From contig CALVTP010000002.1 of assembly GCA_944362765.1 (NCBI GenBank), positions 52,550 through 116,549 on the forward strand: a stretch of DNA of 64,000 nucleotides, read 5' to 3'. The notes under the pieces were generated by a model. The model searched no databases, was not told where the DNA came from, and saw nothing but the letters and a program-made list of their open reading frames with translations. Each line of letters begins with the position of its first letter. Position 1 is the stretch's first letter. The translations under genes were made by a program, and so were the position numbers. This stretch comes from an uncultured Clostridia bacterium. GTDB taxonomy: Bacteria > Bacillota > Clostridia > Christensenellales > DTU072. This document shows, piece after piece, positions 1 to 64,000 of this stretch.

Positions 1-1
1 C

Positions 2-3000
2 GAAACCGAGATTTCCGCCATGCAGGAAGGTACTCGTAACGTAACCTCCGAGTACACCTACAAAGCGGGCGGCGTCAATATCGGCATCCGTTACGAGGCA
101 AATTACGCCGTAGGAAGGGACGTTGACTCCGAGATAATGCTGCTCTTCCACAACTACAATACGTCGGAAGACGTGATGTTTATCTACTACGACGCACACA
201 ACCTCTACTATTCGCTGGGCGGGGAGCGCGGCAGATTCGAAAATTTCCGGTTAAACAGCGGCTTTGACGTCTTCTTCGACGCGATAACTTCTTTGGATAT
301 GCAAAGGGTATTGTACTCCGAGGAGTTTGCCGAAGACATCGAAAGCCTCTCGACGATGGCGGAAAGTACCAAGATAACTCTCGTTCCGACGGAAAGGGAG
401 GGCGCCGCAGGCACCGTTAAGGGCGAAACCGTGACCGTAAGCGACATAAACCTCGATACGCTGAGAAACACCGTCAACGACTTTTTAGAGGATATCCATT
501 CGCTGGCGGGTTCCTCGGTGGACGCTCTGACGGACGAATTTCTGGGCTTCAAATTCAGCGACATGACCTCTTTGCAGGTCGGGCAGTTCACCGCCACAAG
601 GTTCATGACAGTCAACGACGTCGTCGACGGGAATTACATAAACCGCGGCTTCGATATCACCTTCGAGGGCGATCAGGACAACGACATCACCCAACTCGAC
701 AGCTATCGCTTCGACATCTCCTACACCCGTTCGGATTCGGCGGGCTCTATCGATATTCCGGACGGAGTCAACCCCGACAACAACAACGATTACCTGGACG
801 AGAACGCCGGCGAAAGCTACATGACGGGCATTCTGAAGCTGCCGTTCACCGAAACGGAGTTCACCGTCGATTTCCGCTCCTACATAGACCTCGACGATAA
901 CGCCTTAAACCTTATCGCCTTCAATGTCTACCGCGAAAAGGGAGCCTACGACGAAAACGGCTCGCCGACGACCGAACGCGAGAAAATGTTCGGTATCTAC
1001 ATGGATGAAGGGGTATTGTACTTCGATTTCGAAGGGCTTATCGAAAACTATCTGAGGTCGCATACCGTCTCCTCGGACGGCTCCGTGTCCTACGGCGACT
1101 ATCTGATGGATTTCGATAAACTCGGGCTCCCGAAGGCGACTTTAGGAGACGAGGAAAATCCGTTTGACCTTACCGACACTTTAAATTCCGTCATCCGTAA
1201 GGCGATGAGCGCTTTAAGCGAAGGGATAGACGGACTTATCGACGGCTTTACTTCCGCCCTCCCCGACGACGGCGAAACTACGGAGGAACCATCCGAACAA
1301 TCGATAGATTGGGTTACCGTTTTTTCTAAAATAGAATCCCAAAAAGAAGAATATAACAGCGGAGACTACCGATACAAAGACGCCTACGTTCTCCGCGTCA
1401 CCATAGATTCCGAGTTTTTGGAAGCCGTCTTCGGCGAGGATCTTCAAACCATGCTGACCGATTACGCTTCAGAGCTCGGCTTCGACCGCGACATAGTCGA
1501 AAAGATAGTAAGCTTAGGTCTTCTTGACGATTTGAAATTGATTGTCGAGTATCGTCACCATCTCGGCGAACTCGGACTTAAACTAATGAACGGCGACGAC
1601 GAAAAGCCGCTGTTCGACTTAAAACTTTACATGACCGAAGCGACGGACGACGAGCTCGACAGCGACGGGCGTCTCGTCATCGAAACGCCGGCGGACACAG
1701 GCGAGATAGTTTTCTATAACAAGCTGACCCTTCCCGAGCATTACGGCGCAAGTTTCGGTGCGGAAATCACCTTCACCGAAAATACCGACATTTCTCCCTT
1801 CCTCGGGATTATGGTCGGAGACGTTACGGGCGCGAACACGCCGTTCGAGCTTTCCAACAGTGACAAATTGGTGCTCCGCGGCGACGTATGGGAATATGAA
1901 AGCGAAATCTACGGCGACGTTACCATATCATATCTGTCGGCGTCAACCGGCGACGAGACAGCCCTCGCGCGGCTGACCCTCGGAAACTACGACCCGGAGT
2001 ACGCTTATGTCCGCCTGACTATTCCCGGGCGGGACGAAATGCGTTACAGGCTGACCCGGCGGGTGGTTTTTGACAGCTTCACCGAACTTACCGGTGAGGA
2101 GTTCGACTATGATTCGCTGATAGATCTTGTTTATGCGGTGCTGGGCGCGGCGACGGTGACTCTGGAAGGCTCCACTCTCGGGGCGAAGCTCATTTCAACG
2201 GAAAGCGACACGGTTCTGAACGACTTTTTCGAAGCCGAGTTCACCGCCGACGCCAACCTCTCATTCTTCTTCGAGCTGCCGTACGCTACCGAAGCGGAGT
2301 ACGTAAATGAATTCGACCCGGTCGACTATCCCGTTCCTTCGGTACAGATACTCGGAAAAGGCGGGGAACCGATGGAGGAAGACAGTATCGTCCCATTCCA
2401 CAGTATTTATGAGGCGCATTGGTATAACAGGGCGCAGGTGACAATAGGCGACAAAACCTATGAAATGGCAATAAGCTACACCGAAGAATCCACCACGCCG
2501 GTGGCGGGGAAAACCGAATACAGACCGGTTTCGCTGCTGATGGGCGCAGACGTCGGTTATATCATGCGCTTATTGGATGAAGACGGCGGAAAGTTGGTTT
2601 CCGGCATGTACGGCGACTATGCCACATATTGGGAAATCGATCCCACAACGGAGACTCCCTTCCCGGACGAAGTCCCCGTCGTCTATACCGACGGCACAAC
2701 GGGAAATAAAAGCTATGTTATAAAGGACGACTCCGGCAAAGACATCGCAATCACCAACGAAAACATCAGGCAATACCTTGACGGAGTGCCTGCCAAGTAT
2801 TATACCGTCGTCATCGGCGAAGGCTCCATAGCCGAAACGAGTTACAGGATTCGCCTCGAAATTCTTCCCGGGCGGCTGGTGGGATACACCGAAAACGCAG
2901 ACGGCGTGCCGATAGTGGCGTCGGTTACCATTGACCCGCTCGAGTACGGCGCGGCGGTTATGTCCGACCCCGATTACGACCCGTTGAGGTACGATTCGAC

Positions 3001-6000
3001 GGGCAGAACCTCGATAACTCTGCGTTTCGGCGGCGCAGGCAGTGCGGAACGTGAAGTCACCGTCGAAAACAGCGAACTTAATTGGGATACCAAAGAGCTG
3101 AAAGTCACTTTCAGCGCAGCCGAATGGGTCTTCTACGGGAAATATAACGGCACCGTCGACATCGCCGTGGCGGTGACGGTAGAACCCAAAGAAGACCCCG
3201 AAATCAGCATCACCGGCGAGTCTTTGGGAGTATACACCGTCGATTCGCTCCGTCCCGAGACATACCGCATTCCGACGACGACGGATGAGGCAAACGAAGT
3301 CAGGATCTACTTCGAGTCCGACCACTACAGGATCGTCGGCAACGAAGCCGACTATCTGAGGATATACGGGGCGCTCCCCGACTCCGATTATTTCGACGGC
3401 TTCTATGAATCCGAGCTTATCTGGAGCTACTCCGTAGCCACGCTGACTCCTATTGACGGCACCACACGGCCGCTCGCCGGCGGAGATGCCGGGACGACGG
3501 TCGCGGAATTCGGCTATGAAGGAAGTATCGGCTTAAAGACGTTGACGCTTTCCGTAAACTGCCCCTCCCGCGATGTTGAATATCGCTACGGCGGCAGCGC
3601 TTACGACGTCGGAAACCGCGAAAACGGTGCGATGATTCACGTGGCGGCATTTACCGCATACGGAGACGCCGACACCGAAACCTTTGCATACAGTCCCTAT
3701 GCCGAAACCGTCATGCTTCCCGACACCGTCTATATCGAGGCTGTTTACCGCGAAGCAGGGCGTCCGAGAATGATAGGTTATCCCGTTGAATGGGAGGCGG
3801 ATGACGGCATCGTCACCGAGGACGGTCTAGTGACCGCAAGAAGAGGGACGCGGACCGAATTTGTCGTCGTGGGTAAAATCGGCGGCAGTGATATTTACGA
3901 CTATGCTCCCGTTTTGGAGCTCAATATGCTCGTCACCAATGAATCGGGCGAATACGAAAGCGTCGAATTCAGGGGCGGCACCGTCACCGTCGAAAATTAT
4001 ACCGTCAACGGCATGAACCCGTACGACTTGTTGAGTTACGAAGAAAACGGCGAAGTGTTTTATCGGCTGCCTACCGAAGTGGTGCTGAATTTTGCCGAGG
4101 AATCGGGGTTGGAGCAGGCGGAATATCCGGCTGAATGGTTCTTTGTCAGGGCGACGGACAGCGGAATGACGGAAGGCGTCCATTACGGCGCGATAGACTC
4201 CGAAGCGGCGTCGGCGGCGGGAAGGATCTACGCCGATAACTTCATCACTTCACCCGCGGGCGGCTCCTTCGTCTTTGCTATGGAAACCGCCGAAGGCGAA
4301 GGCATTTTGAGTCAGCGCATCGAAATCACCGTGTCCTTTGAAAGTGTCGCGGTGGTGACCGATTATATTTACGGCATCGGCAACGGCGACGAGGAGATAG
4401 ACACCTACGCCCCGTACAGCAAGCAGCTTCTGGAAAAGCTGGAAACCGCCGCAGGAAACGGCTATACCGACCGTACGGAGATAGGATTTACTACCGCCGA
4501 TATGGCGTTATCCGAAGTCGACGTATTGTGGAACAAGGAGAAGCTGGACGCATTTATAGCGGCGTTGAAGAGCCCGTTCGGGGGAACGCGTGAACTTGCG
4601 GGAACCGTTTATGCGGGCACCATTCTGGAAGCCGATATCTCCCAAACGTTCATTGTATCCGACAACACGATAACTTCCGACCTCGGCTTTATCAACCATC
4701 GCACCGATGTAAGCCGCCTTGTCGCGGAAGAGCCTTCCGAGGACGGTACCTTAAATTACACGCTGACGGTGGAGCGCATCTATGCGCTGACGGCGGACGG
4801 CGCCTTTGCCACGCCTTACGACTATATAGAATATCTCCTTTCGAATGTCGAATTTACCATCGGCGACACTCCGTATTTGGCAATAGCCGAGTATTCCGTC
4901 GACGGCGAAGACTTCAATAACCGCGCATATCAGCGCGCGGGCACCGTTTATCCGGAAGGTGAGGCTCCCGTCGGCGGTATCGTGGCGGTCAACTTCTACG
5001 TGACGAATCTCTACGGCGCGGGCTCCTGCGTCCAGCCGATGAATATAAGAGCGGTCTTCCATAAGTCGGTGGTGCCGAGTCACGCCACGACGATTACCGA
5101 GTCTCTCGAAACCTATTCGGAGGACGGGGCGCCGCTGTACGGGTCGGGATACACTCTTCCCGATACTTTTGTGGTGACGTTTGCCTATACGATAAGCTCC
5201 GAGTCAAGTAACACCGTCGAATATACTGTGCCTATTTCGGGACTCAATTGGATAGCTCAGGGCACCTTCACCACCGACGATGGTGAAGTGGCGATACGGC
5301 AAGGCGATGAAGTCACCGTCATCCCGAGCTCGCTGATGGACTTTAACGGCAGCGCAACGATAATTTTAAGTACCCTTATCCCCGACGGCTTTACCCAACT
5401 CGGGCGGCAGATAACCATTCGACCGAAGATGATAACCAACGACGGAGAGACCTACCGCTACAATGCAGCTGCCACTGCGGAAAAAGGTTTCACCGTTGAG
5501 ACGGGTTATATCAATATCCCGAACATCTTCGCCGTCTACTCTCTGCTGGACTCTCTGCAGGACGACAATTTCGAAAAACTCCTTCCGACGGTCATACAGC
5601 CGCAATCGCATAACGGGTTCACGACGGACTACGCCTTAATCAACTTCCCGCTGACCTCAGAGGGCTGGACGCCGGCGGAAGATTTTGCCGACGGCTCGGG
5701 CGGCTTCGTCGATGCCGGTGAATTAAAGAACATTCTGACCTCCAAGGGCTACGAAGGGTTGCTTGCCACGGGCGAGATATCGGGGTACGGCGGCGAAACG
5801 CAGACGGTCAAACTTTTCGTCCGCGTCACCCCGCTTTCTTCCCCCGCGATAGTTCCCGTTAATCTGACCGACTCCGGATTCGATAGCGAACATCGGCAGC
5901 ACCTGACGCTCGACCCCTACGGCGCATATTCTGACGCCTCGGGAGAATACAAATTGACGTATACTCCGACGATTTTGTTCGGCGGTTCGGTCGAACACAC

Positions 6001-9000
6001 ATTTACCCGCGGCGATATCGTTTATAAAGACAAAAACGGTGACAGTATATTCCGTATAAATTACAACGCCTACGGAAACGAATCGCAGGACATCACGATT
6101 GTGCTTCCGGACGGTACTTCCTTCGTCGTGACGGTGGACTTTATCGACAGGGAACTCGGCGAAGGTTCTCATATTAAGTATACCACAACTGCAAATGCGG
6201 GAACCCAAAGTGCGATATTTACGGGCAAGTATTATATCGATCCGTACGACAGTTCGACTTACACGCTGCCGACGACGGCGGATTTCTACTTTGGCGACGG
6301 GATAACGCCTTTGACGAATTATTCTACCGGGACGTGGCGTCTGAAAGAGGGCGCGTCCGAAATATTCGCATCCGGAAAATATCTTGGCGGCTATCACCCC
6401 GGAACGTATACGTTTGAAGGGAACCTTCCTAAGAGAGGAGAAGGAGACAAGTCCGGCGGCTCCACGTTCACGCTTACCGTTTACGTTCTGGAACGCGAGT
6501 ATGCGGGTGAGGAGAGCTTCGAGTTCACTTTCGACGGCAATGAAGGACGCCCCGACCCGTTCACGGCGCTGGTAAGCGATCTTGACGTAGACGTGGAAAT
6601 CACGAATACCGAAGACGGTGTTTACGAAGATTACTACAAAGAGCTGACTCCGGTCGAGCCGGACGTGCTGTGGAAAAAGAAAAAGGGTGGTGCTGCACTT
6701 ACCGACAACGACCTTCAGATTTTCGGTGGCTACGACTATGAGCTCACCGGTTCGATAGGATACGGCGTAGGGAGTGAAAGAAGCGCCGTTGAGGATGTCG
6801 GCGGCAGAGTCACCGCTCCGAAAATATCCTTCGACGCTATCGGAAGAAGCGTTGACGGCAACTTCGAAGTCGGTGCAAACAACCTTGTTTTTGAATTCAA
6901 TCCCTTCACTTTCGAGTGCATGGAGAGCGAGTTCACCGTGCGTTTCAAAACGACCAAGGGCGACAATATCGATGTGACGTTTACGGAAGAGGGAGTGATC
7001 GGAGGCGACGCTTCCGGGAAGGCGGTCGCCGCAGTGCTCATATGGGACGAGCAGTGGAAGAAGGACATTCAAGGCTCCGCCGAAGAATCGCAAGGCTACT
7101 ACCGTATAATTTTAAGCAACCGCAACAAGGACGGCGGCACATATTCTCCCGCCATAAACTATCAATATATTACGAGGCAGATTTCGATAGACGAAATCGA
7201 CTTGGGCTACGGGCAGGCGGGTACCGGCGAAGTAGAACTTGTCATCGACCCGCTTAACCCCGTCATTCCCGTGTCGGCCGAGGCATTCGGCAGGGTGCAG
7301 GGCAGCGCGTCAGGCACCGGGGAGCTGTATTCCGTAGGGCAAGTGGCGATAACCTGGGTTGATAACGCCGACGGCACATCGGTTTACGACAGACCCATCG
7401 GTGGCGGAGAGAGGACGTTTACCATCAACGTGGTGACCACCGAGGGCTACGTAGAACAAGAGGATATATTTAACATCAAGGTCATCTATCTGAACAGAAT
7501 CCCCACCGTTTTTGCCACCACAAACGGAAATTACTCCACGGCACAGATGGAGGCGGGGGCATACCCGTTGATGAAAAATACGGGTGGCGCGAGGGAATAC
7601 TACTTCAATATCGACCCGACGAATCAATATCTGTTCGTGAGCGACCTCAGCGATTCAAACACCCGCTATCTCAGCGAGGACAATAAAACCTATATCAAAT
7701 CCAAGTATCTGCTTCCGGACAGCATAGTAGTGCAGTTTGCAAACGCTTATTCTGCGGGAAGTACGGCAGGAGAGGCGCTTGAAAAACTCGGGGAAACCAT
7801 TACGCTTACAGATATAGAGTGGCTTATTGTGCGCGACTGCGACCCGGACACCCCCGATCGTTACCGCGACATCACTCTGGCGGGAACCGATGTTTTGGGC
7901 GAGATTACCGCAAAACCCAGAGCCTTCCGCATAAGTTATCGGACAGGAACGGGAGAGGAAGTCGTAACCGAAAAATTCGACTATTTCGGAAACGACAGCT
8001 TCCTCAGCACCCTCTATCAGCTGGTACTCGAAACTCCCGACAGACAGGTAGCTCGCACTTCGATATCGGAAGCGACGCTGACAAACGAAGGGCTTTACTA
8101 TCAAAGGGCGGGGGACGAATGGTATATCGACCCGTACGATATCAGTTTCCCGACCGAGATCACGGTGTACTTCGGGTTCGGCGCGGGCGGCGCGGGCTAT
8201 TCGAGGACATACACCAACGTCGAGTGGACGTGGGAAGAGGAGTATCTCGAAGATCCGAGCGTCGTCACCGGGCTTGAGGGCGGACAGCCGCTCCCCGACG
8301 ACTCCATTCTGCACAGAGTGGAAGCCTTTATGGAAATTTACGGCACGACGCTCATGGTCTCCTTCCCGGTAAGACACCGCTATATCGAGGAGACCAAGAT
8401 AGAGACCCCCGAAGGCGCCACTACAAACCCGATGAACGGCGGCACAATTTATGTGCTGCAGGGCATACCGCTTGCAGAACAGCTTCCCGACAGGCTCTAC
8501 TATGAGTTCGAGTACGAAGACGGCGCCGAAATCGCAGGCGTACCGCTGCAATTCGAAGCCTCCGAAATCGAAAGGCTCTCCACCGCCGAAGCGGGTACCG
8601 TTCACAGCGGCGTCCGCGGACAGTTGGGAATAAACAAAGGCAACATCGTCTTCACCATCGTCGTAGTCGATCCGAAGCTGTATTCCGTCGAAGAGACGAC
8701 CGAAAGCGGCGCTGCGGTGTATAAAGACGGAGCCTTCCTGTTCGACAAGATCCCCATCGCGGTGACGATAACCGGAGCATATCTCCCCGGTCCCGAGCAG
8801 GACCTCCTCCCCAAGCGGATAGTACTCGACGACGTCGGTGGCGGGGCGTATTGGGACATCGACTCCATCGATTTCGTCACTCAGACTTCCGCTCCGTACG
8901 CCGTCGTCAATGCAAGCTACGGTTTCGCTTCGTCTACCGACAACGACCGTCTGTACGGTGATATCGATGGGTCGAGGAAGCTGAAGATTTCCTTTACCAT

Positions 9001-11248
9001 CCCGATAGAGACTTACGTCTATACCTCCGTCCAGGATGCCTCGGCGGCATTGGTCGACGTTTCCTACCTTGACGGCGTTCCGTATGTTGAAGTGCCTTTG
9101 GGTACCCGTTTAACGGCGGATTTGTTACCCAAAGCGTCGGGTATGTCGATAACTCCGCTTTGGGATATGTCCGATGTCAACCATAATCAAGCAGGCACGT
9201 ACGAAGCAAGATATTCTTATGTGAACGTCTACAACGAGACGCTCGTGGGAGTATTGAGGATAATAATCAATCGCCGTACCGTAGGCGAGGAGATGATCAA
9301 TATCACCCCGGTGGTTGGTCTGGATCCCGAAAACTTCCTTGAACACAGCTATGCGGAAGGCGCACTCGATATCGAAAAATATATCGTGATCAACGAAACA
9401 TTCCTGCGCGCCGACGGCTCGCTCGGACTGCCTGAAGGCTACATCGTGCATTACTCGATAAACGACGGCACCACCTGGCAAAACGAACAGCCGATAAACG
9501 TGGGAGAATACCTTGTCAGGATCACCGTCAACGATTATAACTACGAAGGCTACCTGATATTCGAAATGCTTATTACGGAAGCCAACGTCTACCTCGAAGA
9601 CAACATTGACTTCGTTGACGAAACGGGCGGAGTCGAAATCGAAAGCAGCGGCAAATGGGAATACGTTTACGACGGCGCGGGGCACGCACCCGTGGCGGCG
9701 GGCATTCCCGAGGGATTGCAAAGAGAGACGCTCTTTGCCGCTTACGATCCCTCGCTGTCCATAGCGGGTCACAACTTTACGTCGGCTGCACTTCCGAGAG
9801 CTGCGGGCTCGTACGTTATGCGCGTGGCGTTCAATGCGGAGCAGAATAATTACAACATCGTAGGTTCCGAGACCGTGTTCTACGTCAGGATCGACATCCG
9901 CAAGGCGACGATTGACGGTGTGACGGTGGTAAGTGAACTTGAATATAACGGTACCGAGCGCGACGCCGTTATCGAAGGGCTGCCGCAGGGAGTCAATTCC
10001 GTAGTTTATGTCTATTACGACGAAGCCGGCAATAAATTGGACGGAAAACCGAGAAATGTCGGAAAATATGGCGTCGATATCACGATAAACGGCGGCAACA
10101 ACTATACCGATTACAGCATATCGGACGCAACGTTCCGGATATACGCGAGGGAAATAATAATAAGTATCGGCAGAATACGTAGCGAATATTTAAGCGAGAT
10201 CCTGCCGTACGACTCCGAACTCAGCATTTTATATGCGGGCGACGAATCGCTCCCCGGCTTGGTCGGCGATGAACTGAATATGGTCAACGCGCCCGACGGC
10301 GCGCCGGCGGGGTATGTGGGAACGGCGTTCTCGTCGATTTTCCCGGGAATGGCGATAAAGCCGTTGGACGAGAGCGGCTCTCCGATAGAATTGAACTCCC
10401 TTTATATGATAGGCGAGTATCCTCTCGGAATGGTGGGCAATTGGATCAACACCAACTACGACTATGAATTGAGGCAGGTTGACGGCTCAAGAAGCGGCGT
10501 ATACGAGATAGCCGCGGTGCTTGCGGGTTCCGCGGTCGTCCGCAACAGGAAGGAACTCGAGACATATCTCACAAGGCTCCACCAGGGAACGCTGACTACC
10601 GGCTCTACGGCAAGGCTCTATCTGATGCCGGGCGAGTATGGCACGATAACCGTCAACGGTTCCGTCAACGTATCGATAATCGGCTCCTACGAATTCGACG
10701 AAAACGGCGAACCGCAGATTGCGGTCTCCTTCGAGAAGATAATCGTCGAAAGCGGCACGGCGCTCCTGGACATTCTGAGTTTCACGGCAAAGGAAGGCGC
10801 CGACAGCGTCTATGTCGGGAAGAACGCTTCCGTCACGATAAGCCGCTCGCAGTTCTTCAACGGCAGCAGCGGCAAGCTCCCCAACTCGACGGCGATACGC
10901 GTCGTCGACGGCAGGACGGGCACGTTGTTGGTTTCGTCAATCGAGGTGCGCGGTTACGGCACGGCTATACAGGTGGATTCCGGAAATATTCAGATTTCCG
11001 ATTCGTCGATAACCAACTGCGTGTCGGGTATCATTTCGCTGAAAGGTTCGGTTTCGGTCAGCGATACGAAGTTTATAAGCAACATTCTGGCGCTGAGTAT
11101 AGGTATGTCCGAGGACACCCCGGTAATTTCCGGCGCGGAGTTTGCAAATAACAACGTGGCTATCGAGACCCGCGTGCCGCTCAGAAAAGACTACGACGCG
11201 CAGAACATCTTCCTCAGGAACGTTACCGACGTCATAGAAAACTTCTGA
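2..11248 (+). CDS. Giant acidic surface/secreted repeat protein, probably 5'-truncated by the window edge (at least 3,742 aa). It carries Ig-like (Big_4-like) repeats, MBG/YDG-type repeats and a C-terminal parallel beta-helix.
   Basis: Uninterrupted ORF 20-11248. The frame stays open back to nt 2 (ETEISA precedes the first M), so the gene probably starts upstream of the window. A recurrent LPxxVxVxY....V.W pattern appears (LPDTVYIEAVY..YPVEWEAD, LPDSIVVQFAN..IEWL, FPTEITVYFG..VEWTW). The N-terminal segment FIYYDAHNLYYSLGGERGRFENF resembles the first module of the 34039-62940 protein. A rho-independent terminator follows the stop. Confidence 0.85.
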   Translation, partial: ETEISAMQEGTRNVTSEYTYKAGGVNIGIRYEANYAVGRDVDSEIMLLFHNYNTSEDVMFIYYDAHNLYYSLGGERGRFENFRLNSGFDVFFDAITSLDMQRVLYSEEFAEDIESLSTMAESTKITLVPTEREGAAGTVKGETVTVSDINLDTLRNTVNDFLEDIHSLAGSSVDALTDEFLGFKFSDMTSLQVGQFTATRFMTVNDVVDGNYINRGFDITFEGDQDNDITQLDSYRFDISYTRSDSAGSIDIPDGVNPDNNNDYLDENAGESYMTGILKLPFTETEFTVDFRSYIDLDDNALNLIAFNVYREKGAYDENGSPTTEREKMFGIYMDEGVLYFDFEGLIENYLRSHTVSSDGSVSYGDYLMDFDKLGLPKATLGDEENPFDLTDTLNSVIRKAMSALSEGIDGLIDGFTSALPDDGETTEEPSEQSIDWVTVFSKIESQKEEYNSGDYRYKDAYVLRVTIDSEFLEAVFGEDLQTMLTDYASELGFDRDIVEKIVSLGLLDDLKLIVEYRHHLGELGLKLMNGDDEKPLFDLKLYMTEATDDELDSDGRLVIETPADTGEIVFYNKLTLPEHYGASFGAEITFTENTDISPFLGIMVGDVTGANTPFELSNSDKLVLRGDVWEYESEIYGDVTISYLSASTGDETALARLTLGNYDPEYAYVRLTIPGRDEMRYRLTRRVVFDSFTELTGEEFDYDSLIDLVYAVLGAATVTLEGSTLGAKLISTESDTVLNDFFEAEFTADANLSFFFELPYATEAEYVNEFDPVDYPVPSVQILGKGGEPMEEDSIVPFHSIYEAHWYNRAQVTIGDKTYEMAISYTEESTTPVAGKTEYRPVSLLMGADVGYIMRLLDEDGGKLVSGMYGDYATYWEIDPTTETPFPDEVPVVYTDGTTGNKSYVIKDDSGKDIAITNENIRQYLDGVPAKYYTVVIGEGSIAETSYRIRLEILPGRLVGYTENADGVPIVASVTIDPLEYGAAVMSDPDYDPLRYDSTGRTSITLRFGGAGSAEREVTVENSELNWDTKELKVTFSAAEWVFYGKYNGTVDIAVAVTVEPKEDPEISITGESLGVYTVDSLRPETYRIPTTTDEANEVRIYFESDHYRIVGNEADYLRIYGALPDSDYFDGFYESELIWSYSVATLTPIDGTTRPLAGGDAGTTVAEFGYEGSIGLKTLTLSVNCPSRDVEYRYGGSAYDVGNRENGAMIHVAAFTAYGDADTETFAYSPYAETVMLPDTVYIEAVYREAGRPRMIGYPVEWEADDGIVTEDGLVTARRGTRTEFVVVGKIGGSDIYDYAPVLELNMLVTNESGEYESVEFRGGTVTVENYTVNGMNPYDLLSYEENGEVFYRLPTEVVLNFAEESGLEQAEYPAEWFFVRATDSGMTEGVHYGAIDSEAASAAGRIYADNFITSPAGGSFVFAMETAEGEGILSQRIEITVSFESVAVVTDYIYGIGNGDEEIDTYAPYSKQLLEKLETAAGNGYTDRTEIGFTTADMALSEVDVLWNKEKLDAFIAALKSPFGGTRELAGTVYAGTILEADISQTFIVSDNTITSDLGFINHRTDVSRLVAEEPSEDGTLNYTLTVERIYALTADGAFATPYDYIEYLLSNVEFTIGDTPYLAIAEYSVDGEDFNNRAYQRAGTVYPEGEAPVGGIVAVNFYVTNLYGAGSCVQPMNIRAVFHKSVVPSHATTITESLETYSEDGAPLYGSGYTLPDTFVVTFAYTISSESSNTVEYTVPISGLNWIAQGTFTTDDGEVAIRQGDEVTVIPSSLMDFNGSATIILSTLIPDGFTQLGRQITIRPKMITNDGETYRYNAAATAEKGFTVETGYINIPNIFAVYSLLDSLQDDNFEKLLPTVIQPQSHNGFTTDYALINFPLTSEGWTPAEDFADGSGGFVDAGELKNILTSKGYEGLLATGEISGYGGETQTVKLFVRVTPLSSPAIVPVNLTDSGFDSEHRQHLTLDPYGAYSDASGEYKLTYTPTILFGGSVEHTFTRGDIVYKDKNGDSIFRINYNAYGNESQDITIVLPDGTSFVVTVDFIDRELGEGSHIKYTTTANAGTQSAIFTGKYYIDPYDSSTYTLPTTADFYFGDGITPLTNYSTGTWRLKEGASEIFASGKYLGGYHPGTYTFEGNLPKRGEGDKSGGSTFTLTVYVLEREYAGEESFEFTFDGNEGRPDPFTALVSDLDVDVEITNTEDGVYEDYYKELTPVEPDVLWKKKKGGAALTDNDLQIFGGYDYELTGSIGYGVGSERSAVEDVGGRVTAPKISFDAIGRSVDGNFEVGANNLVFEFNPFTFECMESEFTVRFKTTKGDNIDVTFTEEGVIGGDASGKAVAAVLIWDEQWKKDIQGSAEESQGYYRIILSNRNKDGGTYSPAINYQYITRQISIDEIDLGYGQAGTGEVELVIDPLNPVIPVSAEAFGRVQGSASGTGELYSVGQVAITWVDNADGTSVYDRPIGGGERTFTINVVTTEGYVEQEDIFNIKVIYLNRIPTVFATTNGNYSTAQMEAGAYPLMKNTGGAREYYFNIDPTNQYLFVSDLSDSNTRYLSEDNKTYIKSKYLLPDSIVVQFANAYSAGSTAGEALEKLGETITLTDIEWLIVRDCDPDTPDRYRDITLAGTDVLGEITAKPRAFRISYRTGTGEEVVTEKFDYFGNDSFLSTLYQLVLETPDRQVARTSISEATLTNEGLYYQRAGDEWYIDPYDISFPTEITVYFGFGAGGAGYSRTYTNVEWTWEEEYLEDPSVVTGLEGGQPLPDDSILHRVEAFMEIYGTTLMVSFPVRHRYIEETKIETPEGATTNPMNGGTIYVLQGIPLAEQLPDRLYYEFEYEDGAEIAGVPLQFEASEIERLSTAEAGTVHSGVRGQLGINKGNIVFTIVVVDPKLYSVEETTESGAAVYKDGAFLFDKIPIAVTITGAYLPGPEQDLLPKRIVLDDVGGGAYWDIDSIDFVTQTSAPYAVVNASYGFASSTDNDRLYGDIDGSRKLKISFTIPIETYVYTSVQDASAALVDVSYLDGVPYVEVPLGTRLTADLLPKASGMSITPLWDMSDVNHNQAGTYEARYSYVNVYNETLVGVLRIIINRRTVGEEMINITPVVGLDPENFLEHSYAEGALDIEKYIVINETFLRADGSLGLPEGYIVHYSINDGTTWQNEQPINVGEYLVRITVNDYNYEGYLIFEMLITEANVYLEDNIDFVDETGGVEIESSGKWEYVYDGAGHAPVAAGIPEGLQRETLFAAYDPSLSIAGHNFTSAALPRAAGSYVMRVAFNAEQNNYNIVGSETVFYVRIDIRKATIDGVTVVSELEYNGTERDAVIEGLPQGVNSVVYVYYDEAGNKLDGKPRNVGKYGVDITINGGNNYTDYSISDATFRIYAREIIISIGRIRSEYLSEILPYDSELSILYAGDESLPGLVGDELNMVNAPDGAPAGYVGTAFSSIFPGMAIKPLDESGSPIELNSLYMIGEYPLGMVGNWINTNYDYELRQVDGSRSGVYEIAAVLAGSAVVRNRKELETYLTRLHQGTLTTGSTARLYLMPGEYGTITVNGSVNVSIIGSYEFDENGEPQIAVSFEKIIVESGTALLDILSFTAKEGADSVYVGKNASVTISRSQFFNGSSGKLPNSTAIRVVDGRTGTLLVSSIEVRGYGTAIQVDSGNIQISDSSITNCVSGIISLKGSVSVSDTKFISNILALSIGMSEDTPVISGAEFANNNVAIETRVPLRKDYDAQNIFLRNVTDVIENF
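9299..10165 (+). other. MBG/YDG-type repeat region inside giant protein 1 (about 3 repeats)
   Basis: Repeats show the YDG...G.Y......NY......I..A signature: YVYDGAGHAPV..AGSYVMRVAFNAEQNNYNIVGSETVFYVRIDIRKATI; LEYNGTERDAV..VGKYGVDITINGGNNYTDYSISDATFRIYAREI; VGEYLVRITVNDYNYEGYLIFEMLITEANV. Confidence 0.5.
10640..11245 (+). other. C-terminal right-handed parallel beta-helix (PbH1-like) region of giant protein 1
   Basis: Successive ~22-aa turns: VSSIEVRGYGTAIQVDSGNIQISDSSITNCVSGIISLKGSVSVSDTKFISNILALSIGMSEDTPVISGAEFANNNVAIETR. This is typical of the pectate-lyase/NosD-type fold. Confidence 0.55.
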
Positions 11249-11294
11249 CATAGGGTGGCTTTCGCCAACAGAAGGCGGCTTTGAAGAGTTTAAA

Positions 11295-11321
11295 ATCCGC
11301 ACTTTCGGGTGCGGATTTTTT
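11295..11321 (+). terminator. Rho-independent terminator downstream of giant gene 1
   Basis: Stem ATCCGCAC (11295-11302), loop TTTCGG, stem GTGCGGAT (11309-11316), followed by a T-run. Confidence 0.75.
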
Positions 11322-11382
11322 ATGGTCGGGAGAAGCCTTGCGGTGCCCCGAGCGGGGCAGTCGCAATTTGCCGCATATTTAG

Positions 11383-11411
11383 TTGACTTGCCGGGAATAT
11401 TCAAGTATAAT
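11383..11411 (+). promoter_or_regulatory. Sigma-A-type promoter of the rpmH operon
   Basis: TTGACT (11383-11388), 17-bp spacer, TATAAT (11406-11411). It lies about 75 nt upstream of the rpmH ATG. Confidence 0.65.
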
Positions 11412-11485
11412 ATTTTAGCGCGAGTCCGGATATTTAAATTCAGACTTAATTATAAATATTACTCTTATACAGGAGACGCATAGCA

Positions 11486-11620
11486 ATGAAAAGAACCTAT
11501 CAACCCAAAAAAAGGCACAAGAAAAAAGTGCACGGTTTCCGTGAAAGAATGAGCTCTAAGGGCGGCAGGAACGTCCTTTCCCGTCGCAGAAGAAAGGGCA
11601 GAGCCAACCTTTCCGCCTAA
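11486..11620 (+). CDS. rpmH: 50S ribosomal protein L34
   Basis: A 44-aa ORF absent from the ORF track because it is shorter than 60 aa: [52 protein letters not shown] lies upstream. It sits in the canonical position before rnpA. Confidence 0.95.
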
Positions 11621-11625
11621 GCGCG

Positions 11626-11967
11626 ATGCAGGCTCGTTACCGCCTCAGGAAAAACGGCAGCTTCCAATACATCTACCGCAACGGTACCGCGGTCCGCGGA
11701 GAGCTGATGACGATGATTTTCGTTGCGGCACGCGGCATAAAATTGGGAGTTTCCGTTTCCAAAAAGGTGGGAAAGAGCGTCGTCCGCAACCTTGTCAAGC
11801 GTCGGATAAACCATGCTTTTTCTGCTTTTATCCCGCTTCTGAAAGGTGAACACAACTACGTTTTGGTGGCGCACGAAAGTATTGCCAAGGGAAGTTTCAA
11901 CGACATTTCTTCGGAGATTCGGGCGCTTTTGAAACGCGCGGGGCATTTATCGGAGGAGAAGGTTTGA
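11626..11967 (+). CDS. rnpA: Ribonuclease P protein component
   Basis: 113 aa. Contains the KLGVSVSKKVGKSVVRNLVKRRI motif typical of RnpA. Lies directly after rpmH. Confidence 0.9.
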   Translation: MQARYRLRKNGSFQYIYRNGTAVRGELMTMIFVAARGIKLGVSVSKKVGKSVVRNLVKRRINHAFSAFIPLLKGEHNYVLVAHESIAKGSFNDISSEIRALLKRAGHLSEEKV

Positions 11968-12209
11968 TAAAAGCCGTCTGCAAAGCGCTGATCTTAGGAT
12001 ACAAAAAAGTGCTTTCGCCGATAATGGGCAGGGGCTGTATTTACACTCCGACCTGTTCGATGTACACTCTGGACGCCATAATGAAATACGGCGTTTTAAG
12101 AGGAATATTGATGGGCGCGGGGCGGATAATGCGCTGCACTCCCTTTCATAAGGGCGGGTTCGACCCCGTAAAAGAAAACTTCAAAGGAGCCGCAAAATGG
12201 ACGTTATGA
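11964..12209 (+). CDS. yidD: Membrane protein insertion efficiency factor YidD
   Basis: 81 aa with the ...YKKVLSP....CIYTPTCSMY...A....G...G......RI.RC.PF..GG.DPV signature. The TTG start overlaps the rnpA stop and GGAGGAG lies upstream. Confidence 0.85.
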   Translation: MIKAVCKALILGYKKVLSPIMGRGCIYTPTCSMYTLDAIMKYGVLRGILMGAGRIMRCTPFHKGGFDPVKENFKGAAKWTL

Positions 12210-13267
12210 GTCTGGCAACGGAATTAAACCTTGTCGGAAAACTTGTATACAACGTACTCTACAAATGGGTCGCAGGCTGGGGGATAGATTCCGAGCTTAT
12301 CGGCGCTTTCGGAGTGACGGTCATACTTTTCACGGTATTTTTGACGATTCTGACGCTGCCTCTCGATATCTGGCAGAAGATGATAACAAGGAGCAATTCC
12401 CGCAAAATGCGCGTCATGAAGCCGGAACTGGACAAAATCAACAAGCTCTACGCCCAGGATCGCAACACGCTGATGTTAAAGCAGCGCGAACTTTATAAAA
12501 AATACAAGTACTCCACCTTCAAAACCTGCCTTCCGATGCTGGCGACCTTCATTATCTTCATGGTCGTCTTCTCGGGGTTCAACTCCGCCGTCAGGTATCA
12601 TAATTCCGTCGTTTACGAGGAATTAAAAACCGTTTACAACGAAACTTACGAAGAGGCATATATCGAAGCCGACGGCGATGGACTTTCCGCCGTCGATGCC
12701 GACAAAGCCGCCACCGAAGCCGCCGAACAGGCTGTGCTTCAGGCATACAAACCCGAAAGCTTCCTTCTCACCACTTCTATATTCATGCCGGATACCTGGG
12801 AAGATCCCATCCCCGACGCCGCGACGTTTACGGGAACGGGGCTCGGCAGTATCGGCGTACCCGGTACCGACGCGAGGGAATATAACGACGTCATGAAACC
12901 GTTGATAGAGAAGTACAACTACACCGATTCCGGTAAATCCGCCTGGAACGGCTACCTGATACTTCCCGTGTTGGTGACGGCTCTCAGTATAATTTCCTCC
13001 AAACTCATCAAGCCGCCGGAACAGCCGCAGGTCGCGGGTCAGACCGACGAGCAGCAAAAAGCCCAGCAGTCGCAAATGAAGATGATGACCTACATCATGC
13101 CGGTGATAATGGGTATCTTCTCGCTGTTTTACAGCGCGGCGTTCTCGCTTTATATGTTCCTGAGAAGCTTTCTGTCCTTTGCCTTCAACCTTACCTGGAA
13201 CATCGTCCTGAAAAAGCGCGACGCCAAACAACTCGATTATGAAATGTCCGTTACCGTCAAAAAGTAA
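12197..13267 (+). CDS. yidC: YidC/Oxa1-family membrane protein insertase
   Basis: 356 aa, multi-pass hydrophobic. Motifs: PLDIWQKM..MRVMKPELDKINKLY; KYKYSTFKTCLPMLATFIIF. Synteny rnpA-yidD-yidC-jag. Confidence 0.9.
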   Translation: MDVMSLATELNLVGKLVYNVLYKWVAGWGIDSELIGAFGVTVILFTVFLTILTLPLDIWQKMITRSNSRKMRVMKPELDKINKLYAQDRNTLMLKQRELYKKYKYSTFKTCLPMLATFIIFMVVFSGFNSAVRYHNSVVYEELKTVYNETYEEAYIEADGDGLSAVDADKAATEAAEQAVLQAYKPESFLLTTSIFMPDTWEDPIPDAATFTGTGLGSIGVPGTDAREYNDVMKPLIEKYNYTDSGKSAWNGYLILPVLVTALSIISSKLIKPPEQPQVAGQTDEQQKAQQSQMKMMTYIMPVIMGIFSLFYSAAFSLYMFLRSFLSFAFNLTWNIVLKKRDAKQLDYEMSVTVKK

Positions 13268-13281
13268 CGCGGAGTAAAAGC

Positions 13282-13977
13282 ATGAACGACAACTACGAAA
13301 ACAATAATTTTTCCGACATCACGGAAGAGGGAGCGATCGCTCCCGGTGAGGAAGTTTCTTTTTCGGACGAAGCCAAGCCTTCGGAAGAAGAATGCATCCG
13401 CGCCGAAGCGCGCGTTACCGACTTCATAAACGGGCTTTTGGAGCATATGCGCCTCAGCGCCGACGCCGAAATCACCCGTGAAAACGAACATATCCGCATC
13501 AGGATCTCCGGTAAGGACGCGGGCGCCGTCATCGGTTACCGCGGCGAAGTGCTGGACGCCGTGCAATACCTCTCTCTCTGGATAGCCAACAAGTCCGTCA
13601 AGGAGTTCATCCGCGTATCCATAGACGCCGAAGGCTACCGCAAAAGAAGGAGCGATACCTTGAAAAATCTCGCCGAAAGGCTGGCAAGAAAGGCAGTTCG
13701 CACCGGAAGAAGGGAGATCTTGGAGCCGATGAATCCCTTCGACAGAAGGATAATTCACACCACGCTTGCAGACGTTGACGGAGTGGAGACGGTTTCCAAA
13801 GGCGAAGGCAAAGACCGCCACGTCGTCATTATTCCGAAGGCGGAGCGCTCCTTCGTCAAGCCGAAATCGGGCATCACCGAGGTCACCGACAGGCGCTACG
13901 GCACATCTTCTTCCTTCCGCCACAAAGGTGCGGGCAGGGGGAAAAGCTACGGCGTGCCCCGCAAAAAGCCCTTTTAA
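13282..13977 (+). CDS. jag: Jag/KhpB RNA-binding protein (KH + R3H domains)
   Basis: 231 aa. KH-like IRISGKDAGAVIGYRGEVLDAVQYL. R3H-like LEPMNPFDRRIIHTTLADVDGVETVSKGEGKDRHVVI. Position after yidC. Confidence 0.88.
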   Translation: MNDNYENNNFSDITEEGAIAPGEEVSFSDEAKPSEEECIRAEARVTDFINGLLEHMRLSADAEITRENEHIRIRISGKDAGAVIGYRGEVLDAVQYLSLWIANKSVKEFIRVSIDAEGYRKRRSDTLKNLAERLARKAVRTGRREILEPMNPFDRRIIHTTLADVDGVETVSKGEGKDRHVVIIPKAERSFVKPKSGITEVTDRRYGTSSSFRHKGAGRGKSYGVPRKKPF

Positions 13978-13984
13978 TCCGGTT

Positions 13985-15307
13985 ATGTCCGACGTTATAG
14001 CAGCAATCGCCACGGCTTCGGGAGAGGGAGCCGTCGCAATAGTCAAAATTTCGGGAAGCGGCGCCGACAAAGTGGCGTCGCAGCTCTTTTTCAGGGAAAA
14101 TTTCGAGTTTTCTGCCGCGGAACCCAACAAGTTATACCTCGGCACCGTGCGCGCGGGGAGAGTGGAGGACAAAGCCTTCGCCGTCATCTTCCGCGCCCCG
14201 AAGTCGTATACCGGCGAGGACGTTGTGGAATTGCAGCTCCACGGCGGCAGAGTAGTGGCGGAAGCCGTGTTGGAAGCGGCAGTCTCTTTCGGCGCGAGAC
14301 CCGCTGAGCCCGGTGAGTTCACCAAGCGCGCCTACCTGAACGGAAAAATGTCCCTTTCGGAAGCCGAAGGCGTGGAAGCGATAATCCTTGCCGATTCCGA
14401 GGCGGAAGCCGTCGCCGCATACCGCGCTTTGGGTGGTGAGCTCGACAGAACGATACGCCTGGCGGGAGATATTCTGGTTGAGGCTGCCGCTATGACCGAC
14501 GTCGCTCTGGACTACCCCGAAGAAATGGCGGATGAGGAAAAACCTCAGATTTTAGGCTCCTTAAATGAAGTAAAAGGTATCCTGAACTCGCTTATAGGAA
14601 CCGAGCGCGACAGAAAACTAGTGACGGACGGAATCTCCGTCGTGCTGTCCGGGCTGGTGAACGCCGGGAAGTCTTCGCTGATGAACGCCATTTGCGGTGC
14701 CGAGCGCGCGATAGTCACCGAGTACGCCGGGACGACGAGGGACGTTTTAAGGGAACGACTGGAGATCAACGGTATCAAGGTGACGCTTTCGGACACGGCG
14801 GGCATCCGCGAAGGCGCCGAGGGAGCCGAAAAAATAGGAATAGCTCGGGCGGAAGAAGCCTATAAAGGGGCGGATCTCGTGCTCTTTGTCATGGACGGCA
14901 CCGAGCCCGAGGGCGAAGAGGAAATTGCGCTCTACCGAAAAATATCCGTTAAACCCAATATCAGAGTGCTGAACAAGTCCGACGAGAGCAAGTACCCGCG
15001 CGAGGCGGACATCATCGTTTCGGCGGTGACGGGGGAAAATCTTTCCGCTCTCCGCGAGATGATAGCCGAGAAGGCGGGGCTGAAAAAAGGCATCAACCCT
15101 CCGCTTATAAGGGAGAGGGGACTGCACGCTGCCATCACGGCGCTCAAAGCCGTGGAGGAAGCCATCACGGCGCTGGGGAGGGAGACTCCGGACTGCGTGG
15201 CGGTGGACATCAAGGAGGCGCTCGAAAGACTGTACTCGATTACCGGCGAGGATGCAAAAGAAAGCGTCGTAGAGGAAATTTTCGCCCGGTTTTGCGTAGG
15301 GAAATAG
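13985..15307 (+). CDS. mnmE: tRNA modification GTPase MnmE
   Basis: The N-terminus MSDVIAAIATASGEGAVAIVKISG is the canonical MnmE start. G-domain GLVNAGKSSLMN..DTAGIRE..NKSD and C-terminal CVGK are present. The ORF-track start at 13766 overlaps jag and is an open-frame artefact. Confidence 0.92.
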   Translation: MSDVIAAIATASGEGAVAIVKISGSGADKVASQLFFRENFEFSAAEPNKLYLGTVRAGRVEDKAFAVIFRAPKSYTGEDVVELQLHGGRVVAEAVLEAAVSFGARPAEPGEFTKRAYLNGKMSLSEAEGVEAIILADSEAEAVAAYRALGGELDRTIRLAGDILVEAAAMTDVALDYPEEMADEEKPQILGSLNEVKGILNSLIGTERDRKLVTDGISVVLSGLVNAGKSSLMNAICGAERAIVTEYAGTTRDVLRERLEINGIKVTLSDTAGIREGAEGAEKIGIARAEEAYKGADLVLFVMDGTEPEGEEEIALYRKISVKPNIRVLNKSDESKYPREADIIVSAVTGENLSALREMIAEKAGLKKGINPPLIRERGLHAAITALKAVEEAITALGRETPDCVAVDIKEALERLYSITGEDAKESVVEEIFARFCVGK

Positions 15308-15320
15308 AGGAATTACGACA

Positions 15321-17174
15321 ATGAAGAAGATTTTTGAGGCTGTCGTGATCGGCGCCGGTCACGCGGGAGTCGAGGCGGCGGCGGCACTCACAAAGCTCGG
15401 AAAACGCACCCTTTTAACGACGCTCTCCGCCGAGGCGGTGGCGTTTATGGCTTGTAATCCTAACATCGGGGGCACCGCTAAGGGGCATCTCGTCAAGGAG
15501 ATAGACGCTCTCGGAGGCGTCATGGGCGAAGTGGCGGACGCGGCTACGATTCAGGTCAGGATGCTGAACAGAGGGGGCGGCGAAGCGGTGCATAGTCTGC
15601 GCGCGCAGGTCGATAAAAACCTCTACCACAGGTTGATGAAGAGGCGGATGGAGTCGACGGAAGGGCTTTCGGTATCGGAAACCGAAGTCACCGACATATT
15701 GTTTGACGGAAACCGCGTGAAGGGGGTCGTCACCGCAAACGGCGACGAAATCGAGGCAAAAGCCGTCGTTATTGCGACGGGAGTCTATCTGGATGCAAGA
15801 ATTATAACGGGCGATTACGAAAGAAAGACCGGTCCCGCAGGCTTTATGCGGAGCGAGCAGCTTTCCGGAAATCTCGTCAAGCGCGGTTTGGATATCCGCC
15901 GTTTTAAAACGGGCACGCCGATGAGGGTGCTGTCGCGGAGTATCGACTACGACAAAATGGAGCTCCAGCCCGGAGAAGAGGGGCTCCCCGCCTTCGGCAT
16001 GCTGACCGACTTTACCCCCGATAACGACTGCCCTTGCTACCTTACCTACACCAACGCCGAAACCCATAGGATAATTTTGGAAAATCTCGAAAGGGCGCCG
16101 CTGTATAACGGCTCGATTTCGGGAATAGGACCCAGATATTGCCCGTCGATAGAGACCAAGGTGGTGCGCTTCAAGGACAAGGAGCGCCACCAGATTTTTG
16201 TCGAGCCCGAAGGAAAGGACACCTATGAAATGTATATTCAGGGCTTGTCGACCTCCCTTCCTTTTGACATTCAGGAGCAGATGCTGCACACCGTCAGGGG
16301 CTTGGAGCACGCCGAGATAACCCGTTACGGTTACGCCATCGAATATGACTGCCTGAATCCGAAGTGCCTCAATGCCGCGCTCCGGATAAAAGGCTTTGAA
16401 GGACTGTATTCTGCGGGGCAGATCAACGGAAGCTCCGGTTACGAAGAGGCGGCGGCGCAGGGCTTGATAGCAGGGATAAATGCCGCAAGGTACCTGGACG
16501 GAAAGGAACCCGTCGTGCTTCCCAGACACTCTTCCTATATCGGAGTGCTGATCGACGACCTTGTTACCAAAGGGACGGAGGAGCCCTACCGCATGATGAC
16601 TTCGCGTGCAGAGTACCGGTTGCATTTAAGACAGGACAACGCCGATATCCGGCTCACCGAATTGGGGTACGAGATAGGGCTTGCAGGCGAAGAAAGGTAC
16701 CGGAGGCTTCTGAAAAAAAAGGGGGAGATCGCCGATTTAAAGAAACTTTTTTCAGAATTAAGATACCGTACCCTTGAATTGACGGCGCTGGGGATCGAAC
16801 TCTCCGAAAGCACAAAAACTTCATTTTCGGTAGCCGAACTTATAAAAATGGGAACCAAGACCGAAAATATAAGAAAGCTTATTCCCGACGTGGGAAACTA
16901 CATGGCGGAAGCCGTCACAAGTGCCGTCATCGACGTAAAGTACGCGGGATACCTGGAAAAAGAAAGGCGCAGGGTGGAGGAAGAGGCGCGTCTTAACGAC
17001 TATAAAATCCCCGCCGATATCGACTATGACGACGTAGACGGGCTGAGGACGGAAGCGCGTGAAAAGTTAAAGGATATTCGTCCGATGACCTTGGGGCAGG
17101 CGTCGAGAATTTCGGGTGTCAACTCCGCCGACATCACGGTGCTGCTTATTTATCTGAAAAAAAAGAAGCGTTGA
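15321..17174 (+). CDS. mnmG: tRNA uridine 5-carboxymethylaminomethyl modification enzyme MnmG (GidA)
   Basis: 617 aa. FAD-binding VIGAGHAGVEAA. Also NPNIGGTAKGHLVKEIDALGG and GPRYCPSIE motifs. Confidence 0.95.
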   Translation: MKKIFEAVVIGAGHAGVEAAAALTKLGKRTLLTTLSAEAVAFMACNPNIGGTAKGHLVKEIDALGGVMGEVADAATIQVRMLNRGGGEAVHSLRAQVDKNLYHRLMKRRMESTEGLSVSETEVTDILFDGNRVKGVVTANGDEIEAKAVVIATGVYLDARIITGDYERKTGPAGFMRSEQLSGNLVKRGLDIRRFKTGTPMRVLSRSIDYDKMELQPGEEGLPAFGMLTDFTPDNDCPCYLTYTNAETHRIILENLERAPLYNGSISGIGPRYCPSIETKVVRFKDKERHQIFVEPEGKDTYEMYIQGLSTSLPFDIQEQMLHTVRGLEHAEITRYGYAIEYDCLNPKCLNAALRIKGFEGLYSAGQINGSSGYEEAAAQGLIAGINAARYLDGKEPVVLPRHSSYIGVLIDDLVTKGTEEPYRMMTSRAEYRLHLRQDNADIRLTELGYEIGLAGEERYRRLLKKKGEIADLKKLFSELRYRTLELTALGIELSESTKTSFSVAELIKMGTKTENIRKLIPDVGNYMAEAVTSAVIDVKYAGYLEKERRRVEEEARLNDYKIPADIDYDDVDGLRTEAREKLKDIRPMTLGQASRISGVNSADITVLLIYLKKKKR

Positions 17175-17389
17175 AGCCGTATCCGTCAGCGAATTGAACT
17201 CAAAAGGGAATATTTACTAAAATTTTACGCTTTTGATGAAATCGGGGGTATTCCTCCGCGGGCAGAAAAATCAAAATCTCTTCAAACTACCGACTTTTTG
17301 CCGCCGATGTCGGCTTTTCATGCGATAATGCAAGACCTCGGATAAATAAATAACTAACCATAGATACATTCTGCTTGTCTTTACCCCTC

Positions 17390-17418
17390 TTTACAGCCTT
17401 CCCCGGGTATGCTATAAT
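17390..17418 (+). promoter_or_regulatory. Extended -10 promoter of the small lipoprotein gene
   Basis: TTTACA (17390-17395), 17-bp spacer, TGcTATAAT (17410-17418). RBS GGAGG lies about 10 nt before the ATG at 17466. Confidence 0.6.
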
Positions 17419-17465
17419 CGAATTAACATGGGGTGAACCCGTAAAAAAATTGGAGGATAATAATA

Positions 17466-17894
17466 ATGAAAAAAAGAATTCTTACCATAGTTGCCGTATT
17501 GGCACTTGCCGCGGTGTTGGCTGTCTCGCTGGTCGCCTGCATTCCGTCCGATCCCGCAAAAGCCAGAGAAAATCTCGAAGAGGAGGGATTTTTCGTTCTC
17601 CCTGAGCTTATAACGTCTCCGCTTGTTGCTTCTCTCTCATTGGCCGTAGAAGGATTTGATGAAATGATATATGCAACAGACATCTCCGCAGAAGCAATAC
17701 TGCAAGACCAAACGCCGGGCGAAGCGATTATTATACTCTATTTCGATTCCTCTGACAATGCCAAGGCTTTCTATGAAGGAGACATTATTCAAGAGCTAAA
17801 AGAAGAAGTTGATAAAGAGGGTACTGCCCAACTCAAGAAGCAAGGCAAGATCGTCTATATCGGCACCGAAGCAGCCATCAAAGCCGCGAAATAA
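17466..17894 (+). CDS. Small predicted lipoprotein, function unknown
   Basis: 142 aa. MKKRILTIVAVLALAAVLAVSLVAC|IPS is a signal peptide plus lipobox (LVAC). Strong RBS. A terminator lies downstream. Confidence 0.75.
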   Translation: MKKRILTIVAVLALAAVLAVSLVACIPSDPAKARENLEEEGFFVLPELITSPLVASLSLAVEGFDEMIYATDISAEAILQDQTPGEAIIILYFDSSDNAKAFYEGDIIQELKEEVDKEGTAQLKKQGKIVYIGTEAAIKAAK

Positions 17895-17948
17895 TTCAGA
17901 TTGGCAGGAAGTAAGTAAACCCGAAAACAATTGAACAACAACAAAGGG

Positions 17949-17974
17949 ACGGTTCTTCGGAGCCGTTCTTTTTT
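17949..17974 (+). terminator. Rho-independent terminator
   Basis: ACGGTTC-TTCG-GAGCCGT hairpin (one G-U pair) followed by TCTTTTTT. Confidence 0.55.
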
Positions 17975-17993
17975 CGGAAAAACAGTTCGGAAA

Positions 17994-18022
17994 GTGGCAA
18001 ATGCCGTAAGGTGTGGTATAAT
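17994..18022 (+). promoter_or_regulatory. Extended -10 promoter placed for a leaderless transcript of the radical SAM gene
   Basis: GTGGCA (-35-like, 17994-17999), 17-bp spacer including TG, TATAAT (18017-18022). The A of the ATG at 18029 is 7 nt after the -10, and no SD fits between them. Confidence 0.5.
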
Positions 18023-18028
18023 CGAAGT

Positions 18029-18880
18029 ATGGAGAAATGTTATGTCTGTCCCAATATGTGCGGAGTCGACAGGGAACGGGAGAAGGGCGTATGCTTGTGC
18101 GGCGCCGAACCGATAGTCAACCGTGCGGCGCTCCACTCTTACGAGGAACCGCCTGTTTCGGGAACACGCGGTTCGGGCACGATATTTTTCGGTGGCTGCA
18201 TCATGCGCTGCGACTTTTGCCAAAATTACCGTATAAGCCGTAATCCCGTCGGGAGGAGCTATACTCCGCGGGAGCTTTCCGAACTCTATAAAAGGCTCGA
18301 ATCGGAAGGGGCGCACAACATAAACTTCGTTTCCGCCACCCAATGGACGGACGCCGTCATCGAGTCGTTTAAATTCTACCGCCCCAAAGTTCCCGTCGTG
18401 TGGAACACCTCCGGCTACGAAAGAGCGGAGACGGTGGAACGCCTTCAGGAATTTGTCGACATATGGCTGCCCGATTTCAAGTACTCCTCGGAGGAGCTGG
18501 GGCGGAAATTGTCCGGAAGGAGTAACTACCCCTTAACGGCGCTGAACGCTATTTCGCTGATGAGGAAACTAAGCCGTGACCGCTACGTCCAAGGCATAAT
18601 GCAGTCGGGACTCATCATACGTCATTTGGTACTTCCGGGCTACCTTAGTAACAGTTTCGGGGTGCTGGACATGATAAAAAAGGAAATCGGCACGCAGACG
18701 ACAGTTTCGATAATGAGTCAATTTACACCCCCCGAATGCTCCGAGATAATTTTAAGGCGGTTAAAGCCTATCGAATATAAAGCCGTCGTCAGATACGCCG
18801 AAAAGGCAGGCTTCGGGAACGCGTATATCCAGGAGCTTGACTCCGCCGACTCCTCTTACACTCCACCCTTCGAGATATAA
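18029..18880 (+). CDS. Radical SAM protein, PflX-like (pyruvate formate-lyase activase family)
   Basis: MEKCYVCPNMCGVDR... N-terminal Cys motif. Radical SAM CxxxCxxC in GGCIMRCDFCQNY. About 283 aa. I prefer the ATG at 18029 over the GTG at 18011, which lies inside the -10 element. Confidence 0.75.
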   Translation: MEKCYVCPNMCGVDREREKGVCLCGAEPIVNRAALHSYEEPPVSGTRGSGTIFFGGCIMRCDFCQNYRISRNPVGRSYTPRELSELYKRLESEGAHNINFVSATQWTDAVIESFKFYRPKVPVVWNTSGYERAETVERLQEFVDIWLPDFKYSSEELGRKLSGRSNYPLTALNAISLMRKLSRDRYVQGIMQSGLIIRHLVLPGYLSNSFGVLDMIKKEIGTQTTVSIMSQFTPPECSEIILRRLKPIEYKAVVRYAEKAGFGNAYIQELDSADSSYTPPFEI

Positions 18881-18949
18881 TTTCACGCTTCCGTTTTTCG
18901 AGGCGGCGGGAGAGCGCGTTGAGCGGCGTCAAATCCGGAGCGGCGGAGG

Positions 18950-19630
18950 CTACCCAAGCAAAAAGCCCGTTATTCCGTCGGCGATCGCCTTGACCAGTTT
19001 TTGACGGTATGCGTTTTCAAGCAACAATTTTTCGTCCTCGGCGTTGGATAAAAATCCGCATTCGACGATACAGGAAGGGTATTCGGAGCAATTCAAAATG
19101 TAATAGTCGCCTTTCAGCGCCGAATAGCCGCGTCCGACGTATTCGATGTTCAATGCGTTCAATTTATCCTGTATCGAGGTGGCGAGGCGTTTTCCGTCCT
19201 CCGAAAAGTCGTTGAAAAACAGTTGCGCTCCCCGCCTCAAAGAGGAGGGGAACTTGTTACAATGTACGCTGACGACAACGTCGGGAACGGCTTTCAAAAT
19301 GGTTTCTTTCCGCTTTTCCATGTCGAGAAGTTTTTCGCTTCCCGCCTTGGCGACGGTACCTTCCGCCGTCCGCGTTTTTATGACGTTATAGCCTCTTTCT
19401 TCGAGCTCCTTTTCAAGCAAAATCGCGATATCCAGGTTGATTTCGGCTTCGGTGACGCCGGAGTTTTTCCCGACTACTCCGCCGTCCGCGCCGCCGTGAC
19501 CGGGGTCTATGACGATTGTGGGAGCCACAGCCGTCCCGGGGAGCGCAAATGCGCCGTGAAAAGCGAGCGCCACGACCGCCGCAGCGACGACAAGCGCACA
19601 AATCAACATCGCCGTTTTGCTTCTAAACAT
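18950..19630 (-). CDS. cwlD: N-acetylmuramoyl-L-alanine amidase, CwlD-like (Amidase_3)
   Basis: 226 aa. N-terminal TM helix, IVIDPGHGGADGG..E..INLDIA..L...L...G, and VVSVHCN.F motifs. Size and architecture match germination-specific CwlD. Confidence 0.7.
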   Translation of the reverse strand: MFRSKTAMLICALVVAAAVVALAFHGAFALPGTAVAPTIVIDPGHGGADGGVVGKNSGVTEAEINLDIAILLEKELEERGYNVIKTRTAEGTVAKAGSEKLLDMEKRKETILKAVPDVVVSVHCNKFPSSLRRGAQLFFNDFSEDGKRLATSIQDKLNALNIEYVGRGYSALKGDYYILNCSEYPSCIVECGFLSNAEDEKLLLENAYRQKLVKAIADGITGFLLG

Positions 19631-19707
19631 GGTGCCTTTTCCGTAAGCCCCGTTTGGGAGTACCTAAACCCGAAAATTCGAGCTCTTTCGACAATGAAAT
19701 TTCAAAG

Positions 19708-19747
19708 TTATCCACATATTGCCGAGTTATCCACATAGTTATCAACA
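19708..19747 (+). promoter_or_regulatory. Cluster of three co-oriented DnaA boxes
   Basis: TTATCCACA (19708-19716, perfect consensus), TTATCCACA (19727-19735, perfect) and TTATCAACA (19739-19747, one mismatch). They lie in the cwlD/tilS divergent intergenic region. Confidence 0.6.
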
Positions 19748-19839
19748 TTATATTCGGGAAAACTTCCGATAAGAAGGGGGAAGACAAAAAATTTTCTTCC
19801 GAAAAAAGCACTTTCGCGGGCGGTAATTGCAGGGAAATA

Positions 19840-19868
19840 TTTACACGCGCGCGGGAATTTGGTATAAT
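19840..19868 (+). promoter_or_regulatory. Extended -10 promoter placed for a leaderless tilS transcript
   Basis: TTTACA (19840-19845), 17-bp spacer, TGgTATAAT (19860-19868). The ATG at 19875 is exactly 7 nt after the -10. Confidence 0.5.
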
Positions 19869-19874
19869 TTCGGT

Positions 19875-21140
19875 ATGGAGCCCTCTTGGAAAGGAAAAAA
19901 GGTGGCGGCGGCTGTCTCCGGCGGCATCGATTCGATGGTGATGCTGGACATTTTGTTGAAGTCGGGATTGAGACCGCTGGTCATAAATTTCGAACACGGC
20001 ATTCGCGGAAAGGAGTCGGAAGCCGATTCCGCCTTTGTCGCGGAAAGCGCCGAAAAACTGGGGCTTCAATGGAGAGTTATTCCGCTGGATGTGCCCGCCT
20101 ACGCCTCGGAAAAAGGAATGAGTCCGGAGGAAGCGGCGCGGGAATTAAGATATGCGGAGTTTGAAAAGCTCCTTGAATCGGGGGAAGCCGACGTCGTGGC
20201 GCTTGCACACCACTTGGACGACAACGCCGAAACGATTCTGATGCGTCTCTTCCGAGGCACCGGTATAAGGGGGCTTTCGGGTATCCGCGACCGCAAGGGG
20301 TACATACACCCCCTTTCCTCCATGACGAGAGCGGAGATAGAAAAATACGCCGCCGAATGCGGTATAGCGTTCAGAACAGACTCCACCAACTCCGACCCGC
20401 GCTACACCAGAAATTTCATAAGATTGAAGCTTATTCCGCTGATAAGAGAGCGCTTCCCGGGTTTTGAAAAGCGCATGAAGCGACTTTCGGAGGCGGCGGA
20501 AGAGGTCGAAGAGCTTCTGGACGCGTTGAAAACGCCGCCGATAGAGGTAAAAGGAGGGCTGGCGCTGCCGTTGGAAGCATTCGATAAGCCGCCCGCCGTC
20601 GTTAAAAAGTCGGTGGCGGAGCTTGTCGGGAAGCTGGGAATCACAAAGGACATGGAGGCGGCAAACTTCCGCTTCGTCATCGACCTCGCCCACGGAAAGA
20701 CGGGGCGGCGGCTCTCGCTGCCTTTCGGCGTAGAGGCGAGGAAGGAAAAAGATCTGGTCGTCTTTATGCCGCCGAAAAAGGGAGAGGGCGGCGAATTCCC
20801 GTTTGATATCGACGGAAAATACGATTATTTCGGCACATTGTACTCTTTTGAGGCGACCGACAAGATAGAAAAAGGGGTGTTTGACCCCCAAAAAATCCCC
20901 GAGGGAGCCGTCATAAGGCTTCCCGCCTCGGGCGACAGGTTCCGCCGCTATAAGGGAGGGGAGAAGTCGCTCGGCGACTACTTCACCGACATCAAGTTCC
21001 CGACGAGAATGAGAGAGCTGACTCCCGTCCTCGCTTCGGGGCATGAGGTGCTTCTGATTTTAGGCGTCGAAGTGTCGGACGCACTCAAAGTCGACTCCGA
21101 CAGCAAATATATTTACAAATGCAAAGCAGGTGAAAAATGA
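19875..21140 (+). CDS. tilS: tRNA(Ile)-lysidine synthase
   Basis: PP-loop VAAAVSGGIDSMVM, and LAHHLDDNAETILMRLFRGTG. Followed by hpt, as is usual in Firmicutes. The start is uncertain: ATG 19875 (leaderless) or TTG 19827, which lies upstream of the predicted promoter. Confidence 0.85.
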   Translation: MEPSWKGKKVAAAVSGGIDSMVMLDILLKSGLRPLVINFEHGIRGKESEADSAFVAESAEKLGLQWRVIPLDVPAYASEKGMSPEEAARELRYAEFEKLLESGEADVVALAHHLDDNAETILMRLFRGTGIRGLSGIRDRKGYIHPLSSMTRAEIEKYAAECGIAFRTDSTNSDPRYTRNFIRLKLIPLIRERFPGFEKRMKRLSEAAEEVEELLDALKTPPIEVKGGLALPLEAFDKPPAVVKKSVAELVGKLGITKDMEAANFRFVIDLAHGKTGRRLSLPFGVEARKEKDLVVFMPPKKGEGGEFPFDIDGKYDYFGTLYSFEATDKIEKGVFDPQKIPEGAVIRLPASGDRFRRYKGGEKSLGDYFTDIKFPTRMRELTPVLASGHEVLLILGVEVSDALKVDSDSKYIYKCKAGEK

Positions 21141-21685
21141 ACGGCGTATTAAGTAAGGACATCCAAACAGTGCTTCTTTCCCGGGAGCAAATCGAAAAGC
21201 GCGTCGAGGAAATAGCCGAAGCCATCACACGCGACTATCGCGGCGAATCGGTGTTGATGGTAGGGATATTGCGCGGCGCGGTGGTCTTTTTTTCGGAGCT
21301 CGTCAAACGCGTCGACCTCGACGTGAGATTCGACTTCATGGTGGTTTCTAGCTACGGCTCGGGCACCGAATCGGGCGGCGAAATCAGAATAGTAAAAGAT
21401 CTTTCACAACCGATAGAAGGTATGAATGTAGTGATAGTGGAGGATATAATCGACACCGGCTACACCCTGAAAAACCTTTTAAGACTTTTAGGAACAAGGA
21501 ATCCGAAGAGCCTTAAAATTGCGGCGCTCCTCGATAAACCTTCCAGACGGAAAGTGCCGCTCGAAGGTGACTATGTGGGGTTTAAGGTTCCCAATGAGTT
21601 CGTTGTGGGATACGGATTGGACTATAACGAAAAATACAGAAATCTTCCCGATATCTGCGTATTAAAACCCGAGGTCTATTCGTAA
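21137..21685 (+). CDS. hpt: Hypoxanthine phosphoribosyltransferase
   Basis: 182 aa. PRPP-binding VVIVEDIIDTGYTL. ATGA overlap with the tilS stop. Confidence 0.92.
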   Translation: MNGVLSKDIQTVLLSREQIEKRVEEIAEAITRDYRGESVLMVGILRGAVVFFSELVKRVDLDVRFDFMVVSSYGSGTESGGEIRIVKDLSQPIEGMNVVIVEDIIDTGYTLKNLLRLLGTRNPKSLKIAALLDKPSRRKVPLEGDYVGFKVPNEFVVGYGLDYNEKYRNLPDICVLKPEVYS

Positions 21686-23025
21686 TGTTCGTCTCCAAGG
21701 CGTTACTTAAGCTTCGGAAGCTGTGGACGGCTCCCCTCTATATCGTCGGCGGCGCCGTCAGGGACGCCCTTTTGGGGTACTCCGTTTCCGACATCGATCT
21801 TGCTTCTCCGCTCCTTCCCGAAGAGGTGGTAAAGCTTTTGGACGGCAGCCCGTTTTCGGCTAAGCCCAATTCCGTCAAATTGGGGACGCTGGGTATCTGC
21901 GGCTTCGGCGAAAAGTTCGAGTATACCGCTTTCAGAAGCGATTCCTACGCCGACGGCGGACATCACACGCCCGCTTCCGTCGAGTTCGGAGTCTCCATTT
22001 TTGAGGACGCGAAAAGAAGAGATTTTACCGCAAATTCCATCTATTTCGACATCGGAAAAGGAGAATTCGTCGACCCCGTCGGCGGTATGGGAGATCTTGA
22101 ACGGCGCATTCTGAGAACGGCGAGAGCTCCCGAAGAGGTCATCGACGAGGACGCTCTAAGGATCCTGCGCATGGTGAGATTTTCCGCAAAGCTCGGTTTT
22201 CAGCCCGATGCGAAGCTGTTTCAGGCTGCGAAGGCGATGCGCTTGAACCTTAACAACATCGTGCCCGATCGTATTCGCGACGAATTAGTCGGGATTATGC
22301 TTTCCGACGCCGAAAACGGCGTAAAAAATGCCCATGTCCGCGGGATAGAGCTGATGCGCGAGCTCGGAGTGCTGGAACTCATACTTCCCGAAGTTGCTGC
22401 CTGCATCGGCGTCGCCCAGAACCCCCGCTGGCACCGCTACGACGTCTACGGACACCTATTGAAAACATACGAAAATACGCCGCCGGAGCTTGAATTAAGG
22501 CTGGCGGGGCTCCTCCACGACATCGGAAAACCGCCTGCGGGCTCGGCAAAGGGAAGGACGGCGGAGCATCCCGATTTCGGCGCGTGGCTGGCAGGGAAAC
22601 GCCTCGGCGAGCTCCGCTTTTCCGGAAAATTGACTGACAGAGTTTCGGAACTGATAAGACTTCATATGTTCGACCTTCGGGGCGACGTCTCCGAAAAAGA
22701 AGAGCGCCTCTTTGTGCTTGAACACTATAAATGCATTCCCGAACTCGTCATTCTGAAAAACGCAGACAGGGCGGGCTCCGGCATGAGAAGCGGTCCCTCT
22801 CCCGCCGGCGAACGACTCCTTAACACCCTCGCCGCAATGAAAAAAGAGGGGGTTGCGTTCAGCGTCGGGGAGTTGAAAGTAAACGGCAACGACGTCATGA
22901 AATTGCAGCCCGCACTCCGCGGCAACGCCCTCAGATCGCTGTTGCGGCGAAATGCCTTCGACCCCGAAGTGAGAACGCGTGAAGGCGCCTTAAAATACAT
23001 TCGCGACTTTCCCCGAAACGGATAA
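21685..23025 (+). CDS. cca: CCA-adding tRNA nucleotidyltransferase (PolyA_pol family with HD domain)
   Basis: 446 aa. Motifs: YIVGGAVRDALLG, DIDLA, RRDFTANS, LHDIGKP (HD). TAATG overlap with the hpt stop. Confidence 0.8.
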   Translation: MFVSKALLKLRKLWTAPLYIVGGAVRDALLGYSVSDIDLASPLLPEEVVKLLDGSPFSAKPNSVKLGTLGICGFGEKFEYTAFRSDSYADGGHHTPASVEFGVSIFEDAKRRDFTANSIYFDIGKGEFVDPVGGMGDLERRILRTARAPEEVIDEDALRILRMVRFSAKLGFQPDAKLFQAAKAMRLNLNNIVPDRIRDELVGIMLSDAENGVKNAHVRGIELMRELGVLELILPEVAACIGVAQNPRWHRYDVYGHLLKTYENTPPELELRLAGLLHDIGKPPAGSAKGRTAEHPDFGAWLAGKRLGELRFSGKLTDRVSELIRLHMFDLRGDVSEKEERLFVLEHYKCIPELVILKNADRAGSGMRSGPSPAGERLLNTLAAMKKEGVAFSVGELKVNGNDVMKLQPALRGNALRSLLRRNAFDPEVRTREGALKYIRDFPRNG

Positions 23026-23053
23026 AAACTTTCTTTCGTAACATACTCTCCCT

Positions 23054-23926
23054 ATGGCGTGGCGGGGGAGAAAATTTTTTATTATTTGGATTTTAGGTAT
23101 CCTGATTTTCTGTTTCGGTTACCCGATTTTAAATATTGAAAGCAACTGTTTTGCGGAAGAAAACAGCGGAAACGACTCCCCTGAGCTGCAATTTGCCTTC
23201 GAATTGATGGCGGAGTTCTCGACGGATTATTCTTCTTCGGCTGCCGGCAGAAAGAAAAATATCGAACGCGCGGCAGCGGCGCTCGACGGCGCAACGGTAG
23301 CGGTGGGGGAGCGTTTTTCCTTCAACGGGCGCGTAGGTAAAAGAAGCGCCGAGCGCGGCTATCTTCCCGCACCCGTCATCGAAAACGGACAGTATGTCCC
23401 GGGGGTGGGCGGCGGCGTCTGTCAGGTTTCTTCGACGTTATATAACGCCGTCATCAGGGCGGGTTTCGAAGAACTTCATGCCGTCCGTCACACCATTCCC
23501 GCAAGCTATGTGCCGTATTCCGCCGACGCCGCCGTCTCGGAAGCCACGGATTTTACTTTTTTGAACGATTCTCCCTATCCGGTCACGATAAAGTGCTCCG
23601 CCAAAGACGGAAAATTGACGGTGAAATTATACGGTTTTCCGTACTACACCGACGGTTTAAGCGTGAAATTCGTCAGCAATCTTATAAAGGAAACTCCCAC
23701 CGAGGAATACGACGTGATTCGGGACGGAAAGGGCATGCCGAATGCGGGCGGCCGCGAACGGATAGTGCGCCGCGCCGTTCCGAAAAGGGAGAGCGAATTG
23801 ATAAAAATCACCTATTATCTCGGGAAAGAGGTGGGGCGGAAGCGTTTCAGACATGACTTCTATCCCGCCGTAAAAGGGGTCAAAATAGTCGCCGGAGACA
23901 ATGCCGGGGAAATCGTCGGATTTTAA
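23054..23926 (+). CDS. VanW family protein
   Basis: 290 aa. N-terminal TM helix. GERFSFNGRVGKRSAERGY..AP..ENG......GGGVCQVSSTLYNAV and H..P..YVP...DAAV are the VanW core signature. Confidence 0.8.
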   Translation: MAWRGRKFFIIWILGILIFCFGYPILNIESNCFAEENSGNDSPELQFAFELMAEFSTDYSSSAAGRKKNIERAAAALDGATVAVGERFSFNGRVGKRSAERGYLPAPVIENGQYVPGVGGGVCQVSSTLYNAVIRAGFEELHAVRHTIPASYVPYSADAAVSEATDFTFLNDSPYPVTIKCSAKDGKLTVKLYGFPYYTDGLSVKFVSNLIKETPTEEYDVIRDGKGMPNAGGRERIVRRAVPKRESELIKITYYLGKEVGRKRFRHDFYPAVKGVKIVAGDNAGEIVGF

Positions 23927-24090
23927 ACCGTTGTCGTCCCGGCTTGTCCCGACGGGAGGTGTTCCCCGCAACCGGCGCGGCGGAGCGGTCTTCAACGGGA
24001 TACAGAATAGTAAAATGAGGGCGCATTCGGCGCAAAGAAGCCGCTTGTTGTCTTCCGACGCAAAGCGAAAACTTCCGTTCGCTTTTGGGG

Positions 24091-24119
24091 TTGACAAAGT
24101 ACGTCTTCTCATATAGAAT
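24091..24119 (+). promoter_or_regulatory. Sigma-A-type promoter of the GPH transporter gene
   Basis: TTGACA (24091-24096), 17-bp spacer, TAGAAT (24114-24119). Confidence 0.6.
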
Positions 24120-24164
24120 TAAAGTGGCGCCAGGTGCGCTTTCTTGAAAAAAGGAGAAGCGGAT

Positions 24165-25943
24165 ATGTCCGGAGCAACTGCCGAAGTATCGACCCAAACG
24201 GTCACAGCTCAACCCGCGCTCAAGACCTACACATCCAAAGAGCGCAACTTTTATCTTGCCGGCATGGTGGGGCAGAACATCATCTACAACATCATCGGTT
24301 CGGCGCTTTCCTATTATTTCCAATTTACTTTATTGATTCCCGCAATCGGCGTCAGCACGATAATGGCGATAGCGCGGGTCTGGGACGCCGTCAACGACCC
24401 GATCATGGGTACGATAGTTGACAGGACGCGTTCCAAGTGGGGTAAATGCCGCCCCTTCCTCATCTATTGTCCGTTGCCGCTGTTTATAGTGACGACGTTG
24501 TGTTTCGTCAACTTCGGATTCTATAATGCCAACGACATTGCGATGAACGTGCTTATCATCGGCTGGGCGGTATTTACATACCTGTTGTGGGAAATTGCCT
24601 ATACCGTAGGCGACATTCCGCTGTGGGGCGTGACCTCGCTGATGACCGAGGACGAAAAGGACAGGAACAAGCTGCTTTCGCTGGCGCGTATTTTCGGCGG
24701 TGTCGGCGCAGGTATCACCCTTCTTGCGATGCAGCCCGCGGCGCTTGCGATAGGCGGCTGGTTAGCGGAGCCGATAGGGATTGAAGAGGCGGGCTCCGAG
24801 GAAGCGTGGGAGGCTTTGAACGATAAACAGGCGGAGCTCAGCGCGACTTTCAACGTCGAGCTTGAAAAGTACAACGCCGATCCCGAAGGGTATGAGGCGG
24901 CAACCGGCTTGGACTATGAAAAGCTGGCGGCGAAATATCTCACCACCGATCCCGTTATCGCGGAGGCTACCCGCCAGGGCGAAAGGTGGGGCTTTACGAT
25001 AGCGGCGCTGGCGTTCGGGCTGTTGGGCTGCGGGCTCTTCCAGCTGTGCGGACCGAACATAAAAGAGAGGGTGCCTTCCTCCGAAAAACAATATACTCTG
25101 AAAGAGAACATTCAGATAATGTTCAGGAACAAGCCGTTCAGGCAGATCCTGATCTCCGGCATTCTCGGAAGCCCGAGAATGCTGATACAGACGGCAGCGA
25201 TGCCGCTTATTTCCTACTACTTTGCCGACAAAAACCCGATAATGGCGATGGTTTATATGGTGGTGCTCGGCGGGGGAGTTTTCGTCGGTCAGTTTGCCGC
25301 GATGGCGTTCGCGCCGAAGGTGCTGACCAAAGTTTCCAAAAAGAACCTCTATAATTACTCCAACCTTGCGGGCGTGGTGCCGTTCATGCTGATCTACGTC
25401 TTCTATAAAGCCGACCCCACGGGGCTTGCCGATTGGGGCTGGGTGGTAGCGCTGTTCTTCCTGTTTATAGTGGCGGGCGGCTCGCTCGGTTTTTCGACGG
25501 TGCTGCAATCGTACATGATAGCCGACTGTATCGACTACGAGGAATACACCCGCGGCGTAAGAACGGACGGCGTATTCTTTGCGGGACAGACATTTATCGC
25601 CAAGATGCAATCGGGTATTGCCGCCATCATTTCGGGTATATTTTACTCCATATATAAATTCTCCGATGAAAATATCGATAAGGTCAACAACTACATCTCG
25701 GCGGGACTCACCCCGAGGGACATTCCGGAGTTCGAGCCCTTTATGCGGGTGCTGTTCGTCATAGTCTCCATTCCGCCGGCGATAGGCTGTATCCTGACGG
25801 TGATTCCTACATGGAAGTATTGCCTTGACGACGGCGAACACAAGCGCATCCTGGCGGAACTTGCCGCAAGACGTGCCGCCGCGGAAGGCGGGGAAAACGT
25901 TATGGGAGAGGTGACCGCGGAAGCCGGAGCCGACGACCAATAA
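24165..25943 (+). CDS. GPH-family (glycoside-pentoside-hexuronide):cation symporter, MFS superfamily
   Basis: GPH signature IARVWDAVNDPIMGTIVDRTRSKWGKCRPF. About 12 hydrophobic segments. ATG at 24165 with AAGGAG 9 nt upstream, preferred over TTG at 24144. 592 aa, including a charged central insert of about 75 aa. Confidence 0.85.
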   Translation: MSGATAEVSTQTVTAQPALKTYTSKERNFYLAGMVGQNIIYNIIGSALSYYFQFTLLIPAIGVSTIMAIARVWDAVNDPIMGTIVDRTRSKWGKCRPFLIYCPLPLFIVTTLCFVNFGFYNANDIAMNVLIIGWAVFTYLLWEIAYTVGDIPLWGVTSLMTEDEKDRNKLLSLARIFGGVGAGITLLAMQPAALAIGGWLAEPIGIEEAGSEEAWEALNDKQAELSATFNVELEKYNADPEGYEAATGLDYEKLAAKYLTTDPVIAEATRQGERWGFTIAALAFGLLGCGLFQLCGPNIKERVPSSEKQYTLKENIQIMFRNKPFRQILISGILGSPRMLIQTAAMPLISYYFADKNPIMAMVYMVVLGGGVFVGQFAAMAFAPKVLTKVSKKNLYNYSNLAGVVPFMLIYVFYKADPTGLADWGWVVALFFLFIVAGGSLGFSTVLQSYMIADCIDYEEYTRGVRTDGVFFAGQTFIAKMQSGIAAIISGIFYSIYKFSDENIDKVNNYISAGLTPRDIPEFEPFMRVLFVIVSIPPAIGCILTVIPTWKYCLDDGEHKRILAELAARRAAAEGGENVMGEVTAEAGADDQ

Positions 25944-26160
25944 CCCGAAAATAAGTGTATATAACCCCTTTAACCAAGTCGGGAGCGTCCCTTTTCGGGG
26001 CGCTTTCGACGTTTTCGGGCGGGGAGCGCCGTCCGTACGGAAGAAAATCAAAAGACATCGTTTCCGAGACTTTGCCCGGGGAAAAAGGCGCGGCATGAAG
26101 GAAAACGCGCCTTAAAATTTCGTGGCGGATTTAATTTTACTCCGGGGCGGAATTTTGCTA

Positions 26161-26189
26161 TTGACAGAACGCCTTTTTTGGTTTAGTAT
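26161..26189 (+). promoter_or_regulatory. Sigma-A-type promoter of the lipoprotein/mutarotase-like/ROK operon
   Basis: TTGACA (26161-26166), 17-bp spacer, TAGTAT (26184-26189). Confidence 0.55.
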
Positions 26190-26247
26190 TATTATGTATA
26201 GAAGCGCGGGCGCGCTTGTTCGCGCGCATACACGTGAAAGAGGTAAC

Positions 26248-29200
26248 ATGTCGAAGAAAATTCCGCTCATTTTAATAGCCGCATTGATGGTCACGGCTCT
26301 GGCGTTTATCGTCATGGGCTGCGAGCGGAAAAGCGGCGAGGCGGAGCGCATAGAGGTCTTCGACACTCATATTTATCTTGCGCCGTACGGTGACGCCGAC
26401 TCTCCCTACGGCGACCCCTCCACTTACAAGATAGAAACCAACGTTTACCCGTTGGAAACCGCCGACCAGGGGGTGCATTTTTCGTTGAAGAACTCCCGCG
26501 ACAGGGAGTATCTGTCGGTAGGAGTCGACGGCACGATAAGCGCGAAAGGGGAGGTCAAAGCCGACGAGGAAGGCAATATTCAGGATATCGTCGTCGTGGT
26601 TACCAGTAACCAGAATCCTTCGCTCAGCGTCGAGATCACCGTCACGATAGAGGAATGTGAAGTCGAAAGGATATATTTCGACGACAACAATCTTATAGCC
26701 TATCTTTACGAAGATCCGGTACAGATAATTCCGCGCTTTTCGCCGGCGCACGCCATAATAGGAAGAAACGTCGAGTTTACATCCGACGACACAACGATAG
26801 CCGAGGTGGATGACTCCGGTTTGGTGACTCCTCTTCAGCCGAAGAAAGTGGCGGTCTGGGTGAGTACGCCCAGGCAGGGCGCGTTCGACGTTCCGGTGAG
26901 GGGCTTTATCACTATAGACGCCCGCTATGCCGACCTCAATTACAGCATGGATTTATTAAGCGAGCCCGGTGTGATGAAACAGATCTACGGCTCGCCCGAG
27001 ACGCTGCAGTTCACCCTTTTAAGGCTTTCCGATATCTGCGATCCCGAGCCCAATATAATCTGGTACGTCAACTCTACCCAAATAGACGACGGTGTTTCCA
27101 GAAACAACACCACGCTGAATTACACCCCCTCGACGCTCCCGCCGGGCGAATACAACATAAGGGCGGAGCTGTATAATTCGACGCAAAGCCTCACTCTGGT
27201 TTCGGAAACCCTGATAATTTACGAGCCGTTGCAGGCGATAAGCCTCGATATGTCCGGCACTTCCGATTCGGCGGAGTTTATTGTAGGCGACGTCGCAAAC
27301 TTCATCGTCACCTATACCAACGGACAATATCCGCCCGACCAATATCGTTGGACGGTAACTCATCAGCCGCTTTCAGGCGCGGCGAGCAGCTATTCCTTCA
27401 ACAGGGCGCCTGCTTCCGCCTCCTCTTCCGGCAACCGTACGCCCGACCTCGGATATCAATTCGACGAACCCGGCAGCTACACCGTCTCCGTAGAAGCATA
27501 CGTAAAGGGCGCGCCCACCGGCATTGTCGGGCGCCCGGTCACGCTGACGGTGCTTTCGAAAGGGGACGAAAGGAATATCTACGGCATGAAGGTGGACGGC
27601 ATTTACGAGGCGGGCGAAACCTATGCCGAAATCAGGTGGGACGCGCTGCCGTACGACTCCGAAATCATCATCGAAATCGATAACGGCGTCAGGATCGTTT
27701 CGATATCTTCCGATTCGAGCGAGTATGCCGAGTACTTCTCGCCCGGCTCCTTCAAGGTGCCCGCGAGGCTTGCCGGACTCGATATAGACTTCAGAGTGCG
27801 CATGCGCTCCGGTAATACCTCCTGGACGGAATGGATGGAATACTCCGCCTCCGATATCCAGGGAAGCGCATACCCGTATTTTGAAGAGATAGTGCCCGGC
27901 ACCGGTCTGGACAGTTATATTTCCGACATCGAAGAGCTCGGGGAACTCATCAATTACTTCTCCCTCTTCCGCCCCGAAACCGACTTCGTCGACGTCAACG
28001 GAGACAATTATACAGTCAACTTCGAATTGTATATCCCTATAAATTACGACGCCGAGATCTCCGAAAGCGACTATCCGTTCGCCGACAGGTTTGCCGACGC
28101 CGGCATCAGGGACTTCAACAATGCCCAGAAGAACGCATATAAGGTGCTAGCGGCGGCGATCTATTCCTATGTCGACACCGTCAACATGAGCTATACCATT
28201 GCCAAAGATTCCGTTCAGGGCGGCAGAGTAGGTTACACGCTTACATTCCTTTCAAGTTCGATTCCCGACGCCGAGTCCGACACCGGAGGCGGTTACGAAA
28301 ACGCCGCAATCTTTACGCACTATTCCGACTCCCCGCGCGGCGAACAAGGCGTGCTTCCGATAGAAAAACTTTCCGCCGATACAATGAGTGTTTCGACCTC
28401 GGGACAGCTCCTGTATGCGCTCACGCGCGGATACAGACCCGTTCCTCGGGCGGGTTCCGACGCCGAAACCGTCTACAACGCGGCAAAGAAGATATTGAAC
28501 TCCGTCATAGGCGACGAGATGACGGACTACGAAAAGGCGCTCGCAATCTTTGATTGGATGACGCTGAACGTCGCTTACGACCATGCAGCCGCCGCGGCGG
28601 GCGAAGTCAATTACTCCGACAGGGCGTTCTTTATCGAGGGCGCGCTCTTCGACGGCGTCGCCGTCTGCGACGGTATTTCGAAGACTTACTCCTTGCTGAT
28701 GCTCCTGGAAGGTATCCATACATACAGAGTCTTCGGCAACTCCAATGGCGTGCCGCATGCCTGGAACGCCGCTGTAATCGACGGCAAGCTGTATTATGTC
28801 GATCCCACCTGGGCAAACACCACTACCAACTGGGGCGGCGAGCAGCTGGAACTCATCTCCTACGACACCTTCATGATGACCGAAGAGGAACTTGACGTCG
28901 GGCACGTTACCTATGGCGTCTACCCCGCGACCCCCGACGAAGGGCGCTCGGAAGAAGTGTACGAGGCGGAGACCGCGGAGGGCTTTGACTTTACGATAAA
29001 CGACGACTCGGAATTCCTTCCGGTGTTCGGATACATTGTCGATCACACCGAAAATAACGAAGTTTGGGTATCCGTTTGGATAGATTATGAGTACCTGAAC
29101 AGCGATAGATTCCTCGGCATGACCAATAACCAAATAGAAACCGAATTGCAAAACATGGCTCAGACGGCGACTCAGGAAAACGATGCGGAAATCACTTCCG

Positions 29201-29265
29201 TACGCATAAACAAACTCGGATATAACGGCTGGGAATTTTGGGCGAGAGTCGTCATTACGGGATAG
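26248..29265 (+). CDS. Large lipoprotein with Big_2-like Ig domain(s) and a C-terminal transglutaminase-like cysteine protease core
   Basis: MSKKIPLILIAALMVTALAFIVMGC|ERK (signal peptide plus lipobox) with RBS GAAAGAGG. Big_2-like FSPAHAIIGRNVEFTSDDTTIAEVDDSGLVTP. Predicted catalytic triad: Cys in GVAVCDGISKTY (TGC 28666-28668), His in VPHAWNA (28756-28758), Asp in YVDPTW (28801-28803), with C-30-H-15-D spacing. Confidence 0.8.
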   Translation: MSKKIPLILIAALMVTALAFIVMGCERKSGEAERIEVFDTHIYLAPYGDADSPYGDPSTYKIETNVYPLETADQGVHFSLKNSRDREYLSVGVDGTISAKGEVKADEEGNIQDIVVVVTSNQNPSLSVEITVTIEECEVERIYFDDNNLIAYLYEDPVQIIPRFSPAHAIIGRNVEFTSDDTTIAEVDDSGLVTPLQPKKVAVWVSTPRQGAFDVPVRGFITIDARYADLNYSMDLLSEPGVMKQIYGSPETLQFTLLRLSDICDPEPNIIWYVNSTQIDDGVSRNNTTLNYTPSTLPPGEYNIRAELYNSTQSLTLVSETLIIYEPLQAISLDMSGTSDSAEFIVGDVANFIVTYTNGQYPPDQYRWTVTHQPLSGAASSYSFNRAPASASSSGNRTPDLGYQFDEPGSYTVSVEAYVKGAPTGIVGRPVTLTVLSKGDERNIYGMKVDGIYEAGETYAEIRWDALPYDSEIIIEIDNGVRIVSISSDSSEYAEYFSPGSFKVPARLAGLDIDFRVRMRSGNTSWTEWMEYSASDIQGSAYPYFEEIVPGTGLDSYISDIEELGELINYFSLFRPETDFVDVNGDNYTVNFELYIPINYDAEISESDYPFADRFADAGIRDFNNAQKNAYKVLAAAIYSYVDTVNMSYTIAKDSVQGGRVGYTLTFLSSSIPDAESDTGGGYENAAIFTHYSDSPRGEQGVLPIEKLSADTMSVSTSGQLLYALTRGYRPVPRAGSDAETVYNAAKKILNSVIGDEMTDYEKALAIFDWMTLNVAYDHAAAAAGEVNYSDRAFFIEGALFDGVAVCDGISKTYSLLMLLEGIHTYRVFGNSNGVPHAWNAAVIDGKLYYVDPTWANTTTNWGGEQLELISYDTFMMTEEELDVGHVTYGVYPATPDEGRSEEVYEAETAEGFDFTINDDSEFLPVFGYIVDHTENNEVWVSVWIDYEYLNSDRFLGMTNNQIETELQNMAQTATQENDAEITSVRINKLGYNGWEFWARVVITG

Positions 29266-29293
29266 ACATTATTTTTTTGGAGATAGATTTTTT

Positions 29294-30133
29294 ATGAAAT
29301 CCGGAATAGGAAGCTGTTTTTTGGGCAGGACGCTGGAACTTACGGACGGTAATATCGTTGTGGGCGTGACGCTGGACGTGGGACCCAGGATCATCAAACT
29401 TCAAAAAGTAGGCGGTGAAAACCTCATGTTCGAAGACAGAGGCGACGAAGTCAACAAGGACGTCTCTTCCGTCTACGGTGCCGGCAAAATGTGGCATATC
29501 TACGGCGGACACAGGATGTGGCTTTCGCCCGAGAGTCTTTCCACATACTATCCCGACAATGCTCCCGTCGTCTCGGAACTCACCGCGGACGGAGCCGTGT
29601 TCACCCCGCCCCCGTGGAAAGAATGCGGCGTGCAGCCCGTTTTGCGGCTGAAATTTACGTCTGACGGCGCTTTGGAAGTCATTATGAGTTTCAAAAACAT
29701 TGCCGATTACCCGCAAAAACTCTGCATTTGGGGCTTGACGGTGATGAAGGTGGGCGGCACGCTGACGTTGCCGCTCTCGACGAAGGATACCGGCTTTCTC
29801 GCGAACAGGAACCTGGCGTTTTGGAGCTACACCGATATCCGCGACCCCAGACTGACGCTTGCAAACGACCGCTTCGTGCTGACGGGCTCGGCGGAAGCCG
29901 GAACGCCGCTGAAAATCGGCACATATCTTGACCGCGTACGCGCCGCTTATCGCTACGGCGACACGCTCTTTATCAAAGAATACGATGCAAAACCCGGGGA
30001 ATATCCCGATTTTTGCTGCAACTTCGAAACCTACACAAGTAACCTTATCCATGAGTGCGAGACGCTTTCCGATATCGAGGAAGTGGCTCCGGGCGAGGAA
30101 AAGGTACACGTTGAAAAATGGAGGCTGGAATGA
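29294..30133 (+). CDS. Hypothetical protein, possibly with a mutarotase-like/DUF4380-type beta-sandwich
   Basis: 279-aa ORF with RBS GGAGA. Coding-like composition. ATGA overlap with the next gene. The fold assignment is only an impression (GPRII.L....G.N..F........HIYGGHR.W.SPE). Confidence 0.6.
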   Translation: MKSGIGSCFLGRTLELTDGNIVVGVTLDVGPRIIKLQKVGGENLMFEDRGDEVNKDVSSVYGAGKMWHIYGGHRMWLSPESLSTYYPDNAPVVSELTADGAVFTPPPWKECGVQPVLRLKFTSDGALEVIMSFKNIADYPQKLCIWGLTVMKVGGTLTLPLSTKDTGFLANRNLAFWSYTDIRDPRLTLANDRFVLTGSAEAGTPLKIGTYLDRVRAAYRYGDTLFIKEYDAKPGEYPDFCCNFETYTSNLIHECETLSDIEEVAPGEEKVHVEKWRLE

Positions 30134-31458
30134 CTTTGGACAAGGGCTACCGCCCGATGTATCTGTATCGGAAAAAGTTTTTGGAAGACGCCGATAAGGC
30201 GGGCTCAAAGCCCGTTTCGATAGCGTTGGAAAGAGGAGAAGGTGAGGTCGCGGTCTTTAAAACACGGCTTTACGAAAGCGGGCACGCTAAGGAAAATTTC
30301 AGGTATCTGGAGCGCGTGGTAAAGTTCATGCTCTGGGGTTACGGAGGATACAAATTCCTGATTGCGGGAGCGGACGAGCTGGTAGAGAAGCTTCAGAAGT
30401 GCTATTCACCGACGGGTGCGCGCGCCTTCGACTTCGAGTTCATGCGAGGTGTCTACCTTAGGGAAATCACTTTTGAAAAAGTCCGGGAAGCGGACATTCC
30501 CTCTCCGAAAACACATTCTGAACCGGTCTCGTTGACGGGCTTAGGCAAGCGGATAGGCTTTGACGCGGGCGGTTCCGACAGAAAGGTCACCGCGCTCGAA
30601 AACGGCGTTGTGGTATACGAAAACGAGACTATCTGGAACCCAAAACTCAATTCAGATCCTCAATACCATATTGACGGCATCGCCGATTCCATCAATAAGG
30701 CTTTGGAAAAATTGGGTGGGCGGACAGACCATATCGGAGTTTCCACCGCAGGGATTGTCGTGGACGACGAAGTCAGGGTGGCGTCTCTTTTCAGGAAGGT
30801 ACCCAAGACGCTCTTCCCCGAAAAGATCTTTCCCATCTACAAAAACCTTTCCCAAAAATATTCCTGCCCCGTCAAAGTGGCAAACGACGGCGACGTGGCT
30901 GCGCTCTCCGGCGCATACGCTTTAAACCGCGGCGGAGTTTTAGGCATCGCTATGGGTACTTCGCTTGCGGGCGGCTATATCGACAGAGAGATGAGGATAC
31001 TCGGATATCTGAACGAACTTGCATTCGTACCGGTCGACGAAAATCCGGGCGCTGCAACCGACGAATGGAGCGGCGATGCCGGAGTAGGTGGCATGTACCA
31101 CTCTCAGGACGCCGTCATCAAACTCGCTCCCGAAGCCGGCATCGAACTTGACCCCTCGCTTACTCCCGCCGAGAAGCTGAAAGTCGTTCAAAACCTCGCC
31201 GAAGCCGACGATCCGCGCGCCCTCGATATATTCACAAGACTCGGCGATTATGCGGCGTATACTCTGATGTGGTTTAACGTCTTCTACGACTTCGATATTG
31301 CCATTTTCATGGGCAGAGTGACTTCTGGAAAGGGCGGCGACCGACTTATTGAAAGGGCGAAGGAAGTGCTTGAAAAAGAGGGCAGCAGCCTTATCATAGA
31401 GCTTCCCGACGAAACCTCCCGACGCCTAGGGCAGTCCTATACCGCTTCTTTACTATAA
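30130..31458 (+). CDS. ROK-like/ASKHA-fold sugar kinase family protein
   Basis: 442 aa. IGFDAGGSDRKV (phosphate-1-like), VANDGDVAALSGAY, GIAMGTSLAGGYID. ATG at 30130 with GGAGG upstream, overlapping the upstream stop (ATGA). Confidence 0.6.
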   Translation: MTLDKGYRPMYLYRKKFLEDADKAGSKPVSIALERGEGEVAVFKTRLYESGHAKENFRYLERVVKFMLWGYGGYKFLIAGADELVEKLQKCYSPTGARAFDFEFMRGVYLREITFEKVREADIPSPKTHSEPVSLTGLGKRIGFDAGGSDRKVTALENGVVVYENETIWNPKLNSDPQYHIDGIADSINKALEKLGGRTDHIGVSTAGIVVDDEVRVASLFRKVPKTLFPEKIFPIYKNLSQKYSCPVKVANDGDVAALSGAYALNRGGVLGIAMGTSLAGGYIDREMRILGYLNELAFVPVDENPGAATDEWSGDAGVGGMYHSQDAVIKLAPEAGIELDPSLTPAEKLKVVQNLAEADDPRALDIFTRLGDYAAYTLMWFNVFYDFDIAIFMGRVTSGKGGDRLIERAKEVLEKEGSSLIIELPDETSRRLGQSYTASLL

Positions 31459-31480
31459 TTTTCCTTTGCCCGATTTTAGA

Positions 31481-31600
31481 GTAAGGGAACATTAATTGCT
31501 CGCGAAAACAAAACCTTATGAAAGGAAGTCCGTACCCCGTACGGGCTTTTTTCATAAGGTAGGATAGATGGGCAAAGGAAAATTATAATATACCCGCGGC
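31481..31600. repeat. Repeat A, copy 1 (120 bp) carrying a long terminator hairpin
   Basis: 118/120 identical to 32441-32560. In this copy only, it is flanked by a perfect 18-bp inverted repeat: TATAATTTTCCTTTGCCC (31454-31471) / GGGCAAAGGAAAATTATA (31570-31587). Confidence 0.9.
31514..31559. terminator. Bidirectional rho-independent terminator (extended hairpin) after the ROK-like gene
   Basis: Outer stem CCTTATGAAA/TTTCATAAGG (10 bp) plus inner stem AGTCCGTAC/GTACGGGCT (9 bp, one G-U pair). TTTTTT lies on the + strand, with an A-run equivalent for the - strand. Confidence 0.75.
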
Positions 31601-31603
31601 TAG

Positions 31604-31733
31604 AGGCGCTCTTGGGGGCGCCTTTTCGCGAAGTGTATAGGATTTTAAGGTCTACACCCTACGGGGCGTCTCCGGTCATGTACTTCATTGTACACTCCCT
31701 CCGACGCTTCGCGCAAAATCACCCCCAACACCG
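31604..31733. repeat. Repeat B, copy 1 (~130 bp)
   Basis: About 85-90% identical by eye to 31997-32126. Contains the long-range inverted repeat CGCGAAGTGTA...TGTACAC...CTTCGCG. Confidence 0.85.
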
Positions 31734-31749
31734 GCGAACCCAGCTGTAA

Positions 31750-31851
31750 CTTGTTCAAACAGCATTAATTATTCGCCTTCGCCTCAATCCGCTCCGTATC
31801 CCGTTCGATACACGCTCGTCTACATCTCGACGGCTGTATTTTATAGTGAGG
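31750..31851. repeat. Repeat C, copy 1 (~100 bp)
   Basis: Similar to 32304-32405. The 56-nt core AATCCGCTCCGTATCCCGTTCGATACACGCTCGTCTACATCTCGACG is identical in both copies. Confidence 0.85.
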
Positions 31852-31996
31852 CATTTAATTTTCTTTCCGCAAAGGTAAAAGAAGAAAGCTTTAATTACTC
31901 AAGGAAACAGATTTTAATTGAAAAGGTTTAATACATGTAGTAACATTTATTACAAGGAAGAAATTGAAGCGGAAAGAAAATTTTATCCGCGTATTA

Positions 31997-32126
31997 AGGC
32001 GCTCTTGCGGGTGCCTTTCCGCGAAGTGTACAGGATTTCAAGGTCTACACCCTTCGGGCGTCTCCGGTCATGTACGTCCATGTACACTCCCTTCGACGCT
32101 TCGCGAAAAATCACCCCCGACCATCG
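31997..32126. repeat. Repeat B, copy 2
   Basis: Direct repeat of 31604-31733 with scattered substitutions and one indel. Confidence 0.85.
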
Positions 32127-32303
32127 CTAATTCAAGCTGATTTTTAAAGCGCTGCGCCGAATCTTTTCCGCTTTATCTTCGAAAGCGCCCTCGACAAGAC
32201 CCCGAGGGGTATTGCCTTCGGACGTTTTCTTAGATAAATCAAAAAATCTCTCGCCGAATCGCATTGAAAATCATCTTTCATTAGCCGGGCGCTCCAATTA
32301 TCT

Positions 32304-32405
32304 CTTGCTCAAACAGCTTTCCATTTTCACCTTCGCCCCAATCCGCTCCGTATCCCGTTCGATACACGCTCGTCTACATCTCGACGACTTCATCTTACAG
32401 TGAGG
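32304..32405. repeat. Repeat C, copy 2
   Basis: Direct repeat of 31750-31851. The B-to-C spacing is about 160 bp longer than in copy 1. Confidence 0.85.
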
Positions 32406-32440
32406 GGTTTATTTGTTATAGCCCTTCCCGCAAGAGTGAA

Positions 32441-32560
32441 GTAAGGGAACATTAATTGCTCGCGAAGACAAAACCTTATGAAAGGAAGTCCGTACCCCGT
32501 ACGGGCTTTTTTCATAAGGTAGGATAGATGGGCAAAGGAAAATTATAATATAGCCGCGGC
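32441..32560. repeat. Repeat A, copy 2
   Basis: 118/120 identical to 31481-31600, exactly 960 bp downstream. The left 18-bp inverted repeat is degenerate here. Confidence 0.9.
32474..32519. terminator. Second copy of the extended bidirectional terminator hairpin
   Basis: Identical hairpin to 31514-31559, within repeat A copy 2. Confidence 0.65.
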
Positions 32561-32986
32561 TTGGGGCATATTTTACGTCGCTTTCGGGCAGGACAGGAGC
32601 GAAGCGACTGTCCGTTTTGGAGCAAACTCTTATAATACCGAAGAGAAGGAAGAGATATCGTCTTAGAAAGATAGATTTTGCGGCGGAGTGACGAAATGAG
32701 AGAGCGGCATACGACGTATGCCGCGAACGATATTTTTATACTCCGCCACAAAATATAATTTCTAAGGGGATAAAAATTTCTTCGAAGCGGTATTATTAAA
32801 ATAATGATGGGTACTGTAAGCAAAAAGAACACAGTTTGCACCACTACAAGGCTTGCGACACCAAAGGAAGGCGCGCGCAAGCAACACGCTATTATTCTAT
32901 CTATCACTCAATCCTAAACTATCAATATTTCCGCACGAAAATAAATATAAATCTTCAAATTAAATTAAATAATTTGACAAAAACTA

Positions 32987-33015
32987 TTGCAATTTATTCT
33001 CTTTTATGATATAAT
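32987..33015 (+). promoter_or_regulatory. Orphan near-consensus extended -10 promoter with no ORF behind it
   Basis: TTGCAA (32987-32992), 17-bp spacer, TGaTATAAT (33007-33015). It lies in an AT-rich stretch and points into the hairpin/tandem-repeat region. Confidence 0.5.
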
Positions 33016-33021
33016 TATAGG

Positions 33022-33125
33022 GGACGGATACGGATACTCGATAAGCTATCGCTCCGTCGGCTCGAAGGGTGTTTGCCCTTGGGGCAAACACTTGGGCTAC
33101 GCACTTTTGCCGGCGCAAAAGTGCG
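33022..33125 (+). ncRNA. Candidate structured RNA or 5' leader (three consecutive hairpins) downstream of the orphan promoter
   Basis: Hairpin 0: GACGGA..CGATA-AGC-TATCG..TCCGTC (33023-33058). Hairpin 1: GTGTTTGCCC-TTG-GGGCAAACAC (33069-33091). Hairpin 2: GCACTTTTGC-CGGC-GCAAAAGTGC (33101-33124). No known family recognised, and no T-run afterwards. Confidence 0.25.
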
Positions 33126-33141
33126 CGCCCGCGCTCGCTCG

Positions 33142-33430
33142 AATCGTGGCGGAGTCGTTAATATCGTGGCGGTTTTACGGCGTTGTTTGTGTAATATGGC
33201 AGAGCCGAGAGTATCATAGCGCTCTTACGGCTTTTCGGTGAGATATGGCGTAGTCGTAATAATCGTGGAGTGGTTTTATGTTTTCGGTTAAATCATAGCG
33301 AGATTGTGGTAATCGTGGCGGTTTTACGGCGTTGTTTGTTTAGTAAGGCGGAGTCGAGGGTATCGTGGCGATCTTACGGCGCTTTCTTTGAGTTACGGCG
33401 GAGTCATAATAAGCGTGGCGCTTTATATTT
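33142..33430. repeat. Degenerate tandem array, period 49-50 bp, about 6 copies
   Basis: ATCGTGGCG-like heads at 33143, 33163, 33213 (ATCATAGCG), 33262, 33312, 33362 and 33412 (AGCGTGGCG). Each unit also contains TTACGGCG and GGCGGAGTCG-like sub-motifs. Confidence 0.8.
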
Positions 33431-33438
33431 AATCAAAA

Positions 33439-33537
33439 AGGGTTGGTGACGGTCGCAGAGATAGGGTTGGCGAGGGTCGGCAGAGACAAGGTTGGCGAGG
33501 GTTAACTAAGACAGGGTTGGCGATGGTCGGCAGAGGA
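33439..33537. repeat. Tandem repeat, period 24-26 bp, 4 copies
   Basis: AGGGTTGGTGACGGTCGCAGAGAT / AGGGTTGGCGAGGGTCGGCAGAGACA / AGGTTGGCGAGGGTTAACTAAGAC / AGGGTTGGCGATGGTCGGCAGAGGA. Confidence 0.85.
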
Positions 33538-33929
33538 AAAATATTGATTAGTAGGTAAATTAAATATTTCCCAAAACATTCAAAAATAGATTGTAAAACT
33601 AACCGTTACGGATGCGGGTTTTGCTTGGGAAAAGGGCGGAATGACGAGCGGGAAACAAAGCGGAGGAAGGGGATCAGGCGGTTGGCGGAAGCGGGGCTAA
33701 AGGAGCCAAAAGGTAAAATAATAGTATAATTTTCGGGAGGCGGAGCGGCGGAAGCGGGCAATAAAAATTTTTCACGAAAAATTCAAAGTTGCATTTTTAT
33801 TTATTTTGCGCGCGTGAATTTAATGTTTCGTGTGCTTTGAGGGGAGGATTTTGCGCTTTGAAAGGTCCGGCAGGTGAAATTGCGGTGAAATCCCGAAAAA
33901 ATTTACCTTTGATTGACTTTGCCCCTTTA

Positions 33930-33959
33930 TTGACACACGCGTAATAAAAAGAGTAAAAT
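33930..33959 (+). promoter_or_regulatory. Sigma-A-type promoter of the 9.6k-aa gene
   Basis: TTGACA (33930-33935), 18-bp spacer, TAAAAT (33954-33959). It lies about 80 nt upstream of the ATG at 34039. A second TTGACT is at 33912. Confidence 0.5.
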
Positions 33960-34038
33960 TGCTGCGTAGGGTTCGGATGCCGGATTGCCGATGTCCGATC
34001 GCCCGAAAGCGAAGACTCCATTGGCTCCGGAGAAGCAT

Positions 34039-37000
34039 ATGAAACACAAAATTTTCATCCGACTTTTAATCATCGTTTTATCCCTTGCCGTAGTGGCGGG
34101 GATAGTTGCCTGTTCGCCTCGTGACGAAGCGTTGACCGACCCGGAGATCGTTCCGGGTACCGAAGTCGACATCGTCGATCAGGTGGTGACGAGCGAACAA
34201 ATCACCAGCGACGAATCGAGAGAACTTGTGGACGAGGCAATGAACAATTACCGCGAGATCCACGCGGCGCCCAGCGATCCCGAATGGTACGTGATCGACA
34301 TGCTGCTTACATACGATTACGACTATTTCTGGCTGGATGAAAACGAGAAGATGGACAAGACGTCCTCCTTCGAATTTGAATTCAAAGCCAACATGAATCT
34401 GAAAGACAACAACGAGAGCCAGGTTTTCATTCAGCTTCGCAATTCGGGCGGCACGCCGATATTCGGACTTTACTATGTCGAAAATTACGCTTATTTTGTT
34501 ATAGGCAGCAACCGCTATTACGCAAGGGAGATAAACTTCGGGCAGCTGGGGATGCTGATTTACGAGGGACTGGGCTCGCTTGCCGAAAGTTCCGGAATAA
34601 ATCTGGATATTTTCGGGATTCTGGCGGGACTTCCGACCGGTTCCACCGGCATAGCGTTGATAGACGGTATTTTGCCGTTGGTTTCCGGAATTTTCTTTAA
34701 CACGAAAGACATCACGCTGAACTCTTCCGATATCGACGAAGATGGCAATTTCAACACGCAGACCATCAGCACTTCGTTACTGCTCAACAATCTGTTGACG
34801 CTTCTGCAGAACGAAGACGGGCTCGGTATCGAAGGGTTAGTAGGTATCCCGCCCATCTGGTTCGGCGGAATTTGGGATCTGGCCGGCATCGACCTCGACC
34901 CCGTTTTAAACCAATTCCTCGGCTTCACGCTTGCCGAGCTTGCCGTAAAGCAATGGCAGCCGATGGACGCAAGGTATAACGTTATCACGGAAAGGCAGCT
35001 TGTCACGCGCGTGGACGCGGACGGATTTGAAGAGAGCTCCTATGAATACGTGGCGACCGGCTGGGGGCTGACGATAGACACCCTTTTGAATTCGCTCGGC
35101 GAAAATGACAACAAGGCGGGCGGTATGTCTTCTGTCAGAAGCAAGTGGGGCAACACCGAACCTTCCCAATTTGTCGCTACCGAGGAGCTGCCGTTTGTCG
35201 AAGAGTATACGGTGGACATTTACTTCTCGCCGATGATGTACGCGTCGAACGAGCCGATCGGCATCAACTTCGCCAACCTCGACGCCAACGAGGACGGCAG
35301 AGGTTCCGTTTATTCTTCGGGCGGACTCGGCAACCTCGGTCTGGAAGCGACCTTGTCCATAGAGGCGGATAACGGTACCGTCACTTTAAACGACATTCTG
35401 GGCGATTTCCTCGATGTCGACCTCGGGGCATTGGGCGAGATGCCGATACAATTTACGGGCTTCACGCCGGGGAACGACTTTTACGATCTCGGCATAAGCC
35501 TCAACCTCGGACTTGACTTCTTCGAAGGTATGAACACCAACGTCGAAGCTACCATTTCCTATAATTCCAATCCGCTTATCAGGGTGTATCTTGACGACAA
35601 CGTGCTGTACCTGAATTTCGACGGGCTGAAGCTTGCGGACGGCACTGCGGCAGGAAAGGAAATTCTTCCCAAGATAAAAATTCCGAACTTTAACATCAAC
35701 GCGCTTCTGGACGGGCTGTTCCTGGATATGATAAAGCCCTTCCTTGACCCGGACGCCGTTCCGGTTGCGGGGATACTCGGCGGAGGCTCGGCTTCCGGCG
35801 CTTCGAACGCACAGAACGCCGAAGGCGATACGGGGACTTCCATAGACGTCATGGCGCTTATCGGCACGATACTCGACAACTTCGAATTCCCCGGCAGGGG
35901 CGAATATGTCGAGGACAGGGACGGTAACCTCGTTTTAGACGAAAACGGGCAGCCGATCCCGAACAACTTCGATATTTATATGAACCTTGATTCCGCCGAG
36001 CTCGGCGATTTGCTGGCAAGCTTCGGGCTTCCCGTCAATCCCGGCGGACAACTCGGTTCGGGGCTCGGGGTACAGCTGTACTTCAATCAATACGATCCCA
36101 TCAACACATTCTCGCTTTCTGTAAACGTCACCGAGGATATCGGACTCGGGCTGACGATAGACAGATTAAGCTATTTAAGAGAACCCGACTGGCAAAACGA
36201 CGACATGGTGCAGGGGCACACGGACGAGTACATAAATCTCGGGCTGACGGGTCCCTCGACGGACGGCGTCTGGAGCCCGGACGATCTGTTGGAAGGGCTG
36301 GTCGGTATCATAGATCCTTATTTCGAGCTTGAACTCGGCGGCGAGGTAGAACTCGGCTTGGGCGACACCACCGGCGGAGCCGACGAAAACGGCTACCACG
36401 GTCTGGATTTAAGCGCGCTTATCGGCACTTTCGTCGAAAACCTGATGCTGTTTGTGGGCGTCAATCTTGACGGGAACGATTCGATAAAAGGTACAATAGG
36501 CTACTCGATACACGGGCTTATAGACCTTATGCACCTCGACGAGCTGGAAGTTTCGGTCGATTTGTATCTGAATGAAGAAGAGAACTATATTGCAAGAATA
36601 TTCTATGTCGGAGACGTCGACACGCTCTATCTCGATTTAAGCAGCCTTGCGGAAACGCTCGGCATCGAACTGAACGAAAACGGCGGGTTGTTGAGCAGTC
36701 TGCCGATGTTGAAGATCCCGGGGCTCGGGCTGTCCGACATGCTTTCGTCGATAAGCCTGGTCGACATTCTCGCGGGAATCCTGACTTCGAATTCTCCGTC
36801 GAACGCACAGAACGCCGAAGGTGAAGGGGCGAAAGAGTACGCTCCGCTGTTCGGGCTGAATATAGACATTTCCGACGGTAATTTCGGCTTTACCGGGCTG
36901 TACGAAGCCATACTCGCGATGGGATATATCGCGCTCTTCCCCGAAGACGCCGAAATGAACCCGTGGAACGCAGCTTATTATAAAATAGCTTCGGCGGTAC

Positions 37001-40000
37001 AAAATGTCGAGGGCGACGGTACCGAGTCGGGCGGCGGTATCGACATTCTCGCGCTGATAGGAGGCGCGCTTGACAGCGTCGAACTCGACAAAACCATGGG
37101 CACTCTGACCGTGGTGGTGGCGTCTCAGGTACTGACGACGGTGGTAGGCTCTCTCCTCGAAGGATTCCCCTCCGGCGGCACTCTGCCCGAGGTCGAAGCG
37201 TATGTCAGGCTCCACCTTGACAATCTCGACTTCGAAAACATCGACGACAGCATTCTGACGATATACCTGGCGCTGCTGGCGCCCGGGGCGGACGACGAAG
37301 CGGTGCGCGCCATCAGCCTCAAAATCGACCCGATAAAGAGCCTCAGCCTCTACAAAGCCGTCAACACTAACGGCATAATGCAGGAAGAGGGCATACTGGA
37401 CGCCGACTTTACCGATATCCAGGAATTTTTGGACGATCTGAAAGTCGGTATCAATATCGGCGGCGGTCTCTCACTCGATTCCGACAAGCCACTCGATTCC
37501 GACGAGCCCATTTACTACGAAAACGATTATCTTAACGGTCTTCTCAGCGGATTGCTGAGTGGATTGGGACTGAGGTTTGACGTTTCCAAGCTCGATATCG
37601 ATCTCGGGCTGCAGATTGTCGGTACTCTCTCGTTGGGAGGCTTGCTTAAACTTGACGGCAGCGCCGGTTCCGATCCCATACAGACGTTGTTATCCGGTTC
37701 GGAAGCCATGATACGGCTTTACGACGAAAACAATGAAGATCAAATCATTCTGGCGCTGTACTTGTATAACGGAAACCTCTATCTCGACCTCAGCTACTTC
37801 GGCATTCCGAAAATAGGTATTACCGACGTACAGAAGCTTATTACCGACATTACGGAGCTGACCGCGTCTCCGACGCCGCCGCTTCCCGATAATTCGGAGT
37901 CGCTTTCCAACGATTCCGAATGGAACCTTCTCAATATCGACAACACCGAAAAATACGCAAACCTTGCCAACCCGCTTGCCGTGGCGCTCCAGGCAGTGAT
38001 AGGCACCGAAGCCGTCACCGTCAACGTTGCAAAGGACGCCATAGCGGCATTGCTCGGGATGTTGCTGAACACCGAACTTCCGATAGAGATCCAGGACACC
38101 GATTTAAGCATCAATTACGGCGGCGGGAACATCGGGCTCGAAGTGAATACGGGCGTTGACTGCTTCAACCTCGGCGTCGAACTCGGCGACGTAAAGCTGG
38201 CGGTAGGTACCTCGGCGGATGAGGATATATGGGAGGAATTCGCTTTCACCCCGCCCGTCGAAGGCTCCTTCAACATGTCCGGCGGCGGACTGCCGACCAA
38301 CATTTCCTTCGGGCTGAAAGCCGAAATAGGGGTGCATGCCGAGGACGCTACTATAGACCTCACTCCTGCGCTGTCGGGGCTTCTTGGCGATATAAGCATG
38401 GAGGTTCTGATAGAGGCGTTGGGTCTGGTGGACGAAAGCCTCACTCTTTCGATAGACGGCATTCTGAACCTCGAAGAGCTTATCAATATAGCGACTAACG
38501 GCTTCAACTTTGCAAATATCCGCGAAACCGAGGTGGCGCTTACTATAACGACGGGCGAAGACAAACCCGTTCTGGAAGTCTACTTCGTGGGCGGAGATCT
38601 GTATCTAAATATCGAAACGGGCATTATCTCACTTGACCATGTCAAGATAGAGAATGCGGGCGAGTTCATCGGCGAACTCATCTCCGACATCACCAACGGC
38701 GGCGAAGCGGGCGACGTTTCCAACGCACCGATGCTTACGGAGGGCGAGGTGACGGCAGACGAAGTCGTCTATACCTATATCACCCTTGTGCTGGCGGACG
38801 GCGGGTTGTCGCTGACGCTTGCAAAGGACTTCCTGATGGGATTGTTTGCCACTCTCGGCGTCGACCTCGGAAGCTACCTTGACAGCTTCGGCTTCGAAGT
38901 CAGTCTGGAAGCGGGGCTGAGCCCGCTCGAGGTCAATCTCGGAATCAGCCTGTGGGAAGAATCCGACAGCTCCGCAGGGGAAGGCGGCGAAAACGGATCG
39001 GGAAAGGGAGAAATAACGCTCGAAGCCTCCATCTTCGGACTGACGTTGGGTGTCGACACCCCCGCGATGGCGGTTCCCGATCTGAACGAATACAGCGTCA
39101 TTCAGAAGCTGGATACCATCGGCGTGACGCTTACGGGACAAATTACCGGTGAAATCTCCGCCGAAGGGCAGACCGGTAACGAAGAGACGGGCTTCGGAGA
39201 GGGTTATTACCACGCCTTTATCGAAGTGTTCGACGAAATTTCGAAGGTGCTCGACCAATCCGCCGCCAAGGATAAGATGGTGTGGGTAAGTCAGAAGATG
39301 CTCACCGAAGAGTGGCAGAATTACCGCAAGGAAAACGGACTCACGCCCGACCAGCTTCAGAAGCATTTGTCCGAGCTCTACGACGAGGAAGTGGCGCCGA
39401 TGAGTTACGAGACGCTTCTCGACGTTGCGTTGATTCTCGAGGTGCTGGATTCCTATATCGAAGACAATAAAGCCACCTTCGGCGGTACGATTTATTACAG
39501 AATAGAAGCGATACTCGATATTACCGATATAATGAATCTGAAACTCGCGCTGTTCCTGAACGACAGGGATGACCCGAACCTCAACGGCAACATCATGAGC
39601 GTGTCGGTCATGGGCGTTTTGGATGAAGAGACCGGCGAGTACGACATAAACCTCTTTGCCGACCTTACCAACCTTTTGTCGGACGGACTGGTAATAAAGG
39701 ACAAGATAAGGATCTCTGACTTTGACGAATTTTCGGCGTATATGGCGTCTTTTGCGGAACAATTCACCGGAAAGAACGCATCCGCGGCGCCCGTTGCGAC
39801 GGAATCTCAGAATAACGGACTGGAGCTTCCGAAGAACGCCGAAGGCGAGATAGCCGATTCCGTCATGACCGGAGCGGCGTTCGTGTTGGCGATAACCGAA
39901 CACGCCGCCGAGAACGGCATTCCGAACGGCGCGCCGATTTCGGTGGTGGCGCCTTCCGCGGCAATTTACTCGCTGATCGGTTCCTTACTGGATTCGGCAT

Positions 40001-43000
40001 TGGCAGTCGACTACGAGATGCCGATAGACGTAGAGAAGGAACAGGAAAGAATAGCAAACTTCCTTGGAAACAAATATTACGATGATGAAGAGCTTTACTA
40101 TCTGCTGCGCGGCGCATTGGCGACTTTGGCGGCGGAGCTTAACGCTCTCGGCGATTACAGCGACATAACCGAGCTTATCGACGAATTGGAAGGACTTCTG
40201 CACGAAGAATTCACGGACAAGGATGATGTCTTTATCGACGATGAGCAATTGCAAGGATATATCTCGAACGAAGCAGGCACGGATGAGGGCAGAATAGTAA
40301 GATTATTAAGAGCAGCGGGACTCACCGTCGGAGAAACCGTCACCGACGTTTGGGCGGTATACGAAGAAGCGAAAAAATATACCTCCTCCCAAAATAAGCT
40401 TACCGATGAGACTGAGATAAAAACGGCGACGGTGCTCCTTTGGGCAGGAATCAGAGAGGAGATAGCTTCCGAATACTACGACATGGTAGAAGCGGGCGAA
40501 ATGCTGGAACGCGACTGGCAATACCTCGTAAACGGGATGATAGGTAAGCTCGACGGCACCTCCTTCGATGACCTCGAAGGGAACCCGACGTATATCGACC
40601 CTTCGGATTATCCTTCGATAGACATCAGCAAGTTCTTCGGGCAATATATGCCGAGCGGACTTATTCAGATAGGCGCAGCCGAGGTTCCCGATGCCGAAGG
40701 CGACGGCACCCATGGAGCGTTCTTTTTACTAAATCTTTCGATATCCGAAGTTTTGAAATTGCAGGCGGAAATCGAAGGCATCACCGTTGAACTCTCTCCC
40801 GAAGACGACCCGTATTTTGTCGGAGTGACCGACGAGGAGACGGGAGAAGTGACGGGCGGCTTATTAAACGACGATTACTACTACCTCGACCCCTCCGCGA
40901 TGGACGCGCACAGCATAATTTTAAGGCTCTCGACGACTATTGCCTTCGACGCAAAGGATACCTCCCCGGGAGACGAAGACGGTCAAGGAAAGACGGCTAT
41001 CGACCTTACCGAAGTGGTGGGAGCCATCTTCTCCGAAGTGCTGGGCGCCGATCTCAATAACGTCGGCGCGATAATCGAGAACGCCGGCTACGACGCCAAG
41101 GAAGTGGGGCTTGACCTCGCGGTAAGATTGGGACTCGGGGACATTATGGGACTGCTTGCGGGCGAGGAGATCTACGGGCTGTTGGTAAACGCCGACTTAA
41201 GCCTCGAACTTTCCTTCAAGTCCCTCGACGCTGCGTCCGACGACGTCGCCAAGATCACTTTCTATTACACCGACGGCACCGCGTATATCGACGGCTCGGT
41301 GATAGGCGTCGAAAAGATCAGCGTGCACTACGCTCTCGGGCGTCTTTTGGAGATGTTCGGAATCGACATCAGCGACTACTATGACGACGGCTACGTGCCC
41401 GGTCCCGGTATCTCCGGAGATATAAGCGGACAATCGAACGCGGAAGCGCCGAAGAACGCCGCGGGCGCGGACGGCACAATCGCTTCCTCCCCCTCCAATG
41501 CCGAAGGCGACGGGGAGATTACCGGCGGGGATCTTCTTCCCTACCTCCACCTGATGCTCGGGAACGAAAGCGGCATAGTGCTTGACTTCCTGGGACCGTT
41601 GATTTTCGGTGTGCTCAAGGGCGTGCAGGTGGAAATCGGCGGAAAAGAGTTGAGCGGACTCCTCGAAAGAGCCGTAAACGGCAATCTCAGGCTGCAGCTC
41701 GGCATAATGGCGAAACTCGGACTTTTGGAAGATATTTACGCGAAATATCCTGAAGCAGGCGAGACGATAGACAAGTCGGTATTGGCGCTCGCGTTAAATA
41801 TAGGTAATTATACATTGGGACTCGGAATTGACGAGCTCGCGATAGATCTCGACAACACCGGAAGCAGCACTTCCATTCTTCCCGAAAGTTTCAATGCGCA
41901 GGAATACGCCACGACGGACAACCTGCAGACCGTCTACGTCAAGTTCGAACTCGGGTTCGACATTTCGGGCGACGCCAACTCCCAATTCGGATTGGATGAA
42001 ACGCTGTCGGCGCTTCTCACACAGCTCGGCGGCGAATCGACCGACCCGAACGACATAATGAATACGATAAAGGGAATGGGGCTTGCTCCCGTCATTTCGC
42101 TGCTCTCGGAGCTTTCCGACTCCTTTATTCTGGAGTTCGAAGGCAACATCAACCTTGCCGAGATCATCGACTACAACACCTTCTACAAGAGCAAGTTCTC
42201 CGTCGTGCTGCGCGACGCCAACAGGTGGGCGGAATACGACGGTGTGAGAAAGCACAAGGAAGTTTTCAGCGGGCACTACATTGGCGGAGACGAGTTCAGC
42301 TCCGAAAATCCGGGCGGGACGCTCTACCTGAACTTCGAGTGCTTCAACATTCAACCCGTCAGGATAGACAACTTCTATAAGTTCTTCGTAGGACTTTTAG
42401 AGTCGTACGGCATCAACTTAGGTGGCGGCGAAGAGGGCGAAGAGGGCACCGAAACGACGACTACGGAACCCCAAAACAGCGGTTTTGCGGGATATATTTC
42501 CAAGGACGGTTTCGATCCGTTCGCCTCACTGAGGAACATGCCGGAAGGCTCCAGCGAGCTTGCTACATATCTTAACATTCTCCTTTGCCCGGACGGCTTC
42601 TTCCTCGGAGTAGGCACCGCTGTGGTGTTTGCCATTCTGAGAGCCATCGGCGGCGAGGCTATGGACTTTTCGAGTTATGTCGACCCGATCGGCGAAATAG
42701 GAGTCGAAGTGGGGCTTTTGGGACCGGAAAAACTTCTGGGGCTGGGGCTCAACTTCAATGCCTACGAATATCTCGGAGACGACAGGGTGGTGGATGAAGA
42801 CGGAAACTACGTACTTTCCGACAACTCGATAAATCTCGAACTCAGCTTCTCTTCGGATATCGCGCTCTCCTTCGTCTATCAGTTCCAATACCATGAAGGC
42901 ATGGACTGGGAGCCGAACGAAGACGGCATAGTCGACCTTGAAATGTCGGCTCCCGAACACGCGTATATGCAGGACGGCACCACTCAGGATTACACCGTCT

Positions 43001-46000
43001 TCGATACCACCAACCCGGTAATCGGCGTCGAGACTAAGATCTACCTCGACATTGCCGCCGGAAAGGTGACCGGCACGGGCACGACGGGCGCAATTACGGA
43101 TGAAACGCTGCACGGCTACGAACTCTTCCGCGAGCCGCTTTTGAGTCTCCTGGCGGGAGTTTTGGATGTATCGCTCAGCGTACTTTTGGAAGTAATGGAG
43201 GATCAGGAGTTCTCGTTGGAAATCGAGCTCCTTGCCAATCTCCCTCTCAGAAACCTGCGCACTTTAAGCGCGCAGCTGACGATAAGGCGGGTCGACCACA
43301 ACCATAATTACATTATCGCGCGTGCGAATCTGTACAGCTCCGATCTCTATCTCGATCTCAGCAACCTCAACGGACCGCGGTTCATGATAGAGGAAGTAGT
43401 CGAGACCATTCTCGGTGAAAAGGAATTCGATCTGGGCGCCTTGGGCGATCTGTTCGGCTCCGGCGGGACGGAGACGACGACTCCGTCGAACGCAGAGGGC
43501 GATACCGGATATATCGACGGACCGAGCACTCCGATAGACCTCTATTTCGGAATGTTCTTCGAAGAATTGAACAGCTACGGACTGGCTTTGGCGCTTACGG
43601 AATCGACGGCTACCTCCCTTCTCGGAGCGCTGAACATGGGCTCGTTCGACATCTTCCCCGACCTTCTTATTCAGGTCTTCATGGCTCCGAACAAGAACAC
43701 TTTCAGACTGGGAGTCGATATCGAGGCGAGCGCCAACTACACAGACCCCGCCGACAACTCCGAACACACCTCGACGGTACTTGACCTCGGTCTCGGACTG
43801 GACGGGCTGGGCATTCAATTCGAAGGCTATGCAGCCGACGAATTGCTTATTCCGCCTTCGACGGACTACACGAGGGCGCACGACATCAACACAATTATGC
43901 TGGATGCTTCCTTCCAGATCGGCTTCAATGCCGAGGAAGGAGGAATAAAGCTTTCCAACCTGTTCATGACGCTTTTCGCTCCCGACGGCGACATAGCCAA
44001 CATCGAAGGCGTCAAAGACTCGATAGCGGGCTTCCTGTTCGATAAAGACAACCCGCTTTTATCCGAGCTGCCGCAATTTTTGATGCTCGGTGATTTCGGC
44101 GACACTCTGACTATCGACGTCACGGGTTACGTATACATCGCCGCGGGACTCCAGGGGCTTCTCGACAGACTGCAGCTGAAGGTAGTCATTTCGACGAACG
44201 CGCCGCAATTCTCCAAGGAGAACGGCAAATACCTGTTGGCGCTGTATTATCACGATTCCGATCTCTATGCCGATTTCAGCAATTTCGGAATGGGTAAAGT
44301 CATGGCGCCCGACCTTCCGAACGTCATAGAGTTCATCATCACCGGCGAATCAGCCGACGAAAGAGAGGAGAATCCTTCGAACGCCGAGGCGCTGTTTATC
44401 GAGCAATATCCCACCTGGGCTGAGGCGATGGGACTCAATAACTCCGGCGGAACTTCAAAGATTCAGGGCATCGCCAAGATACTTTTAGGTAACGACGACG
44501 GATTGATGCTGACGGTGACCGTAGAGATGCTTGCGGCGCTGATGTCGATGCTGAATGTCGATATTGACCTCGGCAGCTATGTAAAAGACGTCATCAATCC
44601 CTCCGCTTCCGTCGGAATGACCCCCGACTCCGAGTATCAGATAGGTATCTATCTCGATTCGGCGACGCACGAATGGAATACTTATGATCCCGAGACCGGC
44701 GAGCCGGTGGAAGACGAAAACGGCAATCCCGTCACCAAGCCCAACAACGCAGGAGTCGCCCTTTCCATCGGTATACTCGGGCAGTCGATAAAAGCAGACG
44801 TCAAGAACGTCCGCACCGCCGTATCCGAAGAGCTCGGCGAAGCCAGCACCTTAGCGCCCGTCATTTCGATAGAAGACAGAAAGGCGTACACATATTTTGC
44901 GCAAATCGCTCTGACGACGGGCACCAACATCCGTCTCACAATCGACCTGCAGGACGGCAACCTCGATATCAGCGAGCTGTTGAAGATAGTATTCGGCATG
45001 CTCGGGCTGGAACCGCCGGACGACATCGACACGAGCATTGACTTCACAGGCGGCGACGAGTCGCTGATATGCGAAATCTCCGTCGACATCGGCGTAGATC
45101 TGAACAGGCTGTTGTATGCCGAGGACGCCGCTGAAATCGCCAAGGCGCTGACCGTCGACCTGGTCATCGGCTACACCGTCATGGACAACACCGGCGACGC
45201 TCCCGTGGAGTACATGAGCCAGGATCTCATCAGGATTTCCCTGCTGGAAGACGTTGTGTACGCGGGCGTGGAGTTATTCGATTCCAAGCTGTTTGTAAGC
45301 CTCCACGAACTCGACCTCAACAACACGATAAGAAGAATAATGGAGAAGGTATTCGTCGTACCCGAACTCGACGACGACACCCAGATAGGCGGCGGCAACG
45401 CTTCTGAAAACGCAGAGGCGGCTTCGGCGCCTTCGAACGCGCCCGTCAGCGGCACCAACCCCATTATCGATATGTACCTGGATCAGATAGAGACGGTAGG
45501 CGATTTCATGCAGCCGCTTGTCTATCTGAACTCACAAGGTTTCGCGCTGATGGTCACGAATGGACTTCTCATAGAAGTCATCAAGGCGCTGCGCGAGATC
45601 ATAAACGAAGCCGTAGGCTCCACCGAAGATGACGTTCTGACCGACGACAACATCGAAGCCATCGTCGATGAACTTCTCGATTACATGAGCCTCGGCGTAT
45701 ACTTCGACGAGGATAAGGAAGGCAATCTTTCGATAGACGTCGGAATATCCAAAGAATCGGTGGAAGAAGACGTCGGTAACGGCGGCACTTCGGAGTCCGT
45801 CGGCTACGATATAACGCTGTCGCTCCTTCCCGATTCCCACCTTGTCATCAGTACCGACAGTTACAACGAATATATGAACGAGCTCGCGAGCTCCGAAAGC
45901 TTTACGGAGCTGAAGGAGAACGCTCTCGACATCTACGTTTCCGACGCAGACGCCACCAACTGGGAAGTAAGTGTCGGAGTCGATCTGACGCTGTCGGCGG

Positions 46001-49000
46001 ATCTGAAGGCGTACATTCTCGACTGGTCTTCGCTGTTCGACAACGAAGTCGACCAGGACGGCAACTACGGCGCCTCCTTCTTTATCCAGGCTCTGAACGA
46101 CATGGAAGGGGATGTGACGCTGAGGCTGAAAGCCGACGTTTTGCTGAGGCAATTGGGACTGTGGAGCGTCGACCTCATCTTACAGCTTGTCACTCTGGAC
46201 GAGGACGGCAACGTTATCGCAGAGCACCTCGGACTGTACATTCCCGGAGCTGTGGCTGCTACGACGGACGCGGCGCCCGGCTATGACTACAACGGTCAGC
46301 TGAAGATGTACCTCTCCCTCGGGAACGACATCAATATCGAAATCGACGGCGCGGCTTTCGAGTCCTTCCTCGGACTGAACCTCACGACGGTAATCGATCA
46401 GCTTGCCGAGGTGTTGGGCGACACTGCGGGTAACCTCAGCGGCACGCTGGACGGACTCCTCGGACAGATCGGCGATATGCTTGAAAGCCTAGTCGACATG
46501 GTAGGTGACGACGAAACGACCGAAGAGTCGGGAGAGGCTTCCTTCGTTGAAGGAGAGGGCGGAACCACCGATCCGACTGAACCCGGCGCCGACGGAGAGG
46601 AAGAGCTCGATTCGGCGTGGTATCTCGGAATTTTAAGTTCTCTCGAGTTTGCCAAGGCGACGATAGGCGTAGTGCTTGCGAGAAGCGTGTTGCAGGCGCT
46701 TTTGAACAACGTCCTCGAATTCCCCTTCAAAGAGCAGCTCGGTGAAATCGCCGTAAGACTCGATAACTACAAAAATTCGCTGGCGCTGTCGATAGGTCTC
46801 GACTACCAGGAAGACATTGACCTGTCCGAAACGGAGTGGGAGGATCTCCAGGACTTTGCGATAGCGGAGCCCGGACGCGAAGAAGTCGCCGATGCGGTGA
46901 CCGATGTCAACAGAGATATGGTGTCGTACGGAGTAAGCGGCACGCTGTTAGGATTCAGCGAGGACGGGATCATTCCCGTTTACGACGCGGGCTATGTCAC
47001 CGATACCGCGCTTGCAGTGGAACTCGGACTGGCAGGTGTGACCGCCCTGGACAGAGGCGCAAAAGTCTATCATGCCATCTACGCGCGTTACGACAATGAC
47101 GGATTGTATGACACGATAGTCGACTACTATAGAAATATGGAGGGTTCCTCGGATGACTTCATCGTAGAAGTTTCCGGCACCGATGGTTACGCCCAATTCA
47201 GATCCGACGAAATCCGCCTTGGCATAATAGTCACCAATCACTCCGAACAGGTTACGGCAAGCGATTACGACACAACCGAAACGAAAGATGTGACGGTATA
47301 CTACACCGTAGTTTCCTTTATGTACGGTGAAGCCTATAAAGAGTTCAAATACAACGAATTACTCTCCGGGACGCATTACGGCGGAACGGAAAACCTTGTT
47401 GGCAGAACAGAAATGGACGGCAGCGTCGTCTATTCCGGCGAATACGCCGAAAAGATGTTCGAAATGGCGGAGTACGGCTCGCTGGTAACCGAAGCGCGGG
47501 AATACGACGAGCACTTCCTCGAAACGACCGAAGGTAGTGATTATCCCGTGTTCACGGCATACGAAAACGAGGAAGACGAGGTCGGAATTCCTATTACCCT
47601 TGACCCGGCGATCAGCTATGTTTCCAACCGCGACGTCACCGGCTCGGTGACGGGCTCCTCCGACAGACTCGAAAACATCGGCGTCAAACGGGTATTCTAC
47701 TTCATCTACGACCCCGCGGAGCTGTTCGGCGAAGCATTCGGCGAAGTATTTACGGATGTCGCTGTTTACGGCAAGCGCGCAATCGACGTATTGGAAGCGC
47801 TGTACGGAATGTTTGAAAGCTCCGACACCCCTTACGTCGAGACGATTTACGGCAAAGACTCCGCCGATCCTCTCGAAAAGAGGTACGCCCTCAGGAACTC
47901 CTCGGCTCAGTTCAGCGTCGACATAAAGATAGTCGGCGTCTTCGACGAGAGCGGCGCTCCGGTGGGATACAGAGTGGTACTGGCTGCCTCCTCCGACCAA
48001 TCGATGTTCAACTTCGGGTTGAAGATAAGCGACCTCGACATCGGCTTGGGCGCAGGCAACATCTTCACCGACACCGAAATTAACGGCAAGTTCTTTGAAT
48101 CGGGAAGGGACGCGCTTGTCCACTTTAACGACAACTATCATCCGCTCGAAGAATATGCGTGGGAGTTCTCTCTCGATTCCGAACTGACGCTGGACGACAC
48201 CGTCGGCGGCATCTTCGACATGACCAACCTTATCGGTACGATCTTCGGGCTCATCGGCGGCGAAAACGAAATCCTGGCGGCGCTTGAGGATCTGAGGCTT
48301 GCGATACAGCCCGTTGACGACCTCGCGATGAAGATAGGCTTCCATATTGCGGCGTACATCAACTTCGCAAGAGTGGAAGACACCAGGTTCCAACTCGGCA
48401 TTTCCTTCAACGGAAAGACGATGATAAATCTTACGTATATCGGCGGCTACGTCGATGCCCACGGCGACCCGATAAGCATCTCCGCCGGCGAAATGATCCC
48501 CGACGGAGCCGTCGAATCCGGCACGCTTTACGCCGACCTCAGCGGCATGGGTCTTGTCGCCGTGAAGCTCGGCGGCATTCCGCTCGGCTCGATTTTAAGA
48601 AAGCTTATAGAAGGCATCAACCTTGACGGTGTAATCAACATCTCCGGCGAAGAGTCCGGCGAAGAGGAAGCCGTTTCGACTCCCGAAAACCTTTCTTCGG
48701 CACTTGAAACGCTTGTTTCGGGACCCCAAAACGCCGGTGCGAGACCTGAAAACAGGGTTGAACTCGAGGACTTCGGCTGGAACGACAAGCTGTTGCTGAT
48801 AACTCTCGGAAAGGAAGAGACTTCGCTTGCGATAACGGGTGCATTGCTGTATTCGCTTATATACAACCTCGGAATTTCTTCGCTGTTCGGCGACATGATG
48901 GGCGACACCGTCATCGAGCTGCCGATGTTCAGGAATCTCCAGATAGGTTACTCCGAAGAGGACGGCATGAAGGGCTTGTTCATAAGGCTGACCGACGAAG

Positions 49001-52000
49001 CCGACTATGAACACGCTTTCAGAATAGGGTACAATTTCACCGATGACACCTCGATGAAATTCGAAACGGGACTTAACTCCTCGATAACCGCGAACGAGTA
49101 CAACCCCGACGCCGCCGAAGGCGAAGAGGGTTCCGACATCACCACTTCCGTACAATACGACGACATATCGGTATTGAGTAAGATCGGGTTGTCGCTTGCT
49201 CTGGAAGCGAGGATCCGTACGAAGAACACCGAAAAGGCGCCGCAGCTTATTGCCGTCGAAACGCTCCTGCAGGAGATCCTCGGCATGAGTGCCGACACGA
49301 TAAACATCGACCCGCAGGATTCGGTGGTCGTCCTGACGGTGGAACTTGACGCCTATGTAGACCTTGCAAACCTCGTTGACACGACGCTGATACTCCGCAT
49401 CACCTTCCAGGGAGAGGATCTCATCGCCGTATATCTCAGCGAAGGCAAAGTTTATGCCGATTTAAGCGGCGTCGGTTTGTTCGGTGCCAAGATAAACGGC
49501 GTCGACCTCATGGGTATACTGACCACGTTCTTAGCCGACTTTGCGGGCTCCGGCGGGGTTGATCTCGGCGGCATGATAGACGGTGTGCTGGATTCGTTGA
49601 CAGGAAGCGACGAGGCGTCCGGCAATACTTACGCCGCTTCCGCTCCCTCGAACGCCGCGGCGCAGAACGCCCCCGTCACCGACCTTATTTCTTCGACGTC
49701 GAGCCCGATGCTGAAGATCCTTCTGACGAACAACGAGCTGATACTGAACCCGAACATGGCGATAATCACGTCGCTTCTCGGCGATACCCTCACCGCTCAA
49801 TACGGCCCCGACGCCGCGCTTCCGAATATTTCCGATATCAGGCTGACGCTGAACCTTTATGAAGGGCTGACGAACCTTAACCTGAGGGTCAAACTCGATC
49901 AGAAAGGAAACTATGTAAACCTTGCCATTCCCGCAGGCTCTTTAAGCATAGGTATAGGTTCGCACGCGACGGAGATATTCACTCCTTCGACCGACAATCT
50001 CGGCGGCGTAGTCGGTCTGTCGGTAGGACTGAACTCTTCGGGTGGCATTGCAGCCAACATCGACGCGATGGCTTTGGCGCAGTCTCTCCTGGACACCATA
50101 AACCTTGTAGACTTCACCATCTACATCGAAAAGAGGAACGACTATTTCTTCCTCAGGAACCTTTCCTACGGCGGCACTAACGGCACGTTGGATACAACCA
50201 GTATCGGAACCTCCTGGTCGACGGGTCCCACCTACTTCTCGCCGAAGCTGGAAGAAATTATTACGAAAGGCGAAGGGTATTCGGAAGAGAACAAGAACCC
50301 CTACGACGCGGCGTTCGTCGACGTGGGCGGCGCAATAAGTCTGGATTTCCTCGGGGATATAATCCCTGATGCTGTACAATCATGGGTCGAAAACGCACTC
50401 AAAAATGTCCTCAAAGGGTATAGACCGATCTTCTTCAACAATGCGTACAGGCGCATAAGTCTGAAGATATCCAAGAACATGACAAACGGCTTGGATATCC
50501 CGATAAGTCAGCTTACGCAGGTTGCAAACGCACAGACGATAGAGGATTCTTCGAACTTTGAGCCGCAGATGGTCACGGCATTCCTGAAAAACAACGTCCT
50601 GCACCTGTCGCTGTATAACCTGCTGGTCATCGACATATCGGGACTGTTGGAAACGGTGCTCGGTTGGATAGTCGGCGCCATAGCCGATGCGCTCAAAGGT
50701 ACGATTGTAGGAGGAATCGCTGGCGCAGCTATTGATCTGATCTGGGGCATATTCGATGAAGCGGCAGCCGATTGGCTTGCCGGTATCATCGGCGACCTGA
50801 CGGGTTACGGAAATCCCCTCAGGATAGGTCAGATTCTGGACGACGCCCTGGGCAACGGAAACGGCGGCATACCGATAGTCAATATGTATCTGCCGGAGTT
50901 GCTTGGCGGCGAGACGTCGACTCCTTCCTATGCTTCCGTTCACGGTACGATATCCGACGCCGAGACCGGAAAAGTGTTGGAAGGTGCCACCGTCACATTG
51001 ACGGACGAGAGCGGCGCGGCGAAGTACTCCACCGAAACCGATTCCTCGGGCGACTATATGTTCGTCAACATAGTGGCGGGTACCTATTACGTACGTATCG
51101 AGAAGGCGGGCTACACCACAAAGCCCGAAACTTCGGCGCTCATTAATAATTATGCCGTCACCGCGAATGCAAACACGATAGCAGAAGCGAACTTTTCGCT
51201 TTCCCCGTACGGAGCGAAAGAGTTCCCTGCAGGTACGGTCGAGATCAAATTCACCGTAGCCGACGAGGGCACCTACAAAGTGCAGATAGAGGTGGACGGC
51301 AAATACGATGAAGCAAACGAACCTATGGAAGTGACTTTATCGGCGGGAGGCAATTACACCTTCCTTGTCAATATGCCGCTCGTTACCAACGACCGCCACA
51401 ACGTCAGGCTGATGAAGAAAGCGGATGACGGAAGCTACTCCGTCTACGGCACGCCCGAGCAGCTTAATCTTACCAATAAATGGGATTGGGCCAATTCGCG
51501 ACCGCTGTATGACGTTGACGAGAACGGCGTCTCCACCGGAAAAGTGCACTTCGACCTGGCGTTTGCCGAGAGTGCTCCTTCGCAGGCTGAGGAATTGGTC
51601 TCCTACGCCGAAGAACCCGCCACCTCGGGCACGATAACTTTCGATTTGAAGACGTTGTCCTCGGTCACGGTGCTCGAAGGCACGGCGACGGCGGTATTCG
51701 ACGAATACGCCGACGCGCCTCAGAACGCTTCCGCTTCCTTCCCGGTTGGCGCGGTAAGCGTGCATCCGATTTATAACTCCGACTTCGACAAAGAACTTGA
51801 AGAAAACGGCGGAAAGATAGTCTTCTCCGGCACAGGCGCCGAAAATTCCTATATCGTAACCTACGATTACTCCGACAAAGCGTCGGCTTACAGCGCTTAC
51901 TCCGCCTTCAAGGAAAAACTCGAGGGAAGCATCGAATTCGATAACAAAACATACACATATTCCGTCACAGAAAAGATAGACAGGAAGTACTTTGCGGCTG

Positions 52001-55000
52001 TCGGCTACGATACCGACGCCTCCGTCGAAGCCCGTCTGTTCACCGAACAGGAAGTGGTGGGTAAACCGGTTTACAGGATAGTGCTTGCGATAGCCAAAGC
52101 CGTTGAAATTCCGGTAAACGGCGACGTCGAAGTGTGGCTGGAAGTCGACCTCGACGGCGACGGAAGAACCGAACACACCGTCCGCGTCAACGAGTCCGCG
52201 ACGAACGCCGTATTCGGCGATATGGTACCGCTTACCAACCCCGGTGAAAGCGACAAGCTCGCACTTGCGACCTACAAACAAAAGGTACTCTATTACCAAA
52301 ACAACGCGCGTGACTATCTGTTGTACGACGGAACCGACAACGAAATTCAGGACAACACTCTGAGTGGCGGAACGGTGACGCTGACAAACCTTCCCTTCTA
52401 CAGTAACGGGCAGGGCGTCTATAAGGTCAAGATCCGCTCCACAGTCTATGAAAACGTCGATTTCGAGAATACGGTGACGCTGAACGCGAATAACGGCAAG
52501 GCGGAACTCGGTGAGATGATAATCAAGCCGAGAGTGGCTCCCGATTGGATAACCGAACGGCAGAACAGCCCCGCCGCAAGCATGTTGCAGGGTATCCGCA
52601 TAAGGCTCGGAGCCGACGTCTTCGACGCGTCCGGCGATACCGATCCCGACTACACCGACGCGGGCTACACCCCGGACGGCATTCCGATGACGAACTACGA
52701 CTACATGACCACGCTCGGCGATTCCGTCGTCAATGCGGCGATAGGCTCGGTAGCGGGCCAAGTCACGGGCGCCATCTCCTCATGGCTCGGCGGGTTGGTC
52801 GGCGGTACCGGCGGCTCGATACTCCAGTGGCTTGCCAGCCAAGGTCTCGGCGCGCTGACCGGAATGATCCCGAGTGCCGACAACGACGACCAATATCTCG
52901 ACGCCAACGGTAAGCCCATATTCGCACCGTGGACGAACTATATCACCGGTTTCGAAGGCGGCAGGACGGACAGATCGGACTCCGTATTCTATATCGAAGC
53001 GTGGGTCTCCTCGACGTTGATAAACGACGTCTTCTCGATGGTCAATAACCTGCTGCTCGGCTATTGCGGTTACGGCGAGATAACGATGGAGAAGAGATAC
53101 TCGGCGGCGGATCTTTGCGACATAATCGAAGGAGAGGGCGACAACGCGGAGATATTGAAGGTGACGGGTACCTTCAATGAAGCTACCGACCATCAGATCT
53201 ACGATTACGTCTTCGAAAACGAAGCCGACTACATCAACACCAACTATGCCGCAGGCGGCAGGCTGGCGGGTTCCGTCGTCTCCTTCGCGCTGAACTGGGC
53301 GCTGCCTGCGCTTCTGGGTCTCAACATGAACGCCAACACGCAGGAAACAGCCCTCGGTCTCATTCAGGCGGTTGCCTACTCCATCGACTTTTTGATAGAT
53401 GTATTGGATCAGGCGACGAGATTGCTGTCGCACCTGCTGCCGTTCACGATGCCGTACTCGATGATCCTCGAAAAGGAACTTCCGGGCTCGCCGCTGCAGC
53501 AGGAAGAAGTTTACTCCACGATGTGGGACGACTCCAAGGCATGGTATCAATATCTGACCAACGTAAACGAGACCGGATCCGGGCTTCTCGAAGGGAACTG
53601 GAGTTCCTGGGTTCCGCATCTTGAGGGTCAGGTATACAACTCGGAAGGCGAGAGAGGAACCTCCCCCGACACCGTGACCGTTCCTTCGGGTACCTCCACC
53701 GCCGAAATAAAGATAGGTAAAGTGGTCGGTCAAAGGTCGACCAACGTCAAGGAGCTCATCGCAAACGAAGGCATCCTCGACCAAGGCGACAAGGTGATAG
53801 GCTACAACTACCTCGACACGAGCGCTCAATATGGCGCGGAAGCAGAATACAATTATAACGCCGGCTACGGTATCTCGGACGGCGAAGGCAACAGCCTTTC
53901 CACGATGCTCAGCGGAGGAGACGACATCATCGACTATAAAAATCTGACGATTTCCTCCGCTCCCGAGATAGACGACGACGGCAACCTTCTGAAGGGTGTT
54001 CTGCGCGAACTCGATTTTGTCGACAAGTCCGTCTACGCGAAGATAACTCTCAACAACAACGTCGACACGCTGCTCGACAGAATAACGGCGTTTATCAACG
54101 GTGCCTCTTACACGGGTGCCGAAATGGGCGCAATGTTCACCACCGACAACTATATGACGGCGGCTACCGAGCTCCGCGCCGACACCATTCTCTACAACCC
54201 CTCGACGGGAGAACCGCTGAACGAAAAATATGCGGCGGTCGAGGATATGATAATGGAGTGGATTGCTTCCAACATCACCAACTCCTATGTCATCATCACC
54301 GACTACGAATACTTCACCGACGAACAGGGCGTGACGACGAGAAAGCTTATCGGCAAGACCTACGTAAGGGACGTCTACGGGCACTTCGATGACGAAGACT
54401 TCTTGTACGGCGACATCTCGTGGATACTTGCAAACGACCCCGAAGTAGAAGACGACGGAAAGCTTTCGGAAGCTGCCCGATACTCCTATGTCAGCCGCTA
54501 CAAGCTGGACGATAACGGGCAGCCGATAAAGGATCTTAAGGATGAAGCTTATGCCGGTGTCAACCAGGACGAAACAGGTGTAGCTTCCTATGCAAAAGCC
54601 GTCGATATGTTCTCCGCAAAGGACGACAGGTTCATGGAGCTTGACATATCGAATAACGGTATCCGCCTGCGCTCGGTGCAGAACTTCTCCTCGACATACT
54701 ACTCGGTGCCGAACGGTACCATCGGTATGAGCAATACGCCTATGTCTCCGCCCACGGAAATCATCTTCCACGACCCCTACAACAGCCTTGACTTCACGGC
54801 GGTAGGCGGCACCTGGGCGGGGGAAACGGGCACGAGAAGAAACTTCAACGGCACCGGCTACACCGTACAAAGCCTCACCGATATCTTCCCGAACCGCGCC
54901 GATATCAACTTCGCCGACGGTAATTCCACCGACTCCGAAGGCGTGTACATCTATTGGGATACCTCTATGATAGAGTTCGTCCCGTCCACGGACGGCGAAG

Positions 55001-58000
55001 TCAGGGGCTATATCTACGGATATATCGCAAACTATGAAATGGTGGCTGTTCCGGTGAGAGTGCAGGAAGCCGTCATGCTGACTTCGGACGACTTTAAGGA
55101 CGTCATGCCCGAAATCGATCCGATGAACTTCAACGAGGAAGAGTACATCAAGCTTCTCCCCGAAACGTGGATAGAGACCTTCAATCTCGTATACGAATCC
55201 TACTCCGACACCGGTGTTACGTACCATGACTATCAAAGGACGTACATGTTCAACAACCTGAGCTGGGATATCGACGAGAGCACGATAGGCATGTCCGGTA
55301 CACCCGCTACGGCGTATCTTACTTACTCCTTCTCGGCGGCGAAGCCGTTGGACGGTGCGCTTGCCGAAGGTGCTTCGGCTGCCGAAGTCACCATACCGGT
55401 TTATATCAAAGTGCGTGACCTTAACATCGTCACCATCGAAAAGCTCACTGCGAAAGAGTACATGAACCTGACGCTGAAAGACGGCGCCTTGGCAATACGC
55501 CTTGCCGAAAACGCCTTGGCGGAGACGGAGTTTGACGCCGAATACGCCGCCAATCACGGTACCGAACTTTCGACCGACGCCGCGACGGTACTCGGCTATG
55601 CCTCGAGATACACCGCGCTTGTCGGATACACCGGCTCTTTCGATACCGTAACCGTCTATGACGCAAACAACGAAGACGCCGTCTATATCGTCTACACCGG
55701 CGTCAACTATACCGAGGTCGAAGCGTATGCCGGGAACTATCCCGCGATTTCGCCTTCCGTCAACGACGGCTCCGTATTCAAAGCTTACGGATACCTTAAC
55801 GAGCACGAATTCGTCAAGGGTACGCCGGACGAAGACGGCGTCATTCCCGACGGCACGCTTATTAAGGACGAAAACGGCGAAACCGGCGAAACCGTCGAAA
55901 CCGTCATCGTCATCAACCCCTTCGAGGTCACCGACCTTTACGAAGACTTTGCGGGTCTGAAATGGCTGTACGCCGAAATAGAAGGTTCCCACCTCAATGC
56001 CGAAGGCGAATCCGAATATGAGTATTGGCGCGTCGATTCCGTAAACGCAGAGGCGCTGAGGAACGTCGACATTACGGCGCTCGAGCATGACGATTACGTC
56101 GTGACGCTGACGATAAGCGATTCGCTGGGGAACACCACCGATGTCGATATCATCGTCAGGATCCGCCCGCGCACCATCGTCACCAACCTTGACGATGAAA
56201 TAGAACGCGAGGCGCTGACTCCGTTTGGTGATAACTCAAATGCCGTCACGACGAAGATGGCTTACGACAACGGCGTGTTGGTGCTCGCTTTCTACAGGGC
56301 GAAAGCCGATATCGACGAAGAATTAAGCTTCTCCGTAGCCACAAGCCATCCTTCCACCTCGACGGCGGGCTGGCCGACGGCTGAAATCAGGGAGTTCGGT
56401 ATCTTTGACGCCTACCAAGGCAGAATGACGGATATCGCTTCCTATTACGATGAAGGCACTTCGGAAGGTAACGACGAAGCGCTCTATGTCGTCATAAGGG
56501 GCGTCGATTCCGGTTCCGTAACCGATTACTACGAGAGACTGAACGCCGCCGGCATGATGGGCTTCATTACCGAGAACAATCTCGCCGAAGAATGCTTCGC
56601 CGCCGAAGGCAGAATAAACGAGTTCAATCTCCCGTCGACGCTGACCGTCGATTACGGCGATCCCGTAACGGGTGAAGCGTATCTGACGGACGTAGAACTG
56701 ACAGAGGGCGTTGACTTTGTCTGGGTTGCGGACGATCCCGCAAAACTTCGCTACGACTATGACGCTTCCGGCACCTGGACTTATACCTGGACGGCAAGAG
56801 TCGGACTTGGCGAAAACACTCAGGATCTCCCGCTTGACTTCACCATCAATACCAGGATCCCGACGGGCGCCTTGAACGTAACCGTCCACCCGTACTCCGA
56901 GTATACCGAAGGCGGCGAGATCAAAAACGGAGCCGAGCTCGGCAACGTGAGTGAAATAAGGTTCCGGACGGGCAATAATGACACTACGTTAAATTTAGAC
57001 GCGCCCGTCTACTACATCATTCCCGATTCGTGGAAAGAGGATGTCACTTACGATACCGTCGAAATCGACGGCACCACGTATATGACGAACGTCGAATTCC
57101 TGAACCCCGTCTTCAACGGCTCCTTCTACTACATGACGGTGCTGGTCTATGACGAGATGTTCGGCTATATCGCCTTCGAAAACGTCCGCGTGACGCTCCT
57201 GAAGAGCACGATAGACGTCCTGAACGTCAACTGGGATGAGTTCGACCCCTTCACTACCTACGAAGCGACAGCGAAACTTAACGACATTCTCCTGGGAGGC
57301 AACAAGGATAATATCACCGCCTTCATCTACGAAGCCGAGAATATCTCCATTAAATACGGAGCCTTCGACATCCTCGGATGGACGTACGCCGACGGCGACA
57401 ACTTCAAGCCCGAGTACAGCTTCGCGGGCGATGACGTTCCCGAGATCATCGTGACTATCGGTAACCCCGCCGAGGACGGCATAGAGAAAGGCAGCATCTG
57501 GTCGCAGAATGTCCCGCTGAATATTCCGGAGGCTATGTTCAAACCCGCGAGAATTATCGGTCTGACCGAACAAAAGGGTAACGGATACGAGATCACCGTG
57601 GACGACAGCGGCAAGATCAACTTTAAGATAAACGATCCTTACGGATTCACTATGCCCCGCGAATTCGAAGTAAAATACGACGAAATCGGAGAAACGGCGA
57701 CGCTCGGCAGAACGGGCTTTACGATAGCCGATAAATTCTTTACCAAGCAAGAGTCGGAAGGCTCGATAACCTTCGGTTCCGGAAACAACATGCAGACCGT
57801 CAAGGTCACCTTCGTAAACGGACTTGTACGCGGGAATGTCGCCGAAGTCAAGTACTTCGCAGACGCGTTAGACGCCTCCGTCGAGGTCACCGACGACACG
57901 AAAGATTTCTTCACCGGTTTCGAGCCGTATGCGTTCGACACCTACAAGTTACCGCTTTATGCAAGAGTCAGGTGGGAAGGAAAAACCGAGTACGACGAAA

Positions 58001-61000
58001 ACGTCTACAACGTAAGCTGGAGTTCCGTTACGAACTATTCTATAGGTGGCGGCACCGTTACGGCGTCGGCAAGGATTGCGGCAAACAAGTTCTTCAACAG
58101 CGATTACGCCACAGACTCCGTGAAGTATGAAGTCATAGGCGAAAAGATCGTCGATTACAAAATCAATTCCGACGTCACCATAGACCCGTACGCCAACGGC
58201 GGCGACATCAATAAGACGCTGACGGCGGCGATTCTGAACGGCGCCACGACGATTATCGTAACGACCGCAAGGGATGACGGCACTTCGGGAGAAAGAGAGC
58301 TGAATATCACTTATCCGAAGATTGAACTCGACAAGAACGCGAACGGCGGTATTTTGGGCGGAGTCATCGAAACGACCGCCAATATCGGCGTGACCGTGAC
58401 TCCGTATTCCGGCAAGCCCATAAACATAAACGTCAGGCAGTCCGTTCCGATCCGTGTAACGATTGAAGAGCGCATCGCCGTCGGTATCAGGACATGGCAT
58501 GCGGAAGACTTTGCGTCGCTGACGGTTTCCATCTACGACAAGCTCGACTTCGGAACGCTCACCAACATGAACGTCATGAAGATAGGCGGCAACATAACCG
58601 ACGACATTTCGGGCATCGGATACTTCTCCTCGATGGAAGAAATCACGATAGCCGAGTTCATGACGGGTGAGGAGTATGCCGAGGAGTACAAGGCGATCAG
58701 AACGTATGAGCTCCGCGAGGGAGTCGGGAACAGACAAATCCGGCGCATATTCGTCGACGGTTCCGACGTCTATGTACTCTACCGCGGCGAAGCGTTCGGA
58801 AGCGCCGGCTCCGGTTCCTACAACGGAATCACTCTTGCATGGGAGACCGTTACGGAAGACGTTACCATCCTCTTCAACAACGGCGTTGAAAGGACGGTCG
58901 AAGCACTCGGAGTGGGAATCGAATATGAAGACTCCGTCATCAACTACAACTTCACCGGCGGCGTCTACAATGTACCCGTGACGATAAAGGGAACGCACGA
59001 GCAAACCTTCCTTATCCCCGTCACCGTCAGGTCGGCAAACGTCGAAAAGATAGGCTTGACGCCCGATTTCACCGACGTCCTCGGTATAGTCGGAGTCAAC
59101 GAAGGCGACGGTACGATAAGCGGACTGACCATCGACCCGTATGTCGGCTTCACGGACGACCTTGGCGACGAGAAGCTGCCGACGAAGGTGCTTGCCTACC
59201 TCACCGGCTACGCCAACCCGATAGAGCTTTCGGTGTATTGGGATTACACAAGGATCCTTGCCGAGATGACGGTAAACGGCGGCTCGTTTACTAAGGATAA
59301 CGACAAGGCGGCGTTGGCGTTCGTCTATGTCGAGGGCGAGGACGGTGCGAGAGAGGCGGTACAGTCCGTCGAAATCGACGTCACCGTATTGAAGAGAGCC
59401 TATGCCGAACTCTTCTACGGAAAAGGAGCGTCCTCGGTTCCGACCGGCGTGCTGACCGATACCGCGCCCGACGAAAATAATTACACCTCCGAGAGCGATT
59501 ATACGTCCGGCATGACCATAACGCCGTACGTCGATATCTATAACACCGATTTCGGCTCCGAGGAGTTCAGCTTCTTCAAGAGCGTGGCGCTCAGGATAGA
59601 AACCGACGAAGGTCATAAGTACATCTACTTCAACCTCTCCGAGGACGACTACAACATCACCGACAGAAATACCGGGCGCCCCGTCAACACCGAAAACCTC
59701 TACACCGGAAGAAGGATAGCGGTAAGATTCGGTTACGGTGCCACTTCGCCGACAGCGGCAGAGGACGCGAACAGCATCGCAACGCTCTATGTCAATATTC
59801 CCGACATGAGCTATGATTCCGGCTTGACGGAACGCTACTCCATAGACGTCTACGGCTTCGAAACGGGTGCGCTTACCTCCTACGAGGAAGTCACCCAAGG
59901 AGTCAACGAAAAAGTTACGGTCACAGGCGCGGAAGGCAATTTCGAGACTTTCGTCACTTACGACTTCACCCGCGCGCTGATCGATAACGCTTCGGGCGAC
60001 GAGATAGATTACAGTGGCGGTACCGCTTTGGTGACTGCGACTATCGGAGACGAGATGTTCGGCTTCCAGAGGGTCACCATCACCTTGAACTACTTAGACA
60101 GGACGGTCACAGAGCTCTTTGAGGCGGATGGAGTTTACAGCTACGCTTCGTACGCGGACGGCAGGACGGGACTCCACTTCGAATTCGATCCCTTCCTCGA
60201 TTATGTGCCCGAGAATATATTCCCCGACGGCACGAATGCCGACGGCACGAATGAGGAAGTCGTATTCGCAAGCGGCAACGAAAATGGTTCCTTTAGAAGC
60301 TATTGGGCTCCCGAAACCGAGGAAGGCGCCGAAGCGCCCGCGCCAGGCGTTGAGGAAGGTAACCTGATGGTTATCTGGGACGACTCCAGAGTGGCGCTGA
60401 CCTACTCCGGTTCCGACGCTGCTTATGTCACCGCTACGATCTCCGCCCGAGACGGCTCCTATCCGCAGACGACCACCTTCGGCTTCACCGTTTACGACAG
60501 AACGGTGACCGGGTTCAGCAACCTGCTGCAGGACGGCATAGAAGACGCACAAGGCAACATAACCCCCTTGAAACCGTACGACTATCTGTATGCGGAAGAT
60601 TTAAGCTCGGCAATCGCAGGCGATTATCTCAAAGGAGCAGAGGAAGGGTTTACGGTAGAGTTCGGTAACATCGAAAGGGAACCCGAAAGCTTCAGCCTAA
60701 CCTTTACAATCGGTGCGGCGGCAAGGAACTTCTCGGTAACGGATGACTACGAGGACCGCTACACCGAAGGCACCATGACCGGGCATGACAGGCTTTCGGC
60801 TATGCTTGAAGCAAGTGGCGAAGACGACATGCCGATGCGCTTCGTATTGGATGAAGCAAGAGGTATAAGCTATCGCGGTAAGGACGCAAGGTTCTATATC
60901 GCCATTCCGGGCTTTGCCCTCGGCGAGGACGGCGAACAGGCTGCAAGACAGGATCTTCCCGTAGCCGAACAGTACATCATCGGCGTGCAATTTGCCGTTG

Positions 61001-62940
61001 TGGAAGATGACGCGGAGCCCGTCGGCGATACTACCTACGTCGATTACCTCACATGGCTTGAGGGACGCGGAGAGGTAACTCAGGCAACGGGAGAACGCAT
61101 GATCGACAGGGTAGAACCCGGTAAGGACAACAACTACTACAACGATATGTATCACGTATATAATCCCTACTTCTTTATCGAGAGGGGCGGCGTGATATTG
61201 CCTGCGTTCGGCAGAATCTATGTCGGCACCATCCAACAGTCCGCTTATGAAGAATACCTTAGTAGTAATCCGACCGGCGACGTCATGAATTACGAGACAT
61301 GGCGTTACGATATCGGAAGAGTTGATCTCGAGCAATACGATATCGAGATGAACTGGACGAATATCGTCAACGGCAGAAAGCGGATAAGCGTCTACGACGA
61401 CACAACGTCTGCTTCCTTCCAGATAGACCTCGATTCGCAATCCTACGCAATGCGCTTCAGGATAGAAGAAGGATGGGTACTGGACAACAACCTCATCATC
61501 CGTGAATTAAACAAGCAATACGGAAAGGACGAAGTCATTCTGCTTTCCAATGCTTCGGCACAGCAGAAACCCTCCCAGAATTCCGATCCCACCGTACAAT
61601 GGGTAGAGATCACGGGAGAACCGCTCAGCGGAGTGACAATTTACGATACTTACACCATCCATTTCGGTTCGGGCAAGGAGTACACTTTCAACGGTATCAC
61701 GGGCGGAGGTGCGTACTTCAACGATTATATGAAGTGGAACTTCGACGCCGTCAATTGGAATGTAAGGTCCACCCAGTCTGCTACGCTGACCCTTGGCGGC
61801 AACGGCGGACAACAGGTGAGGTGGGAGTTCGGGGTCAATCCGAATAAGGTAGTCGTCAACACCGATATGCCGACAATGCTTTCGATACGGAGAGGACAAA
61901 ACGCTTCCCTCAAGGATACCTTCCGGCAATACTTTGCGGGCGCCGGCTTCGGCAGCGTCATTCCCGTCGAGTATTCGTACACCACGGTCGGCAGCAGCAA
62001 TGATAGAAATTACGTCTATAGCTTCTACGCTGCCAATTCCAACGCCGAGGTAGGGTTTGAAGCATATCTCAATACGACGGACAACGGTACCGCTCTGACT
62101 GTATCCACTCAGCATATTACTCCCGGGTATCGTTACGATAACTCCGAATATGTGCAGCACATAGAGGATAATGCGGAGAAAGAAAAAGCGTTGAAGGAAC
62201 GTTGGGATACTCCGTACTACCCGGGCTATATCGTATGGAGCGCTACCTCCAGCCGAGCCTATCCGAAGACTTCGGTGGGAGGAAGAATAGTTGTCTGCGT
62301 CTACGACGATCCGAGGACGGAGGCTCTGCCCGGCGAAGACAACACCAGCGGAAAGGACGATAACCTTACCTCGGAAGGACTGGTGCTCCATAATCCGGAT
62401 GCCTCCTACGCCATCAGCGAATTAAAACCGATGCTGACGAACTTTGTATATCCCGCCGGGATGCCGGCTGCCCTCGACGTTTCGGTTAAGTACAGCGAAA
62501 CCGAACAAATGAAGATATACGAGATTCCGAAGACCGATTACATTATCACTTACAGCGGAGGTAATTGGAGCCAGCAAAGGATCCCCGTCATCAGCGTCAA
62601 ACAGAACAGCGTGTTCGACATGAGGGGATTACCGATTATGACGGTGAAGCGCGAGAGGAACTGGGTTCGCTCCAACGGTGGCTTCTTCGGTAAAGGAGAA
62701 GTCCTTAAGGGCGTCAGTTACGACCTCAGCTACCTCATTCCGTGGCAGGATGCGACAGTCTACTACACGACCGATAAGTTCAACCAGTTTGCTTCGTATA
62801 CAGCGTTGGAAGGCGGTATCGCCGCGATCGATACCTCGGCCGCAACCAATTGCAGGTATCGCATACAGACAACGATCGACTTCGGAAGCCAGAAGGTTCC
62901 CGTCACCGTCTATCTCGACATCACCCCCAATAATGATTGA
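34039..62940 (+). CDS. Giant acidic predicted lipoprotein (~9,633 aa). The N-terminal ~5,600 aa consist of unclassified degenerate modules. These are followed by a CarboxypepD_reg-like domain and about 4,000 aa of Ig-like (Big_4-like) repeats.
   Basis: Single uninterrupted ORF 33985-62940. ATG at 34039 preceded by GGAGAAG. MKHKIFIRLLIIVLSLAVVAGIVAC|SPRDEA is a signal peptide plus lipobox. Own promoter and strong terminator. No LPXTG or SLH motif seen at the C-terminus. Confidence 0.9.
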   Translation: MKHKIFIRLLIIVLSLAVVAGIVACSPRDEALTDPEIVPGTEVDIVDQVVTSEQITSDESRELVDEAMNNYREIHAAPSDPEWYVIDMLLTYDYDYFWLDENEKMDKTSSFEFEFKANMNLKDNNESQVFIQLRNSGGTPIFGLYYVENYAYFVIGSNRYYAREINFGQLGMLIYEGLGSLAESSGINLDIFGILAGLPTGSTGIALIDGILPLVSGIFFNTKDITLNSSDIDEDGNFNTQTISTSLLLNNLLTLLQNEDGLGIEGLVGIPPIWFGGIWDLAGIDLDPVLNQFLGFTLAELAVKQWQPMDARYNVITERQLVTRVDADGFEESSYEYVATGWGLTIDTLLNSLGENDNKAGGMSSVRSKWGNTEPSQFVATEELPFVEEYTVDIYFSPMMYASNEPIGINFANLDANEDGRGSVYSSGGLGNLGLEATLSIEADNGTVTLNDILGDFLDVDLGALGEMPIQFTGFTPGNDFYDLGISLNLGLDFFEGMNTNVEATISYNSNPLIRVYLDDNVLYLNFDGLKLADGTAAGKEILPKIKIPNFNINALLDGLFLDMIKPFLDPDAVPVAGILGGGSASGASNAQNAEGDTGTSIDVMALIGTILDNFEFPGRGEYVEDRDGNLVLDENGQPIPNNFDIYMNLDSAELGDLLASFGLPVNPGGQLGSGLGVQLYFNQYDPINTFSLSVNVTEDIGLGLTIDRLSYLREPDWQNDDMVQGHTDEYINLGLTGPSTDGVWSPDDLLEGLVGIIDPYFELELGGEVELGLGDTTGGADENGYHGLDLSALIGTFVENLMLFVGVNLDGNDSIKGTIGYSIHGLIDLMHLDELEVSVDLYLNEEENYIARIFYVGDVDTLYLDLSSLAETLGIELNENGGLLSSLPMLKIPGLGLSDMLSSISLVDILAGILTSNSPSNAQNAEGEGAKEYAPLFGLNIDISDGNFGFTGLYEAILAMGYIALFPEDAEMNPWNAAYYKIASAVQNVEGDGTESGGGIDILALIGGALDSVELDKTMGTLTVVVASQVLTTVVGSLLEGFPSGGTLPEVEAYVRLHLDNLDFENIDDSILTIYLALLAPGADDEAVRAISLKIDPIKSLSLYKAVNTNGIMQEEGILDADFTDIQEFLDDLKVGINIGGGLSLDSDKPLDSDEPIYYENDYLNGLLSGLLSGLGLRFDVSKLDIDLGLQIVGTLSLGGLLKLDGSAGSDPIQTLLSGSEAMIRLYDENNEDQIILALYLYNGNLYLDLSYFGIPKIGITDVQKLITDITELTASPTPPLPDNSESLSNDSEWNLLNIDNTEKYANLANPLAVALQAVIGTEAVTVNVAKDAIAALLGMLLNTELPIEIQDTDLSINYGGGNIGLEVNTGVDCFNLGVELGDVKLAVGTSADEDIWEEFAFTPPVEGSFNMSGGGLPTNISFGLKAEIGVHAEDATIDLTPALSGLLGDISMEVLIEALGLVDESLTLSIDGILNLEELINIATNGFNFANIRETEVALTITTGEDKPVLEVYFVGGDLYLNIETGIISLDHVKIENAGEFIGELISDITNGGEAGDVSNAPMLTEGEVTADEVVYTYITLVLADGGLSLTLAKDFLMGLFATLGVDLGSYLDSFGFEVSLEAGLSPLEVNLGISLWEESDSSAGEGGENGSGKGEITLEASIFGLTLGVDTPAMAVPDLNEYSVIQKLDTIGVTLTGQITGEISAEGQTGNEETGFGEGYYHAFIEVFDEISKVLDQSAAKDKMVWVSQKMLTEEWQNYRKENGLTPDQLQKHLSELYDEEVAPMSYETLLDVALILEVLDSYIEDNKATFGGTIYYRIEAILDITDIMNLKLALFLNDRDDPNLNGNIMSVSVMGVLDEETGEYDINLFADLTNLLSDGLVIKDKIRISDFDEFSAYMASFAEQFTGKNASAAPVATESQNNGLELPKNAEGEIADSVMTGAAFVLAITEHAAENGIPNGAPISVVAPSAAIYSLIGSLLDSALAVDYEMPIDVEKEQERIANFLGNKYYDDEELYYLLRGALATLAAELNALGDYSDITELIDELEGLLHEEFTDKDDVFIDDEQLQGYISNEAGTDEGRIVRLLRAAGLTVGETVTDVWAVYEEAKKYTSSQNKLTDETEIKTATVLLWAGIREEIASEYYDMVEAGEMLERDWQYLVNGMIGKLDGTSFDDLEGNPTYIDPSDYPSIDISKFFGQYMPSGLIQIGAAEVPDAEGDGTHGAFFLLNLSISEVLKLQAEIEGITVELSPEDDPYFVGVTDEETGEVTGGLLNDDYYYLDPSAMDAHSIILRLSTTIAFDAKDTSPGDEDGQGKTAIDLTEVVGAIFSEVLGADLNNVGAIIENAGYDAKEVGLDLAVRLGLGDIMGLLAGEEIYGLLVNADLSLELSFKSLDAASDDVAKITFYYTDGTAYIDGSVIGVEKISVHYALGRLLEMFGIDISDYYDDGYVPGPGISGDISGQSNAEAPKNAAGADGTIASSPSNAEGDGEITGGDLLPYLHLMLGNESGIVLDFLGPLIFGVLKGVQVEIGGKELSGLLERAVNGNLRLQLGIMAKLGLLEDIYAKYPEAGETIDKSVLALALNIGNYTLGLGIDELAIDLDNTGSSTSILPESFNAQEYATTDNLQTVYVKFELGFDISGDANSQFGLDETLSALLTQLGGESTDPNDIMNTIKGMGLAPVISLLSELSDSFILEFEGNINLAEIIDYNTFYKSKFSVVLRDANRWAEYDGVRKHKEVFSGHYIGGDEFSSENPGGTLYLNFECFNIQPVRIDNFYKFFVGLLESYGINLGGGEEGEEGTETTTTEPQNSGFAGYISKDGFDPFASLRNMPEGSSELATYLNILLCPDGFFLGVGTAVVFAILRAIGGEAMDFSSYVDPIGEIGVEVGLLGPEKLLGLGLNFNAYEYLGDDRVVDEDGNYVLSDNSINLELSFSSDIALSFVYQFQYHEGMDWEPNEDGIVDLEMSAPEHAYMQDGTTQDYTVFDTTNPVIGVETKIYLDIAAGKVTGTGTTGAITDETLHGYELFREPLLSLLAGVLDVSLSVLLEVMEDQEFSLEIELLANLPLRNLRTLSAQLTIRRVDHNHNYIIARANLYSSDLYLDLSNLNGPRFMIEEVVETILGEKEFDLGALGDLFGSGGTETTTPSNAEGDTGYIDGPSTPIDLYFGMFFEELNSYGLALALTESTATSLLGALNMGSFDIFPDLLIQVFMAPNKNTFRLGVDIEASANYTDPADNSEHTSTVLDLGLGLDGLGIQFEGYAADELLIPPSTDYTRAHDINTIMLDASFQIGFNAEEGGIKLSNLFMTLFAPDGDIANIEGVKDSIAGFLFDKDNPLLSELPQFLMLGDFGDTLTIDVTGYVYIAAGLQGLLDRLQLKVVISTNAPQFSKENGKYLLALYYHDSDLYADFSNFGMGKVMAPDLPNVIEFIITGESADEREENPSNAEALFIEQYPTWAEAMGLNNSGGTSKIQGIAKILLGNDDGLMLTVTVEMLAALMSMLNVDIDLGSYVKDVINPSASVGMTPDSEYQIGIYLDSATHEWNTYDPETGEPVEDENGNPVTKPNNAGVALSIGILGQSIKADVKNVRTAVSEELGEASTLAPVISIEDRKAYTYFAQIALTTGTNIRLTIDLQDGNLDISELLKIVFGMLGLEPPDDIDTSIDFTGGDESLICEISVDIGVDLNRLLYAEDAAEIAKALTVDLVIGYTVMDNTGDAPVEYMSQDLIRISLLEDVVYAGVELFDSKLFVSLHELDLNNTIRRIMEKVFVVPELDDDTQIGGGNASENAEAASAPSNAPVSGTNPIIDMYLDQIETVGDFMQPLVYLNSQGFALMVTNGLLIEVIKALREIINEAVGSTEDDVLTDDNIEAIVDELLDYMSLGVYFDEDKEGNLSIDVGISKESVEEDVGNGGTSESVGYDITLSLLPDSHLVISTDSYNEYMNELASSESFTELKENALDIYVSDADATNWEVSVGVDLTLSADLKAYILDWSSLFDNEVDQDGNYGASFFIQALNDMEGDVTLRLKADVLLRQLGLWSVDLILQLVTLDEDGNVIAEHLGLYIPGAVAATTDAAPGYDYNGQLKMYLSLGNDINIEIDGAAFESFLGLNLTTVIDQLAEVLGDTAGNLSGTLDGLLGQIGDMLESLVDMVGDDETTEESGEASFVEGEGGTTDPTEPGADGEEELDSAWYLGILSSLEFAKATIGVVLARSVLQALLNNVLEFPFKEQLGEIAVRLDNYKNSLALSIGLDYQEDIDLSETEWEDLQDFAIAEPGREEVADAVTDVNRDMVSYGVSGTLLGFSEDGIIPVYDAGYVTDTALAVELGLAGVTALDRGAKVYHAIYARYDNDGLYDTIVDYYRNMEGSSDDFIVEVSGTDGYAQFRSDEIRLGIIVTNHSEQVTASDYDTTETKDVTVYYTVVSFMYGEAYKEFKYNELLSGTHYGGTENLVGRTEMDGSVVYSGEYAEKMFEMAEYGSLVTEAREYDEHFLETTEGSDYPVFTAYENEEDEVGIPITLDPAISYVSNRDVTGSVTGSSDRLENIGVKRVFYFIYDPAELFGEAFGEVFTDVAVYGKRAIDVLEALYGMFESSDTPYVETIYGKDSADPLEKRYALRNSSAQFSVDIKIVGVFDESGAPVGYRVVLAASSDQSMFNFGLKISDLDIGLGAGNIFTDTEINGKFFESGRDALVHFNDNYHPLEEYAWEFSLDSELTLDDTVGGIFDMTNLIGTIFGLIGGENEILAALEDLRLAIQPVDDLAMKIGFHIAAYINFARVEDTRFQLGISFNGKTMINLTYIGGYVDAHGDPISISAGEMIPDGAVESGTLYADLSGMGLVAVKLGGIPLGSILRKLIEGINLDGVINISGEESGEEEAVSTPENLSSALETLVSGPQNAGARPENRVELEDFGWNDKLLLITLGKEETSLAITGALLYSLIYNLGISSLFGDMMGDTVIELPMFRNLQIGYSEEDGMKGLFIRLTDEADYEHAFRIGYNFTDDTSMKFETGLNSSITANEYNPDAAEGEEGSDITTSVQYDDISVLSKIGLSLALEARIRTKNTEKAPQLIAVETLLQEILGMSADTINIDPQDSVVVLTVELDAYVDLANLVDTTLILRITFQGEDLIAVYLSEGKVYADLSGVGLFGAKINGVDLMGILTTFLADFAGSGGVDLGGMIDGVLDSLTGSDEASGNTYAASAPSNAAAQNAPVTDLISSTSSPMLKILLTNNELILNPNMAIITSLLGDTLTAQYGPDAALPNISDIRLTLNLYEGLTNLNLRVKLDQKGNYVNLAIPAGSLSIGIGSHATEIFTPSTDNLGGVVGLSVGLNSSGGIAANIDAMALAQSLLDTINLVDFTIYIEKRNDYFFLRNLSYGGTNGTLDTTSIGTSWSTGPTYFSPKLEEIITKGEGYSEENKNPYDAAFVDVGGAISLDFLGDIIPDAVQSWVENALKNVLKGYRPIFFNNAYRRISLKISKNMTNGLDIPISQLTQVANAQTIEDSSNFEPQMVTAFLKNNVLHLSLYNLLVIDISGLLETVLGWIVGAIADALKGTIVGGIAGAAIDLIWGIFDEAAADWLAGIIGDLTGYGNPLRIGQILDDALGNGNGGIPIVNMYLPELLGGETSTPSYASVHGTISDAETGKVLEGATVTLTDESGAAKYSTETDSSGDYMFVNIVAGTYYVRIEKAGYTTKPETSALINNYAVTANANTIAEANFSLSPYGAKEFPAGTVEIKFTVADEGTYKVQIEVDGKYDEANEPMEVTLSAGGNYTFLVNMPLVTNDRHNVRLMKKADDGSYSVYGTPEQLNLTNKWDWANSRPLYDVDENGVSTGKVHFDLAFAESAPSQAEELVSYAEEPATSGTITFDLKTLSSVTVLEGTATAVFDEYADAPQNASASFPVGAVSVHPIYNSDFDKELEENGGKIVFSGTGAENSYIVTYDYSDKASAYSAYSAFKEKLEGSIEFDNKTYTYSVTEKIDRKYFAAVGYDTDASVEARLFTEQEVVGKPVYRIVLAIAKAVEIPVNGDVEVWLEVDLDGDGRTEHTVRVNESATNAVFGDMVPLTNPGESDKLALATYKQKVLYYQNNARDYLLYDGTDNEIQDNTLSGGTVTLTNLPFYSNGQGVYKVKIRSTVYENVDFENTVTLNANNGKAELGEMIIKPRVAPDWITERQNSPAASMLQGIRIRLGADVFDASGDTDPDYTDAGYTPDGIPMTNYDYMTTLGDSVVNAAIGSVAGQVTGAISSWLGGLVGGTGGSILQWLASQGLGALTGMIPSADNDDQYLDANGKPIFAPWTNYITGFEGGRTDRSDSVFYIEAWVSSTLINDVFSMVNNLLLGYCGYGEITMEKRYSAADLCDIIEGEGDNAEILKVTGTFNEATDHQIYDYVFENEADYINTNYAAGGRLAGSVVSFALNWALPALLGLNMNANTQETALGLIQAVAYSIDFLIDVLDQATRLLSHLLPFTMPYSMILEKELPGSPLQQEEVYSTMWDDSKAWYQYLTNVNETGSGLLEGNWSSWVPHLEGQVYNSEGERGTSPDTVTVPSGTSTAEIKIGKVVGQRSTNVKELIANEGILDQGDKVIGYNYLDTSAQYGAEAEYNYNAGYGISDGEGNSLSTMLSGGDDIIDYKNLTISSAPEIDDDGNLLKGVLRELDFVDKSVYAKITLNNNVDTLLDRITAFINGASYTGAEMGAMFTTDNYMTAATELRADTILYNPSTGEPLNEKYAAVEDMIMEWIASNITNSYVIITDYEYFTDEQGVTTRKLIGKTYVRDVYGHFDDEDFLYGDISWILANDPEVEDDGKLSEAARYSYVSRYKLDDNGQPIKDLKDEAYAGVNQDETGVASYAKAVDMFSAKDDRFMELDISNNGIRLRSVQNFSSTYYSVPNGTIGMSNTPMSPPTEIIFHDPYNSLDFTAVGGTWAGETGTRRNFNGTGYTVQSLTDIFPNRADINFADGNSTDSEGVYIYWDTSMIEFVPSTDGEVRGYIYGYIANYEMVAVPVRVQEAVMLTSDDFKDVMPEIDPMNFNEEEYIKLLPETWIETFNLVYESYSDTGVTYHDYQRTYMFNNLSWDIDESTIGMSGTPATAYLTYSFSAAKPLDGALAEGASAAEVTIPVYIKVRDLNIVTIEKLTAKEYMNLTLKDGALAIRLAENALAETEFDAEYAANHGTELSTDAATVLGYASRYTALVGYTGSFDTVTVYDANNEDAVYIVYTGVNYTEVEAYAGNYPAISPSVNDGSVFKAYGYLNEHEFVKGTPDEDGVIPDGTLIKDENGETGETVETVIVINPFEVTDLYEDFAGLKWLYAEIEGSHLNAEGESEYEYWRVDSVNAEALRNVDITALEHDDYVVTLTISDSLGNTTDVDIIVRIRPRTIVTNLDDEIEREALTPFGDNSNAVTTKMAYDNGVLVLAFYRAKADIDEELSFSVATSHPSTSTAGWPTAEIREFGIFDAYQGRMTDIASYYDEGTSEGNDEALYVVIRGVDSGSVTDYYERLNAAGMMGFITENNLAEECFAAEGRINEFNLPSTLTVDYGDPVTGEAYLTDVELTEGVDFVWVADDPAKLRYDYDASGTWTYTWTARVGLGENTQDLPLDFTINTRIPTGALNVTVHPYSEYTEGGEIKNGAELGNVSEIRFRTGNNDTTLNLDAPVYYIIPDSWKEDVTYDTVEIDGTTYMTNVEFLNPVFNGSFYYMTVLVYDEMFGYIAFENVRVTLLKSTIDVLNVNWDEFDPFTTYEATAKLNDILLGGNKDNITAFIYEAENISIKYGAFDILGWTYADGDNFKPEYSFAGDDVPEIIVTIGNPAEDGIEKGSIWSQNVPLNIPEAMFKPARIIGLTEQKGNGYEITVDDSGKINFKINDPYGFTMPREFEVKYDEIGETATLGRTGFTIADKFFTKQESEGSITFGSGNNMQTVKVTFVNGLVRGNVAEVKYFADALDASVEVTDDTKDFFTGFEPYAFDTYKLPLYARVRWEGKTEYDENVYNVSWSSVTNYSIGGGTVTASARIAANKFFNSDYATDSVKYEVIGEKIVDYKINSDVTIDPYANGGDINKTLTAAILNGATTIIVTTARDDGTSGERELNITYPKIELDKNANGGILGGVIETTANIGVTVTPYSGKPININVRQSVPIRVTIEERIAVGIRTWHAEDFASLTVSIYDKLDFGTLTNMNVMKIGGNITDDISGIGYFSSMEEITIAEFMTGEEYAEEYKAIRTYELREGVGNRQIRRIFVDGSDVYVLYRGEAFGSAGSGSYNGITLAWETVTEDVTILFNNGVERTVEALGVGIEYEDSVINYNFTGGVYNVPVTIKGTHEQTFLIPVTVRSANVEKIGLTPDFTDVLGIVGVNEGDGTISGLTIDPYVGFTDDLGDEKLPTKVLAYLTGYANPIELSVYWDYTRILAEMTVNGGSFTKDNDKAALAFVYVEGEDGAREAVQSVEIDVTVLKRAYAELFYGKGASSVPTGVLTDTAPDENNYTSESDYTSGMTITPYVDIYNTDFGSEEFSFFKSVALRIETDEGHKYIYFNLSEDDYNITDRNTGRPVNTENLYTGRRIAVRFGYGATSPTAAEDANSIATLYVNIPDMSYDSGLTERYSIDVYGFETGALTSYEEVTQGVNEKVTVTGAEGNFETFVTYDFTRALIDNASGDEIDYSGGTALVTATIGDEMFGFQRVTITLNYLDRTVTELFEADGVYSYASYADGRTGLHFEFDPFLDYVPENIFPDGTNADGTNEEVVFASGNENGSFRSYWAPETEEGAEAPAPGVEEGNLMVIWDDSRVALTYSGSDAAYVTATISARDGSYPQTTTFGFTVYDRTVTGFSNLLQDGIEDAQGNITPLKPYDYLYAEDLSSAIAGDYLKGAEEGFTVEFGNIEREPESFSLTFTIGAAARNFSVTDDYEDRYTEGTMTGHDRLSAMLEASGEDDMPMRFVLDEARGISYRGKDARFYIAIPGFALGEDGEQAARQDLPVAEQYIIGVQFAVVEDDAEPVGDTTYVDYLTWLEGRGEVTQATGERMIDRVEPGKDNNYYNDMYHVYNPYFFIERGGVILPAFGRIYVGTIQQSAYEEYLSSNPTGDVMNYETWRYDIGRVDLEQYDIEMNWTNIVNGRKRISVYDDTTSASFQIDLDSQSYAMRFRIEEGWVLDNNLIIRELNKQYGKDEVILLSNASAQQKPSQNSDPTVQWVEITGEPLSGVTIYDTYTIHFGSGKEYTFNGITGGGAYFNDYMKWNFDAVNWNVRSTQSATLTLGGNGGQQVRWEFGVNPNKVVVNTDMPTMLSIRRGQNASLKDTFRQYFAGAGFGSVIPVEYSYTTVGSSNDRNYVYSFYAANSNAEVGFEAYLNTTDNGTALTVSTQHITPGYRYDNSEYVQHIEDNAEKEKALKERWDTPYYPGYIVWSATSSRAYPKTSVGGRIVVCVYDDPRTEALPGEDNTSGKDDNLTSEGLVLHNPDASYAISELKPMLTNFVYPAGMPAALDVSVKYSETEQMKIYEIPKTDYIITYSGGNWSQQRIPVISVKQNSVFDMRGLPIMTVKRERNWVRSNGGFFGKGEVLKGVSYDLSYLIPWQDATVYYTTDKFNQFASYTALEGGIAAIDTSAATNCRYRIQTTIDFGSQKVPVTVYLDITPNND
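50935..51129 (+). other. Carboxypeptidase-regulatory-like (CarboxypepD_reg) beta-sandwich domain inside the giant lipoprotein
   Basis: SVHGTISDAETGKVLEGATVTLTDESGAAKYSTETDSSGDYMFVNIVAGTYYVRIEKAGYTTKPE matches the G.V.D..tg.Pl.gA.V.l......t.Td..G.y.f..l..G.Y.l.v...Gy pattern. Confidence 0.65.
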
Positions 62941-62980
62941 GGCGGACAGACGGACTCCGGATAAGTAATACCTCATCTGA

Positions 62981-63018
62981 GCCGGGCGCAAAACTGCGCC
63001 CGGCATTATTTTTATTTT
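62981..63018 (+). terminator. Rho-independent terminator of the giant gene
   Basis: GCCGGGCGCA-AAAC-TGCGCCCGGC (10-bp GC-rich stem) followed by ATTATTTTTATTTT. Confidence 0.85.
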
Positions 63019-63139
63019 GCGGCGCCAACGGAACCGCCGCTTACCCGACCTTCGGCTCAAAAAATGCCGGCGGGCTATTTTAAGCTAAAAGTTTAGTAAA
63101 AGTAAACAAATTTAAGTTTAATAATTTTAATCAAATTGT

Positions 63140-63168
63140 TTGACATTAATAATCCGGTAATGTATTAT
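63140..63168 (+). promoter_or_regulatory. Promoter of the XRE-cupin regulator gene
   Basis: TTGACA (63140-63145), 17-bp spacer ending in TG, TATTAT (63163-63168). RBS GAGAGGAGAAG lies before the ATG at 63203. Confidence 0.55.
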
Positions 63169-63202
63169 AAGCATACTTTAAAAATTATTCCGAGAGGAGA
63201 AG

Positions 63203-63736
63203 ATGGATATCGGAGGTAAAATCAAATCGATACGCCTCAGGAGAGGGTTGACGCAGGAAGAGCTGGCGCTCAGGACGGAGCTGACGAAGGGATATATTTC
63301 GCAGCTCGAAAACGACGTCGCAAGCCCTTCTATCGCCACGCTTATCGACATATTGAACGTATTGGGCGTGACGTTGCAGGCGTTCTTTGCCGAGGACAAG
63401 GACGAACAGTATGTGTTCGGAAAGAGCGACTTTTTCGTTTCTCCTCACGGCACGGGCGAAGCGACCTGGCTGATCCCGAATTCCCAAAAAAACGAAATGG
63501 AGCCGATACTTTTATACCTTCCCGAAGGCGCGGAATCGGAGATACGTATGCCTTTCGAAGGCGAGGAGTTCGGATACGTATTGGAAGGGAAGCTGACGCT
63601 GATCGCGGACGATAAAAGCCACACACTGAAAAAGGGCGAGGCTTTTTACATAGACGGCGCGCACGAACACAAGCTGGTGAACAATTTCGGGCGCGACGCA
63701 AAGATAATCTGGGTAACCACCCCAAGTAATTTTTAG
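63203..63736 (+). CDS. XRE-family HTH transcriptional regulator with a C-terminal cupin domain (PuuR-like)
   Basis: 177 aa. HTH_3: IGGKIKSIRLRRGLTQEELALRTELTKGYISQLENDVASPSIATLIDILNVLGV. Cupin: GEEFGYVLEGKLTL..D.....LKKGEAFYIDGAHEHKLVN. Confidence 0.85.
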   Translation: MDIGGKIKSIRLRRGLTQEELALRTELTKGYISQLENDVASPSIATLIDILNVLGVTLQAFFAEDKDEQYVFGKSDFFVSPHGTGEATWLIPNSQKNEMEPILLYLPEGAESEIRMPFEGEEFGYVLEGKLTLIADDKSHTLKKGEAFYIDGAHEHKLVNNFGRDAKIIWVTTPSNF

Positions 63737-63745
63737 AGGTTTGTC

Positions 63746-64000
63746 GTGGCAAAGAAAAAATCGGGCAAGAACATCATCATCAGTCTTAGAAACGTCAGCA
63801 AAGTTTACGACGGGAAACCCGCCGTCAACAACGTCTCCATGTCGATAAAGAGGGGCGAGTTCGTGACGTTTTTAGGACCTTCCGGCTGCGGCAAGACGAC
63901 TACGCTGAGAATGATAGCGGGCTTCGAAAAACCGACCTCGGGGAAAATATACTTCAACGGCGAAGATATCACCGACACCCCGCCGCATTTAAGACCCGTC
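63746..64000 (+). CDS. potA: ABC transporter ATP-binding protein, PotA-like (spermidine/putrescine type), 3'-truncated by the window end
   Basis: GTG start with AGAGG 6 nt upstream. [59 protein letters not shown] contains the Walker A motif. An XRE-cupin regulator upstream is a common pot-operon arrangement. The potA subfamily call is tentative. Confidence 0.7.

Follow-up and report, generated by a model that had tools for sequence, protein, structure and literature searches.

A 9,633-residue predicted lipoprotein encoded by one reading frame in an uncultured gut Clostridia bacterium

The giant gene and its surroundings

The window (the whole stretch of DNA that was analysed, 64,000 nt) belongs to an uncultured gut Clostridia bacterium that is Christensenellales-like, and contains a giant gene on the forward strand. 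The features of the locus outside the coding region, together with the gene itself, are as follows.

2..11248: second giant ORF, at least 3,748 aa, truncated by the window edge
12197-13267: housekeeping yidC
26245..29265, forward strand: transglutaminase (TGase)-like lipoprotein gene (Pfam Transglut_core; NCBIfam MAG6410-family-like)
29294..31458, forward strand: TTE1925-type mutarotase-like (279 aa) and ROK kinase-like (446 aa) genes, conserved neighbours
33930..33959, forward strand: sigma-70-type promoter-like site, TTGACA-N18-TAAAAT
34029..34032, forward strand: Shine-Dalgarno sequence GGAG
34039..62940, forward strand: giant coding sequence, 9,633 aa plus stop
62981..63014, forward strand: intrinsic terminator, GCCGGGCGC-loop-GCGCCCGGC and then a T-run

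The ORF as listed (33985..62940, forward strand) starts at a TTG; the ATG at 34039 was chosen as the start, from which 9,633 codons run to the stop at 62940 with no internal stop and no Ns. Given the stop-codon frequency of the window, the probability of an open frame of this length arising by chance is ~e^-283. The mature product has a calculated mass of 1,046 kDa and a pI of 4.05, and its composition (L 9.9 %, G 9.6 %, D 8.2 %, E 7.9 %, A 7.5 %, T 7.3 %, N 5.8 %) includes only 10 Cys residues (0.10 %). These values agree with the initial annotation, which had described a single ORF encoding an acidic product rich in D, E, G, T and N and poor in Cys. The acidity is uniform, with a net charge of about -1,000, and extreme acidity combined with few Cys residues is typical of secreted bacterial proteins.

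The promoter-like site, Shine-Dalgarno sequence, leader and terminator that had been claimed are all present. The promoter-like site matches the consensus at 11 of 12 positions and is identified by this match only, about one such site being expected by chance in an 800-nt region. The Shine-Dalgarno sequence, a direct sequence reading, lies 6 nt upstream of the ATG. The terminator 3' of the giant gene is a strong one, with a 10-bp stem (stem-loop 62981-63004) in which nine of the ten pairs are G-C. Comparison of the upstream ORF-free region with Rfam returned nothing credible. The giant gene looks independently expressed, as predicted from these sequence signals.

The gene neighbourhood is kept in most loci of the giant-gene family. 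The TGase-like protein has an intact Cys-His-Asp triad that is kept in eight orthologues, six of which have a lipobox, and its gene lies upstream of the giant gene in eight loci and is absent upstream in L006-L008 and L019. The mutarotase-like and ROK kinase-like pair looks like a sugar-utilisation cluster, and its association with the giant gene is probably no more than synteny. The next downstream gene encodes an HTH-cupin regulator and lies beyond the terminator. The neighbours were considered as export or anchoring partners and were rejected, as they resemble sugar-utilisation genes together with a gene for a TGase-like lipoprotein, and four loci lack them. The second giant ORF, which is absent from the initial annotation, was likewise rejected as a paralogue of the giant gene, there being no match by BLASTP or with the module HMM.

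Authenticity of the reading frame

Codon usage, relatives and collinear assemblies all uphold the earlier view that this is a real gene. The relative synonymous codon usage (RSCU) of the giant coding sequence correlates with that of housekeeping genes at r = 0.92, as compared with 0.13 and -0.42 for the off-frames, and the correlation is maintained when the N and C halves are taken separately (0.90 and 0.91). Alignment with a 98 %-identical strain reveals that every indel is a multiple of three, with the exception of one 67-bp deletion in that strain, and that codon differences are divided between 85 synonymous and 104 non-synonymous changes.

A search for homologues, a step that the initial annotation had suggested, identified orthologues in 14 GTDB species; two JGI contigs complete the distribution of the family, which is rare and belongs to a narrow group of gut bacteria. 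Long MAG contigs that carry orthologues include CALVUD010000003, JAZNIY010000008, CASFAV010000004, JAFVRJ010000026 and Ga0209723_1000554, and a contig identical to that of the window occurs in Logan ERR4096494. At 19 orthologous loci (25-73 % identity) the frame runs on without interruption until the retrieved DNA or the contig ends, for up to ~4,560 aa. A scan of JGI metagenomes using the C-terminus gave no match. The level of conservation is even along the whole length of the protein, without a special tip. That the frame has stayed intact in at least 14 species implies a strong selective benefit.

The suggestion that the single ORF is an artefact of assembly, a chimeric sequence or a pseudogene in decay draws on two observations. 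Related assemblies of one ENA study are split by the 67-bp deletion or by frameshifts (L002, L003 and L019 are the frameshifted relatives), and the frameshifts could reflect either assembly error or real decay. Additionally, the full 9,633 aa are seen in one frame solely in the window, which is also the only source of aa ~6040-7960. These observations are set against the long frame free of stops and Ns, the native codon usage of both halves and the intact frame in 14 species. Furthermore, other assemblies are collinear with aa 1-6038 (L019) and aa 7961-9628 (L020), covering the N/C junction and the C-terminus, and BLASTP and tile self-comparison found no near-identical internal repeats of the kind liable to assembly collapse. 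An artefactual or pseudogenic origin is highly improbable, and the giant ORF is a genuine native chromosomal gene.

Leader, module array and distal region

The giant protein can be divided into the following parts, all on the forward strand.

34039..34113: lipoprotein (type II) signal peptide, aa 1-25, with lipobox IVA before Cys25 (+1)
34114..34680: membrane-proximal N-terminal domain, aa 26-214, many residues invariant in A2
34681..39876: modules m1-m5, aa 215-583, 584-945, 965-1277, 1278-1557 and 1558-1946 (HMM, leave-one-out, tiles)
39877..40518: insert 1 between m5 and m6, aa 1947-2160, no match to the module profile
40519..46560: modules m6-m11, aa 2161-2468, 2469-2810, 2811-3150, 3151-3443, 3444-3784 and 3785-4174 (HMM, tiles)
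46561..47523: insert 2 between m11 and m12, aa 4175-4495 (module-profile mapping)
47524..49695: modules m12-m13, aa 4496-4879 and 4880-5219, the closest pair (HMM, leave-one-out)
49696..50934: junction region, aa 5220-5632, no family match
50935..51132: CarboxypepD_reg / prealbumin-like beta-sandwich, aa 5633-5698 (Pfam PF13620)
51133..62937: C-terminal distal region, aa 5699-9633, beta-type composition, no family match

The leader reads MKHKIFIRLLIIVLSLAVVAGIVA up to the predicted cleavage site and CS thereafter. A sequence test for lipoproteins found all four of its elements in this leader: a basic n-region, a hydrophobic h-region, a lipobox of the form [LVI][ASTVI][GAS]C and an invariant +1 Cys. 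The signal peptide (KD peak 2.91) is the sole strongly hydrophobic segment of the protein. The lipobox pattern, [LIV][FAV]A before the cleavage site and C-S-P/Q/E-R after it, is kept in 19 of 19 orthologues, and C25, S26 and R28 are invariant in A2. The giant protein is a predicted lipid-anchored lipoprotein, and the Sec/lipobox leader assigned to it earlier is borne out by the orthologues.

The absence of a wall anchor, also noted in the initial annotation, was confirmed by regular expressions, Pfam and NCBIfam tiles and hydropathy. No LPXTG or LPx[TSA][GAN] motif was found by regular expression in the whole protein, and a single NPxTG (NPSTG) sits mid-protein, away from the C-terminus. Hydropathy revealed neither a C-terminal hydrophobic segment nor any internal segment of transmembrane strength, and Pfam gave no match to Gram_pos_anchor. 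SLH, choline-binding (CW_binding), sortase-anchor, autotransporter and RTX domains had no match in two Pfam tile sets and one NCBIfam tile set, and HemolysinCabind, YadA and ShlB (T5SS) none in the Pfam tiles. The claim that dedicated export genes are missing likewise holds for the neighbours in the window: there are no secretion-system genes among them, and no T1SS-type ABC/MFP genes occur in the window.

Export of ~1 MDa of polypeptide through Sec with an N-terminal lipid anchor had been described as unusual. This was overstated, because megadalton Sec substrates are known: the ~1.1-MDa S. aureus protein Ebh, like other giant surface proteins of Gram-positives, is exported by Sec with no dedicated partner. 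A type-II signal peptide alone suffices for export and anchoring, and the giant protein needs no dedicated secretion or wall-anchoring partner. A lipid anchor on so large a protein is uncommon; it is a variation and no new mechanism, and views of protein export are not overturned.

The modular anatomy of the N-terminal part was established by HMM mapping, a leave-one-out test and tile self-comparison. The N-terminal 5,200 aa hold 13 tandem modules of 280-390 aa each that are ~16-24 % identical, with the m12/m13 tile pairs giving E-values from 8e-9 to 1e-7. The modules are Leu-rich (10-16 %), show long curved hairpins in models, and are without a match in Pfam, NCBIfam, PDB or BFVD. The N-terminus and the module, compared with PDB by sequence and by profile, also gave nothing. 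Between modules lie short linkers (pLDDT < 50) with the motif P-x-N-A-x-G. This motif is among the better-conserved positions of 145 module instances (N 54-79 %, P 63-66 %; module identity ~16 %), occupies ~65-77 % of the instances, and varies between orthologues, the first linker being EGEEG in A2. Structure models are weak to moderate in confidence, with a pLDDT of 39.9 for aa 1-1200 (AF2, six sequences) and 65.5 for m9. The m9 model (aa 3151-3443) is mostly beta, with long hairpins, helices and disordered ends, and had no significant Foldseek match in PDB or BFVD. In the membrane-proximal domain, a helix and long beta-hairpins are modelled (AF2 pLDDT 54-79 over aa ~50-150).

The junction region includes a Gly-rich hydrophobic stretch (aa 5528-5572) and is followed by the CarboxypepD_reg domain, a true PF13620 member that passes the gathering threshold (E 3e-16; 59.9 bits vs a cut-off of 32.3). 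CarboxypepD_reg, SdrD_B and SpaA-type beta-sandwiches form a domain class typical of surface proteins. NCBIfam partial matches (S-layer, SdrD) coincide with the same residues. The single copy makes up 0.7 % of the protein and is uninformative on the remainder. Beyond it, aa 5699-9633 contain 5-9 % Leu and 5-8 % Tyr, and the final ~400 aa are near-neutral, unlike the acidic remainder. Tile self-comparison found no sequence repeats in the C-terminal half (no tile pair at E <= 1e-3), and the idea that small 'DP[YF]' domains form a hidden array there was rejected on these grounds and on leave-one-out E-values of 0.001-0.07. The one C-terminal homologue (P0006, locus L020; n=1) shares 42-49 % identity and stays collinear as far as the final residues.

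Tiled Pfam and NCBIfam scans, a step that the initial annotation had proposed, yielded a single domain over threshold, the 66-aa CarboxypepD_reg. PHROGs, offset Pfam tiles and Pfam searches of divergent orthologues added nothing to it, and both halves lacked a PDB match by sequence and by profile. The whole protein is dark (~99 % without a family match) save for these 66 aa. The statement that the N-terminal 5,600 aa match no recognised family stands as far as families are concerned; it did not anticipate the 13 hidden modules, and the C-terminal 3,900 aa are equally unrecognised.

Possible roles and comparison with known systems

Giant bacterial proteins fall chiefly into NRPS/PKS and surface/attachment classes (PMC11573180), and domain scans identified no enzyme domains in the giant protein. 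The preferred reading, to which a probability of roughly 0.6 is assigned, is that the giant protein is a surface fibre or adhesin, exported by way of Sec, Lgt and Lsp and held by a lipid at its N-terminus. Calling it an adhesin relies on architecture and analogy, because no family or fold matches ~99 % of the sequence. The type-II signal peptide would guide the unfolded chain through SecYEG. Next, Lgt and Lsp would diacylglyceryl-modify the chain and cleave it at Cys25, as the strictly conserved lipobox suggests, and the N-terminus would therefore be anchored in the outer leaflet of the cytoplasmic membrane. The membrane-proximal domain and the mostly-beta stalk of 13 modules may then extend the chain through and beyond the wall in a presumed geometry. 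Finally, the C-terminal 4,400 aa, which are beta-rich, non-repetitive and start with CarboxypepD_reg, would be exposed as the distal part. The analogy of N-anchored giant fibrillar adhesins suggests that this part might mediate attachment to glycans or mucus of the host, to particles of food or to partner microbes.

A second possibility, tentatively entertained, is a lipid-anchored, highly anionic protein of a cell coat, S-layer-like layer or matrix, which would make up the outermost layer or organise it. Its huge size, uniform acidity and even conservation without a special tip are in keeping with this, as are the conservation of the family and, in most loci, of the gene neighbourhood. The CarboxypepD_reg stretch also aligns partly to an anammox S-layer glycoprotein model, far under the cut-off of that model. 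However, the protein lacks SLH or any other domain for anchoring or self-assembly of an S-layer, tiling a surface with a single 1-MDa chain per anchor would be inefficient, and high expression is not in evidence.

More speculative still is the proposal that the ~340-aa module represents an undescribed fold family and its 13-copy array a new lipid-anchored wall-spanning extender; to our knowledge, all characterised giant adhesins carry Ig-like or helical repeats. In the boldest form of this proposal, the co-conserved TGase-like lipoprotein would cut the P-x-N-A-x-G linkers and the subunits would build a surface layer. A polyprotein precursor of this kind, cut after export into ~340-aa subunits, is improbable when taken by itself. 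C. difficile SlpA, which is processed by Cwp84, is an analogue, and the linker motif is conserved despite the low module identity, in segments of low pLDDT, with a TGase-like (papain-fold) lipoprotein with an intact triad encoded upstream in eight loci. Yet the motif varies between orthologues and is missing from part of the module instances, the TGase gene is absent upstream in four loci, and the C-terminal 4,400 aa are without such linkers. Moreover, we know of no precedent for a 13-fold polyprotein of such a kind.

A lipid- or hydrophobic-cargo-binding array, in which LolA/LolB- or ApoB/lipovitellin-like open beta-sheets would form a long hydrophobic groove comparable to that of bridge-like lipid transfer proteins, is very unlikely. 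Foldseek searches with the low-confidence aa 1-1200 model returned the ApoB100 beta-barrel (E 1.8e-4), LolB (probability 0.95), the LolA superfamily and lipovitellin, and the modules are Leu-rich with long curved hairpins. Every TM-score is <= 0.23 and the model pLDDT is 39.9, so the ApoB/LolB likeness was dropped as evidence. The better module model lacks such matches, AsmA, TamB, DUF490 and LolA are absent from the Pfam matches, and there is no sign of a second membrane in the host to bridge.

A role as a contact-dependent polymorphic toxin, or as a fibre that delivers effectors and ends in a toxic C-terminal tip, is hardly credible. The giant protein does resemble CDI/Rhs-type delivery proteins in its size and N-anchored fibre layout. 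However, its very weak C-terminal matches (colicin-Z-related, E 0.077; Pam3 gp18, E 0.04) are insignificant, no immunity-like small gene lies downstream, where the terminator is followed by the HTH-cupin regulator gene, and Pfam tiles contain no Rhs, PT-VENN or pretoxin motifs. A variable tip is absent, since identity to P0006 is a uniform 40-60 % over the C-terminal 1,200 aa up to the end (one pair).

The surface fibre or adhesin reading bears on how Christensenellales-like gut Clostridia, which are uncultured or poorly studied, attach to hosts, particles and syntrophic partners. The giant gene probably accounts for at least a percent of a small genome. Its ~1-MDa family, with ~99 % of residues outside known sequence families, provides an example of a predicted megadalton lipoprotein. 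Because so much of the sequence is unmatched and the modelled module has no structural neighbour, the family is a clean target for new extracellular folds and extender architecture. If true, the version with a new extender or a polyprotein would represent a new way for gut Clostridia to build their outer surface.

The giant extracellular proteins of Lactobacillus (Apilactobacillus) kunkeei are encoded by orphan, lineage-restricted genes that reach ~25 kb and lie in the half of the chromosome around the origin, show EbhA-like helical similarities, form tandem paralogue arrays and are presumed to function in attachment (PMC4494060). By description, the present gene is similar in being a lineage-restricted orphan giant of a gut Firmicute whose product has few annotated domains and is presumed to act in attachment; it differs in lineage, and the EbhA-like helical character and tandem arrays distinguish the kunkeei proteins (PMC4494060). 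The Omnitrophota giants (Archaeovorins) contain many TM helices, SecA_DEAD and enzyme domains, adjoin T2SS/T4P-like loci, are predicted to form long antiparallel-beta assemblies with interspersed helices, and have been proposed to function in attachment (bioRxiv 10.1101/2023.11.21.568195). The giant protein resembles them in being very large and mostly unannotatable and differs in lacking TM helices, SecA_DEAD, enzyme domains and a T2SS/T4P-like locus.

The giant adhesins LapA, MpIBP and SiiE of Gram-negatives are exported by a T1SS and retained in the outer membrane; they contain RTX repeats, and their extenders consist of Ig-like repeats that are nearly identical to one another. In contrast, the giant protein has no RTX repeats or T1SS genes, its modules are 16-24 % identical, and its predicted anchor is a lipid; an N-terminal anchor, a long extender, a distal C-terminus presumed to bind ligand and strong acidity are common to both. 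Ebh carries a YSIRK-type signal, alpha-helical FIVAR-GA repeats (FIVAR/GA/DUF1542) and a C-terminal TM anchor, whereas the giant protein has a lipoprotein signal, mostly-beta modules, no C-terminal anchor and no Pfam match to Ebh domains. Like Ebh, it would be a megadalton single-chain Firmicute surface fibre with a long modular stalk, predicted to be exported by Sec without a dedicated secretion system.

The giant gene and its predicted lipoprotein product

The giant gene opens at an ATG at window position 34039 and ends at a TGA at 62938-62940 on the forward strand, giving 9,633 codons with zero internal stops and confirming the single 29-kb frame described in the initial annotation (the mechanical ORF listing of the window gives the extent as 33985..62940). 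At the window-wide stop-codon frequency of 0.029, the log-probability of this open frame is approximately -283. The expression signals described earlier (promoter, SD, lipobox leader and GC-rich terminator) were all found again, and are listed here with the N-terminal features of the predicted product, the giant protein.

33930-33959, +, promoter-like TTGACA-N18-TAAAAT, 11/12 consensus matches
six bases 5' of ATG 34039, +, SD GGAG, by sequence inspection
aa 1-25, +, leader MKHKIFIRLLIIVLSLAVVAGIVA|CS, read from the sequence; lipoprotein signal with a KD peak of 2.91, the unique TM-grade segment
aa 26-214, +, N-terminal domain, well conserved
62981-63014, +, terminator, a 10-bp hairpin with 9 G-C pairs, then a T-run

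The computed composition (L highest at 9.9 %, G 9.6, D 8.2, E 7.9, T 7.3, N 5.8 and Cys 0.10 %) matches the earlier description of a product rich in D, E, G, T and N and poor in Cys; the mature protein has a computed mass of 1,046 kDa and a pI of 4.05. A lipobox design ending [LIV][FAV]A|C-S-P/Q/E-R is present in 19/19 orthologues, and the remaining hydrophobic peaks of the protein (KD ≤ 2.06) all contain charged residues. No second anchor was found besides the type-II signal. The giant protein thus has the sequence features that define a bacterial lipoprotein, and the view of it as acidic and devoid of a recognisable wall anchor stands. Its export had been considered puzzling; this puzzle is not real, as the lipoprotein signal and the Sec pathway suffice.

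Several independent lines of evidence indicate that the giant ORF is a real gene. Its RSCU correlates with that of nine housekeeping/metabolic window genes at r = 0.92 (N half, 0.90; C half, 0.91), the two off-frames giving 0.13 and -0.42, and its GC1/2/3 values match too. A 98 %-identical strain assembly (L002) spans window 33522-49409; every indel between the two is a multiple of three, save one 67-bp deletion in L002, and the codon differences comprise 85 synonymous and 104 non-synonymous changes. The homologue search proposed in the initial annotation for Clostridia MAGs, performed on one genome per GTDB species, recovered 14 orthologous loci (25-73 % identity), in 14/14 of which the frame is open up to the limit of the fetched DNA or contig (maximum ~4,560 aa). 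All of these loci belong to uncultured Clostridia from guts or digesters, which carry the labels Clostridia bacterium, Christensenellaceae, Eubacteriales, Ca. Stercoripulliclostridium and Firmicutes ADurb.Bin080. A 44-59 % relative (L019) is collinear with aa 1-6038 of the giant protein, aa 4017-6038 lying in one frame, and therefore crosses the junction between the protein's two halves, while another locus (L020) carries aa 7961-9628 in one frame with the same end point as the window protein; aa ~6040-7960 are represented in the window alone. The window contains zero Ns, and the giant gene has no near-identical internal repeats able to collapse or create a chimera. In three related assemblies of a single ENA study (ERZ162680xx-ERZ162682xx), the gene is split into several calls without N gaps, either through indel errors made in assembly or through genuine pseudogenisation of the gene in some strains; the deletion or frameshift sites are as follows.

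L002, 5737/5738 (= window 39280-39346), the 67-bp deletion
L019, 9971, 14641, 15156 and 15853
L003, ~12262

Set against codon usage, strain indels, orthologues, collinearity and the lack of collapsible repeats, these splits leave it highly improbable that the giant ORF is an artefact or pseudogene, in agreement with the initial annotation.

Module array and C-terminal region

Recurring '...LYLDLS...' and '...PSNAEGD...ID..L' motifs gave the first hint of internal modules. The regions following the N-terminal domain are listed below, all in the + strand giant gene.

aa 215-5219, tandem array of 13 modules of 280-390 aa, from profile mapping
aa 1947-2160 and 4175-4495, two inserts in the array
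aa 5220-5632, junction with a Gly-rich hydrophobic stretch
aa 5633-5698, CarboxypepD_reg / prealbumin-like beta-sandwich, the sole above-threshold match in two Pfam tilings, NCBIfam and PHROGs
window 50620-50754 and 52735-52863 (aa 5528-5572 and 6233-6275), glycine-zipper-like stretches, below TM-grade hydrophobicity
final 3,935 aa, C-terminal region

An HMM built from ten module copies recovered a further copy (E 8e-8), leave-one-out scoring gave E values of 3e-12 to 4e-2, and an orthologue-strengthened profile identified 13 copies in the window protein and 11-13 per long orthologue. Furthermore, when 200-aa tiles were compared all against all, 20 off-diagonal pairs reached E ≤ 1e-3, none of them beyond the first ~5,300 aa; block-shuffled control tiles produced no such pair. 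The copies share 14-24 % pairwise identity, which is why BLASTP is blind to them. The initial annotation had found the N-terminal 5,600 aa unrecognisable; this holds with respect to family matches, and internally the region is a 13-module array. A linker motif, P-x-N-A-x-G ('PSNAEGD'), recurs in window 35788-49695 (e.g. aa 583-600, 2480-2492, 3144-3156 and 3441-3452).

The AF2 model of module m9 (aa 3151-3443), built from an MSA of 31 paralogous modules from the window and homologues, has a pLDDT of 65.5, a pTM of 0.47 and 137/293 residues at ≥ 70. It contains eleven beta-strands, including 11-17-residue hairpins, and five short helices, and its low-confidence ends coincide with the linkers. 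No significant structural neighbour was found in PDB or BFVD (best E 0.19 and 0.08, TMq ≤ 0.19), nor did the N-terminus and module profiles match any PDB sequence. As far as this moderate-confidence model allows, the module represents a family that has no known fold relatives.

The proposed tiled domain scan (Pfam, NCBIfam, PHROGs) returned one CarboxypepD_reg, which is bona fide, and nothing else above threshold. Two Gly/Ala/Ile-rich, glycine-zipper-like hydrophobic stretches, e.g. AAIGSVAGQVTGAISSWLGGLVGGTGGSILQWLASQGLGALTG, flank this region. Leu falls from 10-16 % in the array to 5-9 % in the C-terminal region, which is richer in Tyr, Thr and Ser. Family and PDB searches gave no match there, and neither tile comparison nor a 'DP[YF]' test detected sequence repeats; recurrences of 'DP[YF]' were dismissed as not significant. 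The region is 40-60 % identical to its one database homologue, evenly up to the C-terminus, and the final ~400 aa are near-neutral rather than acidic.

Gene neighbourhood

The DNA of the window comes from near the origin of a Firmicute chromosome and carries rpmH, rnpA, yidC, jag, mnmE and mnmG. After mnmG follow a radical-SAM gene, an amidase_3 gene, tilS, hpt, a CCA/poly(A)-polymerase-family gene, VanW, a GPH-family sugar symporter, a transglutaminase-like (TGase-like) lipoprotein, a TTE1925-type mutarotase-like protein and a ROK kinase-like protein, then a 2.5-kb ORF-free stretch, the giant gene and an HTH-cupin regulator. Neighbour-gene annotation upheld the reported absence of secretion-system genes, as no T1SS, T5SS, T7SS, accessory-Sec or sortase genes occur in the window and yidC is the housekeeping copy.

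11486-11620, rpmH, origin-proximal block
26245-29265, +, TGase-like lipoprotein, 1,006 aa, leader ...AFIVMGC|E, weak Big_2 match
31480-31607 and 32440-32567, 128-nt repeat copies, 97 %
31750-31860 and 32304-32414, 111-nt repeat copies
31580-31729 and 31973-32121, 86 + 66-nt repeat copies
33148-33424, array with a 50-nt period, 6 copies
33439-33535, array with a 25-nt period

Eight related loci have the TGase-like, mutarotase-like and ROK trio immediately 5' of the giant gene; 2 more, truncated at contig ends, have part of it, and four lack it. Because the cluster resembles sugar utilisation, the simplest interpretation is conserved synteny. Found alongside the giant gene in most related loci, the TGase-like lipoprotein retains its Cys-His-Asp triad (AVCDG...HAWN...DPTW) in 8/8 orthologues; it is the sole neighbour with a plausible direct link and could process or cross-link the giant protein.

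Directly 5' of the giant gene, window 31459-34038 (low GC, 0.45) is repeat-packed, without a credible ORF or Rfam match. A PIG-L/LmbE-type deacetylase gene occupies this position in 5-6 orthologous loci and has left no trace in the window's stretch. Between mnmG and the radical-SAM gene, a small lipoprotein gene (17466-17894, +; 142 aa, leader ...AVSLVAC|I; no family match) is present too in an identical Logan contig.

A second giant ORF, ORF1 (window 2-11248, +), encodes at least 3,748 aa, is open at the left window edge and terminates just 5' of rpmH-rnpA-yidC. Family searches leave it nearly as dark as the giant protein, matching only an MBG_3 domain (E 3e-8) and, weakly, Beta_helix near the C-terminus. 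Its codon usage is native (r = 0.91), and it shows no similarity to the 9,633-aa protein by BLASTP or module HMM (zero copies). The + strand carries both giant genes and nearly all others, and the cumulative GC skew climbs steadily from -0.04 to +0.68, placing the giant genes on the leading strand near the rpmH-rnpA-yidC-jag-mnmE-mnmG block. With very long genes, such placement would keep head-on conflicts between replication and transcription to a minimum.

Proposed function and relation to known giants

The giant protein is proposed to be a lipid-anchored surface fibre or adhesin, with a probability of roughly 0.6, based on its conserved type-II signal, the absence of any other anchor, its extracellular-type composition and an architecture in which a modular N-terminal array precedes a long non-repetitive beta-type region; it is conserved with an intact frame within a narrow gut clade. 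The unfolded chain would pass through Sec and be lipidated by Lgt/Lsp at Cys25, the N-terminal domain and 13-module stalk would span the wall, and the C-terminal 4,400 aa would be held distally for attachment. An envelope or coat protein is the foremost alternative, though an unlikely one. A polyprotein cut at the linkers is more doubtful still. The linker motif lies in low-pLDDT segments and is among the better-conserved positions of 145 module instances (N 54-79 %, P 63-66 %; modules ~16 % identical); it may mark a site of processing, modification or recognition, or be a mere duplication relic. A lipid-binding array is highly improbable. The AF2 model of aa 1-1200 (six-sequence MSA, pLDDT 39.9) reaches 50-79 at aa ~50-550 alone, where long 17-residue hairpins are interleaved with helices, and its Foldseek matches to the ApoB100 beta-barrel, LolB, LolA-like proteins and porins (all TM ≤ 0.23) may serve as a lead only.

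The tested defining features of LPXTG/sortase, SLH or choline-binding and Ebh-like proteins, RTX/T1SS adhesins, autotransporters, Omnitrophota-type giants and polymorphic toxins were not found, so the giant protein belongs to none of these families; a toxin-delivery fibre is very unlikely. Surveys assign non-enzymatic giant bacterial proteins to the surface/attachment class (PMC11573180), and another gut Firmicute has orphan giant extracellular proteins (PMC4494060).

The family is sparse in public data, with 8 fragments among 5.8 billion clustered proteins (one named, as 'hypothetical protein'), 2 loci in 241 million JGI metagenome records and 14 in GTDB species representatives; no published description was found in the literature. 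While giant surface fibres are an already known kind, a conserved 1-MDa predicted lipoprotein with about 99 % of residues lacking a family match, a concealed array whose 13 very divergent modules have no known fold relative, and a distribution confined to one clade are noteworthy. The giant protein would work like a giant fibrillar adhesin, outside all described families tested. Giant RTX adhesins possess an N-terminal anchor, an extender and a distal region, a layout proposed for the giant protein as well, and Ebh, itself giant and Sec-dependent, parallels it in size and in its predicted Sec dependence.

Follow-up and report, generated by a model that had tools for sequence, protein, structure and literature searches.

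The gene at positions 34039-62940 on the forward strand of the window, by which we mean the whole 64,000-nucleotide stretch of DNA analysed, is a single chromosomal gene encoding a lipoprotein of 9,633 residues. Its N-terminal ~5,600 residues are an array of 14 degenerate modules with a partial 15th, and as far as the libraries searched allow, the module is a new domain family outside Pfam, NCBIfam, PDB and BFVD. The source organism is an uncultured Clostridia bacterium of a gut or digester community. A tandem stalk with a projected distal region is a common layout in giant bacterial surface proteins, and we consider, with a probability of about 0.5, that the modules make up the part of a giant surface lipoprotein nearest the membrane, a segmented and very acidic stalk.

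The mechanically called ORF opens with a TTG at 33985, 18 codons upstream of the ATG at 34039. The start is placed at this ATG because a near-identical fragment, P0003, begins MKHKIF and because all family members begin just before the signal peptide. That peptide is the sole transmembrane-grade hydrophobic segment of the protein (Kyte-Doolittle 2.91), and all full-length family members have a hydrophobic run leading into [LVIMA][ASTVIF][GAS]C. Reading of the C-terminus revealed no LPXTG motif. Residues 1-5650 are very acidic, with a net charge of -672, and include five Cys. Beyond the array, the CarboxypepD_reg domain at aa 5651-5716 is the only Pfam match in the protein, and neither Pfam nor NCBIfam points to an enzyme or a toxin. 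The C-terminal ~4,000 residues open with this prealbumin-like beta-sandwich and contain no further recognisable domain, nor does the C-terminal half hold a recognised binding domain, a point against the stalk reading. The features are collected in Table 1.

Table 1. Features of the giant lipoprotein gene, in window coordinates
Feature	Position	Strand	Basis
Promoter-like hexamers TTGACA (33930-33935) and TAAAAT (33954-33959), spacing 18 nt	33930..33959	+	Consensus match only
RBS GGAG (34029-34032) and likely true start ATG (34039-34041)	34029..34041	+	Read from sequence
Lipoprotein signal peptide MKHKIFIRLLIIVLSLAVVAGIVA, then lipobox Cys (codon 34111-34113)	34039..34113	+	Hydrophobicity and family conservation
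M0a, N-terminal domain closing in first hairpin copy PIFGLYYVENYAYFVIG; C-block only	34117..34572	+	C-block HMM aa 117-208, 35.2 bits; whole-module HMM 23.5 bits
M0 (aa 197-590), motif VLYLNFDGL	34573..35754	+	C-block HMM 72.9 bits; leave-one-out 15.7 vs shuffle maximum 6.3
M1 (aa 591-922), motif TLYLDLSSL	35755..36750	+	C-block HMM 62.1 bits; orthologue P0004 module 2, 93 bits
M2 (aa 923-1289), motif NLYLDLSYF	36751..37851	+	C-block HMM 78.7 bits; leave-one-out 23.8 bits
M3 (aa 1290-1563), motif DLYLNIETG, most compact copy	37852..38673	+	C-block HMM 77.7 bits; AlphaFold2 pLDDT 75.8, pTM 0.66
M4 (aa 1564-1917), weak motif INLFADLTNL	38674..39735	+	C-block HMM 31.4 bits; whole-module HMM 64.1 bits, outside training set
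M5 (aa 1918-2464), motif TAYIDGSVI, ~250-aa lineage-specific insertion	39736..41376	+	C-block HMM 47.1 bits; whole-module HMM 51.8 bits
M6 (aa 2465-2801), motif TLYLNFECF	41377..42387	+	C-block HMM 56.4 bits; orthologues P0001, P0002 at 49-52% identity
M7 (aa 2802-3148), motif DLYLDLSNL	42388..43428	+	C-block HMM 63.5 bits; leave-one-out 25.9 bits
M8 (aa 3149-3445), motif DLYADFSNF	43429..44319	+	C-block HMM 58.8 bits; leave-one-out 25.0 bits
M9 (aa 3446-3791), weak motif VVYAGVELF	44320..45357	+	C-block HMM 47.0 bits
M10 (aa 3792-4135), degenerate motif KMYLSLGND	45358..46389	+	Whole-module HMM 38.2 bits, HMM positions 42-268; missed by C-block HMM
M11 (aa 4136-4875), motif TLYADLSGM, ~400-aa insertion between N-block and C-block	46390..48609	+	C-block HMM 74.5 bits
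M12 (aa 4876-5183), motif KVYADLSGV, best conserved module between orthologues	48610..49533	+	C-block HMM 60.6 bits
M13 (aa 5184-5650), terminal region, partial 15th module	49534..50934	+	Whole-module HMM 19.6 bits, HMM positions 21-190 only
CarboxypepD_reg / prealbumin-like beta-sandwich, first recognisable domain past the array, marking its end	50935..51132	+	Pfam PF13620, E 7.8e-14

The ten strong motif copies reported in the initial annotation all lie at the nucleotide positions it gave, in frame 0 of ORF 33985..62940, and the three copies it ranked as weaker (aa 1890, 3758 and 4108) are genuine module ends by the C-block and whole-module HMMs. Its account of their context, with a beta block followed by LYxDLS, G-hydrophobic-K-I, a linker and an amphipathic restart, was accurate. 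It had also allowed that similarity might stop at the six-residue motif. The hexapeptide would then be a compositional accident of a Leu/Asp/Gly-rich protein with no true repeat, in keeping with a pairwise identity of just 13-23% between modules and with the outcome of leave-one-out module HMMs built from the giant lipoprotein only, by which, against 100 shuffles, seven modules are clear, two marginal and five fail. However, the similarity extends over whole ~300-aa modules in both BLASTP and HMM comparisons. In fragment-versus-fragment BLASTP about 14 non-redundant pairs beat the best match in any of three shuffles, the best real pair having an E-value of 1.8e-6 over ~125 aa where the shuffles gave only ~0.05. 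A family-iterated C-block HMM found 13 copies scoring 31-79 bits, against 2.6 bits for the best of 20 shuffles, among them the copy at aa 117-208 (M0a) that the earlier list lacked. When a whole-module HMM was trained on 112 other modules, the left-out M11, M4, M5, M10 and M0a scored 79, 64, 52, 38 and 23.5 bits (shuffle maximum 7.3); most of the module is covered at >80% occupancy in the 112-module alignment, and distant relatives share copy number and period. A chance motif is refuted by the C-block HMM, the alignment and the held-out scores, and retains practically no credence. The repeat array thus stands as annotated, its count of "about 13" becoming 14 plus M13.

Across the family the median module is 316 aa long (interquartile range 286-366), and the 550-740-aa modules of the giant lipoprotein carry lineage-specific insertions. 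That of M5 (aa 2001-2211 finds no equivalent when P0004 and P0005 are aligned) is helix-rich by eye, and M11 matches the whole-module HMM in two parts, aa 4204-4287 and 4658-4876. The orthologue of M10 is the 12th copy of P0004, and M12 has 22 orthologues at 28-72% identity. M13 opens like a module, with a linker carrying SAPSNAAAQNAP and then an N-block, but ends unlike the others in a G/A/I-rich hydrophobic stretch (segments within aa 5541-5590) and a conserved motif, GDLTGYGNPLRIGQI, that is kept in P0004, P0005 and P0007.

A module starts with a beta-hairpin and amphipathic helix and continues with several 10-15-residue strands; the vYy-x-G-x-LYlDLS hairpin comes next, and a 'kI' strand and a last helix complete the unit, which has 4-5 helices in all. 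The AlphaFold2 model of M3 (aa 1310-1572, nt 37912-38700), the only module modelled and of medium confidence, predicts ~12 strands and 5 helices. Between modules lie disordered, low-complexity linkers of 30-60 residues rich in Gly, Ser, Thr and Glu; in a first AlphaFold2 run, linker residues 133-180 had a pLDDT of 25-32, below the remainder of a weak model (mean 43.5).

Searches of 1.84 billion representative proteins yielded only 44 relatives, every one from an uncultured member of the Clostridia living in an animal gut or a digester. Many are lipoproteins of 6,500-7,900 aa with 13-14 modules, and the full-length ones each hold 13-14 copies at a median period of 316 aa. Among GTDB species genomes there are 18 loci, each in a Clostridia MAG recovered from an animal gut or an anaerobic digester, and JGI metagenomes add four; no module-family loci were found in phage and plasmid collections. 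Modules match their positional counterparts in P0004, at 91-199 bits for 10 of the 12 modules (M4 48 and M5 38 bits), whereas paralogous pairs reach 42 bits at most. Relatives are collinear with the giant lipoprotein over its full length, and no DNA-level repeats were found. Position-by-position orthology, collinearity and the lack of DNA repeats together indicate that the 14-module array is ancient and of fixed length. The first giant protein of the window, to which the same signature had been attributed, contains two motif regions at 12.6 and 10.1 bits, values reached by 0 of 500 shuffles, but BLAST found no similarity between it and any family member; a weak hint remains that it may carry the signature.

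The proposal of an undescribed repeat-domain family is borne out within Pfam, NCBIfam, PDB and BFVD. Pfam gave no match at E<=0.1 over aa 1-5000 and no recurring family when 55 modules were scanned singly, NCBIfam gave no match, and no relative was found among PDB sequences. Foldseek with the pLDDT-76 model returned nothing at E<=0.001 in PDB or BFVD, its best, non-significant matches being the ORP3 ORD (E 0.034, probability 0.33), LolB (probability 0.30) and BamA barrels. The resemblance to AsmA/TamB groove or taco-like repeats that the initial annotation suggested is not supported. A lipid-transfer bridge of this kind shares with the module region, as AsmA/TamB/YhdP-type proteins do generally, only great length, beta-richness, an N-terminal anchor and degenerate repeats, apart from the one weak Foldseek match to a lipid-transfer domain (ORP3). 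It is very improbable: AsmA, AsmA_2, DUF748, DUF3971, DUF490-type and TamB Pfam matches are absent (E<=0.1, also in the 55 modules), aligning the module profile with E. coli TamB in hhalign gave a probability of 0.1% (E 0.54), and no TamB, VPS13 or ATG2 structure is among the top 50 Foldseek matches. With helices inside the modules and disordered linkers between them, no continuous groove is formed, and a lipobox, not a transmembrane helix, serves as the anchor. The hosts belong to the Clostridia, not to the classical diderms, and to our knowledge have no outer membrane to bridge.

In the stalk reading, which assumes from taxonomy that the hosts are monoderm, the N-terminal lipid would anchor the protein to the outside of the cytoplasmic membrane, and 14 modules arranged as beads on a string could together give a stalk through the cell wall that is long, jointed and strongly acidic, keeping the C-terminal ~4,000 residues off the cell and able to touch the environment. 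Giant bacterial surface proteins are usually built with long tandem stalk domains that project the functional part at the far end (PMC8286594). The repeat architecture, the lipobox, the family with its distribution and the lack of known relatives are observed, whereas we infer the surface location, stalk role and outward orientation of the protein. Against a stalk, the modules are 300-aa alpha/beta units, 13-23% identical and each conserved between species, whereas adhesin stalk repeats are typically short (80-130 aa), Ig-like and often near-identical. Such a pattern is easier to reconcile with separate roles for the modules than with a passive spacer. It is possible, if unlikely, that each module itself binds a ligand, for instance as an incomplete, LolA/LolB- or OSBP-like beta-barrel with a helix that holds lipid, glycan or wall polymer, and that the array works in the cell envelope as a multivalent scaffold or binding device. 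Modules kept individually between orthologues and strongly diverged from each other are as expected with separate partners, the N-block helices are moderately hydrophobic (Kyte-Doolittle 1.5-2.1), and the top Foldseek matches are lipid-binding or barrel folds. Every structural match is nevertheless below significance, and sequence searches detect no ligand-binding family.

A stalk also leaves without a role the short 'x-N-A-x' motif of the linkers (PSNAEG and variants). This motif could instead be a processing, modification or cross-linking site in a polyprotein precursor whose ~300-aa modules are released or rearranged into a surface layer. It is short and conserved within otherwise low-complexity sequence: 17 of the 22 'xNAx' regex matches in the protein sit in the roughly 14 linkers, and it is present in 12/12 linkers scored and in most linkers of close relatives. 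It reads PSNAEG, QNAEG or KNAEG here, and distant relatives have a different, equally recurrent motif at the same place (SEAVTA(A/D) or SEALATA). 'S-N-A' agrees with the rule of small residues at -3/-1 for cleavage of the signal-peptidase type, which we take as a lead only. Processing is nonetheless decidedly improbable, as the motif has no preceding hydrophobic h-region, no protease gene is conserved beside the giant gene (the genes upstream are not the same in this window and at the orthologous locus L001), and cleavage would leave just the first module lipid-anchored.

Comparison with known systems places the protein beside several architectures. Like the incomplete beta-barrels of LolA/LolB and OSBP-related (ORD) proteins, the modelled module combines long antiparallel strands with a few helices, but TM-scores are <=0.26 with E-values >=0.03, sequence similarity is absent and the module exceeds LolA/LolB in size (about 180-200 aa), so that the likeness is a lead, not a match. 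Giant1-5 of Apilactobacillus kunkeei are likewise giant (3,000-8,000 aa) surface proteins with more than one gene in one small stretch of a Firmicutes chromosome; their predicted shapes are elongated and they have no known function (PMC12863079). They are reported to carry N-terminal beta-solenoid domains related to serine-rich-repeat adhesins (PMC12863079); our general searches turned up no such domain and no sequence relationship. Fibrillar adhesins and giant Gram-positive surface proteins (Ebh, SasG, Rib-domain proteins; PMC8286594) are also very long, secreted, anchored at one end, built of tandem domains, strongly acidic and without an enzymatic domain. They differ in having a C-terminal LPXTG rather than an N-terminal lipobox, and known stalk or adhesive Pfam domains, which are absent here except for the one CarboxypepD_reg. 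Their unit is an 80-130-aa Ig-like fold and their copies are homogenised or variable in number, whereas the ~300-aa alpha/beta modules described here are ancient copies, 14 in fixed number, with position-specific orthology.

Residues 1-5,650 of giant2, a giant predicted lipoprotein, are built from successive homologous modules of about 300 residues. The initial annotation had counted about 13 of these from a recurring LYxDLS motif, and its observation as a whole is real and accurately described, as the motif positions and the HMM and shuffle evidence show. Each of the ten motif copies listed lies in frame at its nucleotide position, and fragment BLASTP, alignments and HMMs extend the similarity beyond the six-residue motif across whole modules. 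Self-BLAST of the whole protein returned the identity match only. When 200-aa fragments were compared with one another by BLASTP, about 14 independent pairs beat the best of three shuffles; residues 4761-4885 and 5096-5199, for instance, matched at E 1.8e-6 against only about 0.05 in the shuffles. Alignment of the 170 aa around the ten motifs revealed conserved long strands, the patterns v-Y-y-x-x-G-x-L-Y-l-D-l-S and G-x-x-K-I, and a conserved helix. Leave-one-out HMMs built from giant2 only recovered seven modules clearly and two marginally and missed five. With the wider family added, an HMM of the C-block (the conserved C-terminal part of the module, which holds the LYxDLS hairpin) found 13 copies in giant2 at 31-79 bits, the best of 20 shuffles scoring 2.6.

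An HMM spanning the complete module was trained on 112 others and scored the held-out copies M11, M4, M5, M10 and M0a at 79, 64, 52, 38 and 23.5 bits, respectively, compared with a shuffle maximum of 7.3. The degenerate copy KMYLSLGND in M10 is therefore real. Two more of the weak copies in the initial annotation, those at aa 1890 and 3758, are confirmed by the C-block HMM, which also finds a first copy, at aa 117-208, that the annotation had overlooked. M13, the stretch after the last copy (aa 5184-5650), has a module-like start (19.6 bits to the N-terminal part) and a different end, and the count in giant2 is 14 modules plus a partial fifteenth. In a MAFFT alignment of the 112 modules, occupancy exceeds 80% along nearly the full unit, and the whole unit of about 300 aa is therefore homologous. 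DNA repeat finders detected no DNA-level repeats remaining across the array. The sole DNA tandem repeat in the region lies in a loop of module M2 (see the table), and P0003, a near-identical strain fragment, has only one copy of its unit, so that this repeat is a recent indel polymorphism.

Parts of the module, listed from N- to C-terminus, and positions of features in and around giant2
Feature	Position in window	Description
Module part 1		Gly/Ser/Thr/Glu-rich linker, 30-60 aa, with a short motif (PSNAEG, QNAEG, KNAEG, PQNAG etc.)
Module part 2		Hairpin and amphipathic helix, e.g. YLNILLCPDGFFLGVGTAVVFAILRAIGG
Module part 3		Three strands of 10-13 residues each
Module part 4		Variable loop, site of lineage-specific insertions
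Module part 5		Two strands of ~15 residues with short helices
Module part 6		Four-strand meander containing the LYxDLS hairpin
Module part 7		Closing helix
Linker motif, examples	35803-35826, 36787-36810, 41434-41514, 43486-43503, 44377-44394, 49645-49668	
Tandem repeat in M2 loop	37472-37508	18-nt unit, 2.1 copies; encodes duplicated LDSDKP LDSDEP
Insertion within M5	~39950-40850 (aa ~1990-2290)	Large, lineage-specific; helix-rich by eye
Insertion within M11	~46880-48050 (aa ~4300-4690)	Large, lineage-specific
First Gly/Ala/Ile-rich segment	50605-50934 (aa 5541-5650)	Moderately hydrophobic
Second Gly/Ala/Ile-rich segment	~52690-52900 (aa 6236-6300)	Moderately hydrophobic
giant2 ORF	33985..62940 (+)	Single, unbroken, 9,651 codons
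Probable true giant2 start	ATG 34039	6 nt 3' of GGAG, downstream of promoter-like TTGACA-N18-TAAAAT
Non-coding stretch upstream of giant2	31459-33984	2.5 kb, lower GC (0.45), internal repeats
Spurious minus-strand ORFs	31394..31555, 32390..32515	Near-same peptide, MKKARTGYGLPFIRFC.REQLMFPY
Plus-strand ORFs	31612..31749, 31918..32130	PFREVYRI.RSTP.G in common
Transglutaminase-core protein	26122-29265	1,047 aa, transglutaminase-like core, weak Big_2 match; ~5 kb upstream of giant2

The secondary structure in the table was taken from an AlphaFold2 model of M3. Run with 55 orthologous and paralogous modules, M3, the one module modelled, gave a pLDDT of 75.8 and a pTM of 0.66, with five helices and a disordered internal loop. 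An earlier model, of M11C plus M12 with seven orthologues, was set aside because its pLDDT was 43.5 (linker residues only 25-32). Owing to the insertions in M5 and M11, giant2 exceeds its full-length relatives by about 1,800-2,500 aa. Family members differ in what is inserted at these loops: P0007 and P0015 have other insertions, after IGYxE, and those of P0014 and P0022 are long and, judged by eye, look helical. The Gly/Ala/Ile-rich segments (e.g. VLGWIVGAIADALKGTIVGGIAGAAIDLIWGIF) look like a glycine zipper, and the motif GDLTGYGNPLRIGQI that comes after the first of them is kept in P0004, P0005 and P0007. In giant2 and close relatives the linkers contain a motif, P/S/Q/K-x-N-A-E/P/A-G, amid low-complexity sequence, and 17 of its 22 regex matches in the whole of giant2 fall within linkers. 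Linkers of a more distant clade have SEAVTA(A/D) or SEALATA in place of the N-A motif. The linker motif may serve for processing, for modification or for docking.

The N-terminus of giant2, MKHKIFIRLLIIVLSLAVVAGIVA followed by the lipobox Cys, is a lipoprotein signal peptide, and nowhere else does the protein have a hydrophobic stretch of transmembrane grade. P0003, a near-identical fragment from a metagenome, begins at the same ATG as the probable start of giant2, from which the protein likely has 9,633 residues. With a signal peptide and a lipobox of the pattern [LVI][ASTVI][GAS]C, giant2 is predicted to be lipidated as a substrate of Lgt/LspA, and lipobox signal peptides stand at the N-terminus of all full-length relatives. 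The array region is extremely acidic, with 16.5% Asp and Glu and 4.6% Lys and Arg (net charge -672), and nearly Cys-free. No LPXTG was seen in the C-terminus when it was read by eye. A CarboxypepD_reg/prealbumin-like domain at residues 5651-5716, abutting the end of the array, is the sole Pfam match beyond residue 5000; there were none in aa 1-5000 at E<=0.1, and an NCBIfam scan of giant2 found nothing. Nearby genes are yidC, jag/khpB, mnmE and mnmG, followed by housekeeping genes; the neighbourhood is chromosomal and of the origin type, in a Firmicutes-like genome. An Rfam scan of the whole window found no family. The transglutaminase-core protein upstream could be envelope-related; it is not kept beside the giant2 orthologue in L001, one of two closely orthologous loci.

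The family to which these modules belong is small and came to light only by exhaustive searching. An HMM built from 13 modules and run with HMMER against 1.84 billion representative proteins found only 44 relatives at E<=0.001, many of which measure 6,500-7,900 aa and match in 7-14 stretches. Word-indexed searching, nearly blind to this family, returned two, one and one matches; the two are fragments from two frameshifted orthologous loci in ENA assemblies. These closest loci, L001 4179-21588 (ERZ16268046) and L002 8-7930 (ERZ16268279), are about 50% identical to giant2, and their genes are split by frame changes into 4-5 ORFs, the breaks being either assembly indel errors or pseudogenisation. 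Six relatives (P0004, P0005, P0009, P0010, P0012 and P0015) are collinear with giant2 over the full length, C-terminal half included. The more distant clade (P0025, P0027, P0029, P0031, P0033 and P0044) has the module array in common; BLASTP of three of its members gave no match for P0025 and P0029 and a single module-region match for P0027. Full-length members have 13-14 C-block copies, spaced in P0004 by 254-419 residues (mostly 260-320), and the family as a whole numbers 279 modules, of median length 316 aa, spread over 46 proteins or loci. When modules of giant2 and P0004 were compared, the matrix was sharply diagonal, with orthologous pairs at 91-199 bits (M4 48, M5 38) and paralogous pairs at no more than 42 bits. 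The array is therefore old and fixed in length, each position being separately conserved. GTDB species genomes contain 18 loci, all in MAGs of uncultured Clostridia (Candidatus Stercoripulliclostridium, Christensenellaceae and "Clostridiales bacterium") from chicken, deer, goat and sheep gut and from anaerobic digesters; a JGI metagenome scan added only four, and tblastn of phage and plasmid collections found no member. The family is confined to a single group of Clostridia of guts and digesters.

The first giant ORF of the window, giant1 (2..11248), runs off the window start and had also been thought to carry the module signature. Its sole detectable homologue, P0047 (69% identical), supplies about 67 residues lost at the window edge, which form the lipobox signal peptide MNKRLKTLILALLIALIALSVAAC, and therefore two giant lipoprotein genes flank the yidC-jag-mnmE-mnmG cluster. 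P0047 scored 39.6 bits with an HMM made from residues 1-260 of 17 family members; 500 shuffles that kept the signal peptide averaged 11.0 and peaked at 21.3. For the two motif regions that giant1 has within the window the scores are 12.6 and 10.1 bits, values that none of 500 shuffles reached. The signature is thus weakly present, but BLAST of giant1 against all family members found no similarity, no family signal was found past residue ~450, and no Pfam domain was detected. The N-terminal HMM and motif-region scores thus suggest, weakly, that giant1 is probably related at a distance: a shorter protein, designed alike at the N-terminus, that has one or two units resembling modules.

The module has no known relative as far as Pfam, NCBIfam, PDB and BFVD reach, and with similarity over the whole unit and homologues in other proteins it constitutes, as had been proposed, an undescribed repeat-domain family. 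Scanned one by one against Pfam at E<=1, 55 modules gave no recurring family, and profiles A1 and A2 found nothing among PDB sequences. Foldseek with the M3 model returned nothing from the PDB at E<=0.001; its best match, below significance, was the ORP3 OSBP-related domain (E 0.034, TM-scores <=0.26), with further weak matches to BamA barrels, LolB and OspA. No significant match was found in BFVD, and a phage tail fibre was rejected on these non-significant matches. YD/RHS repeats, with units of about 20 aa, were also rejected, there being no Pfam match to them here.

How such a protein may work can be outlined from its architecture. It has a lipid-anchor signal, 14 bead-like homologous domains on disordered acidic linkers, a prealbumin-like beta-sandwich at the head of its C-terminal half, and no catalytic or toxin domain. 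We suggest that giant2 would be exported, lipidated and held at the outer face of the membrane, that the array would act as a long jointed stalk through and past the cell wall, and that this stalk would display the C-terminal ~4,000 residues outward. Giant bacterial surface proteins are generally designed in this way, with a stalk presenting a distal region (PMC8286594), and PMC12863079 describes analogous giants. We give the jointed-stalk reading a probability of roughly 0.5. It sits badly with so large a unit of alpha/beta type and with the conserved linker motif, and the strong position-specific conservation, another poor fit, suggests individual roles for the modules. Of its two main rivals, the first, that the modules are themselves binding units, is doubtful, if conceivable; such individual roles would agree with it. 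That the linker motif marks polyprotein processing or modification is rather improbable; its concentration in linkers would be in keeping with this, and the distant clade has other sequences in its place. A bolder and tentative possibility is that the modules have a new alpha/beta fold, about 300 residues in size, and that the 14 copies, fixed in number and each specialised, form with linkers bearing a conserved motif for processing or modification an envelope-spanning machine of defined length in these little-known gut Clostridia; this could be a molecular ruler, scaffold or polyprotein rather than a generic adhesin stalk.

An AsmA-like lipid bridge, which the appearance of the sequence had brought to mind, is essentially excluded, every available test (families, hhalign, Foldseek, anchor and hosts) being negative. 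The Pfam families AsmA, AsmA_2, DUF748, DUF3971 and TamB match neither aa 1-5000 (E<=0.1) nor any of the 55 modules (E<=1), hhalign of the module profile with E. coli TamB gave a probability of 0.1%, and among the top 50 Foldseek PDB matches there was no groove structure such as TamB, VPS13 or ATG2. The AsmA/TamB fold is a continuous beta-taco or groove, whereas giant2 modules, judging from the one modelled, have helices, and low-complexity disordered linkers lie between them. The anchors also differ, AsmA/TamB proteins having an N-terminal TM helix in the inner membrane of diderms and giant2 a lipobox, with hosts that are all Clostridia MAGs. That the repeat is a chance artefact has an almost vanishing probability and is likewise essentially excluded; a compositional artefact is ruled out by the shuffle controls.

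A gene of about 29 kb, together with a second giant lipoprotein gene in the same window, is a large investment in which nothing had been annotated, and the host genomes of these uncultured gut Clostridia are probably small. With boundaries, consensus, 279 copies and a model of medium confidence, the defined module makes a searchable domain family out of 5,600 residues of "hypothetical protein". The array is ancient, fixed at 14 copies and predicted to be lipid-anchored, and the module family offers a marker for the cell-surface biology of the host clade. If the fold is truly new, or if the linkers are processing sites, its importance would be higher; if the module simply adds one more kind of stalk, it is useful but extends the known range of giant surface proteins only modestly.

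A literature search for giant proteins in Christensenellales found none, and a broader search led to analogous systems only. Fibrillar adhesin-like proteins (PMC8286594) have tandem stalk domains, and giant2 has 14 homologous tandem domains that lie outside the known stalk families. Those proteins combine an adhesive domain with an LPXTG-type wall anchor, whereas giant2 has CarboxypepD_reg only and a lipobox anchor. The giant repetitive surface protein is known as a kind; what is new is the domain, the lipoprotein setting in which it occurs, and an ancient array fixed at 14 copies.
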